Assembly (NCBI GenBank): GCA_964016885.1
Contig: OZ024741.1
Span: forward strand, 312,232,001-312,296,000
From: Eledone cirrhosa
Taxonomy: Eukaryota
DNA length: 64,000 bases
Reading direction: 5' to 3'
Shown here: positions 1-64,000 of the stretch, in pieces
Layout of the letters: every line of letters starts with the position of its first letter
Numbering within the stretch: the first letter of the stretch is position 1
Translations under genes and position numbers: made by a program
The notes under the pieces: model-generated
Database searches by the model: none
Seen by the model: the letters and a program-made list of their open reading frames with translations, nothing else
Told to the model about the DNA's origin: nothing

Positions 1-114
1 ACACACGACTATTCTTATATCAGGCCATGTAAAATTCAATACCATAGAAAAACAACAACCATCTTATCCAGTTAAAACATATCATTTTAAAGCAATAATG
101 CATCGGTTCAGGTA

Positions 115-280
115 ATCTAAAGGCAGCGAATTGACAAAGTTGAAAGAACGTCGGATACAAAGTTGTGTTAATCGTTCGAGTTCCTTGCCCTATGAAGTCG
201 AATTTCGCCTAGGTAACCATTGACTTTCTTCCTTTCAAAGTCAATAAAAAAGCACAAGTTTAGTATTGGGGTCGATTTCC
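115..280 (+). mobile_element. Highly diverged copy of the tRNA-derived SINE
   Basis: aggcagcgaattgac...gaagtcgaatttcgcctaggtaaccattgactttcttcctttcaaagtcaataaaaaagcac loosely aligns with the SINE at 1081-1275. Confidence 0.5.
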
Positions 281-753
281 CGTAAATATCACTTTCTCAT
301 TTCCTTTCTCTCTTTGTCTCTCCTTCTCTAGAAAAATTAGGCTGTGATCAGAAATGGAAGAAAGATGGACTCGACCAGGTTGTAATATGCACAAAATCGC
401 CACATGTCAATACAGCACCACTACAACTCCATCGGGAGTTATGGGTTCATAGATAAATAGAACATAGTCTGATGTACATTATATCTGCAATCACAAATGA
501 AAATGTATAACTAGAAAGTCTTTGTTAATATGTATGGAAGTTCAAATAACAAAACCTTCTCTAGAGTTATGTATTGAGTTTAGCTATTTGCATTTTCAGG
601 AACTCCTACGTGAGCCTTATCCATCCAGCCATCAGAATATTCGGTTTATTTTCTTTACATATTGTCCATGCATACACTTTTTCCACGATTAGATCTGCTG
701 GCGGCCCGCGTTCCAAAATACTTTATCCCGTGCAACGCCGGATACCACTGCTA

Positions 754-755
<2 letters not shown>

Positions 756-828
<73 letters not shown>
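756..828. repeat. (TA)n microsatellite
   Basis: Seen directly. Similar tracts occur at about 10155-10232, 11240-11300, 20148-20250 and 32284-32368. Confidence 0.97.
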
Positions 829-834
<6 letters not shown>

Positions 835-860
835 TATATATATTTATTTATTTATTTATT

Positions 861-978
861 AAAATAACAGATTAAATTTTAAGCAAAGTATCACTGCTTT
901 CACCCTTAACAGGATCTTCTGAAGATCCCGTTAAGGTTGAAAGCAGCGATTCTTGCTTAAAATTTAATTTGTTATTTT
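861..978. repeat. ~120-bp near-perfect palindrome built from a dispersed repeat end (probable Penelope-like pLTR fragment)
   Basis: aaaataacagattaaattttaagcaaag...aggatcttc-t-gaagatcccg...cttgcttaaaatttaatttgttatttt. The same arm recurs at ~9928-9983 and ~11161-11226. Confidence 0.85.
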
Positions 979-1080
979 AACAAATATTTTCTCTAGGGTT
1001 CTTATATATTCGATATATATTTATCTTTACCGAGACCTCTTTGGATTTTAGTCCTCACATTTATTATTATTACTATAACT

Positions 1081-1275
1081 AGGCGGTGGATAGGCAGTAT
1101 CGGTAGAAGGTCGGGCGCCATGCTTAGCAGCAAAGTGTTACGGCCCTTTATGGTCTGAGTTCAAATCCCGCCGAGGTTAACTTTGCCTTTCATCCTTACG
1201 GGGTAGATAAAATAAAGAACCAGTAATACACTGGGATAATTACTGGCCTTGTGCCAAAAGTAGAAACAATTATTA
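1081..1275 (+). mobile_element. tRNA-derived SINE, full length
   Basis: A-box-like ggcagtatcgg and B-box gagttcaaatcc. Conserved central tttgcctttcatccttacggggtagataaaataaag, resembling the widespread metazoan SINE core domain. (ATT)n tail, flanked by tattattactata direct repeats. Confidence 0.85.
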
Positions 1276-1276
1276 T

Positions 1277-1395
<119 letters not shown>

Positions 1396-1959
1396 GGGGC
1401 AGTTATACACACATACACACATACACACATACCGACCGACTACTACGGGTATTAAATCCACGTCAACTATTATTGTGGACCGCTACTGTTAGGTTGGAGA
1501 ATCAGGTGACAACATGACTAATAATGAAAATGAGAAAAATATTTGAGGACTGACAAGTATTTAAATTATTCAATAAGTGAATACAATAATAAATGAGTTA
1601 TTATCTTACCAAAAGTTGACTGCCATGTTAATACTATAATAAATCCAGCAATAGAAAGGCAGGACATTGCAAGCTGAGTTAAATTATAAATCGAAAGTGA
1701 GTAAATCTCCGAACGTTTTGTCTGAGTGGCGTTCCTCACGACGATACTAACTGAATTATCGTTAGCGTTCAGTGTCACGAGACGACGTGTGCACCCTTTG
1801 TGATAAACTTCAGTAGATTACTCATGTTGTATTTCACTATATAACTTGATTGCGTTTTTTTGCTTCAGTATTATGTATCTTTTTTACTTCAGAATTATGT
1901 AAGACTAACATTTTAATCGTAAAAGATTAAATAAAAGAAAAAGAGAGGTTATAAGTCTT

Positions 1960-4550
1960 AATCCGTATGGCGAGCAAATGGGGTTCAACGTGCTAGCCTC
2001 CTCACAGCCCCGGCGGACTGAACGAAGAAGGCGTTTCCCCGGAGGAGGGTAAGGGAGATGGGCTGGAAGAGCCATTCCAACTCGCGAGGCGCACACCTGC
2101 GTTTGGCCAGTGCAGTGCCTATGGTGGTGGATAGAAAGATAAACCTAGGGTCAAGGACACCAAATGTCTCCTTTGTCAGAGAGCGACCGGTACTTGGAGA
2201 GTTTGGCCCCCTTAGTACCTGAGTTAGTCGCAGACAGCACCAGGTTGCGGCTGGAGAAAGTGTGGCTGCAAGTGGCATCCCAGACAAGGTGTTTTGCAAC
2301 CACGGAACGGGAAGATGGTCATACCGTCTGGCATTTTTCTGTCCCCTCGGTCCACCCCCACCGGCTCGAGCTGGGAGCGAAGGCTGCAGCCTCCAAGCCA
2401 TGCTGTATGAATTCGTTGAGGGCAGCATGGCGTGGAAATTGGCCGGCACAGGAAAGCGGGTGGAGGCCGAAAGAATCTATGATGGATCCACAGCAGCATT
2501 TATGTGGCTTGCAGATCCGGAGTCCAAGCCTCAAGGAAACGCCGATGCGCAGGCTATCTTTATCCATCTACGTGCCAGTGGAGAAAGGAGGGCAAGGCAT
2601 GGAGCCAGACAACACTCTGGGTTTTGGAGGCCTTTCAAAAACAGGCAAAGCGGTACTGGTCGAGTTGGCGCGTGAGCCTGTCTGGGGCCAGGCTGCACAG
2701 GATCGATCCGAAATGCTTTTGCGGGCCTTGACGTCATAAGGGGAAGAAGGAGGAGGGACGTGTACTGGGCTGAGTCCCAGCCAGTCCCACGTCTCACAGG
2801 CGGACCCACGTTCCTTGATCACAGAGGGTTCCATTGTGTTTTGTAGAAACTATGCTCACGAGGACGCGGCATGAGGTTACTGATGAAAGAAACGCCGGAA
2901 AAGACAGCGAGATCGGGGACCGAGTTCAAGGCCACCATATCTTACAGGTAAAGTGACCTGTTGCCATCCAATGTCATCAAACCTGACGTTGCATATCTCC
3001 TCGGCTGCCGCTCAGATACAAGTTTCGAGATCAGCGAGGAGAGACGCGTGGCTGTAGCACAGAAGGCGGCGGGTGGATCGGTGACCCGAGAATGAGGACA
3101 TCCTCTTTGGGGGTCACCTGTACCGGTTGGAGAATGGACGTCCGTGAGAGAGGCGGCAAAGCTCTCAGCATCATGGTTGACATTCACCACCTCCGACTTG
3201 GATGAGTTGACCTGGAGGCCGATTCCCCAAGGGCAGGAACCACCGATTGAAAGTCATGGCAGACAGACTCCACGGCCCGCCCAGCGTAGCATCATCCAGG
3301 TACCAAACGTTGAGAGGGACCGTAATACTACGGGCAATGTGGTCTATATCAAGGGCAAACAGGAGGCGGCGAAGGGTCACCCTCTTGGCTCCCAGTGTCC
3401 GAGGTTTTGACCGTATCAGCAGCAAAGAGCATGGTCGGGGCTCCATATGACATGCAGGCCAGCTGGTAGCCGGAGAGGGCTCGGCTGAGATAGGCATTGA
3501 GCTGATGGTCCCAGCGATTGCAGATAAAAGCATTCTTCATGTCAAGCTTGACAATGAGGTGCCTGGAGTCCCTGGATGGCGGTTCCGGTGGGCAGCTGTT
3601 GAAGAACTGTCTGGTTGCATGTGCGGCCCCCTCACAGCCACCAGACACGTCGACACCCAGTTGCACCAGACTGAACTCCTCATCTAGTTCAGGTGTTAGG
3701 GACCTGTAGACCACTTCAGCAGCCAGCCTCCGGAAGATGTTGCCCATAGCGCAGGGGTTATGCCACTCTCATTCTTCCTGAGAGCGGTCAGGCTAGCCAG
3801 AAAAAAATAGGCCTCGGGCGTGTGGATCCAGGGCGCCTAATGGTAAGTGTCACAATTGCACTCAGAAGACTGCGCCCGACGTCAGCGGAGAGAGAGGATA
3901 GCAACTTCCTGAGGTAGCCAGGTCGGAGACCATCAGCACCTCCACTGCTGCTGCTGCTAGCTAGAAAGGACTTGCGTCGGAAGACAGAAGGAGCAGGTAG
4001 TGATCGGGTGGAGGTATGGGGCGGAGGTCAGCGGGTGTCTCAGGGTGCTTGAGTCGCAGGGCAGCCAGGACATCCTCGTTGGATTAGAGGACAGTGTCCT
4101 CTGAGGCAACCACTCTGTCTGCAGCCAAAGCATCACCCTTGATTAGTTTAGAGTTGACGCCGTTACGCAAACTCTTGGCGCTGACCTCAGGGTGGAGGAT
4201 TGGAGGCACCCGAGAGCAGGGGGTGTGGTGTCCTTCGGCATGCTCGGTATGGGCGCTTGCCCAAAGGACAAAACATTGGCCTTGACAAAGTCTGTTGCCG
4301 GCAGCCCTTGTCGGTCTGCGTCAGACCTGGGGAGGCCGAGGGTGAGTGGGCGAAATGGTCGCTGGCTTCATTGGAGTCCAGGGCACTCTCAATCGAGGAA
4401 GTGAGAGCATCGTCTACCAGCACCCGGACCACTCTCGGGATCCTGAACGGAATCGTCCGGAGCCGCCTGAACCGAGCGATGTTGACCAGCGAGGCTTGGG
4501 CATCAGTCAAGCTCGCTGTCTCATCTGGCGTTGTGCCAGACGCCATAGCT
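1960..4550 (-). mobile_element. Degenerate CRE-clade-like non-LTR retrotransposon (RT + Zn motif + restriction-like endonuclease)
   Basis: Minus-strand fragments in RT-to-RLE order: GNIFRRLAA...QLGVDVSGGCEGAAHA...LIVKLDMKNAF...GSQEGDP (3349-3747), WYLDDATLGG (3171-3533), RIGVSLRLG...CKPHKCCCG...HPLSC...RHAALN (2319-2567), RKMPDGMTIFPF.G (2224-2499). GC-rich island with many frameshifts. Confidence 0.8.
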
Positions 4551-4559
4551 GTCATATCT

Positions 4560-5200
4560 ATCATTTTTTTTCCTTCTTTACCGCATAACTTTTAATCAGC
4601 TGGACAAGCTATATACATGATCCAACACTGTTTGCTTTCTTTCTCAATTAATACAATATCTGGTCTTCTCTGATCAATCTCATGGTCACGCCGTATCACA
4701 AAGTCACACAGAAACTATGCATTATTGATTTCAATAACACCCTCATGGTTATGTTCCTACCGAATGTTTACTCTGTCAAGTGCATATTTGTATCAACGTG
4801 CTCATCTCCTTTCCATGCTATGTTGTCTTGACATCTTTTATATTCTTTCTGAACTAGTGGTGCACATTGATTTGTAATATTTCATACTTTCTCTATTCAT
4901 GCCACAACTTCTACACTTAACACTTTCTGTTGTGTGGTCTACTCTATGATTAATGTAGTTAGTTCTTAGTGCTTGTTCTTGAACAGCACAAATTAAGGAT
5001 GATATTTCCGGATTTTTGAACACTTTTAGACATTCATAACTACCATCTTATTCCTTCCATTCAGTTTCGACTTTAGAAGAAGTCTAGGTCTGCGCAGCTA
5101 TTACACCATAAATTATTCTTTAATTTCCTGCTGCATTATTTTATCAACTTCCTATATCCATACGTACTAATAATCTTCCTCTTGTATTTGCTTTATAACC
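4560..5200 (-). pseudogene. R4/Dong-like non-LTR retrotransposon C-terminal fragment (CCHC finger and start of RLE)
   Basis: EISSLICAVQEQALRTNYINHRVDHTTESVKCRSCG...E (4838-5023) matches the AAQEQAL-T-CRxC signature of R4-group elements. It continues, broken, to a KEGKK..RY motif near 4560. Confidence 0.7.
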
Positions 5201-5439
5201 TTTCAAGATGCACGTACATTGATTCTGCAATTATTCCAGTCAATCATTTCCACATACAGGTAGGCATGTTGTCGGTCAGCAATTGTCCACCACATTTCCT
5301 TTAGTGAAATATCTATGCAGAAATGTGTCCCTCGTTCTGTCAGTCACTCCGGTATCACTTGGTCAGCATTTAGTTATATGATAAGTTGTTCAGTTATTCG
5401 TTCATGGCTTTGACTAAATCTTTTGACCCAGTAGCTTCG

Positions 5440-5890
5440 AACTCCATCTAGACCAGGACACAATTATTATTAAGATGATGATTTAAACCTTGATTTGAGT
5501 TCTGCTTCTTTCCAAATGGAGGGGTATTATTCTTACAGAGATTCTGCCCTCTCAATATGAGTGCAATACCAGTCAAAACAAACCTTTGCACCTCTTGCAG
5601 AGAGAGTAGACCAGGGAATATTCTCAAATACTGTTCTGTTATTTTCTTGATCATTCCTAGTTCTCCCACAATCACTGGTATTGAAACGGCCTTGAGGTGC
5701 CACATTTTGTTTCGATCAATTAGCAGATCTTTATATTTTCTCAGCTTGAGAAATTCTTTTGCCGCGATATTGTGATCAGATGGGATGCTCATATCAATCA
5801 ATAAACAAACTTTGGTATGTTGGTCTTTTATAAAGATAGTTGATCTTTTAGATTTCATGGTCTTGTCAGTAAATACAGGAAAATCTAAAA
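5440..5890 (-). pseudogene. Second R4/Dong-like RLE endonuclease fragment
   Basis: DFPVFTDK...CLLIDMSIPSDHNIAAKE..K..KYKDLLI...MWHLK...IPVIVGELGMIKK...EVQRFVLTG.A.ILR (ORF 5448-5915) is a PD-(D/E)xK RLE C-terminus. Confidence 0.8.
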
Positions 5891-6145
5891 TCAAAAATAT
5901 TAATAAATGGAACATACATTTATAAAACCTTATTTATTTTATTATACGTATTTCAAGGGTAATAATATTTAAGAACGCTTTCGTCGGATAACATATAATA
6001 ATTAGTGTTAAGATATTGACATATCTTCATGTGAACTCAATGTTATAAGTTCAGTGAGGATAGTGAATAGAGATGTACAAATATTCAACACTCAAGGGAA
6101 ATATGCTCATGATGATCAAGTTAAAACTGAAAAGAGACGTTAAGT
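5890..6145 (-). repeat. Left arm of a ~250-bp inverted repeat pair; carries a hammerhead-like motif (5939-5991)
   Basis: The reverse complement aligns with 7795-8040. Minus strand reads ttat-CCGACGA-aagcgt...accctt-GAAA-TACGTA-TA-ataa. Confidence 0.75.
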
Positions 6146-6582
6146 TTTTCTATTAAATAAAAAAAATATTGTAGAGTTATTTTAGAATTATTTATAGAAA
6201 TATACATATATACACCCAAATATAAATACATGGGTTTAAAAAGAATGATATAAATATACTTATTTATTTTATTTATTTTTTAAATATATATTTTAAGAAT
6301 ATGGAAGTATTTATAATATTTAGATGAGAATTATTATGTATTGCATTAAATTATAAACTATTAATTCATTAAAGCAATTGCAACAATATAATATGTGAAT
6401 GAAATATACAATGTATTTACATATACGAGTGGATATAGTTTTCGCATATATTTTAATATTATGAGTGTAGTTATAAATATAATGTATTGTAGTATACGAC
6501 ATTGTTATATATCGTTATTTAAAAAATAAATAATTATTCATTACATAAATGATTACGCATGAATATGTATCTTATTTAAGTA

Positions 6583-7636
6583 CTAGCTTGCCCTTCCGGC
6601 TGGTGTCCGGCTAGGTATACCAGGATTTTATATTTTCAGGATTCCCCCTCCACTCCAGTGCAAAGATACCGCACGCCCTCTCAAGTCAGCGAAGGGAGGT
6701 GGTCAACGTGCTCCGCTTTGGGATTTCAACAGTTTTTAGGATCCCCAGTTCAGCAGCCAAGACGGTAAAGAAAATTGATAGTTACAACAATAAAGGCTGA
6801 ACAGAGAACACAATTTTTTAACACACTTTACGATAATTTGTACAACCATAATGGAAATTCCAAGTAACAGAAAATAAGTAAATTACATTGTTAGAACCTC
6901 AGAGTATACAATATCTTTTGTTTGGCCTTCGGGAGCAAAGATGAAGAGATTCTTTGGTGAGCTCACCCTAGAGCCTCCTACATACAATTGACCATGGGAG
7001 AAGCATGGTTTTCCAAGATGAAGGCCAGACACTTTTAGGGTTTGACCCTCAGCTTTGTTGATGGAATCGCGAAGCTTAATCTCTCTGTTGCTCTAGTAAC
7101 ATTTTTTCTTCTGGAAAATCTGATCTTGCGGCCAGGTTGGGACTTTTTGGGTGGTATATCGACAGTAGCAATGACTATGGGACGCCTGTGAAATCAATCT
7201 GTGAACGCAGAAGTAAGTAATTCGAAAAACGTTGCAGCCTAAGGAAACAGGAAGACGATACCTTGATTCGCGAAGACAGACAGATATTATAAGCGTGCGA
7301 CGTTATAGCTATGTATCTAATGCAGACTGCAGACATACAGAGACATATTATAAGGGCGCGACGTTATAGCTCTGTATCTATCTAAAAAGACAGACTAAGA
7401 AAGAGAGGGGAATGTCGTGTAACCGGAAGTGTTGACATTTGAACATTTCAAAGAAGTGAATATTTAAATAAACGATAAAATATCTTTAATCTTTTAACGA
7501 AATTTAGAAGACAAAAATATTTTCAATTTCTTACTTGGAAAAAGTTACCTCTATGGTGCAAACTTGGTGCTGTTTGGTGCAGCCGTTTGGCGAAAGGTTT
7601 GTTACATACATACGGCCGTCAGCTTCATAATATAGA
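6583..7636 (-). mobile_element. Non-autonomous Helitron-like element
   Basis: Minus strand begins TCTATATTATG (7636, alternatively 7640) and ends with a ccgg...ccgg hairpin and CTAG|T (6583-6586). It lies between A and T, with the same terminal architecture as the validated element at 13308-13949. Confidence 0.6.
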
Positions 7637-7794
7637 TAGATATATAGACATAGAATTATAAATGAGCGTAAGATAGATGAAGCAATAATAAATATGCATT
7701 TTATACATATACTTTAAGAATGTGAAAATAATTATATTTTTTAAAGTAAAGATGTATAGTATTATGCATAATCTATTATTGCATATGGTTAGTA

Positions 7795-8040
7795 AAGCGG
7801 CTCTTTTCAGTTTTAACGTTATCCGCATTAGCTTGAGTGTTGAACATTTATACATCCCCATTCACTATCCTCTCTGAATTTATAACATTAAGTTCACATG
7901 AAGATATGTCCCTATCTTAACACCAATTATTATATTTCAACTGACGAAGCCGTAGTTAAATATTGGTACCCTTGAAATACGTATAATAAAATAAATATGG
8001 TTTTATGAAGACATTTTCCATTTATTAATATTATTAATAT
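7795..8040 (+). repeat. Right arm of the inverted repeat; hammerhead-like motif at 7941-7989
   Basis: CTGACGA (7941-7947)...accctt-GAAA (7974-7977)-TACGTA-TA-ataa. Inverted homologue of 5890-6145. Confidence 0.75.
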
Positions 8041-8569
8041 TAATGATACACCAGATAAATACTGTTGAGTGCTTCTAATCTGTCGTAAAATTAACTTTGT
8101 TGAATAATAAACGAAACAAATGACTCGTTTTGTATATGTGTGTATATATATACATATATTTTCCTCTCTTGACTTTGCTTCAGCTAGCGTGTCAGTTTAC
8201 ATGTTTTCTACCCACCCCCCTTTTTTAGCCCAATAACTTATTTAGTTGTTGTTCACCCTAGGCTGAGGTGTCTTGTCTCTAACGCGAAGAAGTACCTATG
8301 ATTCCTGGCAGACAACTGACGATGGATATTCCTCTCTTTGCCCGTAACTTTTATTTTTCATTATATATATATATATACCACCACCACCACAGCAACAACT
8401 GAAATACAAAGATTATGTCGGGATAACAAAATGGAATCTCCCACTGGATTCTTCTACATCGAACCCCACTGACACCACCACCACCACAGCAGCAACTGAA
8501 ACAAAAATAATTATAACAAAAATAACAATATCAGCAAAAGCAACAATGCTTTCTTTATTAACCACAAGT

Positions 8570-9510
8570 GTTTACACAAAGTAAGACATTAAGGACAATA
8601 CAGGACAATACAGGTCGGTACAAATGGATATATCTGCGTGTAAAATAAAACAAAAACAGACGATGTAACAAAAAAGAAACAATGAAAAATTCCCCAATAG
8701 GGGGGAGACTTCCGAGGGCCGTCGTGTAGAAAGCCCATTAAAACATCCACGCTGACCCTGACCACGAGGGCAAGTGCCCTCTCCCAATTTTCCACATTCA
8801 ATTTACAGCGACATAGTCACTCGGGCCATTCTTGCCTCGCTCACCCATCTTTCAACAAAATGCTGCGAAGAGAGCACTTCCCTTTCTACCGTGATTTTCC
8901 TTTTCAAATGAAATTTTAAAAAGTTAATCAGGGCATTACCGAAGAGGAAAGTGCTCGTGTTCAGCCCTTTCAAACGCGTCCACCATACTATCTCTTTTGC
9001 CAGGGCCACAAGGCAGATACAATCTGCCTGCCCTTCCCGGCTAAAGGAAGAGGGCTGGGCAATCCCCCCGATGGACTCAGCTGATAGTCGGATCCGTCCT
9101 ACATGCGGCAGCAGATGTTCGAAATAACCGACAAATCAGCAATGCTCGGACACTGGACGAGTGCGTGCAGGACGGTTTCGTCGCCCTGCGCGCATATCTG
9201 TATGGTCCGACTGACTGCACGTCCATGCCTGTAGAGTTTATGCCGAACTGGCAAAGCTGCTCGGTAGCCTGCCAGGGATTTCTGGAAGTTGTCCATAGGC
9301 CCCGGCCCGAACGTTCTTCCGGCGAGATGGCTAGCAGACGAGCTGGGGAAACACGCGTCTACCAGACGACGACCATACCTGATCACCGTCAAGGAAGAGG
9401 CGGAGATGTCGTAGCCTGAAGCGTGTCTGCGCATCATCAGCCACGGCACGCCCAGCCCTCCAATCTTCCCATATAAGAAAGTACCCCCTTGACAAATTCG
9501 GCTATTTATT
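8570..9510 (-). mobile_element. 5'-truncated Tx1/L1-like LINE 3' fragment
   Basis: Minus ORFs GRTFGPGPMDNFQKSLA...ALPVRHKLYRHG...C...DETVLHALVQCP and ALAKEIVWWTRLKGL...RKITVEREVL...FVERWV..ARMARV are homologous to ORF 28246-28839. The 3' UTR shares ccccctattgggga. Confidence 0.85.
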
Positions 9511-10148
9511 CACCAGGCTAAAAATTATAATGTAGTCCAGAAATAGCCGTCGAACGGCTTGAGCTCTGCCGTCGGGGTCATACTTTTTCCTATTTCCCAC
9601 TCTACTACCCTAAGTATTGAGATACTCTGGTGCGTTATGGTCCATCTGGTTCCTTACCACAATTCCTTTGTTATATATATATATATAATGTAATAATAAT
9701 AAATTTGAAGACTAAAATCCAAAGAGTGCTCGATACCATAAACGTGGTTCTGACTTTGCGCGTAATTGTTTTTCACCGCTCCTATTAATGACGTATTATA
9801 TTCGTTTTTTCCCGTTCTTTGCCAGGGAACGTTTCCACGAACCAAAATATCATCTTCCTGTCTTGCTCCGGTTGCAACGTTTCTTGAAATATCCACTTCT
9901 GCGTTTACAGATTGACTTTGTTAGTTTCAGAAGATCCCGTTAAGGGTGAAAGCAGCGATTCTTTGCTTAAACTTTAATCTGTTACCTCGGCCTCGGAATG
10001 GTGTCTACATTTTGTGGTTATAAAAAAACATTTGTCGCGCATTACCAGGATTTTTCTCCGTGCGAAGAAAATCAATACTTTATCGCGAAAATATACTTTT
10101 GTTCATATTTTGTTATTGTGAATGCAAAAATATCTGTACACCAATATA

Positions 10149-10238
<90 letters not shown>

Positions 10239-10499
10239 TAACGGGATCTTCTGAATCTAAAATAAAAAGATCAATCTGTGAACGCAGAAGTAAATATTTC
10301 GAAAAACGTTACACACTATATATATATATATATATACATACCGTATATATACATATATACCCCCCCCAACACACACACACAGCTACGTCATAATGTCGTA
10401 ATGCAGATAGCCAGGCATACAGATAGATATTATGAGGGCGCAACGTTATATTTAAGTATATATCTAAAAAGAGAAAGACTAAGAGAGAGTACACCAAAT

Positions 10500-10679
10500 C
10501 ACCTAATGCGGTCCGTAGAGCATTGAAACTTTGAAATTCTATTTGCTCAAAACACTCAGATGACCATATGTATTATATGTCTAAAGGTTGGAAATAATCG
10601 GTTGGGTGGTTCTCGAGTGTTAGTGATCGGACAGACTGGCAGACAGAAAGACAGACGTTCTCTGTTTTAGATATATAGA
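10500..10679 (-). mobile_element. Helitron-like 5' terminal fragment
   Basis: Ends on the plus strand in acagac repeats...ttttagatatatagat, like 13920-13950. I found no matching CTAG end. Confidence 0.45.
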
Positions 10680-10737
10680 TAACTTTTATGATTTTAATAA
10701 TCTCCGTCATTTTCGTTCAACTAATTCATTTACATTC

Positions 10738-10915
10738 AGTATCGGTAGAGGGTCGGACGCCATGCTTTGACGCATAGAGTTACGGCCCTTGCCATTCTCA
10801 ATTCAAATGCCGCGGAGGTTAACTTTGCCTTTCATCCCTACAGGGTCGATAAAATAAAGTACCAGTAATGCACTGGGTAATTGCTGACCTTTTGTCAAAC
10901 GTAGAAACAATTATT
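10738..10915 (+). mobile_element. SINE copy
   Basis: cagtatcggtagagggtcggacgccatg...ttcaaat...gttaactttgcctttcatcc...gtagaaacaatt. Confidence 0.85.
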
Positions 10916-11227
10916 CTTAACTCCGAAGCCGGAAATCATTCGGCTTCCTAAATAGAATATTAGTTTAATAACATCATTTATACCATAAATGCGGTTTTGT
11001 CTTTGCGTGTATTTGTTCTCATCGCTCCACATACTTCGCTTTTTTCTATTCATCGCCAGGGAACGTCTTCACAAACCAAGGTATCGTCTTCCTGTTTTCC
11101 TTCGGGGACAACGGTTTTCGAAATATTGACTTCAGCGTTCACAGATTGATCTTTTTAGTTGCAGAAGATCCCGTTAACGGTGAAAGCAGCGATTCTTTGC
11201 TTAAACTTTAATCTGTTATTTTAATAA

Positions 11228-11306
<79 letters not shown>

Positions 11307-11454
11307 CATATTTCCAATTATACAAATTATACACCATATATATACATATGCACTCACACACACACACACACATATATATATATACATACATAAACATATA
11401 GACACACACATATATAAACATACACGTGTGAGTGGACTAGACGTAAAAAGAAAA

Positions 11455-11642
11455 TAATTGTTTCTACTTTTTGCACAAGGCCAGCAATTACCAGTATATT
11501 ACTGGTACTTTATCTTATCGACCACGTAAGGATGAAAGGCAAAGTTAACCTCGGGGAGATTTGAATTTAGAATAGCAAGGGCCGTAACTGTATACGTCAA
11601 TACATGGCATCCGCCCTCTACCGATACTGCCAATCCACCGCA
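11455..11642 (-). mobile_element. SINE copy
   Basis: Reverse complement of the 1081-1275 family. Confidence 0.85.
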
Positions 11643-12189
11643 TTGTAAAATTAAACTATAATAAAGAAAGGTCTGCTGGATTGCGTACGGTTTATTTTTT
11701 TGTTATCCCTGTGTAAAATAAGTTGAATTACTTTGAATAAATAATGAATGAATATTACATAATGCATCTACTAAACTTCGTGGCTGTTCATTAAATATAT
11801 TTTGTTTATTTAAAGATTTACTTCTTTAAAATTTCTGAAATATCAACACTTCCGGTGTCGATCGCTTAAATAAACATACTAAATTTCCGTCACTAATTTT
11901 CTCATAATGCAGTTTATATATAATATCGTCTTTTTTAATGTATCTAGATTACGTTACTGATTACATAAAACAGTGTAACGCAATCTTCGTTCAATTTCTA
12001 TGTATTATATATTGTCAATTACGATTTTATTTGCGTATAATATCAATATACACACTACACATGCTAGTAGAAAACCACACGCAGGGTGGCTTTTCTACTC
12101 GTAAGTAAATAATAGAGAATAACCATACACACACACACATATACATGCATGGAACATTTTTTTTTTACATTCGCATGTACGCAGACATA

Positions 12190-12570
12190 GAGATATGGAA
12201 ATGCATATAATTAAAAAAGATTGTATATACACACATAAATAAAATTATATAGATAAATAATTATATACACTATGATATACACATATACCGCAAACAATAC
12301 GTATACATACGTACATAAACACACATATATATAAATATATACACGCGCACACACACACACACACATGCATATACATACAAATATACATATACATACATAC
12401 GCACGTCCACACATACGTACATGCAGAATATATACATACACATATATAGACATGAACATACACACACATATATGAATATACATATACACATATAAATATA
12501 AGAATACACACACATATATACATAAACATATATACATACATACATAAACAGGCTTATATTCATACATATC
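12190..12570. repeat. Cryptic (AT/AC)-rich low-complexity tract
   Basis: Degenerate dinucleotide run. It explains the spurious YVCMYI ORFs. Confidence 0.9.
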
Positions 12571-12617
12571 TATGAATATATTATGTCAAAGATAGAATTG
12601 GGGTTCCCGTTATTACA

Positions 12618-12722
12618 ATAATTGTTTCTACTTTAGGCACAAGGCCAGTAATTACCCAGTGCATTACTTGTACTTTATTTTATCGACCCCGTAAGGATTA
12701 AAGGCAAAGTCAACCTCGGCGG
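12618..12722 (-). mobile_element. 5'-truncated SINE copy
   Basis: aattgtttctact...tttatcgaccccgtaaggattaaaggcaaagtcaacctcggcggg. Confidence 0.8.
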
Positions 12723-12814
12723 GGTATCTAGAAAGAGTATAACTATTAGGTAGAAAGAAACAGATTTTGATTGAGTATTAGAGATGGATGGAATGAGGAT
12801 AGGCTCATATCATT

Positions 12815-12995
12815 TGGCAGTATCGGTAGAGCGTCGGATGCCATACTCTTCAGCACAGAGTTACGTCCATTTATGGTCTGAGTTCAAATCCCGGCATGGT
12901 TAAATTTGCCTTTCATCCTTACGGGGTCGATAAAATAAAGCACCAATATTACACTGGGATAATTGCTCCTCTTGTGTTAAAAGTAGAAACAATTC
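12815..12995 (+). mobile_element. SINE copy
   Basis: tggcagtatcggtagagcgtcgg...gagttcaaatccc...tttcatccttacggggtcgataaaataaag...gtagaaacaatt. Confidence 0.85.
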
Positions 12996-13307
12996 TTTAC
13001 TCTGAACTAAATTTATTAAATAGGAAATCTGAAATATTTCCACTTGTCCTTATATTAATCTCCATTCTTTTCACTATTTTAAACCTATTAACTAATTTAT
13101 ATCAATGTAGATTTATACCTTACACGTTTCAGTACCATTACTATCACTGTATAATAATTTAGTTGCACTTTTAAACCTAAAAGTTTATAATATGTTTAAC
13201 TACTATATACTGTCTACCATTCTTCACACACACCTTCTCTGATCCTTTCTATTGCAAATAAAATTTATTATAATCACCTCATCACTTTTCGGCAAATTTA
13301 TAATACA

Positions 13308-13949
13308 CTAGCAGTAAAGCCCGGCGTTGCTCGGGGTCGCTCAGTAGCTGTGTTAAAGTTACAATGTTAACTTTCTTTTTTGGCTTAAAGTCTGTCTGCA
13401 CGACTGTCTGTCTGCACGCCTAACGAAATTTACAGATACATATATTTTAAATAAACTTATATAATTTTTGCTTTTTTTTACGAAATATTTGCTTGTTTTA
13501 CGTAGTCTTTAAATAGACTTGTTTTCAAGTAAAAATATTGTTTTAAAAGGCTTTTAAATGGAAATGAAGCAAAACGGAAGCTTAGTGTTCGAACTGATGA
13601 ATTTTGCAGGTCAAAATTTTGCTGGCTCGACAACTGTTCGTGTATTGTGTTAATGTCATTTTAAACGCTGAGAAAGCCAGCGTAATTTTTTTAATTTTTG
13701 CACGCAGTAAGACGCTCAACGTAAACAGAACAAAGGGAAATAACTCGTCACTTACGCTCAAAAATCGATACATTATATTCGATTTCGTCACATAGGGTAG
13801 GTCAATTTGAAATTTTTTTTTCCGATGTCTTCGCTAGGGCTCAATGTACAAGTATAGCAATTTCGGTGCAATTCCGTCAGAGATTCTAAGAGGAGATGTG
13901 TGCCAAAAATCGATAGACAGACAGACAACCACAGCTTTATATATATAGA
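13308..13949 (-). mobile_element. Non-autonomous Helitron (642 bp)
   Basis: Minus strand reads 5'-TCTATATATATAAAG...cccgagcaacgccggg hairpin...CTAG-3'. It is inserted between A and T without TSD. The empty site taataca|ttgtt is present in the duplicate at ~17968-17979. Confidence 0.92.
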
Positions 13950-15097
13950 TTGTTACCATACCTTTTCTCACATGCCTTACTTACATTTATTTTTGCTAAT
14001 ATATATATAACAACCTATGTCACACCATATATTTTTCATTTAATATTAACTATTGAATACTAGTATAATTAACTTTTTTTTAATAATTCAAAGTACTTTT
14101 AGTATATATAGATAATTTCTTTGTAATATGTAGTTATTATTCATTTAAAGTTCTTTAGTTTTGCAATCATTAAACCAGAAAATAATTATTTAAAAAATTC
14201 GATTCCGATATATTTTTAGATACTAAATTTTTCTACTTTTTCTTATTAAATATATAGTAACTCTCTAATATATAGAATATTTGACATAAATTACCTCCCC
14301 TTTATTTTTATTTTGTTTTAATCCTTTTTTTTATTTTTTAAGGATTATTTTTTAAAAATTCCATGCTAAGATGGATGAGTTGTACTGTTGATGGCATATG
14401 ACTTTGTCTCCTCTATTCAACTATGTGGTGCTCTTGAGTGCCTAATTGATAATACTTCCATCTATATTGGATTTTTTACTTTGATGTATATATTTATTTT
14501 CTCAAAAGCTCCTTTGGACATTTTGAAAAATAATTATTTTTATGACTGAATTATGTAACTTATATCTTTCATCTGATTGTATGCTACACGTAATGTAATC
14601 TTTTTTTTAATGTATTGTTTAAATATATTTTTAAATATATTGTTTAAAATTTATTTTTTTTTTGGGGGGGGGTGTATTTTTAAATTTATATTTAAATTTC
14701 ATGACTTCTCTTATTAACTTTATTAACTTTATTAACTTTATTAACTACTTATGGTATATATTTTTCACTGTACTTAATTTATCTGTAACAAAATGCTCTT
14801 TTACTTTTTAAAATTTATATTGGATTTATCTGCTCCTAATTTGTATTGAATTTATCTGCTCCTATTCTTCATTTGATTTGTCTGCCTCTGTTACCTTATA
14901 TAAATATTTATACTTATGCTTATCTACCCTCCCACATTATGTATCCTCCTAATGTTCTTGTGACAAAGTTTTGATATTATATTTGTGTTTGCTATTTGTT
15001 ATCAACTCCGATGAAAGCGGTCTTGTGCTAGGATGAAACGATCGGCAGTAATTAAATGTTTGAAAGTTTAACCACTATTGGATTGACATTTACATTG

Positions 15098-15260
<163 letters not shown>

Positions 15261-16124
15261 ATGTGTGTGTTTGTACGTGTGTGTATTTCTGTATTTCTCT
15301 CTGTCTGTCTATCTGTCTGCCTCTCTCTGTCTATCTGTCTGCCGCTCTCTCTCTAAATTCATGCCACTTAATGTACAATCTCCCTAACACAAAATAAGCA
15401 GAAACAGGTTGTCACGTGATCATACATTTTCTTATAAATATTTAAAGTGTGTTAGTTTGTATAAATGTATAAATAAACACACAAAACAGACACACACACA
15501 CATACACACACACGTTCTAATACTAGTGGCTTACTTAGGATCTAGCTGTGAAAATGGGCGCAGCTCAGCCGTCGGGTTCCTTACTCTTTTCATATATATA
15601 TATATATGTATTTATATATATATACTTATATATATATATATGTGTATTTATATATATGTGTATGCGTGTGCGTGCGTTTATATATATGTTAGTGTGTGCG
15701 TGAGTGTGTGTGTGTGTATGTAGTTATTTAAATTTATACTTCAGACAGTTCACTACGAAATTCCAATTTACTCAGGTGGTTAAAATTTCCGTTCCTTGCT
15801 GATCTTTCATATGTATTGACGATTTGATTTAAGTCTAGCAATAACACGCCACAGAATACGAACTTAGAGGATTTTAAAATAAAATGCGTGTCGTCCTCTA
15901 CCATAGTGTCCACATAAATCACATCATACAGTACGTTTCCTCCAGAATATAGATTCCTCTGGAACTCACTCGGTGGTTATCCTTATCATCTACAGGTGTT
16001 ATCTACGTAAATTCATGACATTTAGGGAAATCATTTATGTATAAAAGTCACATAACAGAGACTGTAATAAAATATTTCTTTAGTTTTCGAGAATATAATA
16101 GTTTTACAAAACTAAGTGTTGAGC

Positions 16125-16440
16125 CTTTCTCTTATCCTCTGTCTTTAACCCTGTCTTTTCCACTGTCTTTTCCTTTCTCTTTTTCCCTGTCTTTTCCACT
16201 GTCTTTTCCGCTCTCCTTTTCGTTGTCTTTTCCTTTGTCTTTTCCCCTGTCTTTTCCGCAGGCTTTTCCACTCTCTTTTCCTTTCTCTTTTCCCCTGTCT
16301 TTTCCGCTGTCTTCTTTCTTTTTTCCGCTGTTTTTCCTCTCTCTTTTACCCTCTCTCTTCTGCTCTCTTTGGCACTCTCTTTAACACTCTATTTTCCGCT
16401 GCTTTTTCTCTGTCTTTCCCAATGGATTTTCCTCTGCTTC
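16125..16440. repeat. 12-bp minisatellite (ttttccNctgtc); longer paralogue at ~20750-21140
   Basis: Repeated tcttttcc(c/a/g)ctg units. The minus frame reads EKTG/EKPA tetrapeptides. Confidence 0.9.
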
Positions 16441-17585
16441 TTCTTCTGTTGTTATCTACTCGATTTTTATTTCTGAAAGTGTATGCACATATTTTATACA
16501 ATTTAGTATGTATCCTAATTACAGCGTATCATGTTTACTCTATCGCCTACATATGTTAATACAATCATGGCACCTTCTTTCTGTGTGAGTAGCTATATTT
16601 TGTACAAGTGGGTTTAAAAGTAAGAAATAGAATATAGTGTAGAGAGCTTTCTAATTCCTCCATTCTTACATAATTGAAACAATTAACCTAGGTAAGATCA
16701 TAATTTAACCAATATAAAATATGTCCTTATTTCATTTATTTTCACTCATTTATGTTCTGATACGAATGTGATTTTCACCGCTACTGATTAGTCGATAGAA
16801 TAAGTAACAGTCTTGTATTGCGAATCGGTTCGCTTTCTCAATACATGTCATGACAGTTTATAATATCGTGGCCATGTAAGACATATTTCTTATAGGCAAT
16901 ATGCCTTAGGTACATATATCAGAGCTGATGCTAATTGGTAACTGTTTAAAAAAATTAGATTTCTGGATAATATATTTTATGATACTTGTCTCAACTTCAT
17001 CATTTTGAGTGTTATCCCGTAATTTTAATTTTATTTTAACTGGGTTTGGGAAATATATAGTTATTGTGATAATATCTATAGCATGTCTATTGAATAAGGA
17101 TAATGCATGAACTAAAGGTAGTTGAGTGTCCTGTATCAGTCAAATCCTGACAGATGCAAATGTCTGAGAACTGGTTACATCTAATTGGTTCTGCGAATCT
17201 ATTTATTAGAAAGTTATTTGAATGGTTAACATATTTATCAAAAGTGGGGATGAGAAACTTTCTTTATGGCTGCTGTACCTGCTAAAGAAAGCAGTCAAAA
17301 ACACATAATGTTGTTCGCAAGACACCTAAATGTCAGTATGGTGATGACTGAAAGGTTTTTGATGATAGGTGTCCTCAGTTATGACTGGCCTGAGCCTAAA
17401 CAACAACAGAAGTGCGATAAAATTAGTAAACCCCAACTTCAGTAAATTATACAGTTATTAAACAGGAAATGATCTCCAGATGGGTTTGAGAATGGACTAA
17501 TGTAGTAGTGAAAAGCTATAATATAATATTACATTTGGCTTCCTCATAATTAGGATATTATTTAATTTCCGAAAATTTCCGAAAA

Positions 17586-17717
17586 GTTACGGCCCTTTAT
17601 AATCTGAGTTCAAATCCCGCCGAGGTTAACTTTGCCTTTCATCCTTACGGGGTCGATAAAATAAAGTACCAGTAATGCACTGGGTAATTGCTGGCCTTGT
17701 GCCAAAAGTAGAAACAA
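17586..17717 (+). mobile_element. 5'-truncated SINE with ~18-bp target-site duplication
   Basis: ttatttaatttccgaaaa at 17558-17575 and 17718-17735. The paralogous site at ~22248-22266 is empty. Confidence 0.93.
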
Positions 17718-19094
17718 TTATTTAATTTCCGAAAAGTTTTGGTTAGTAGGTTACTAATTTATATCAATGTAGATTTATACCTTATTCGTTTTAGTACCAT
17801 TACTATCACTGTATAATAATTATTTAATTGCACTTTTAAACCTAAAAGTTTATAATATGTTTAACTACTATATACTGTCTACCATTCTTCACACACACAC
17901 CCTCTCTGATCCCTTCTATTGCAAATACAATTTATTATAATCACCTCATCACATTTCGGCAAATTTATAATACATTGTTTCCATACCTTTTCTCACAAGC
18001 CTCACTTATATTTATTTTTGCTAATAATATATATAACAACCTTTGTCACACTATATATTTTTCATTTAATATTAACTATTGAATACTAGTATAATTAACT
18101 TTTTTTTTATAATTCAAAGTACTTTTAGTATATATAGATAATTTCTTTGTAATATGTAAAGTTATTATTCATTTAAAGTCCTTTAGTTTTGCAATCATTA
18201 AACCAGAAAATAATTATTTAAAAAATTCGATTCCGATATATTTTTAGATACTAAATTTTTCTACTTTTTCTTATTAAATATATAGTAACTCTCTAATATA
18301 TAGAATGTTTGACATAAATTACCTCCTCTTTATTTTTATTTTGTTTTAATCCTTTTTTTTATTTTTTAAGGATTATTTTTTTAAAATACCATGCTAAGAT
18401 GGATGAGTTGTACTGTTGATGGTATTGACTTTGTCTCCTCTATTCAACTATGTGGTGCTCTTGAGTGCCTAATTGATAATACTTCCATCTATATTGGATT
18501 TTTTACTTTGATGAATATATTTATTTTCTCAATAACTCCTTTGGACAATTTGAAAAATAATTATTTTCATGACTGAATTATATAGTCGAACTTATATCTT
18601 TCATCTGATTGTATGCTACAAGTAACGAAAACTTTTTTTAAATATATTTTTAAATATATTGTTTTAAAATTTTTGGGGGAGGTGTATTTATAAATTTATA
18701 TTTGAATTGCATGACTTCTCTTATTAACTTTATTAACTTTATTAACTACTTATGATACATATTTTTCACTGTACTTAATTTATCTATAACAGCATGCTCT
18801 TTTACTTTTTTAAAATGTTTATTGGATTTATCTGCTCCTAATTTGTATTGCATTTATCTGCTCCTATTCTTCACATGATTTTTCTGCCTCTGTTACCTTA
18901 TATAAATATTTATACTTATGCTTATCTACCCTTCCACATTATGTATCCTCCTAATGTTTTTGTGACAAAGTTTTGATATTATATTTGTGTTTGCTATTTG
19001 TTATCAACTCCGATGATACCGCTCTTGTGCTAGGATGAAACGATCGCCAGTGATTCAATGTTTGAAAGTTTAAACACTATTGGATTTTCATTTA

Positions 19095-19161
<67 letters not shown>

Positions 19162-19176
19162 AGAGAGAGTGTGTCT

Positions 19177-19304
<128 letters not shown>

Positions 19305-19397
19305 CTGTATTTCTCTCTCTCTGTCTATCTGTCTGATTCTCTCTCTCTAAATTCATGCCACTTAATTTACAATCTCCCTAACACAAAATATTACACA

Positions 19398-19600
19398 CAA
19401 GAGTAAGCTGGAAGTTCATAGGCTAACTATAAAAGAGTGATGCTACTAGGTCAGTGAAATCTTGCATGCATTAAATTCAAATATTCTTATTAATAAGTGC
19501 ATTGTTCCTTTCCAGGAACTATGTCGAAAACTAAACTTCATTTAGTCACTCCATGAGAGTTTGAAATTTTCAGCCTATGAAATGTTTAGCTCACCCTCGG
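19398..19600. mobile_element. ~200-bp Tc1/mariner-type MITE
   Basis: Imperfect TIRs caagagtaagctggaagttcataggct and agcctatgaaatgtttagctcaccctcg, resembling mariner CGAGGG-type ends. It lies in a ~490-bp block missing from duplication unit 1. Confidence 0.6.
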
Positions 19601-19974
19601 TCATATTTCCTCCAATATCTGAAAGGTAATACAAACAATTCTCAACGACCACTTATTGCATACACATTTTCTCTCCACCAGACAACAGAGACAACGAATA
19701 TGGTTTCACAGATCTAGATCTAACGGAAATATAAGTGACACTTTATCAAATCTTGTGTTCTTCACGTTTTATTAATGTCTCCCGTCTTTACACATTCTAT
19801 AATGCCCTTCATTGTTATTGCCTCAAATGAGACACCCTGCAACTCAAAATTTGATGAAATTATGACTTCCGAAACAAAGCAAGCAGAAACAGATTGTCAC
19901 GTGTTCATAAATTTTCTTATAAATATTTAAAGTGTGTTAGTTTGTATAAATGTATAAATAAACGCACACACACA

Positions 19975-20070
<96 letters not shown>

Positions 20071-20141
20071 CTAATACTAGTGGCTTACTTAGGATCTAGC
20101 TGTGAAAACGGGCGGATCTCAGCCGTCGGGTTCCTGACTCT

Positions 20142-20219
<78 letters not shown>

Positions 20220-20220
20220 T

Positions 20221-20251
<31 letters not shown>

Positions 20252-23210
20252 ATAAATATGTGTATTTATATATATGTGTATGCGTGTGCGTGTGTTTATA
20301 TATATGTTAGTGTGTGCGTGTGTGTGTGTGTATATATTTAAATTTATACTTCAGACAATTCACTTCGAAATTCCAATTTACTCATGTAAGTTAACATTTC
20401 CGTTCCTTGTGAATCTTCCATATGTATTGACGATTTGATTTAAGTCTAGCAATAACACGCCACAGAGTACAAACTTAGAGGATTTTAAAATAAAATGCGT
20501 CTCGTCGTCCACCATAGTGTCCACATAAATCACATCATACAGTCCGTTTCCTCCAGAATATAGATTCCTCTGGAATTCACTCGGTGGTTATCGTTATCAT
20601 CTACGGGTGTTATCTACGTAAATTCATGACATTTAGGGAAATCATATATGTGTAAATGTAACATAACAGAGACTGAAATAAAAAATTTCTTTAGTTTTCG
20701 AGAATATAATAGTTTTACAAAACTAAGTATTGAGCCATTCTCTTTGTATTTCCCTTTCTCTTATCCTCTGTCTTTAACCCTGTCTTTACCGCTGGCTTTT
20801 CCACTGTCTTTTCCTTTCTCTTTTTCTCTGTCTTTTCCCCTGTCTTTTCCACTGCCTTTTCCGCTCTCCTTTTCGTTGTCTTTTCCTTTGTCTTTTCCCC
20901 TGTCTTTTCCGCAGGCTTTTCCACTCTCTTTTCCTTTCTCTTTTCCCCTGTCTTTTCCGCAGGCTTTTCCGCAGGCTTTTCCGCTCTCTTCTCCTTTTTC
21001 TTTTCCGCTGTCTTTACCGCTGTTTTTTTATTTGTCTTTTCCCCACTCTTTTCTGCTTTCTTTGGCACTCTCTTTACCACTCTATTTTCCGCTGCTTTTT
21101 CTCTGTGTTTCCGAATGTCTTTTCCTCTCCTTCTTCCTGTCCTTTTATTTATTGGTTTCCTCCTGAAAGTGGATGTACATATTTTATCACAATTTAGTAT
21201 GTATCCTAATTACAGCGCATCATGTTTACTCTATCGCCTACATATGTTAATACAATCATGGCCCCTTGTTTCTGTGTGAGTAGCTATATTTTGTACAAGT
21301 GGGTTTAAAAGTATGAACTAGAATATAATGTAGAGAGCTATCTAATTCCTCTATTCTTACATAATTGAAACAATTAACCTAGGTAATATCATTATTTTAA
21401 CCAATATAAAATATGTCCTTATTTCATTTATTTTCACTCATTTATGTTCTGATACGAATGTGATTTTCACCGCTACTGATTAGTCGATAGAATAAGTAAC
21501 AGTCTTGTATTGCGAATCGGTTCGCTTTCTCAATACATATGTCATGACAGTTTATATTATCGTGGCCATGTAAGACATATTTATTATAGGCAATATGCCT
21601 TAGGTACATATATCAGTGCTGATGCAAATTGGTAACTGTTTAAAAAATTAGATTTCTGGTAATATATTTTATGATACTTGTCTCAACTTCATCATTTTGA
21701 GTGTTATCCCGTAATTTTAATTTTATTTTAACTGGGTTTGGGAAATATTAGTTATTGAGATAATATCTATAACATGTCTATGGAATAAGGATAATGCATG
21801 AACTAAAGGTAGTTGAGTGTCCTGTATCAGTCAAATCCTGACAGATGCAAATGTCTGAGAACTGGTTACATCTAATTGGTTCTGCGAATCTATTTATTAG
21901 AAAGTTATTTGAATGGTTAACATATTTATCAAAAGTGGGGATGAGAAACTTTCTTCATGGCTGCTGGACCTGCTAAAGAAAGCAGTCAAAAACACATAAT
22001 GTTGTTCGCAAGACACCTAAATGTCAGTATGGTGATGACTGAAAAGTTTTTGATGATAGGTGTCCTCAGTTATGACTGGCCTGAGCCTAAACAACAACAG
22101 AAGTGCGATAAAATTAGTAAACCCCAACTTCAGTAAATTATACAGTTATTAAACAGAAAATGATCTCCAGATGGGTTTGAGCATGGACTAATGTAGTAGT
22201 GAAAAGCTATAATATAATATTACATTTGGCTTCCTAATAATTAGGATATTATTTAATTTCCGAAATGTTTTGGTTAGTAGGTGCGATAGTTAGTAGGTGC
22301 GCACTGTTCTTAATGACTTTTGTAATGACATTTTTCCTTTCATATACACAGTTTATATCTCATTCAGTAGAAACTTGACTTCTATTCTTTCGTCCCTGAC
22401 AAACTTTCTATGAGTGGTGACCTTGATATATTTACATCTAGCTCTCCCTAATATGCGTGTCCTTGAATTGTGTTCTTCAAATTATCGGTTTATCGTGCGT
22501 AAATTATAAACAATTACATCCCCATTGGAATTGTTTGGTCTACTGCCAAATCGATGATTTTATTATGCAATCAAATATGCTATCTGTGTAAACCAATAAT
22601 TAAATCTAACCAAGAACTAAATCTAACCAAATTGTCGTCTTACAGTTTACTTATATGTCTGTCTCTCTCTCTCTCTCCGTAAATATATGACTGAACCATT
22701 GTGTTCATTGTATTCACAACTAAATTAGGCGAGTGGTAGAGATATTGTCACTCTATTAGACTTCAACATATTAGACTCAATTATAAACAGTTTCAATAAG
22801 TATGCATTTGACTCGTGCCATCTTGTAATGGTATAAAAAAAACTTAATATTGCTTGGGCTATAGAAAATGTAATTAGCTAATCAAAATATTTGAAGCAAA
22901 AACAATAAAATACTAATATGAAATATATAGGAAATTCAAAATATTGAGAACTAGATGTAATAGTTTTCAGTTTCCAACTTTATGCCTGATGTATCTGTAT
23001 TCAAATAACATCAAGGGAAAGCTAACAATTGTATTGATACAAGAAATCACATACCTGTAAATGAATACTGCAATCACACCTGAAATTACCAGGTAAGGTG
23101 GGATGAACACAATCATCACCAGATAAGCGGGATGTAGACTGTTTACTTCTGTTCAAAGGTAAAACATTATATATATATACATATGTGTGTGTGTGTGTGG
23201 GGAGGGTGTA

Positions 23211-23277
<67 letters not shown>

Positions 23278-23284
23278 ATATCAA

Positions 23285-23612
23285 GTTTTATGAAAGGTGG
23301 GTGAAAGTGGCGAGAATGGCCCGAGTGAATGGGCCTTCTCTCTATATCAGCCTGTAGGCTGAGGAAAAGGAGGAGGAGAGGAAAGGAGTACAAGCTCTTC
23401 GTACTCCTGGAGATGAGGGTTGCACATTTTTTTTCGGGGGTATGTGTTACCCATATAAACTGTCTCCCTCTATTGGGGAAAATCGACTAACTTTTAAATT
23501 CCATCTGTGATAACATTTTACACGTTTTTATTGTATGTAAACTTCCCCCTTTGTATTTGTCCCCTTCTTTTGTGCCCATGTGGCTAATAAAGAAATATAT
23601 CTATCTATATAT
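23285..23612 (+). mobile_element. Short 3' fragment of Tx1/L1-like LINE adjoining a (TATC)n tract
   Basis: tgaaaggtgggtgaaagtggcgagaatggcccgagtg...agcctgtag matches 28773-28839. Ends aataaagaaatatatctatctatat. (TATC)n lies at ~23212-23276. Confidence 0.85.
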
Positions 23613-23826
23613 CTCTCTTTCTGCCTGACGCGTGGAATATCTCCTGTAAGATTTTTTGTAAATTTATATACGAAAAACAGAACAAATTGTTTGACAAAAC
23701 ATTATTTTGTAGATTAACCACCAATTGACTTGTCAGCTAGGTGTTAATCCCATTATTCGCCCCTTTAGGGGCGAAAATTTAATTTAAAAATTGTTTTGAA
23801 ATATCAAATTCTGCCAACTATAAAAC

Positions 23827-24144
23827 ATGAATAACACGAAGGGAACGCTGGAGAACGTCGACAGAGAAAAGAGAGAGAAAGTGGCAGATTTTAACGTTAT
23901 ATCTGCTTCTTCTACTATGGACGTCACCATAGATACGACTGTCAACAAAGGGAAACAAATATTGCCACTTGAAGACTGTACAATTTCTACCATCGAAGCA
24001 GGGGAAAAAAATGAAAACACAGGAATTAAACCCATTAACATACATACACATGAAACAAACATCACCAACGCCACAGATACATCTACACATAAAGTTTAAC
24101 CTCGTCAATGAACTGAGATTTCCAACACCTAGGCTAACAACGAT

Positions 24145-24217
<73 letters not shown>

Positions 24218-25719
24218 CACAAAAAAATGTCTTTCGCTGAAACAGTGAACAAAAAACAAGATTTTATAACTCTAGACATCTCCAATGCAAGAGATATGCT
24301 CCAGCAAGGGAGAAAATTTGTAACTTTCGAAGAAAAGGGTTGGTTTAGAATTAACTCACACCTTGAAATAAAAGAAGACACAGTTCAAAGATCAGTGATC
24401 TTTAGGACTGTGTCCAATACCACGAAAAAGCCCATATTTGTTAGCCAAGGAGATATAGAAAATACATTGAAAGAAATGTTAGCAAATATCGAATTTCTCC
24501 AACGAGGAAAACAGTACGGAAGTGTTTCTGTACTGTTTAAAAGCGACGCACTCGCCCAAAAACATTCTGTGATACCAATAGTGTCAAAAGCATTCACCTT
24601 TTTCCCCACATACATGGGAAAAAGGACACAAAAAAATATATATATACCACCAAACATTAACATCTGTCTTCGTAGAGCCTGAAACTGATATGATTCTTTC
24701 GATACCAAAGTCTATTCAACAAAGATGGGCGGGTACTGATTTGGAGATTCTGTTGCAAATGAGGCCGGAGAGAATCTCCAAAATACCCGAAAGAGTCGTC
24801 AACGATGATAACAACAAAATAAACATTTCGGTAGAAGGACGAACATTTCATTGCTTTCGCTGTGGTAGCACAGCACACCTAAATCATTTGTCCTTCACAA
24901 ACACACGACAACAACATCATTAAAAAAACACTATTACCAACACCAACACCAAAACAACCACCACCACCACAAGTACAACGACAGAAGAAACGAGCATCCA
25001 TACTAAAACAAACAGCCACTCAACCAACAACAACAGAAAAAACAGAGACAACACCCCTGAAGAACACAGCCCCACCCTATCCCACTCCATCAAACACTAC
25101 CACAAACACACACACCGAAACACCACCACCACACAACATACCCCTCCCCCACACTCCTGACGATGATTATTCATCGACGGATGAAGCTACTTCTTCTTTA
25201 AGCGAAGAAGAGGGAGAGCCGCGGAGATCTAAAAAACAAAAAAAAAGAGACACCACAAAACTCCAATCACCAACACTAACACACAACCACAGACACATAA
25301 AACAACAGTCAAACCAGCAAGACCAACTCCAACACCACCCCAAACACAAGCACCCACCATAAAAAGAAAACTCCCGGACGAACAACAAATTAATATAACA
25401 CAACAAAAAAAACAAAAAACAATACGCATACATCAACACAAACAACAAGAGTTTGATGGAGGTCATCTCCCAAAACCCCATTGTGGAGACGAAGGGCAAA
25501 ACTTTCTTCAAGGCAGAATCGTCTCCACACCTTTAACCTATAAGGGTTTCTATGGAAACCTATAATGACCTGAAAAATAAATTTTCACAGGTAGTGCGCA
25601 ACCGCTGCCAGAAACCCATCAACCGCGTCCTGTTAAAATGTTTCCCCACCCCAACCAACACCCAATCCAGCACCCCAATGGAGATTGAACAACCCGATCT
25701 CCAGGAAAAGAAGAGGTAA
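23827..25719 (+). pseudogene. LINE ORF1 (gag-like) remnant with CCHC-type zinc knuckle
   Basis: Broken ORFs 23969-24682 (SFAETV; poly-Thr from an (ACA)n tract) and 24690-24923 (VEGRTFHCFRCGSTAHL), followed by a T/P/K-rich low-complexity tail. Confidence 0.7.
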
Positions 25720-25764
25720 GTGCGCCTTTCGTCCTTTTCCTCCAACTCTTCTCCGCCAACATCA

Positions 25765-28700
25765 CTAGTTTACGAATTGGAAGCGTGAATGTGCGTGGCC
25801 TAGGGATTCCCTGGAAACAGGGCCAACTTTTAAACGAACTTAGGTCACACGGTATGGATGTGATAGCCAGCACCGAGTTCAGAATCCACAACAGGCAGCA
25901 ACTAACCCCCATCTTCGGCGAATTTGAGATCTACGCATAACTCTGTCAGCCAGGAGGTGGAGGGGGAGTGTCTGTCATGTTTCGGAAGAACCTGGACGTC
26001 GAAGTACAGCAAGTACACTTGGACCCGGAGGGTAGACTGGTAGTCCTAGACGTGAACAGTTTTGGAGGTGGAGCCTTCAGACTGGTGGCCGTTTATGCTG
26101 CGACCGGGCAATCGCAATCACGGCCAGACTTCTTTAAGCGTCTAGTGTCTTTTCTGGGAACGTCTCGCTCCTTACTTTTAGTGGGGGACTGGAATGGTAT
26201 CCTAGATGCACGATGGGACTATGTGGGAGCATGTCCAAGTAGAGGAGGGTGCAACAGCCTCAAAACTGTAATCGGCCAATTCCAACTGGCCGATAGGTAT
26301 CGACTGGATTTCCCGACTGCACCACAGTGTACGTGGGCAAATCGCAGCGGGACATCTAGATCGTATTTAGATAGGTTCTTCATTAGAGAAAGGGACAAGG
26401 AGATGTTAAGCTGTCCACGAATGCACATGGTTGCCTATTCAGATCACAAATTAGTCGTGTGCTTAGAATAGAATCGATAGGGTTTAGCAGAGAGTTAGCC
26501 TTAGAGAAAAACAAAATAGAAAGAGAACTAGTAGCCAAGGTAGAGGAGGCACCTAGATGTGGCAACGCGGCTAGTGTGTTAGCGTCAAGAACAGCACTGG
26601 ACCAGTTCTTCGATGCGAAACACGAAGGCTGCGTGGTCAGAAGCAAAACACGGGCTCTAGGAAACGAAGGGGCGAAAGCTGTCAGCTGGGCGGGAATGGG
26701 GGAGGCGAAAAGTGGCAACAAGTCCACGATTCGGTCTTTGAAAGACCAAAACGGACGCGTGCTACTTGACCCCAAGCAAATGTGCGCGGCCTTTCAGCAG
26801 CATTTTGCGCAACTGTTTGAGCAGAACGATGGTGAGCCGAACGGGGCATTGGACTTTAGTTCATACCTCGACGGCCTGCCGCGTCTTTTGGACACGGAGC
26901 CGAGTTCTGCGAAAGACCGATCACGGACACTGAGATACGGGACGCTCTGGCCGCTGCGGGGAACGCAAGTCACCCGGTCTAGATGGTCTACCCTATGAGT
27001 TTTACATAGGCATGCCGGACTTGTTCTCTGGCGTCCTTGAAGCCGTCTACTGCAATTGGCAGCATAACGGGAGAATTCCCGGTTCTGCAGGCAAGGGCGT
27101 AGTAACGCTGATCAGGAAAGACGAGAACAAGGGGGACGAACTAAGCAACTTTAGGCCCATAACCCTGCTCAACACAGAGTTAAAGATTTTGGCCAAGGTG
27201 CTAGCGACGAGGTTGGCGCTTGTCGTCGAGAACCTGGTAAGGAGAGCGCAAACGTGTGCAATCCCGACCAGGACCATACACGTCAACCTCCACCTCATGC
27301 GATACATCATAGAGAGGGTGGGTAGTAAACCCAGCTTCGGTGGGGCTCTGATCAATTTGGATCAGTCTAAGGCATTCGATAGGGTTGACCATCGATACTT
27401 GGAAGTGGTTCTCAAGACGGCCGGTTTCGGTCCCGTTTTTAGAGGCTGGATCGAGGCGATGCACACCAGCATCTGCTGGAGCGTCAAGGTGAACGGCTAC
27501 TTATCGGAACCGTTCGCAAACACGCGTTCCGTTCGACAGGGGTGCCCTCTCTCCTCCATTCTGTATGTATTGACTCTAGAACCACTACTGCGGAAATTGG
27601 AGCTGTTGCAGGGCACACCTCTAGAACCGGGACTGCGCAAGCGGCGTCGGCTTATTCTGACGACGTGACTGTAATTTTGTAGAGCACCTCGGAAATCGGG
27701 GTGATCGGCAACTTACTGAAAGAATACGAAAAGCTGACGGGAGCAAAACTAAACCCGGACAAGTCTGTCGGTTTGCAACTCGGTACGTGGAGAGGCAAGC
27801 CGATGACGTCCGACAGCGTCGTTGGACGCTGGACGGACGGACCGGTAAAAATACCAGGAGTCTGATTCGGTCCAGACCTCCAGGTGGAGAAAAATTGGGA
27901 GGACATCACGGCCAAGGTGTTTGCACTCACCCAGAAATGGGCAGAATGCAAACTGTCCTTGAAAGGTCGAGCGGAGGTGCGCAAACATGCGCTGAGGATG
28001 CGGCATCTCCAGGTATTCCTCACCGACCCCCAACCGGTGTGGGCACCGTTTGTGAGAGAGGCTTTCCCACAGCTCATCTTGCTGACGGAGCTGCAGTCCT
28101 GAGTCAAGAAAAGAGCGAAAACGATAGGCGCCTGGCACAATGAATGCGCTCAGGCGCTCACAGTCCTCTGGCAAGCGGGCGCATCAATCAGTGGAAACTC
28201 CACTTCGACATTCTATAGAGGGATTTACGTTACCAGGGTGACGACGTGCTTGGAGAGACTCTCGGCGATGAGCTCACCAGTCTGTTTGGTAGGACTTTCC
28301 GCTCGGGACCTATGGACAACTTCCAGAGCTCCCTGGCCTGGCAGTGCTGCCGAGGAGCTCTACCGGTTCGTAACAAGATCTACATGCACGGACGCCCAGG
28401 CAGGGATCCTTCCAAGAGGACGTGTCCAAGATGCGCGCAGGAAATTGAAACAGTCCTGCACGCAATTGTACACTGCCAGGGCGTAACCGACCTGTGGAAC
28501 TATGTACAACAACTGCTGTCGCGTATGGGACAAATCCATTTGACTGCCGAGTCCATAGTAAGGATCAAACCGCCAGCCTCTTTCAAAAACGAAAGAGAAG
28601 CGGTTTTCTTCTGTACAGTGGCTATGGTGAAAGAAGTTATATGGTGGACGAGATTGAGAGGACTGAGGACAGATGCCTTTCTCTGCGGACAACAATTGAT

Positions 28701-28839
28701 TTCCTTCTTTAAGTATCACTTTAGAAGGAAAATCAGAGTGGAAAGAGAGGCACTTCACCCCAGTAAATTTACTGAAAGGTGGGTGAATGAAGTGAAAATG
28801 GCCCGAGTGATTGGGCCTTCTCTGTTTATAAGCCTATAG
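25765..28839 (+). pseudogene. LINE ORF2 remnant: APE endonuclease, reverse transcriptase, C-terminal Cys-rich domain
   Basis: APE motifs LRIGSVNVRGL, AVYA, LLVGDWN, SYLDRF, YSDH. RT motifs KSPGLDGLPYEFY, FRPITLLNTELKILAK, LDQSKAFDRV, VRQGCPLS, AYSDD. C-terminal CPRC..EIETVLHAIVHC. Several stops, frameshifts and internal deletions. Confidence 0.93.
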
Positions 28840-30018
28840 GTTGAAGAAGAGAGCAAAAGTAAGAAAGGAGCACTTGCACAACACGCTCCTGGAGTTGAGG
28901 GTTGTTCTATCGACGGCGTATTAAACAACCCATTTGTGGCGCTTCCCCCCTATTGGGGATTTCGATTGTTTTAATTGTTTGTTTTTATATTTTTTACACG
29001 ACTGTATGTAAAATCCCCGGCATGTCTTTGTATCGTCCCCTTTTCTTGTGCACCCTACTGTCAAATAAAGAAATATAGCTATCTATATATTTATCTCGAT
29101 AGGATTTCCAACCTGTCCGCCAATAAGGAGATATTCGATAGCAACGCAGAGTATTTTAAACAGCTCTTAATAGGGCGGCCCATGGCCAAGCTATATCTCA
29201 CAACCCGAGGCGCCATGATAGGGATAGACCATCGGCTCCCCCGACCCACAGTATCCGGGACGGTTGAACCCTAACAGTGCAAGCAGAGTGGAAGCCACTA
29301 AACCCCATGAACCCGGCACCACCACATTATAGAAAAGGGCGCGTACGCCCAGCCATGGGAGGAAATCCAGTACGCGAGGCAGTCTCAGGGGTGATACTAA
29401 CCACCCCGACTCGGACGCCCCAACTGCAAGACACGAAGCGGGACTGATGGAGGATCATCACATTGTAGAACTCTCAGCGTGGGCACACACCACTCCAAAG
29501 GTACGGGCCGAGAATCTAGCAAAACACATAGCGCCCAAAGGGAAACAACAATGCGGGGACCAGTAGCTACCCCCAAAACTCCCCAACAGCCCACAGCACG
29601 CTCAACCCACCCACATATCAATAGACTAAAAAAATTACGTGGTACAACCCACCCTACTCAGCGGGCCTAAAGACCAGCCTGGTTCGGTTATTTTGTAGGG
29701 CACTAGATAAATGCTTCCCGAGGGACCACAGATACTCCAAGTTCTTCATCAGACAGACTGTAAAGCTCTCCCATATAACCACGCGCAACGTAGCTCAGCA
29801 TATAGCTAGCATCAATAGGAGTAGACGTAGAAACTGCACACAACCAGCAGCTGGAAATATAAGCATACAGCAGAGCCATGTGGAGGGAAGGAATGGTGGA
29901 ACCGGTACTCAGCCTGGGAACGCAAACAAACGCAGGGACCACCCCACCGGGCCCAGGGGGAGACCACCCTATACTACGCAAGGGGAACCTCACAATAGGC
30001 ACTCAGTGGTCGACCACC

Positions 30019-30446
30019 TCCTGCAACTGAAGAACACCCATGTTATGCCCCCCCTAATTAATGAATGCCTCACGAAGAACTTAGTATACGGAGGTAGCGT
30101 AAAACACCCCAACTCTGAGCACATTTACATAGGAGCCAGATCCACGAGCTTCAAAGACAGATGGTATAACCATCGCCATTCCTTTAATAGGGAGGGAAAA
30201 AGGATAAGTACGGCTCTTTCCGAACTGTTCTGGAAGCTCAAGATGGACAGGACCCCGTACTCTCTGGCCTGGTCCAAAATCAGGAAAGTGCCACCTGATA
30301 GAGGGGGATCTGGCATCTGCAGCCTATGTATGAGCGAGACGATCGAGATACTCAGTGCTGGGAGCAGCCTAATCAACCTCAATACCGATTTCTTTTGTAC
30401 ATGTAGACACTTCACAGCCGGAACATTCCTCAAGCTATATGGATAA
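30019..30446 (+). pseudogene. GIY-YIG endonuclease of Penelope-like element
   Basis: CN*RTPMLC(P, frameshift in C7 run)LINECLTKNLVY...YIGARSTSFKDRWYNHRHSF...STALS...W.LK...W...C.LC.SE...LIN......CTCRH (ORF track 29880-30446). Confidence 0.88.
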
Positions 30447-31526
30447 CAACCCACAGGGATGTGAACTCCCCTCAAGCTATAGGGACAGCAGCCCCGTCAC
30501 ACCGAGCCCAAGGTGAACCACCCCTACTCACTCCCCACTTCTACACACGCCTCGATCGACTCCTACAACAACACACCTACCTAGCAGCTAAAACCATGCC
30601 TCACACCGCTGTGGTCAACCCATTTCTCTCACTTCCTTAACCAGAACTCAAGTTAGCTGACACTAGATGATATAAATAGACGAAGTACGTCGGTGGAGTC
30701 CTATCCTCAGTGAAAACAGGCATCACAAGTTTCTGACGAGCGAGCCCCGGCGTCCAAACCCGGCTTGTGACTCGAATAACCGGAGGATATCCTGCCTCAA
30801 ACCCGACCCGCTTCGCATGCATGAGTCAGGGATAAATACCACAAATAAATATGACGCGCCTATTACTACCACTCACCCTCTCCCCCCTACAGAGCTGATT
30901 TTGACCATGTGTCCGTGTGGGTGTATCCAAATGTGGGCGAATATAGAAGTATGTGTATGCGTGCATGTATGCGTGTGTGTGACTGTGTAGACCTAATATG
31001 AATGTACCTGAGCCTGTGTCTGTGCGTGAGTGCTTGCAATGGTGTGCGTTGACAAAATATATGCTGAAATAAGAATTGTAGTCCTTTACACTTCTGGATT
31101 TTGACACACGGGCGCTTTGGTATTTTTCACTCCACTTTTACCTCATTTGCTTTTAAAACGCACCCATCTTTAGTTATACTGTGTGGACGTAAATAGGTGA
31201 ATCTACCGAGCCTGTGTTTATACGTGTGCACGGGCAACGGTGCACGCTGACGAACATTCTGTACTTAAACCTTCTGACAGAAACAACTATAACAGGCCGA
31301 CCTGCCCCAGAAGAATTTTTATAGACTTTTGACTGAGGAGTGTTCTCACAACTGACCAATGGGATACAAGCGTGTCGTATGACGTTGAAATTCGTTTGTT
31401 CTAGCCCATACGATTCCAGTTCCTTGGAGGACTAACAAAACACCCAGGAGCTGGACACATCGATATATTGACAGTGTGAAACACACTTCAGCAACATGTG
31501 TGCCTGTCTTTTCCACACCAATTCGG

Positions 31527-31581
31527 ACTGCCTGAAGAGGTCACAGCAAATAATAGCTGTCACCGAAATATACAAAGCAGT
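31527..31581 (+). ncRNA. Degenerate type I hammerhead ribozyme motif in PLE pLTR
   Basis: actgc-CTGAAGA-ggtcacagc/gctgtcacc-GAAA-tataca-aa-gcagt. Stems I and II pair, but U16.1 is missing, so it is probably inactive. Confidence 0.7.
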
Positions 31582-31767
31582 AAATTTATAATTTATAATA
31601 AACGAAGCCAAATTTTACATATTGGACTTATTTATTTTATTTTACATAACTTATGAGTAAACAAACCAACCTGCGTACTTCGTCGAGTGCTTTGTCCTGC
31701 ATACTGAGATGTTGGTAACCAACCAACATATACTCAAAAAAAAAAAAAAAATAGAAATATATATATA

Positions 31768-32121
31768 TAGTGAAAGAGTAAAGAATAGCATGGTCAAGAG
31801 TACAACAATGGTTTTATTTACAGTATCAACAATGGTTTCATTGATTAGGATGTCTAAAGTTTCCTTATCACTTGAAGTTGTGTCACTCAACCTTCAATAC
31901 AGTGTATGCCTAATCAAATAATCGGAATAACTGGAATAACTGCATCTGATTAACTGCAGTTATTCCGATGATTTGATTAGGCATACACTGTATTGAAGGT
32001 TGAGTGACAAAACTTCAAGTGATTAGCAAACTTTAGACATCCTAATCAATGAAACAATTGTTAATACTGTAAATAAAACCCTTTTTGTTCTGTTGACGAT
32101 GTTATTCTTCACACTTTCACT
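31768..32121. repeat. ~350-bp palindrome (arms ~165 bp) whose arms each contain a hammerhead-like motif
   Basis: 31768-31933 is the reverse complement of 31957-32121 with few mismatches. The right arm reads cagttatt-CCGATGA-t-ttgattagg...cctaatcaa-t-GAAA-CAATTG-TT-aatactg. Confidence 0.9.
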
Positions 32122-32281
32122 ATTATTACTGCAAGACTAACCTGCATAGGAATTCCCGTGAACTCGCCACCTAACAAAGGAAACCTCTTGTGGAGTCATA
32201 CAACGCCGTGCATTAAAACTAACCATAATACAGAGTACTCTCAACCTCTAACTGGATTACCTATAACAATAATTTGTCATC

Positions 32282-32372
<91 letters not shown>

Positions 32373-33901
32373 ATTTGATACAGTGGATTACTACTGCTGT
32401 TCCCAAAGTAAACATTCGAGGCACAGGCACATATATAATCTTACATTATCTATCATACCCTAACTTTAACTGTTGTTATTACCTAGATATTAGGACAGGT
32501 TAATTTCGACATCCTCACACTGAAAGGTATAAATGCACAACTATCAAAATGCACTACGGCGTGTGAATATGGGTGTGTGTCTTTTAACTGGTACTAACTA
32601 AATTCCGTACCTCGTATTAACATGTGTGCATGTACAGCTATCCTATGTATCTGCATATATTGTCGAGAATATGCATAGGAGGATGTACAAACACGTGCGT
32701 ACATATGTTTATATATGAATATATCCATGTGTATTTTTTAAGCTATGCGTCTACAGAGGGTCTTGCTAACGTATAGTCTTGTGGTGACAGTCTAAGATTT
32801 TACACCTCTATCTTGCTTGGCACGGTGATATCTCAGAGTGGCTTGCGTTTATATATATGCTATAAGTGAACTTAAGCATGTTTAAGTCTATTATATCAAC
32901 ATATCTTTCACTATATCTTTCAAGAGGTGCAATTCACACTCATAATACTAAACTAGTACTATTCTAAATCATAAGTAATGCAATTTGCTATGCTAACGTA
33001 GTAACACCGGACATAAATTTAGCAGATCGCTTAAGGGTAAATACAACACTATTGGTTTAATAACAGCGCTAAATTTGAATCCATTAATCCCATACTGTTA
33101 TAATAACAACTGCTGTTCCTATCATGGTGAAAATGATTTCAACTTCAGATTTTCGTTTATCTCTGAGTAACAAGAATAAACAATAATGTGCCTACTTTTG
33201 TAGAGGTCTTCATGCTTAGTTAAATGATTTCACATTCTAGAGTGCCCTATATGGCTATAAGATTTATGGCTATAAGTCTCAAGCCTGTAAATAATATTTC
33301 ACTTTATTTGCCATTTATCTGCTTCCATTTGTTCTCTTGATTCTTCCATGGCTTGCTTATAATCTTGCTACTTGTGAAGAAATCATTTATTCTGTCACAC
33401 TTCCGAATAAATGCATTTGTAGATTAATACTATGCGAATAATTATTAATTGTAACAGATTGATTCATTGTTTGAGCGTAAGTACACGTCTCTCATCTGTA
33501 TAGAAACAATTATCGTGATTAATGATGAACATGATTTAAAAACCTTTTTTTTTAAATTATATATATATATATATATTTATAATAGGTAAGTAGCATCAAT
33601 TTTATATACCTTGGCAGCTTTCACCAATATAACCTGTAGCACATCCATCTAAACATATTCCATATCGATTCTCACACTTAAAGGTACATTACAGAGAGAT
33701 GTGTTCTGTTTGTTTAAAAGCATAAAAACAATTTTAATATATCTTTTGAACTCATGGAAAATAATGAACAATATAATTAGAAACATTGCATGTACAAATA
33801 TCAGAAATCTTTCCTTGTGTCAGTTCTACTATAATAATTAGTGATATTTTTACAATTAACGACAAAATTTCAATTCAATATATATATATATATATATATA
33901 T

Positions 33902-35058
33902 ATGGAAAAGAATGAAATGAAATTTCATTTCTCCCTCTTAGTACGGCTGATACTTAAATGTAAGTATGTATACATACATATATGTATACAGAGGTACAGT
34001 AGTATGTATATATATACATACATGCACACACATATATATATGTACGGATGGATTTACCGAACATTATTATAATAATATTCGGTTTGTTTATAAAAAAAAC
34101 AGCCCGTACAGTGTTCGGCAACCATCGTCGCCTTTTTGTTCGACACTGACACAGGAACGATGTACTACTTTCAAGCTTATTAGCTATCTTCAGCATCGTA
34201 TACCTTCCCGTCAGATGATTGAACGTTTGAAAGTATATACTTTCCTTATGCATATTAACGGCTGAGCAGCCTAATTTGAATATCTAGTCAGTTAGTCGGC
34301 CGGGCATACCGAAAACGATAAATGGAAAAGAATGAAACGAAATTCCATTTCCCACTCTTAGTACGGCTGATACTTAAATGTAAGTATGCATACGTACATA
34401 CATATATGTATACAGACGTACAGTAGTATGTATGTATATACATACATGCACATATATATATATATGTACGTATGGGTTTGCCGAACATTTATTATAATGT
34501 TCGGTTTGTTTGTAAACAAACAGCCCGATTTTCGCCTTACAGTGTTCGGCAACCATTGTCGCCTTTTTGCTCAACACTGACACTGGAATAATGTACTACT
34601 TTCAAGCTTATTAGCTATCGTCAGCATCGTATACCTTCCTGCCATATGATTGAACGTTTGAAAGTATAGACTTTCCTTATGCATATTAACAGTTGAGCAG
34701 CATAATTTACATATAGAGTGAGTTAGTCGGCTGGGCGTACCGATAACGATAAATGGTAAAGAATGAATCGAAATTTCATTTCTCACTCTTAGTACGGCTG
34801 ATACTTAAATCTAAGTATGTATACGTACATACATATATGTATAGAGACGTACAGTAGTATGTATACATACATGCACACATGCACACATATCTATATGTAA
34901 GTACGGGTTTACCGAACATTTATTATAATGTTCGGTTTGTTTGTAAACAAACAGCTCGAATTAAGCCGTACAGTGATTAGCAAACATCGTTGCCCTTTTG
35001 TTCAACACTGACACAGGAAAGATGTACTACTTTCAAGGTTATTAGCTATCGTCAGCAT
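33902..35058 (-). repeat. ~420-430-bp tandem repeat, ~2.7 copies, each with a minus-strand minimal hammerhead motif
   Basis: Units start atgg(a/t)aaagaatgaa at ~33902, 34322 and 34753. Motifs lie at 34157-34199, 34588-34630 and 35019-35058. Confidence 0.9.
34157..34199 (-). ncRNA. Minimal type I hammerhead ribozyme motif
   Basis: Minus strand: acgatg-CTGAAGA-t-agct-aata-agct-t-GAAA-gtag-TA-catcgt. Stem I is a perfect 6 bp, stem II is 4 bp, stem III is weak. Confidence 0.65.
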
Positions 35059-35091
35059 ATATATGTATATATATATCTATATATATGTATG

Positions 35092-35122
<31 letters not shown>

Positions 35123-36487
35123 GTTTGTTATTAAGGTATCACTTTCTCTGTGAGATATGTTTTAACTTTAATTATGTCTCATATAAAATAATACAACTGG
35201 TTTTCCACAAAATACATGTAGTTGGCACACCAAAGACTTAATTGAGTTCTTAACACGCAGGATTGATAATATTTTAGAAAAAACTAATTAACCCGGGTGT
35301 ATATTATTTTACTTTTCTCGTGACTCTTGGTTGTCTCCCTTTTCCGCTTCGGACGCTATGATACTTCCTCAGTCAAAAGACTGCGGGAATTTCAAATTCG
35401 GCGGTCATTCGATGCGTGAAGGGACAACTTAGCGGACACGAAAATTAACTGCGGTAAGGAATTTTTTCTCATATCGAAGTTTAATGGGCTTCCACTGACG
35501 ATTTATAAGTGCCCACCTAAATATATTCTTACATGAAAATATTTCAGGCTTCTACATAAACTGGAAACATTCTCCCAACTTGTAGAAATCTTATAATGAA
35601 ACAATTGTTTGGAAAGAGAGATATAGTTTAACTTTAATTATGTCTCATATAAAATAATACAACTGGCTTTCCACAAAATACATATAGTTAGCACTCGAAA
35701 CACTTAAATTAGGTTTATACTAACGTATAACCTAATGTTTGTTGAGTGAGATGGTTACCAGTCGGAGTTTAGCTTGAAGCTATCTCTGTTATTGTATTAA
35801 ATATTTTACTCTTGATTTGGCCAGAGACTTTTATTTCCAGGTACCTTATAAACATGACTTTCCGTATTTATTACTGTTATGAGATATTGTTTGTTTTTTT
35901 GGGTATCACTTCTCTGTTTTTAACCTAAGAAAATATCTATATGCGTGTGTAAATACTTACATGCATACATTTATTTTTTTTAATTAATTGAGTTCTCAAC
36001 ACGCGGAATTAATAATGGTTTTGAAATAACTAATTAACCCGCGTGTATTAAATATTTTACTATTAGTTTGGCCAGAGATTTACAATCCCAAATGCCTTTT
36101 AAAGCGTAATTTTCCGTATTTACTACAGTTATGAGATGTGGTTTGTTATTTAGGTATCACTGTCTCTGTTTTTAGCCTAAGAAAATATCTATATGCGTGT
36201 GCAATTAATACACGCATACATTTATTTTTTTAAATTAATTGAGTTCTTAACACGCAGGATTGATAATGTTTGTGAAAAAACTAATTAACCCACGTGTATA
36301 TTATTTTACTTTTCTCGTGACTCGTGGTTGTCTCTCTTTTCAGCTTCGTGACGCTATGATACTTCCTCAGTCAAAAGACTGCTGGAATTTCAAATTTGGC
36401 GGTCATTCGATGCGTGAAGGGACAACTTAGCGGACACGAAAATTAACTGCGGTAAGGAATTTTTTCTTATATCAAAGTTTAATGGGC

Positions 36488-36612
36488 TTCCACTGACGAT
36501 TTATAAGTGCCCACCTAGATATATTATTACATGAAAATATGTTAGGCTTCTACATAAACTGGAAACATTCTCCCAAATTTCAGAAAACTTATAATGAAAC
36601 AATTGTTTGGAA
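36488..36612 (+). ncRNA. Type I hammerhead ribozyme motif (representative; one per long monomer)
   Basis: ttcca (36488-92)-CTGACGA (36493-99)-t-ttataagt...acttataa-t-GAAA (36596-99)-CAATTG-TT-tggaa (36608-12). Confidence 0.78.
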
Positions 36613-39600
36613 AGAGAGATATATTTTAAATTTAATTATGTCTCATATAAAATAATACAACTGGCTTTCCACAAAATACATATAGTTAGCACCCCAAACA
36701 CTTAAATTGGGTTTATACTAACGTATAACCTAATGTTTGTTGAGTGAGATGGTTACCAGTCGGAGTTTGGCTTAAAGCTATCTCTCTTATTGTATTAAAT
36801 ATTTTACTTTTGATTTGGCCAGAGACTTTTATTTCAAGGTACCTTATAAACATGACTTTCCGTATTTATTACTGTTATGAGATATTGTTTGTTTTTTTGG
36901 TTATCACTTCACTGTTTTTAGCCTAAGAAAATATCTATATGCGTGTGTAAATACTTACATGCATACATTTATTTCTTTACATTAATTGAGTTCTTAACAC
37001 GCAGGATTGATAATGTTTGTGAAAAAACTAATTAACCCACGTGTATATTATTTTACTTTTCTCGTGACTCGTGGTTGTCTCTCTTTTCCGCTTCGTGACG
37101 CTATGATTATTCCTCAATCAAAAGACTGCTGGAATTTCAAATTTGGCGGTCATTCGATGCGTGAAGGGACAACTTAGCGGACACGAAAATTAACTGCGCT
37201 AAGGATTTTTTTCTTGTATCAAAGTTTAATGGTCTTCCTCTACCGATTTATAAGTGCCCACCTAAATATATTCTTACATGAAAATATGTTAGGCTTCTAC
37301 GTAAACTGGAAACATTCTCCCAAATTGCCGAAAACATATAATGAAAGAATTGTTTGGAAAGAGAGATATATTTTAAATTTAATTAAGTCTCATATAAAAT
37401 AATACAACTGGCTTTCCACAAAATACATATAGTTAGCAGCCCAAACACTTAAATTGGGTTTATACTAACGTATAACCTAATGTTTGTTGAGTGAGATGGT
37501 TACCACTCGAAGTTTAGCTTAAAGCTATCTCTGTTATTGTATTAAATATTTTACTCTTGATTTGGCCAGAGACTTTTATTTCCAGGTACCTTATAAACAT
37601 GACATTCCGTATCTATTACTGTTATGAGATATTGTTTGTTTTTTGCGGTATCACTTCTCTGTTTTTAGCCTAAGAAAATATCTATATGCGTGTGTAAATA
37701 CTTACATGCATACATTTATTTTTTTAAATTAATTGAGTTCTTAACATGCGGAATTAATAATGGTTTTGAAACAAATAATTAACCCGCGTGTATTAAATAT
37801 TTTACTCTTAATTTGGCTAGAGATTTACATTCCCAAATGCCTTTTAAAGTGTAACTTTCCGTATTTATTACAGTTATGAGATGTGGTTTGTTATTTAGGT
37901 ATCACTTTCTCTGTTTATAGCATAACAAAATATATATATGCGTGTGCAATTAATACACGCATACATTTATTTTTTTTAAATTAATTGAGTTCTTAACACG
38001 CAGGATTGATAATACTTTAGAAAAAACTAATTAACCCGGGTGTATTATTTTACTTTTCTTGTGACTCTTGGTTGTCTCCCTTTTCCGCTTCGTGACGCTA
38101 TGATACTTCCTCAGTCAAAAGACTGCGGGAATTTCAAATTCGGCGGTCATTCGATGCGTGAAGGGACAACTTAGCGGACACGAAAATTAACTGTGGTAAG
38201 GAATTTTTTGTTGTATCAAAGTTTAATGGGCTTCCACTAACGATTTATAAGTGCCCACCTAAATATATTCTTACATGAAAATATGTTAGGCTTCTACATA
38301 AACTGGAAACATTCTCCCAACTTGCAGAAAACTTATAATGAAACAATTGTTTGGAAAGATAGATATATTTTAACTTTAATTATGTCTCATATAAAATAAT
38401 ACAACTGGCTTTCCACAAAATACATATAGTTAGCACCCCAAACACTTAAATTAGGTTTATACTAACGTATAACCTAATGTTTGTTGAGTTAGATGGTTAC
38501 CAGTCGGAGTTTAGCTTAAAGCTATCTCTGTTATTGTATTAAATATTTTACTTTTGATTTGGCCAGAGACTTTTATTTCCAGGTACCTTATAAACATGAC
38601 TTTCCGTATTTATTACTGTTATGAGATATTGTTTGTTTTTTTGGTTATCACTTCACTGTTTTTAGCCTAAGAAAATATCTATATGCGTGTGTAAATACTT
38701 ACATGCATACATTTATTTCTTTACATTAATTGAGTTCTTAACACGCAGGATTGATAATGTTTGTGAAAAAACTAATTAACCCACGTGTATATTATTTTAC
38801 TTTTCTCGTGACTCGTGGTTGTCTCTCTTTTCCGCTTCGTGACGCTATGATTATTCCTCAATCAAAAGACTGCTGGAATTTCAAATTTGGCGGTCATTCG
38901 ATGCGTGAAGGGACAACTTAGCGGACACGAAAATTAACTGCGCTAAGGAATTTTTTCTTGTATCAAAGTTTAATGGTCTTCCTCTACCGATTTATAAGTG
39001 CCCACCTAAATATATTCTTACATGAAAATATGTTAGGCTTCTACGTAAACTGGAAACATTCTCCCAAATTGCCGAAAACATATAATGAAAGAATTGTTTG
39101 GAAAGAGAGATATATTTTAAATTTAATTATGTCTCATATAAAATAATACAACTGGCTTTCCACAAAATACATATAGTTAGCAGCCCAAACACTTAAATTG
39201 GGTTTATACTAACGTATAACCTAATGTTTGTTGAGTGAGATGGTTACCAGTCGGAGTTTAGCTTAAAGCTATCTCTGTTATTGTATTAAATATTTTACTC
39301 TTGATTTGGCCAGAGACTTTTATTTCCAGGTACCTTATAAACATGACTTTCCGTATTTATTACTGTTATGAGATATTGTTTTTTTTTTGGTTAACACTTC
39401 TCTGTTTTTAGCCTAAGAAAATATCTATATGCGTGTGTAAATACTTACAAGCATACATTTATTTTTTTTAATTAATTGAGTTCTTAACACGCAGGACTGA
39501 TAGTGTTTGTGAAAAAACTAATTAACCCACGTGTATATTATTTTACTTTTCTCGTGATTCGTAGTTGTCTCTCTTTTCCGCTTCGTGACGCTATGATTCT

Positions 39601-42600
39601 TCCTCAGTCAAAAGACTGCTGTAATTTCAAATTTGGCGGTCATTCGATGCATGAAGGGACAACTTAGCGGACACGAAAATTAACTGCGGTAAGGAATTTT
39701 TTCTTATATCAAAGTTTAATGGGCTTCCACTGACGATTTATAAGTGCCCACCTAAATATATTCTTACATGAAAATATGTAAGGCTTCTACATAAACTGGA
39801 AACATTCTCCCAACTTGCAGAAAACTTATAATGAAACAATTGTTTGGAAAGAGAGATATCTGTTAAATTTAATTATGTCTCATTTAAAATAATACAACTG
39901 GCTTTCCACAAAATACATATAGTTAGCAGCCCAAACACTTAAATTGGGTTTATACTAACGTATAACCTAATGTTTGTTGAGTGAGATGGTTACCACTCGA
40001 AGTTTAGCTTAAAGCTATCTCTGTTATTGTATTAAATATTTTACTCTTGATTTGGCCAGAGACATTTATTTCCAGGTACCTTATAAACATGACATTCCGT
40101 ATCTATTACTGTTATGAGATATTGTTTGTTTTTTGCGGTATCACTTCTCTGTTTTTAGCCTAAGAAAATATCTATATGCGTGTGTAAATACTTACATGCA
40201 TACATTTATTTTTTTAAATTAATTGAGTTCTTAACATGCGGAATTAATAATGGTTTTGAAACAAATAATTAACCCGCGTGTATTAAATATTTTACTCTTA
40301 ATTTGGCTAGAGATTTACATTCCCAAATGCCTTTTAAAGTGTAACTTTCCGTATTTATTACAGTTATGAGATGTGGTTTGTTATTTAGGTATCACTTACT
40401 CTGTTTATAGCATAACAAAATATATATATGCGTGTGCAATTAATACACGCATACATTTATTTTTTTAAAATTAATTGAGTTCTTAACACGCAGGATTGAT
40501 AATACTTTAGAAAAAACTAATTAACCCGGGTGTATTATTTTACTTTTCTTGTGACTCTTGGTTGTCTCCCTTTTCCGCTTCGTGACGCTATGATACTTCC
40601 TCAGTCAAAAGACTGCGGGAATTTCAAATTCGGCGGTCATTCGATGCGTGAAGGGACAACTTAGCGGACACGAAAATTAACTGTGGTAAGGAATTTTTTA
40701 TTGTATCAAAGTTTAATGGGCTTCCACTAACGATTTATAAGTGCCCACCTAAATATATTCTTACATGAAAATATGTTAGGCTTCTACATAAACTGGAAAC
40801 ATTCTCCCAACTTGCAGAAAACTTATAATGAAACAATTGTTTGGAAAGATAGATATATTTTAACTTTAATTATGTCTCATATAAAATAATACAACTGGCT
40901 TTCCACAAAATACATATAGTTAGCACCCCAAACACTTAAATTAGGTTTATACTAACGTATAACCTAATGTTTGTTGAGTTAGATGGTTACCAGTCGGAGT
41001 TTAGCTTAAAGCTATCTCTGTTATTGTATTAAATATTTTACTTTTGATTTGGCCAGAGACTTTTATTTCAAGGTACCTTATAAACATGACTTTCCGTATG
41101 TATTACTGTTATGAGATATTGTTTGTTTTTTTGGTTATCACTTCTCTGTTTTTAGCCTAAGAAAATATCTATATGCGTGTGTAAATACTTACATGCATAC
41201 ATTTCTTTTTTTACATTAATTGAGTTCTTATCACGCAGGATTGATAATGTTTGTGAAAAAACTAATTAACCCACGTGTATATTATTTTACTTTTCTCGTG
41301 ACTCGTGGTTGTCTCTCTTTTCCGCTTCGTGACGCTATGATACTTCCTCAGTCAAAAGACTGCTGGAATTTCAAATTTGGCGGTCATTCGATGCGTGAAG
41401 GGACAACTTAGCGGACACGAAAATTAACTGTGGTAAGGAATTTTTTATTGTATCAAAGTTTAATGGGCTTCCACTAACGATTTATAAGTGCCCACCTAAA
41501 TATATTCTTACATGAAAATATGTTAGGCTTCTACATAAACTGGAAACATTCTCCCAACTTGCAGAAAACTTATAATGAAACAATTGTTTGGAAAGATAGA
41601 TATATTTTAAATTTAATTATGTCTCATATAAAATAATACAACTGGCTTTCCACAAAATACATATAGTTAGCACCCCAAACACTTAAATTAGGTTTATACT
41701 AACGTATAACCTAATGTTTGTTGAGTTAGATGGTTACCAGTCGGAGTTTAGCTTAAAGCTATCTCTGTTACTGTATTAAATATTTTACTTTTGATTTGGC
41801 CAGAGACTTTTATTTCCAGGTACCTTATAAACATGACTTTCCGTATTTATTACTGTTATGAGATATTGTTTGTTTTTTTGGTTATCACTTCACTGTTTTT
41901 AGCCTAAGAAAATATCTATATGCGTGTGTAAATACTTACATGCATACATTTATTTCTTTACATTAATTGAGTTCTTAACACGCAGGATTGATAATGTTTG
42001 TGAAAAAACTAATTAACCCACGTGTATATTATTTTACTTTTCTCGTGACTCGTGGTTGTCTCTCTTTTCCGCTTCGTGACGCTATGATTATTCCTCAATC
42101 AAAAGACTGCTGGAATTTCAAATTTGGCGGTCATTCGATGCGTGAAGGGACAACTTAGCGGACACGAAAATTAACTGCGCTAAGGAATTTTTTCTTGTAT
42201 CAAAGTTTAATGGTCTTCCTCTACCGATTTATAAGTGCCCACCTAAATATATTCTTACATGAAAATATGTTAGGCTTCTACGTAAACTGGAAACATTCTC
42301 CCAAATTGCCGAAAACATATAATGAAAGAATTGTTTGGAAAGAGAGATATATTTTAAATTTAATTATGTCTCATATAAAATAATACAACTGGCTTTCCAC
42401 AAAATACATATAGTTAGCAGCCCAAACACTTAAATTGGGTTTATACTAACGTATAACCTAATGTTTGTTGAGTGAGATGGTTACCAGTCGGAGTTTAGCT
42501 TAAAGCTATCTCTGTTATTGTATTAAATATTTTACTCTTGATTTGGCCAGAGACTTTTATTTCCAGGTACCTTATAAACATGACTTTCCGTATTTATTAC

Positions 42601-45600
42601 TGTTATGAGATATTGTTTTTTTTTTGGTTAACACTTCTCTGTTTTTAGCCTAAGAAAATATCTATATGCGTGTGTAAATACTTACAAGCATACATTTATT
42701 TTTTTTAATTAATTGAGTTCTTAACACGCAGGAATGATAGTGTTTGTGAAAAAACTAATTAACCCACGTGTATATTATTTTACTTTTCTCGTGATTCGTA
42801 GTTGTCTCTCTTTTCCGCTTCGTGACGCTATGATTCTTCCTCAGTCAAAAGACTGCTGTAATTTCAAATTTGGCGGTCATTCGATGCATGAAGGGACAAC
42901 TTAGCGGACACGAAAATTAACTGCGGTAAGGAATTTTTTCTTATATCAAAGTTTAATGGGCTTCCACTGACGATTTATAAGTGCCCACCTAAATATATTC
43001 TTACATGAAAATATGTAAGGCTTCTACATAAACTGGAAACATTCTCCCAACTTGCAGAAAACTTATAATGAAACAATTGTTTGGAAAGAGAGATATCTGT
43101 TAAATTTAATTATGTCTCATTTAAAATAATACAACTGGCTTTCCACAAAATACATATAGTTAGCAGCCCAAACACTTAAATTGGGTTTATACTAACGTAT
43201 AACCTAATGTTTGTTGAGTGAGATGGTTACCACTCGAAGTTTAGCTTAAAGCTATCTCTGTTATTGTATTAAATATTTTACTCTTGATTTGGCCAGAGAC
43301 ATTTATTTCCAGGTACCTTATAAACATGACATTCCGTATCTATTACTGTTATGAGATATTGTTTGTTTTTTGCGGTATCACTTCTCTGTTTTTAGCCTAA
43401 GAAAATATCTATATGCGTGTGTAAATACTTACATGCATACATTTATTTTTTTAAATTAATTGAGTTCTTAACATGCGGAATTAATAATGGTTTTGAAACA
43501 AATAATTAACCCGCGTGTATTAAATATTTTACTCTTAATTTGGCTAGAGATTTACATTCCCAAATGCCTTTTAAAGTTTAACTTTCCGTATTTATTACAG
43601 TTATGAGATGTGGTTTGTTATTTAGGTATCACTTACTCTGTTTATAGCATAACAAAATATATATATGCGTGTGCAATTAATACACGCATACATTTATTTT
43701 TTTTAAATTAATTGAGTTCTTAACACGCAGGATTGATAATACTTTAGAAAAAACTAATTAACCCGGGTGTATTATTTTACTTTTCTTGTGACTCTTGGTT
43801 GTCTCCCTTTTCCGCTTCGTGACGCTATGATACTTCCTCAGTCAAAAGACTGCGGGAATTTCAAATTCGGCGGTCATTCGATGCGTGAAGGGACAACTTA
43901 GCGGACACGAAAATTAACTGTGGTAAGGAATTTTTTATTGTATCAAAGTTTAATGGGCTTCCACTAACGATTTATAAGTGCCCACCTAAATATATTCTTA
44001 CATGAAAATATGTTAGGCTTCTACATAAACTGGAAACATTCTCCCAACTTGCAGAAAACTTATAATGAAACAATTGTTTGGAAAGATAGATATATTTTAA
44101 CTTTAATTATGTCTCATATAAAATAATACAACTGGCTTTCCACAAAATACATATAGTTAGCACCCCAAACACTTAAATTAGGTTTATACTAACGTATAAC
44201 CTAATGTTTGTTGAGTTAGATGGTTACCAGTCGGAGTTTAGCTTAAAGCTATCTCTGTTATTGTATTAAATATTTTACTTTTGATTTGGCCAGAGACTTT
44301 TATTTCAAGGTACCTTATAAACATGACTTTCCGTATGTATTACTGTTATGAGATATTGTTTGTTTTTTTGGTTATCACTTCTCTGTTTTTAGCCTAAGAA
44401 AATATCTATATGCGTGTGTAAATACTTACATGCATACATTTCTTTTTTTACATTAATTGAGTTCTTATCACGCAGGATTGATAATGTTTGTGAAAAAACT
44501 AATTAACCCACGTGTATATTATTTTACTTTTCTCGTGACTCGTGGTTGTCTCTCTTTTCCGCTTCGTGACGCTATGATACTTCCTCAGTCAAAAGACTGC
44601 TGGAATTTCAAATTTGGCGGTCATTCGATGCGTGAAGGGACAACTTAGCGGACACGAAAATTAACTGCGCTAAGGAATTTTTTATTGTATCAAAGTTTAA
44701 TGGGCTTCCACTAACGATTTATAAGTGCCCACCTAAATATATTCTTACATGAAAATATGTTAGGCTTCTACATAAACTGGAAACATTCTCCCAACTTGCA
44801 GAAAACTTATAATGAAACAATTGTTTGGAAAGATAGATATATTTTAAATTTAATTATGTCTCATATAAAATAATACAACTGGCTTTCCACAAAATACATA
44901 TAGTTGGCACCCCAAACACTTAAATTATGTTTATACTAACGTATAACCTAATGTTTGTTGAGTGAGATGGTTACCAGTCGGAGTTTAGCTTAAAGCTCTC
45001 TCTGTTATTGTATTAAATATTTTACTCTTGATTTGGCCAGAGACTTTTATTTCAAGGTACCTTATAAAAATGACTTTCCGTATTTATTACTGTTATGAGA
45101 TATTGTTTGTTTTTTTGGTTATCACTTCTCTGTTTTTAGCCTGTGAAAATATCTATATGCGTGTGTAAATACTTACATGCATACATTTCTTTTTTTACAT
45201 TAATTGAGTTCTTAATACGCAGGATTGATAATGTTTGTGAAAAAACTAATTAACCCACGTGTATATTATTTTACTTTTCTCGTGATTCGTGGTTGTCTCT
45301 TTTTTCCGCTTCGTGACGCTATGATACTTCCTCAGTCAAAAGACTGCTGGAATTTCAAATTTGGCGGTCATTCGATGCGTGAAGGGACAACTTAGCGGAC
45401 ACGAAAATTAACTGCGGTAAGGAATTTTTACTAATATCAAAGTTTAATGGGCTTCCACTGACGATTTATAAGTGCCGACCTAAATATATTCTTACATGAA
45501 AATATGTTAGGCCTCTACATAAACTGGAAACATTCTCCCAACTTGCAGAAAACTTATAATGAAACAATTGTTTGGAAAGAGAGATATATTTCAAATTTAA

Positions 45601-48600
45601 TTATGTCTCATATAAAATAATACAACTGGCTTTCCACAAAATACATATAGTTAGCACCCCAAACACTTAGATTGGGTTTATACTAACGTATAACCTAATG
45701 TTTGTTGAGTGAGATGGTTACCAGTCGGAGTTTAGCTTAAAGCTATCTCTGTTATTGTATTAAATATTTTACTCTTGATTTGGCCAGAGACTTTTATTTC
45801 AAGGTACCTTATAAACATGACTTTCCGTATTTATTACTGTTATGAGATATTGTTTTTTTTTTGGTTAACACTTCTCTGTTTTTAGCCTAAGAAAATATCT
45901 ATATGCGTGTGGAAATACTTACATGCATACATTTATTTTTTTAAATTAATTGAGTTCTTAACACGCAGGATTGATAATGTTTGTGAAAAAACTAATTAAC
46001 CAACGTGTATATTATTTAACTTTTCTCGTGATTCGTGGTTGTCTCTCTTTTCCGCTTCGTGACGCTATGATACTTCCTCAGTCAAAAGACTGCTGGAATT
46101 TCAAATTTGGCGGTCATTCGATGCGTGAAGGGACAACTTAGCGGACACGAAAATTAACTGCGGTAAGGAATTTTTTCTAATATCAAAGTTTAATGGGCTT
46201 CCACTAACAATTTATAAGTGCCCACCTAAATATATTCTTACATGAAAATATGTTAGGCTTCTACATAAACTGAAAACATTCTCCCAACTTGCAGAAAACT
46301 TATAATGAAACAATTGTTTGGAAAGAGAGATATATTTTAACTTTAATTATGTCTCATATAAAATAATACAACTGGCTTTCCACAAAATACATATAGTTAG
46401 CACCCCAAACACTTAAATTAGTTTTATACTAACGTATAACCTAATGTTTGTTGAGTGAGATGGTTACCTGTCGGAGTTTAGCTTAAAGCTATCTCTGTTA
46501 TTGTATTAAATATTTTACTCTTGATTTGGCCAGAGACTTTTATTTCAAGGTACCTTATAAACATGACTTTCCGTATTTATTACTGTTATGAGATATTGTT
46601 TGTTTTTTTGGTTATGACTTCTCTGTTTTTAGCCTAAGAAAATATCTATATGCGTGTGGAAATACTTACATGCATACATTTATTTTTTTAAATTAATTGA
46701 GTTCTTAACACGCAGGATTGATAATGTTTGTGAAAAAACTAATTAACCCACGTGTATATTATTTTACTTTTCTCGTGATTCGTGGTTGTCTCTCTTTTCC
46801 GCTTCGTGACGCTATGATACTTCCTCAGTCAAAAGACTGCTGGAATTTCAAATTTGGCGGTCATTCGATGCGTGAAGGGACAACTTAGCGGACACGAAAA
46901 TTAACTGCGGTAAGGAATTTTTTCTTATATCAAAGTTTAATGGGCTTCCACTAACGATTTATAAGTGCCCACCTAAATATATTCTTACATGAAAATATGT
47001 TAGGCTTCTACATAAACTGAAATCATTCTCCCAACTTGCAGAAAACTTATAATGAAACAATTTGTTTGGAAAGAGAGATATATTTTAAATTTAATTATGT
47101 CTCATATAAAATAATACAACTGGCTTTCCACAAAATACATATAGTTAGCACCCCAAACACTTAAATTAGGTTTATACTAACGTATAACCTAATGTTTGTT
47201 GAGTGAGATGGTTACCAGTCGGAGTTTAGCTTAAAGCTATCTCTGTTATTGTATTAAATATTTTACTCTTGATTTGGCCAGAGACTTTTATTTCCAGGTA
47301 CCTTATAAACATGACTTTCCGTATTTCTTACTGTTATGAGATATTGTTTTTTTTTTGGGGGGGGGGGGTATCACTTCTCTGATTTTAGCCTAAGAAAATA
47401 TCAATATGCGTGTGTGAATACTTACATGCATACATTTATTTTTTTTAAATAATTGAGTTCTTAACACGCGGAATTAATAATGGTTTTGAAACAACTAATT
47501 AACCCGCGTGTATTAAATATTTTACTCTTAATTTGGCCAGAGATTTACATTCCCAAATGCCTTTTAAAGCGTAACTTTCCGTATTTATTACAGTTATGAG
47601 ATGTGGTTTGCTATTTAGGTATCACTTTCTCTGTTTTTAGCCTAAGAAAATATATATATTTGTGTGTAATTAATACACGCATACATTTATTTTTTAAAAA
47701 TTAATTGAGTTCTTAACACGCAGGATTGATAATATTTTAGAAAAAACTAATTAACCCGGGTGTATATTATTTTACTTTTCTCGTGACTCTTGGTTGTCTC
47801 CCTTTTCCGCTTCGTGACGCTATGATACTTCCTCAGTCAAAAACCTGCGGAATATCAAATTCGGCGGTCATTTGATGCGTGAAGGGACAACTTAGCGGAC
47901 ACGAAAATTAACTGCGGTAAGGAATTTTTTCTCATATCGAAGTTTAATAGGCTTCCACTGACGATTTATAAGTGCCCACCTCAATATATTCTTACATGAA
48001 AATATGTTAGGCTTCTACATAAACTGGAAACATTCTCCCAACTTGCAGAAAACTTATAATGAAACAATTGTTTGGAAAGATAGATATATTTTAAATTTAA
48101 TTATGTCTCATATAAAATAATACAACTGGCTTTCCACAAAATACATATAGTTAGCACCCCAAACACTTAAATTAGGTTTATACTAACGTATAACCTAATG
48201 TTTGTTGAGTTAGATGGTTACCAGTCGGAGTTTAGCTTAAAGCTATCTCTGTTACTGTATTAAATATTTTACTTTTGATTTGGCCAGAGACTTTTATTTC
48301 CAGGTACCTTATAAACATGACTTTCCGTATTTATTACTGTTATGAGATATTGTTTGTTTTTTTGGTTATCACTTCACTGTTTTTAGCCTAAGAAAATATC
48401 TATATGCGTGTGTAAATACTTACATGCATACATTTATTTCTTTACATTAATTGAGTTCTTAACACGCAGGATTGATAATGTTTGTGAAAAAACTAATTAA
48501 CCCACGTGTATATTATTTTACTTTTCTCGTGACTCGTGGTTGTCTCTCTTTTCCGCTTCGTGACGCTATGATTATTCCTCAATCAAAAGACTGCTGGAAT

Positions 48601-51600
48601 TTCAAATTTGGCGGTCATTCGATGCGTGAAGGGACAACTTAGCGGACACGAAAATTAACTGCGCTAAGGAATTTTTTCTTGTATCAAAGTTTAATGGTCT
48701 TCCTCTACCGATTTATAAGTGCCCACCTAAATATATTCTTACATGAAAATATGTTAGGCTTCTACGTAAACTGGAAACATTCTCCCAAATTGCCGAAAAC
48801 ATATAATGAAAGAATTGTTTGGAAAGAGAGATATATTTTAAATTTAATTATGTCTCATATAAAATAATACAACTGGCTTTCCACAAAATACATATAGTTA
48901 GCAGCCCAAACACTTAAATTGGGTTTATACTAACGTATAACCTAATGTTTGTTGAGTGAGATGGTTACCAGTCGGAGTTTAGCTTAAAGCTATCTCTGTT
49001 ATTGTATTAAATATTTTACTCTTGATTTGGCCAGAGACTTTTATTTCCAGGTACCTTATAAACATGACTTTCCGTATTTATTACTGTTATGAGATATTGT
49101 TTTTTTTTTGGTTAACACTTCTCTGTTTTTAGCCTAAGAAAATATCTATATGCGTGTGTAAATACTTACAAGCATACATTTATTTTTTTTAATTAATTGA
49201 GTTCTTAACACGCAGGAATGATAGTGTTTGTGAAAAAACTAATTAACCCACGTGTATATTATTTTACTTTTCTCGTGATTCGTAGTTGTCTCTCTTTTCC
49301 GCTTCGTGACGCTATGATTCTTCCTCAGTCAAAAGACTGCTGTAATTTCAAATTTGGCGGTCATTCGATGCATGAAGGGACAACTTAGCGGACACGAAAA
49401 TTAACTGCGGTAAGGAATTTTTTCTTATATCAAAGTTTAATGGGCTTCCACTGACGATTTATAAGTGCCCACCTAAATATATTCTTACATGAAAATATGT
49501 AAGGCTTCTACATAAACTGGAAACATTCTCCCAACTTGCAGAAAACTTATAATGAAACAATTGTTTGGAAAGAGAGATATCTGTTAAATTTAATTATGTC
49601 TCATTTAAAATAATACAACTGGCTTTCCACAAAATACATATAGTTAGCAGCCCAAACACTTAAATTGGGTTTATACTAACGTATAACCTAATGTTTGTTG
49701 AGTGAGATGGTTACCACTCGAAGTTTAGCTTAAAGCTATCTCTGTTATTGTATTAAATATTTTACTCTTGATTTGGCCAGAGACATTTATTTCCAGGTAC
49801 CTTATAAACATGACATTCCGTATCTATTACTGTTATGAGATATTGTTTGTTTTTTGCGGTATCACTTCTCTGTTTTTAGCCTAAGAAAATATCTATATGC
49901 GTGTGTAAATACTTACATGCATACATTTATTTTTTTAAATTAATTGAGTTCTTAACATGCGGAATTAATAATGGTTTTGAAACAAATAATTAACCCGCGT
50001 GTATTAAATATTTTACTCTTAATTTGGCTAGAGATTTACATTCCCAAATGCCTTTTAAAGTTTAACTTTCCGTATTTATTACAGTTATGAGATGTGGTTT
50101 GTTATTTAGGTATCACTTACTCTGTTTATAGCATAACAAAATATATATATGCGTGTGCAATTAATACACGCATACATTTATTTTTTTTAAATTAATTGAG
50201 TTCTTAACACGCAGGATTGATAATACTTTAGAAAAAACTAATTAACCCGGGTGTATTATTTTACTTTTCTTGTGACTCTTGGTTGTCTCCCTTTTCCGCT
50301 TCGTGACGCTATGATACTTCCTCAGTCAAAAGACTGCGGGAATTTCAAATTCGGCGGTCATTCGATGCGTGAAGGGACAACTTAGCGGACACGAAAATTA
50401 ACTGTGGTAAGGAATTTTTTATTGTATCAAAGTTTAATGGGCTTCCACTAACGATTTATAAGTGCCCACCTAAATATATTCTTACATGAAAATATGTTAG
50501 GCTTCTACATAAACTGGAAACATTCTCCCAACTTGCAGAAAACTTATAATGAAACAATTGTTTGGAAAGATAGATATATTTTAACTTTAATTATGTCTCA
50601 TATAAAATAATACAACTGGCTTTCCACAAAATACATATAGTTAGCACCCCAAACACTTAAATTAGGTTTATACTAACGTATAACCTAATGTTTGTTGAGT
50701 TAGATGGTTACCAGTCGGAGTTTAGCTTAAAGCTATCTCTGTTATTGTATTAAATATTTTACTTTTGATTTGGCCAGAGACTTTTATTTCAAGGTACCTT
50801 ATAAACATGACTTTCCGTATGTATTACTGTTATGAGATATTGTTTGTTTTTTTGGTTATCACTTCTCTGTTTTTAGCCTAAGAAAATATCTATATGCGTG
50901 TGTAAATACTTACATGCATACATTTCTTTTTTTACATTAATTGAGTTCTTATCACGCAGGATTGATAATGTTTGTGAAAAAACTAATTAACCCACGTGTA
51001 TATTATTTTACTTTTCTCGTGACTCGTGGTTGTCTCTCTTTTCCGCTTCGTGACGCTATGATACTTCCTCAGTCAAAAGACTGCTGGAATTTCAAATTTG
51101 GCGGTCATTCGATGCGTGAAGGGACAACTTAGCGGACACGAAAATTAACTGCGCTAAGGAATTTTTTATTGTATCAAAGTTTAATGGGCTTCCACTAACG
51201 ATTTATAAGTGCCCACCTAAATATATTCTTACATGAAAATATGTTAGGCTTCTACATAAACTGGAAACATTCTCCCAACTTGCAGAAAACTTATAATGAA
51301 ACAATTGTTTGGAAAGATAGATATATTTTAAATTTAATTATGTCTCATATAAAATAATACAACTGGCTTTCCACAAAATACATATAGTTGGCACCCCAAA
51401 CACTTAAATTATGTTTATACTAACGTATAACCTAATGTTTGTTGAGTGAGATGGTTACCAGTCGGAGTTTAGCTTAAAGCTCTCTCTGTTATTGTATTAA
51501 ATATTTTACTCTTGATTTGGCCAGAGACTTTTATTTCAAGGTACCTTATAAAAATGACTTTCCGTATTTATTACTGTTATGAGATATTGTTTGTTTTTTT

Positions 51601-54600
51601 GGTTATCACTTCTCTGTTTTTAGCCTGTGAAAATATCTATATGCGTGTGTAAATACTTACATGCATACATTTCTTTTTTTACATTAATTGAGTTCTTAAT
51701 ACGCAGGATTGATAATGTTTGTGAAAAAACTAATTAACCCACGTGTATATTATTTTACTTTTCTCGTGATTCGTGGTTGTCTCTTTTTTCCGCTTCGTGA
51801 CGCTATGATACTTCCTCAGTCAAAAGACTGCTGGAATTTCAAATTTGGCGGTCATTCGATGCGTGAAGGGACAACTTAGCGGACACGAAAATTAACTGCG
51901 GTAAGGAATTTTTACTAATATCAAAGTTTAATGGGCTTCCACTGACGATTTATAAGTGCCGACCTAAATATATTCTTACATGAAAATATGTTAGGCCTCT
52001 ACATAAACTGGAAACATTCTCCCAACTTGCAGAAAACTTATAATGAAACAATTGTTTGGAAAGAGAGATATATTTCAAATTTAATTATGTCTCATATAAA
52101 ATAATACAACTGGCTTTCCACAAAATACATATAGTTAGCACCCCAAACACTTAGATTGGGTTTATACTAACGTATAACCTAATGTTTGTTGAGTGAGATG
52201 GTTACCAGTCGGAGTTTAGCTTAAAGCTATCTCTGTTATTGTATTAAATATTTTACTCTTGATTTGGCCAGAGACTTTTATTTCAAGGTACCTTATAAAC
52301 ATGACTTTCCGTATTTATTACTGTTATGAGATATTGTTTTTTTTTTGGTTAACACTTCTCTGTTTTTAGCCTAAGAAAATATCTATATGCGTGTGGAAAT
52401 ACTTACATGCATACATTTATTTTTTTAAATTAATTGAGTTCTTAACACGCAGGATTGATAATGTTTGTGAAAAAACTAATTAACCAACGTGTATATTATT
52501 TAACTTTTCTCGTGATTCGTGGTTGTCTCTCTTTTCCGCTTCGTGACGCTATGATACTTCCTCAGTCAAAAGACTGCTGGAATTTCAAATTTGGCGGTCA
52601 TTCGATGCGTGAAGGGACAACTTAGCGGACACGAAAATTAACTGCGGTAAGGAATTTTTTCTAATATCAAAGTTTAATGGGCTTCCACTAACAATTTATA
52701 AGTGCCCACCTAAATATATTCTTACATGAAAATATGTTAGGCTTCTACATAAACTGAAAACATTCTCCCAACTTGCAGAAAACTTATAATGAAACAATTG
52801 TTTGGAAAGAGAGATATATTTTAACTTTAATTATGTCTCATATAAAATAATACAACTGGCTTTCCACAAAATACATATAGTTAGCACCCCAAACACTTAA
52901 ATTAGTTTTATACTAACGTATAACCTAATGTTTGTTGAGTGAGATGGTTACCTGTCGGAGTTTAGCTTAAAGCTATCTCTGTTATTGTATTAAATATTTT
53001 ACTCTTGATTTGGCCAGAGACTTTTATTTCAAGGTACCTTATAAACATGACTTTCCGTATTTATTACTGTTATGAGATATTGTTTGTTTTTTTGGTTATG
53101 ACTTCTCTGTTTTTAGCCTAAGAAAATATCTATATGCGTGTGGAAATACTTACATGCATACATTTATTTTTTTAAATTAATTGAGTTCTTAACACGCAGG
53201 ATTGATAATGTTTGTGAAAAAACTAATTAACCCACGTGTATATTATTTTACTTTTCTCGTGATTCGTGGTTGTCTCTCTTTTCCGCTTCGTGACGCTATG
53301 ATACTTCCTCAGTCAAAAGACTGCTGGAATTTCAAATTTGGCGGTCATTCGATGCGTGAAGGGACAACTTAGCGGACACGAAAATTAACTGCGGTAAGGA
53401 ATTTTTTCTTATATCAAAGTTTAATGGGCTTCCACTAACGATTTATAAGTGCCCACCTAAATATATTCTTACATGAAAATATGTTAGGCTTCTACATAAA
53501 CTGAAATCATTCTCCCAACTTGCAGAAAACTTATAATGAAACAATTTGTTTGGAAAGAGAGATATATTTTAAATTTAATTATGTCTCATATAAAATAATA
53601 CAACTGGCTTTCCACAAAATACATATAGTTAGCACCCCAAACACTTAAATTAGGTTTATACTAACGTATAACCTAATGTTTGTTGAGTGAGATGGTTACC
53701 AGTCGGAGTTTAGCTTAAAGCTATCTCTGTTATTGTATTAAATATTTTACTCTTGATTTGGCCAGAGACTTTTATTTCCAGGTACCTTATAAACATGACT
53801 TTCCGTATTTCTTACTGTTATGAGATATTGTTTTTTTTTTGGGGGGGGGGGGGTATCACTTCTCTGATTTTAGCCTAAGAAAATATCAATATGCGTGTGT
53901 GAATACTTACATGCATACATTTATTTTTTTTAAATAATTGAGTTCTTAACACGCGGAATTAATAATGGTTTTGAAACAACTAATTAACCCGCGTGTATTA
54001 AATATTTTACTCTTAATTTGGCCAGAGATTTACATTCCCAAATGCCTTTTAAAGCGTAACTTTCCGTATTTATTACAGTTATGAGATGTGGTTTGCTATT
54101 TAGGTATCACTTTCTCTGTTTTTAGGCTAAGAAAATATATATATTTGTGTGTAATTAATACACGCATACATTTATTTTTTAAAAATTAATTGAGTTCTTA
54201 ACACGCAGGATTGATAATATTTTAGAAAAAACTAATTAACCCGGGTGTATATTATTTTACTTTTCTCGTGACTCTTGGTTGTCTCCCTTTTCCGCTTCGT
54301 GACGCTATGATACTTCCTCAGTCAAAAACCTGCGGAATATCAAATTCGGCGGTCATTTGATGCGTGAAGGGACAACTTAGCGGACACGAAAATTAACTGC
54401 GGTAAGGAATTTTTTCTCATATCGAAGTTTAATAGGCTTCCACTGACGATTTATAAGTGCCCACCTCAATATATTCTTACATGAAAATATGTTAGGCTTC
54501 TACATAAACTGGAAACATTCTCCCAACTTGCAGAAAACTTATAATGAAACAATTGTTTGGAAAGAGAGATATATTTCAAATTTAATTATGTCTCATATAA

Positions 54601-57600
54601 AATAATACAACTGGCTTTCCACAAAATACATATAGTTAGCACCCCAAACACTTAGATTGGGTTTATACTAACGTATAACCTAATGTTTGTTGAGTGAGAT
54701 GGTTACCAGTCGGAGTTTAGCTTAAAGCTATCTCTGTTATTGTATTAAATATTTTACTCTTGATTTGGCCAGAGACTTTTATTTCAAGGTACCTTATAAA
54801 CATGACTTTCCGTATTTATTACTGTTATGAGATATTGTTTTTTTTTTGGTTAACACTTCTCTGTTTTTAGCCTAAGAAAATATCTATATGCGTGTGGAAA
54901 TACTTACATGCATACATTTATTTTTTTTAATTAATTGAGTTCTTAACACACAGGATTGATAATGTTTGTGAAAAAACTAATTAACCAACGTGTATATTAT
55001 TTAACTTTTCTCGTGATTCGTGGTTGTCTCTCTTTTCCGCTTCGTGACGCTATGATACTTCCTCAGTCAAAAGACTGCTGGAATTTCAAATTTGGCGGTC
55101 ATTCGATGCGTGAAGGGACAACTTAGCGGACACGAAAATTAACTGCGCTAAGGAATTTTTTATTGTATCAAAGTTTAATGGGCTTCCACTAACGATTTAT
55201 AAGTGCCCACCTAAATATATTCTTACATGAAAATATGTTAGGCTTCTACATAAACTGAAAACATTCTCCCAACTTGCAGAAAACTTATAATGAAACAATT
55301 GTTTGGAAAGAGAGATATATTTTAACTTTAATTATGTCTCATATAAAATAATACAACTGGCTTTCCACAAAATACATATAGTTAGCACCCCAAACACTTA
55401 AATTAGGTTTATACTAACGTATAACCTAATGTTTGTTGAGTGAGATGGTTACCTGTCGGAGTTTAGCTTAAAGCTATCTCTGTTATTGTATTAAATATTT
55501 TACTCTTGATTTGGCCAGAGACTTTTATTCAAGGTACCTTATAAACATGACTTTCCGTATTTATTACTGTTATGAGATATTGTTTGTTTTTTTGGTTATG
55601 ACTTTTCTGTTTTTAGCCTAAGAAAATATCTATATGCGTGTGGAAATACTTACATGCATACATTTATTTTTTTAAATTAATTGAGTTCTTAACACGCAGG
55701 ATTGATAATGTTTGTGAAAAAACTAATTAACCCACGTGTATATTATTTTACTTTTCTCGTGATTCGTGGTTGTCTCTCTTTTCCGCTTCGTGACGCTATG
55801 ATACTTCCTCAGTCAAAAGACTGCTGGAATTTCAAATTTGGCGGTCATTCGATGCGTGAAGGGACAACTTAGCGGACACGAAAATTAACTGCGGTAAGGA
55901 ATTTTTTCTTATATCAAAGTTTAATGGGCTTCCACTAACGATTTATAAGTGCCCACCTAAATATATTCTTACATGAAAATATGTTAGGCTTCTACATAAA
56001 CTGAAATCATTCTCCCAACTTGCAGAAAACTTATAATTAAACAATTTGTTTGGAAAGAGAGATATATTTTAAATTTAATTATGTCTCATATAAAATAATA
56101 CAACTGGCTTTCCACAAAATACATATAGTTAGCACCCCAAACACTTAAATTAGGTTTATACTAACGTATAACCTAATGTTTGTTGAGTGAGATGGTTACC
56201 AGTCGGAGTTTAGCTTAAAGCTATCTCTGTTATTGTATTAAATATTTTACTCTTGATTTGGCCAGAGACTTTTATTTCCAGGTACCTTATAAACATGACT
56301 TTCCGTATTTATTACTGTTATGAGATATTGTTGTTTTTTTTTTTGGGGGGGGTATCACTTCTCTGATTTTAGCCTAAGAAAATATCAATATGCGTGTGTG
56401 AATACTTACATGCATACATTTATTTTTTTAAAATAATTGAGTTCTTAACACGCGGAATTAATAATGGTTTTGAAACAACTAATTAACCCGCATGTATTAA
56501 ATATTTTACTCTTAATTTGGCCAGAGATTTACATTCCCAAATGCCTTTTAAAGCCTAACTTTCCGTATTTATTACAGTTATGAGATGTGGTTTGCTATTT
56601 AGGTATCACTTTCTCTGTTTTTAGCCTAAGAAAATATATATATTTGTGTGTAATTAATACACGCATACATTTATTTTTTAAAAATTAATTGAGTTCTTAA
56701 CACGCAGGATTGATAATATTTTAGAAAAAACTAATTAACCCGGGTGTATATTATTTTACTTTTCTCGTGACTCTTGGTTGTCTCCCTTTTCCGCTTCGTG
56801 ACGCTATGATACTTCCTCAGTCAAAAACCTGCGGAATATCAAATTCGGCGGTCATTTGATGCGTGAAGGGACAACTTAGCGGACACGAAAATTAACTGCG
56901 GTAAGGAATTTTTTCTCATATCGAAGTTTAATAGGCTTCCACTGACGATTTATAAGTGCCCACCTCAATATATTCTTACATGAAAATATGTTAGGCTTCT
57001 ACATAAACTGGAAACATTCTCCCAACTTGTAGGAAACTTATAATGAAACAATTGTTTGGAAAGAGAGATATATTTTAACTTTAATTATGTCTCATAAAAT
57101 AATACAACTGGCTTTCCGCAAAATACATATAGTTAGCACCCCAAACACTTAAATTAGGTTTATACTAACGTATAACCTAATGTTTGTTGCGTGAGATGGT
57201 TACCAGTTGGAGTTTAGCTTAAAGCTATCTCTGTTATTGTATTAAATATTTTACTCTTGATTTGGCCAGAGACTTTTATTTCCAGGTACCTTATAAACAT
57301 GACTTTCCGTATTTATTACTGTTATGAGATATTGTTTTTTTTTTGGTTAACACTTCTCTGTTTTTAGCCTAAGAAAATATCTATATGCGTGTGTAAATAC
57401 TTACAAGCATACATTTATTTTTTTTAATTAATTGAGTTCTTAACACGCAGGATTGATAGTGTTTGTGAAAAAACTAATTAACCCACGTGTATATTATTTT
57501 ACTTTTCTCGTGATTCGTGGTTGTCTCTCTTTTCCGCTTCGTGACGCTATGATTCTTCCTCAGTCAAAAGACTGCTGTAATTTCAAATTTGGCGGTCATT

Positions 57601-60600
57601 CGATGCATGAAGGGACAACTTAGCGGACACGAAAATTAACTGCGGTAAGGAATTTTTTCTTATATCAAAGTTTAATGGGCTTCCACTGACGATTTATAAG
57701 TGCCCACCTAAATATATTCTTACATGAAAATATGTAAGGCTTCTACATAAACTGGAAACATTCTCCCAACTTGCAGAAAACTTATAATGAAACAATTGTT
57801 TGGAAAGAGAGATATATGTTAAATTTAATTATGTCTCATTTAAAATAATACAACTGGCTTTCCACAAAATACATATAGTTAGCAGCCCAAACACTTAAAT
57901 TGGGTTTATACTAACGTATAACCTAATGTTTGTTGAGTGAGATGGTTACCACTCGAAGTTTAGCTTAAAGCTATCTCTGTTATTGTATTAAATATTTTAC
58001 TCTTGATTTGGCCAGAGACTTTTATTTCCAGGTACCTTATAAACATGACTTTCCGTATTTATTACTGTTATGAGATATTGTTTGTTTTTTTGGGTATCAC
58101 TTCTCTGTTTTTAGCCTAAGAAAATATCTATATGCGTGTGTAAATACTTACATGCATACATTTATTTTTTTAAATTAATTGAGTTCTTAACATGCGGAAT
58201 TAATAATGGTTTTGAAACAAATAATTAACCCGCGTGTATTAAATATTTTACTCTTAATTTGGCTAGAGATTTACATTCCCAAATGCCTTTTAAAGTGTAA
58301 CTTTCCGTATTTATTACAGTTATGAGATGTGGTTTGTTATTTAGGTATCACTTTCTCTGTTTATAGCATAACAAAATATATATATGCGTGTGCAATTAAT
58401 ACACGCATACATTTATTTTTTTTAAATTAATTGAGTTCTTAACACGCAGGATTGATAATACTTTAGAAAAAACTAATTAACCCGGGTGTATATTATTTTA
58501 CTTTTCTTGTGACTCTTGGTTGTCTCCCTTTTCAGCTTCGTGACGCTATGATACTTCCTCAGTCAAAAGACTGCGGGAATTTCAAATTCGGCGGTCATTC
58601 GATGCGTGAAGGGACAACTTAGCGGACACGAAAATTAACTGTGGTAAGGAATTTTTTATTGTATCAAAGTTTAATGGGCTTCCACTAACGATTTATAAGT
58701 GCCCACCTAAATATATTCTTACATGAAAATATGTTAGGCTTCTACATGAACTGGAAACATTCTCCCAACTTGCAGAAAACTTATAATGAAACAATTGTTT
58801 GGAAAGATAGATATATTTTAACTTTAATTATGTCTCATATAAAATAATACAACTGGCTTTCCACAAAATACATATAGTTAGCACCCCAAACACTTAAATT
58901 AGGTTTATACTAACGTATAAAGTAATGTTTGTTGAGTTAGATGGTTACCAGTCGGAGTTTAGCTTAAAGCTATCTCTGTTATTGTTTTAAATATTTTACT
59001 TTTGATTTGGCCAGAGACTTTTATTTCAAGGTACCTTATAAACATGACTTTCCGTATGTATTACTGTTATGAGATATTGTTTGTTTTTTTGGTTATCACT
59101 TCTCTGTTTTTAGCCTAAGAAAATATCTATATGCGTGTGTAAATACTTACATGCATACATTTCTTTTTTTACCTTAATTGAGTTCTTATCACGCAGGATT
59201 GATAATGTTTGTGAAAAAACTAATTAACCCACGTGTATATTATTTTACTTTTCTCGTGACTCGTGGTTGTCTCTCTTTTCCGCTTCGTGACGCTATGATA
59301 CTTCCTCAGTCAAAAGACTGCTGGAATTTCAAATTTGGCGGTCATTCGATGCGTGAAGGGACAACTTAGCGGACACGAAAATTAACTGCGCTAAGGAATT
59401 TTTACTTGTATCAAAGTTTAATGGGCATCCACTGACGATTTATAAGTGCCCACCTAAATATATTCTTACATGAAAATATGTTAGGCTTCTACATAAACTG
59501 GAAACATTCTCCCAGCTTGCAGAAAACTTATAATGAAACAATTGTTTGGAAAGAGAGATATATTTTAACTTTAATTATGTCTCATATAAAATAATACAAC
59601 TGGCTTTCCGCAAAATACATATAGTTAGCACCCGAAACACTTAAATTAGCTTTATACTAGCGTAAAACCTAATTTTTGTTGAGTGAGATGGTTACCAGTC
59701 GGAGTTTAGCTTAAAGCTATCTCTGTTATTGTATTAAATATTTTACTCTTGATTTGGCCAGAGACTTTTATTTCCAGGTACCTTATAAACATGACTTTCC
59801 GTATTTATTACTGTTATGAGATATTGTTTTTTTTGGGGGGTACCACTTCTCTGTTTTTAGCCTAAGAAAATATCTATATGCGTGTGTAAATACTTACTTG
59901 CATACATTTATTTTTTTTAATTAATTGAGTTCTTAACACGCAGGATTGATAATGTTTGTGAAAAAACTAATTAACCCACGTGTATATTATTTTACTTTTC
60001 TCGTGACTCGTGGTTGTCTCTCTTTTCCGCTTCGTGACGCTATGATACTTCCTCAGTCAAAAGACTGCTGGAATTTCAAATTTGGCGGTCATTTGATGCG
60101 TGAAGGGACAACTTAGCGGACACGAAAATTAACTGCGCTAACGAATGTTTTCTTGTATCAAAGTTTAATGGGCATCCACTGACGATTTATAAGTGCCCAC
60201 CTAAATATATTCTTACATGAAAATATGTTAGGCTTCTACATAAACTGGAAACATTCTCCCAACTTGCAGAAAACTTATAATGAAACAATTGTTTGGAAAG
60301 AGAGATATATTTTAACTTTAATTATGTCTCATATAAAATAATACAACTGGCTTTTCACAAAATACATATAGTTAGCACCACAAACACTTAAATTAGGTTT
60401 ATACTAACGTATAAAGTAATGTTTGTTGAGTGAGATGGTTACCAGTCGGAGTTTAGCTTAAAGCAATCTCTGTTATTGTATTAAATATTTTACTCTTGAT
60501 TTGGCCAGAGACTTTTATTTCCAGGTACCTTATAAACATGACTTTCCGTATTTATTACTGTTATGAGATATTGTTTTTTTTGGGGGGTATCACTTCTCTG

Positions 60601-61667
60601 TTTTTAGCCTAAGAAAATATCTATATGCGTGTGTAAATACTTACTTGCATTCATTTATTTTTTTTAATTAATTGAGTTCTTAACACGCAGGATTGATAAT
60701 GTTTGTGAAAAAACTAATTAACCCACGTGTATATTATTTTACTTTTCTCGTGACTCGTGGTTGTCTCTCTTTTCCGCTTCGTGACGCTATGATACTTCCT
60801 CAGTCAAAAGACTGCTGGAATTTCAAATTTGGCGGTCATTCGATGCGTGAAGGGACAACTTAGCGGACACGAAAATTAACTGCGCTAACGAATGTTTTCT
60901 TGTATCAAAGTTTAATGGGCATCCACTGACGATTTATAAGTGCCCACCTAAATATATTCTTACATGAAAATATGTTAGGCTTCTACATAAACTGGAAACA
61001 TTCTCCCAACTTGCAGAAAACTTATAATGAAACAATTGTTTGGAAAGAGAGATATATTTTAACTTTAATTATGTCTCATATAAAATAATACAACTGGCTT
61101 TCCTCAAAATACATATAGTTAGCACCCCAAACACTTAAATTAGGTTTATACTAACGTATAAAGTAATGTTTGTTGAGTGAGATGGTTACCAGTCGGAGTT
61201 TAGCTTAAAGCAATCTCTGTTATTGTATTAAATATTTTACTTTTGATTTGGCCAGAGACTTTTATTTCAAGGTACCTTATAAACATGACATTCGGTATTT
61301 ATTAATGTTATGAGATATTGTTTGTTTTTTTGGGTATCACTTCTCTGTTTTTAGCCTAAGAAAATATCTATATGCGTGTGTAAATACTTACATGCATACA
61401 TTTATTTTTTTTAATTAATTGAGTTCTTAACACGCAGGATTGATAATGTTTGTGAAAAAACTAATTAACCCACGTGTATATTATTTTACTTTTCTCGTGA
61501 CTCGTGGTTGTCTCTCTTTTCCGCTTCGTGACGCTATGATACTTCCTCAGTCAAAAGACTGCTGGAATTTCAAATTTGGCGGTCATTCGATGCGTGAAGG
61601 GACAACTTAGCGGACACGAAAATTAACTGCGCTAAGGAATTTTTTCTTATATCAAAGTTTAATGGGC

Positions 61668-61792
61668 TTCCACTGACGATTTATAAGTGCCCACCTAAAT
61701 ATATTCTTACATGAAAATATGTTAGGCTTCTACATAAACTGGAAACATTCTCCCAACTTGTAGAAAACTTATAATGAAACAATTGTTTGGAA
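61668..61792 (+). ncRNA. Type I hammerhead ribozyme motif, best-preserved copy type
   Basis: Same architecture. The stem II insert additionally pairs as cctaa-atatatt/aatatgt-tagg and ttctaca/tgtagaa. Confidence 0.78.
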
Positions 61793-64000
61793 AGAGAGAT
61801 ATATTTTAACTTTAATTATGTCTCATATAAAATAATACAACTGGATTTCCACAAAATACATATAGTTAGCACCCGAAACACTTAAATTAGGTTTATACTA
61901 ACGTATAACCTAATTTTTGTTGAGTGAGATGGTTACCAGTCGGAGTTTAGCTTAAAGCTATCTCTGTTATTGTATTAAATATTTTACTCTTGATTTGGCC
62001 AGAGACTTTTATTTCCAGGTACCTTATAAACATGACTTTCCGTATTTATTACTGTTATGAGATATTGTTTTTTTGGGGGGTACCACTTCTCTGTTTTTAG
62101 CCTAAGAAAATATCTATATGCGTGTGTAAATACTTACTTGCATACATTTATTTTTTTTAATTAATTGAGTTCTTAACACGCAGGATTGATAATGTTTGTG
62201 AAAAAACTAATTAACCCACGTGTATATTATTTTACTTTTCTCGTGACTCGTTGTTGTCTCTCTTTTCCGCTTCGTGACGCTATGATACTTCCTCAGTCAA
62301 AAGACTGCTGGAATTTCAAATTTGGCGGTCATTCGATGCGTGAAGGGACAACTTAGCGGACACGAAAATTAACTGCGCTAAGGAATTTTTTCTTATATCA
62401 AAGTTTAATGGGCTTCCACTGACGATTTATAAGTGCCCACCTAAATATATTCTTAGATGAAAATATGTTAGGCTTCTACATAAACTGGAAACATTCTCCC
62501 AACTTGTAGAGAACTTATAATGAAACAATTGTTTGGAAAGAGAGATATATTTTAACTTTAATTATGTCTCATATAAAATAATACAACTGGCGTTCCACAA
62601 AATGCATATAGTTAGCACCCCAAACACTTAAATTAGGTTTATACTAACGTATAACCTAATGTTTGTTGAGTGAGATGGTTACCAGTCGGAGTTTAGCTTA
62701 AAGCTATCTCTGTTATTGTATTAAATATTTTACTTTTGATTTGACCAGTGACTTTTATTTCAAGGTACCTTATAAACATGACTTTCCGTATTTATTACTG
62801 TTATGAGATATTGTTTGTTTTTTTTGGGTATCACTTCTCTGTTTTTAGCCTAAGATAATATCTATATGCGTGTGTAAATACTTACATGCATACATTTATT
62901 TTTTTAAATTAATTGAGTTCTTAACACGCAGGATTGATAATGTTTGTGAAAAAACTAATTAACCCACGTGTATATTATTTTACTTTTCTCGTGACTCGTG
63001 GTTGTCTCTCTTTTCCGCTTCGTGACGCTATGATACTTCCTCAGTCAAAAGACTGCTGGAATTTCAAATTTGGCGGTCATTCGATGCGTGAAGGGACAAC
63101 TTAGCGGAAATGAAAATTAACTGCGCTAAGGAATTTTTTCTTATAGCAAAGTTTAATGGGCTTCCACTGACGATTTATAAGTGCCCACCTAAATATATTC
63201 TTACATGAAAATATGTTAGGCTTCTACATAAACTGGAAACATTCTCCCAACTTGTAGAACACTTATAATGAAACAATTGTTTGGAAAGAGAGATATATTT
63301 TAACTTTAATTATGTCTCATATAAAATAATACAACTGGATTTCCACAAAATACATATAGTTAGCACCCGAAACACTTAAATTAGGTTTATACTAACGTAT
63401 AACCTAATTTTTGTTGAGTGAGATGGTTACCAGTCGGAGTTTAGCTTAAAGCTAGCTCTGTTATTGTATTAAATATTTTACTCTTGATTTGGCCAGAGAC
63501 TTTTATTTCCAGGTACCTTATAAACATGACTTTCCGTATTTATTACTGTTATGAGATATTGTTTGTTTTTTTGGGTATCACTTCTCTGTTTTTAGCCTAA
63601 GAAAATATCTATATGCGTGTGTAAATACTTACATGCATACATTTATTTTTTAAAATTAATTGAGTTCTTAACACGCAGGATTGATAATGTTTGTGAAAAA
63701 ACTAATTAACCCACGTGTATATTATTTTACTTTTCTCGTGACTCGTGGTTGTCTCTCTTTTCCGCTTCGTGACGCTATGATACTTCCTCAGTCAAAAGAC
63801 TGCTGGAATTTCAAATTTGGCGGTCATTCGATGCGTGAAGGGACAACTTAGCGGACACGAAAATTAACTGCGCTAAGGAATTTTTACTTGTATCAAAGTT
63901 TAATGGGCATCCACTGACGATTTATAAGTGCCCACCTAAATATATTCTTACATGAAAATATGTTAGGCTTCTACATAAACTGGAAACAATCTCCCAACTT

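Follow-up and report, generated by a model that had tools for sequence, protein, structure and literature searches.

The question raised by this locus is whether a hammerhead-like motif that recurs through a long tandem repeat of Eledone cirrhosa is a ribozyme maintained by selection and, if so, how the repeat that carries it has been copied. The window, the whole stretch of 64,000 nt that was analysed (contig OZ024741.1, positions 312,232,001 to 312,296,000), is part of a 3.0-Gb genome. An initial annotation had placed an array of at least 29 kb at 35239..64000, had assigned a hammerhead to every 747-bp monomer and had suggested a nearby PLE as the source of mobility.

The array and its hammerhead motif

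The array is described by the following features (window coordinates):

35057..35122, unstranded: (TA)n tract on the 5' side of the array, the likely insertion target, like that of the dispersed copies
35152..64000, + strand: tandem array, with 36 hammerhead-domain units in the window and 80 units overall
35793..36310, + strand: sub-repeats a and b, 252 nt each and 84% alike, within a 997-nt unit
37235..37359, + strand: example of a broken unit, with a CTACCGA core and GAATTG in stem III, a type found four times
38232..38356, + strand: example of a broken unit, with a CTAACGA core in which G5 is lost, one of 12 such units in the window

The annotated array is present, but its start was corrected to about 35152, directly after the (TA)n tract, and its full length is about 64 kb, of which about 35 kb lies beyond the window end. 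It terminates at the fixed 3' point of the family, ...GTATTAAATAT followed by (TA)n. The first hammerhead-domain unit of the window is at 35490. The annotated monomer size of 747 bp holds for 26 of the 35 window spacings, but the other nine are about 997 nt; in the 747-nt unit that was aligned (n = 1), a single a/b chimera replaces the two 252-nt sub-repeats. The unit has a GC content of 0.31-0.33 (below 45%) and its longest reading frame is 74 codons; it is non-coding.

The motif is real but does not occur intact in every monomer. The core CTGACGA was found in 18 of the 36 window units, the others having CTAACGA (12), CTACCGA (4) or CTAACAA (2), and over the entire array the hammerhead is fully intact in 57 of 80 units. 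More than 30 neighbouring units are intact in one run of the array. Intact units stand at least two in succession at 59427-64000 and onward, and dispersed dimers of intact units occur too.

At 36488-36612 and 61668-61792 the motif was found exactly as annotated: TTCCA CTGACGA T TTATAAGT, then 78 nt, then ACTTATAA T GAAA CAATTG TT TGGAA. The second of these copies is taken as representative:

61663..61667, + strand: UGGGC, predicted partner of GCCCA 61689-61693 in a stem I / loop II pseudoknot; conserved, with almost no covariation
61668..61688, + strand: 5' half of the intact hammerhead, with stem I (61668-72), the core CUGACGA (61673-79), U10.1 (61680) and stem II (61681-88)
61689..61766, + strand: 78-nt stem II insert, made up of GCCCA, hairpin a (61694-61726) and hairpin b (61728-61765)
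61767..61792, + strand: 3' half of the hammerhead, with stem II (61767-74), U11.1, GAAA (61776-79), the palindrome CAAUUG (61780-85), UU, the predicted cut after 61787 and stem I (61788-92)

One alternative is that a plain satellite repeat has acquired a hammerhead-like string by chance. Two results would fit this. Rfam scans of the window, of 60000-64000 and of 31000-35200 returned low-complexity miRNA noise and no hammerhead (no match at the gathering score in the window and none at E ≤ 5 in 60000-64000), and the MFE structure of a single monomer lacks the hammerhead fold (z -0.55), which costs 6.4 kcal/mol when it is forced onto the monomer. The Rfam miss is likely to be due to the stem II insert; as large branched inserts escape Rfam, hammerhead families of this kind are probably undercounted. 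Against a chance origin, a motif with a stem II of at least 6 and a stem I of at least 4, searched on either strand, appeared in none of 4000 dinucleotide-shuffled 747-nt units, and looser limits gave only two positives in 4000. The related copies elsewhere in the genome, with their canonical sister subfamilies, constraint, covariation and insertion anatomy, point the same way.

Constraint and covariation across the family

Loci were sampled by a tail motif outside the ribozyme, to avoid selecting on the ribozyme itself, which gave 78 segments. Of these, 47 were picked as reaching the ribozyme; two proved to be mis-picks and the remaining 45 formed nine clusters, here called subfamilies. In the nine subfamily consensuses all 11 core columns are invariant, compared with 184 of 321 (57%) of all columns (P 0.002, the subfamilies being related). 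Likewise, a departure from the respective subfamily is seen in only 1 of 451 core cells, against 294 of 12,637 cells elsewhere. The annotation had held that motif nucleotides no more constrained than the rest of the monomer would speak against a ribozyme; when the comparison was run, the core proved to be the more constrained.

Such variation as is tolerated falls at N7 (T, C or A), at H17 (T, A or C, never G) and at the 10.1-11.1 pair (G-C or U.U), while the stem III palindrome reads CGATCG, CGGCCG or CAATTG. The sister subfamilies are canonical, with CUGAUGA, G10.1-C11.1, CGAUCG or CGGCCG, and GUC or GUA. G10.1-C11.1 occurs in 13 of 42 alignment rows and in all 46 copies of a separate sister-copy set; a core-breaking change was seen in seven of 46 older sister copies. 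The three palindromes bear out, at the level of prediction, the annotated dimer-type type I hammerhead with a palindromic stem III. The dimer requirement is reviewed in PMC6765202.

Pairing was assessed in 44 aligned rows, made up of a single window unit, 38 of the segments and five sister copies; four of the 45 segments were excluded for their deletions and three because they were second copies from a locus already included. Paired cells make up 92.4%, falling to 40.6-46.8% on sliding. Two-sided changes were observed in ten pairs, a result that was reached by 41 of 500 shuffles. They affect five of the 13 pairs of insert hairpin a and two of the four pairs of the stem III palindrome, in which 97.6% of cells are paired, and the consensus fold that RNAalifold gave when run unconstrained contains stems I and II together with the two hairpins of the insert. 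The branched stem II insert that had been annotated is thus upheld as 78 nt in two hairpins, hairpin a having compensatory changes. The annotated extension of stem I (aaagtt.aa/ttaacttt) is not, being absent from the sister subfamilies in the alignments. The UGGGC/GCCCA segments are 93.8% paired with hardly any covariation, and the pseudoknot that they would form is therefore a predicted one. In hammerheads, pseudoknots that join stem I to stem II are reported to be common (PMC3088659).

The shuffles, the constraint and the covariation refute in substance the idea of a satellite with a chance string, to which we give practically no weight. We are highly confident that the ribozyme motif is real and is selected within the family.

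The array itself belongs to a subfamily in which the G10.1-C11.1 pair is missing and U.U stands in its place. The same U10.1.U11.1 is found in a Neptune-type PLE hammerhead and in a neighbouring 431-bp repeat of this genome, and it has been reported as a natural hammerhead variant (PMC3088659). The palindrome duplex was calculated at -6.4 kcal/mol for the array subfamily, compared with -10.0 and -14.1 kcal/mol in sisters; the change from CGATCG to CAATTG could be plain CpG decay. With its U.U, its GUU triplet and its weak palindrome duplex, the array subfamily has weaker forms of the ribozyme. Judged by their sequence, array-type units would still cleave measurably on a somewhat favourable estimate; for Xenopus retrozymes, one of nine predicted dimers is reported to have cleaved (bioRxiv 10.64898/2026.07.22.740005).

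Insertion anatomy, template and partner

Exact matches to the 3' half of the array-type ribozyme number 2,062 in the genome, and those to a 24-nt tail motif outside the ribozyme 3,818; among the first 100 places listed for either motif, the copies are singles or pairs. When 78 tail-anchored segments were followed, 59 ended in (TA)n at one point, 15 continued into the next unit and four did otherwise. In the representative unit this point is as follows:

61947..61982, + strand: unit-internal fixed 3' end of insertions (61982, 195 nt past the predicted cut), the putative RT start; its last 32 nt resemble the 3' end of a Hydra-type PLE

The 5' ends of the insertions are variable, the copies being 5'-truncated and often wrapping into a second unit. 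In two-unit copies the unit length is mostly 688-1030 nt, with two deleted units of 582 and 602 nt. A fixed 3' end, 5' truncation, partial tandems and a microsatellite target are traits of PLE-type insertion, and the same anatomy has been described for PLEs (PMC8557442). Across 26 loci there was no inverted 5' copy; opposite-strand matches in three of the 26, which had the appearance of inverted copies, were rejected as internal hairpins. The array is one locus of this dispersed non-coding family.

The 5' ends also bear on the template. Reverse transcription of a cut linear monomer could yield no more than 195 nt of cDNA. As 85 of 136 insertions nevertheless extend beyond the entire ribozyme, we infer that an uncut multimer or a circle usually serves as the template. 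When the two repeats of one insertion were compared with each other and with the best outside copy among 266 tails, their identity was higher in 12 cases, tied in one and lower in 13 (n = 26). The existence of circles is in our view rather doubtful.

A trace of cleavage may be seen in the positions of the 5' ends relative to the cut site: 20 of 136 lie within 30 nt on its 3' side (-30 to -1) and four in the 30 nt before it (0 to +29; p 0.0015), an excess noted first in 56 copies and then again in 80 new ones. It is no more than suggestive: the rate there exceeds the one upstream of the ribozyme by a factor of only about two, the G-C sister sample has no excess (0.0040 per nt at the site, not above the upstream 0.0025-0.0055) and many 5' junctions are at ATATAT-like (TA) microhomology. 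Only three of the 136 ends fall within 3 nt of the cut site.

These data raise the possibility that the hammerhead serves the PLE protein as a scaffold, for binding or for folding, with little or no cleavage in the array subfamily and with uncut read-through RNA as the mobilised form. Most insertions do span the cut site, and the weak U.U, GUU and AU-rich stem III of the array subfamily would be in keeping with this. In Anolis, moreover, internal initiation by a PLE has been seen; insertion in vitro did not require the PLE's hammerhead, which depended on protein for its cleavage (PMC11167929). Against a scaffold speak a catalytic core that is invariant in nine subfamilies, an H17 that is never G and the excess of 5' ends just 3' of the cut site. 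We consider this reading unlikely.

How the locus reached 80 units can be read from the array itself. A unit's nearest relative is often 100% identical and lies a block period, several positions, away, whereas only two of 78 adjacent pairs are identical; broken cores recur in the same blocks. This pattern suggests that a single insertion was enlarged by unequal exchange of DNA, with no selection on cleavage. The idea of the array as the selected unit is not supported, its broken cores having been amplified in blocks. The first and last units of the array are of the long type, while 62 of 79 array spacings are short.

It might be argued instead, in line with the emphasis of the annotation, that the 64-kb array is an active, selected source, its read-through transcripts being cut to 747-nt monomers or circles that seed the copies. 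With 57 of 80 units intact and more than 30 of them adjacent in one run, an array transcript would be competent, and a monomer folded as a circle gave z -4.1 against 25 shuffles. But half of the window units have a broken core, spread by block duplication, and the dispersed copies are long: the five closest that were fetched all have the long a+b unit, and the two-unit copies of the array subfamily (L018, L303 and L315) have spacings of 999-1005 nt. As its closest dispersed relatives have the long unit, the array does not look like their source, and we hold this origin to be very unlikely.

The initial annotation had pointed to a PLE 4-6 kb away, and a PLE fragment was indeed found at 29625-30446. 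As the mobiliser this neighbour fails, having no DNA in common with the unit beyond chance. The best score against the unit's end anywhere in its own 3' region was 17/32, with only 12-20-nt chance matches, and it was rejected as the partner. A word search found no longer homologues of the window endonuclease. The fragment is of a different family from the Hydra-type PLE, to which it is 37% identical.

The Hydra-type PLE is the better candidate. The last 32 nt of the unit have 24/32 ungapped, anchored identities with its 3' end (P about 3e-4 after correction), compared with 10-17/32 for six other PLE 3' ends, in a comparison that covers 32 AT-rich bases and seven PLE families among many in the genome. 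In an unanchored local alignment the match is weak, 8 of 500 shuffles scoring as high, and there is no longer homology. The Hydra-type PLE is abundant (23,643 exact motif matches) and the same GIY-YIG frame lies upstream in four of 30 loci. Its endonuclease carries CxCX5C, CxxC and CxH, the motifs given for the (TA)n-targeting Hydra clade (PMC8557442), to which it is assigned by motif rather than by tree. The insertion anatomy supports the PLE-type mobilisation that the annotation had proposed; as the mobilising partner we favour, by a narrow judgement, the Hydra-type PLE.

It could also be that the units are pLTR fragments of an unsampled autonomous PLE. Their insertion anatomy is the same as that of PLEs (PMC8557442), and the genome holds many PLE families and 10,595 GIY-YIG candidates, of which 50 loci were examined. 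No autonomous parent was found at these 50 loci, family homology being absent at their ends but for one separate nearby copy. Among 291 family locus records, some of them overlapping, 20 had a PLE protein match, and none of these, judged by position and strand, formed a body lying upstream of the repeat. Where a copy exceeds one unit, it continues into a further unit. We regard an origin as pLTR fragments as highly improbable.

The reading that we prefer, and think likely, is that the array is one locus of a non-coding family with thousands of 5'-truncated copies at (TA)n, whose type I hammerhead is a predicted dimer self-cleaver and which is probably copied by the RT of the Hydra-type PLE. 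It starts from the conserved hammerhead of the unit, with its branched stem II and palindromic stem III. Two units on one transcript would pair their palindromes and be cut after GUU (GUC or GUA in sisters). A PLE protein would nick (TA)n and, to judge from the anatomy of the copies, begin reverse transcription at a point within the unit that lies 195 nt downstream of the cut, usually on an uncut multimer or a circle. As the pattern of its copies shows, this locus later expanded through duplication of DNA blocks until it had 80 units, most of the duplication being of the shortened 747-nt unit and without selection on the core.

A bolder version would see in the family a structured RNA of 0.7-1 kb with a new hammerhead architecture (four-way-junction stem II, UGGGC/GCCCA pseudoknot to stem I, dimer cleavage), an RNA that undergoes cleavage and circularisation in vivo and exploits a Hydra-clade PLE by means of a 3' signal common to both, the insertions recording both the RT start and the cleavage site. 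We regard this combination as speculative and rather improbable; if true, the activity of the ribozyme while a PLE mobilises it could be read from the insertions in the genome.

Relation to known systems

By sequence criteria the family belongs with the non-LTR retrozymes, and the retrozyme class given in the annotation is supported by tandem units, a type I hammerhead, the lack of coding capacity and a GC content below 45%. As described in PMC7229834 and in a 2026 preprint (Li, Clavereau and Pollet, bioRxiv 10.64898/2026.07.22.740005), non-LTR retrozymes are likewise non-coding, low-GC tandems with a type I hammerhead, mostly monomers or dimers with rare long arrays, and dependence on PLEs has been proposed for them as it is here. 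Their units are given as 150-450 bp (PMC7229834) or 51-972 bp (the preprint), compared with 688-1030 nt here; 747 nt lies inside the wider range, 997 nt just above it, and both are above 150-450 bp. Arrays of up to 300 units are reported in the preprint. The monomer size and the scale of the array, which the annotation had called unusual, lie close to or within these published values. Relative to the retrozymes described in these sources, the present family is set apart by its 78-nt two-hairpin stem II insert and by a fixed unit-internal 3' end in (TA)n; its link to a PLE is a 32-nt end rather than a whole pLTR, and it is known from DNA alone. A search of mostly open-access literature found neither a type I hammerhead whose stem II insert is branched or consists of two hairpins, nor an earlier account of this family, nor a retrozyme for which (TA)n insertion ends had been mapped and a Hydra partner put forward.

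The minimal hammerheads that PLE pLTRs carry (Cervera and de la Pena 2014, PMC4209133) are described as similar in that helix I is short (4-5 bp), helix II is long (7-8 bp), helix III is palindromic and activity as a dimer is predicted. Compared with that description, the hammerhead here has no attached ORF, and it has a branched insert, U.U in place of G10.1-C11.1 in the array subfamily and a predicted pseudoknot. Hydra-clade PLEs (Craig et al. 2021, PMC8557442) are alike in 5' truncation, partial tandems and microsatellite targets, the Hydra families using (TA)n. According to the same source, non-autonomous Chlamys elements such as MRC1 resemble their autonomous partners at the 3' end, as the present family may do. 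It differs from the Chlamys and Hydra elements, as they are presented there, in being non-coding, in having a large hammerhead of its own and in the lack of an inverted 5' copy in 26 loci.

Long arrays that mix intact and mutated hammerheads, together with dispersed copies, are reported for the W-elements and SM-alpha of Schistosoma (PMC8490949), and newt satellite 2 and cricket pDo500 are likewise hammerhead satellites in long arrays. These satellites are described as having compact hammerheads with demonstrated cleavage or transcription, whereas the Eledone family has been studied as sequence only. According to the 2026 preprint, the mechanism of retrozyme mobility is still to be worked out. 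With thousands of insertions whose start and end can be mapped, subfamilies whose ribozymes take strong or weak forms and a named candidate partner, the present family bears on how retrozymes move and on whether hammerheads of the PLE type cleave in vivo.

A second hammerhead-bearing repeat beside the array

The array is adjoined by a repeat of 431 bp, present in 2.7 copies, in which compact hammerheads are found.

33898-35058, minus strand: 431-bp repeat, 2.7 copies
34156-34200 and 34587-34631, minus strand: compact hammerheads in this repeat

The repeat is likely to be a second retrozyme family, unrelated to that of the array. Its hammerheads read CTGA[C/A]GA T AGCT AATA AGCT T GAAA GTAG TA and here as well the U10.1.U11.1 opposition replaces G10.1-C11.1. 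Relatives elsewhere in the genome (sampled locus L228) have a CTAG palindrome and a 511-nt spacing.

Further repeats lie upstream in the window.

~14600-16450 and 18630-21130: two stretches with identical microsatellite order and a 12-bp minisatellite, TCTTTTCC[A/G]CTG
23900-28840: disrupted LINE-like element that retains parts of endonuclease, RT and zf-RVT

The two stretches apparently represent a local duplication of ~4-4.6 kb.

The array 5' junction and the unit tail

35123-35151: 29-nt piece similar to the 252-nt sub-repeat, separating the (TA)n tract from the first array unit
61820-61975: stretch within the 195-nt tail that follows the predicted cut site; homologous tails were compared

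The first array unit starts ~7 nt past the cut-site position, and the 29-nt piece at this junction is possibly the product of a template switch.

When the tails were inspected by eye, the block surrounding a 24-nt motif looked invariant, and subfamilies differed by what looked like compensatory changes in a long-range pairing (ACTGG/CCAGT vs CCAAC/GTTGG). These features mark a candidate protein-binding element.

Hammerhead motifs associated with PLEs

29625-30446: PLE GIY-YIG fragment with a Hydra-like linker
31526-31583: minimal hammerhead, 1.1 kb downstream of this fragment
L260:1478-1572 (a sampled locus elsewhere): hammerhead-shaped motif ending the Hydra-type PLE, with 18,789 matches in the genome

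The minimal hammerhead reads CTGAAGA G GTCACAGC ... GCTGTCAC C GAAA TA, a motif that recurs at other loci.

Neptune-type PLEs comprise at least five families (sampled loci L159, L169, L219, L223, L221 and L234), several of which are terminated by (TA)n. By eye, U3-A8-type cores (TTGATAA, TTGAAAA) accompanied by the palindrome CCGG are seen in two of these families, and the U.U opposition with GTAC in one.

The terminal motif of the Hydra-type PLE reads AGTTT CAGAAGA T CCC GTTAA GGG T GAAA ... TT AAACT. U4 is replaced by A in 100/100 of the matches listed. If this motif cleaves, it is a core variant of an unusual kind; if it does not, it is a dead hammerhead that has become fixed in a very successful PLE.
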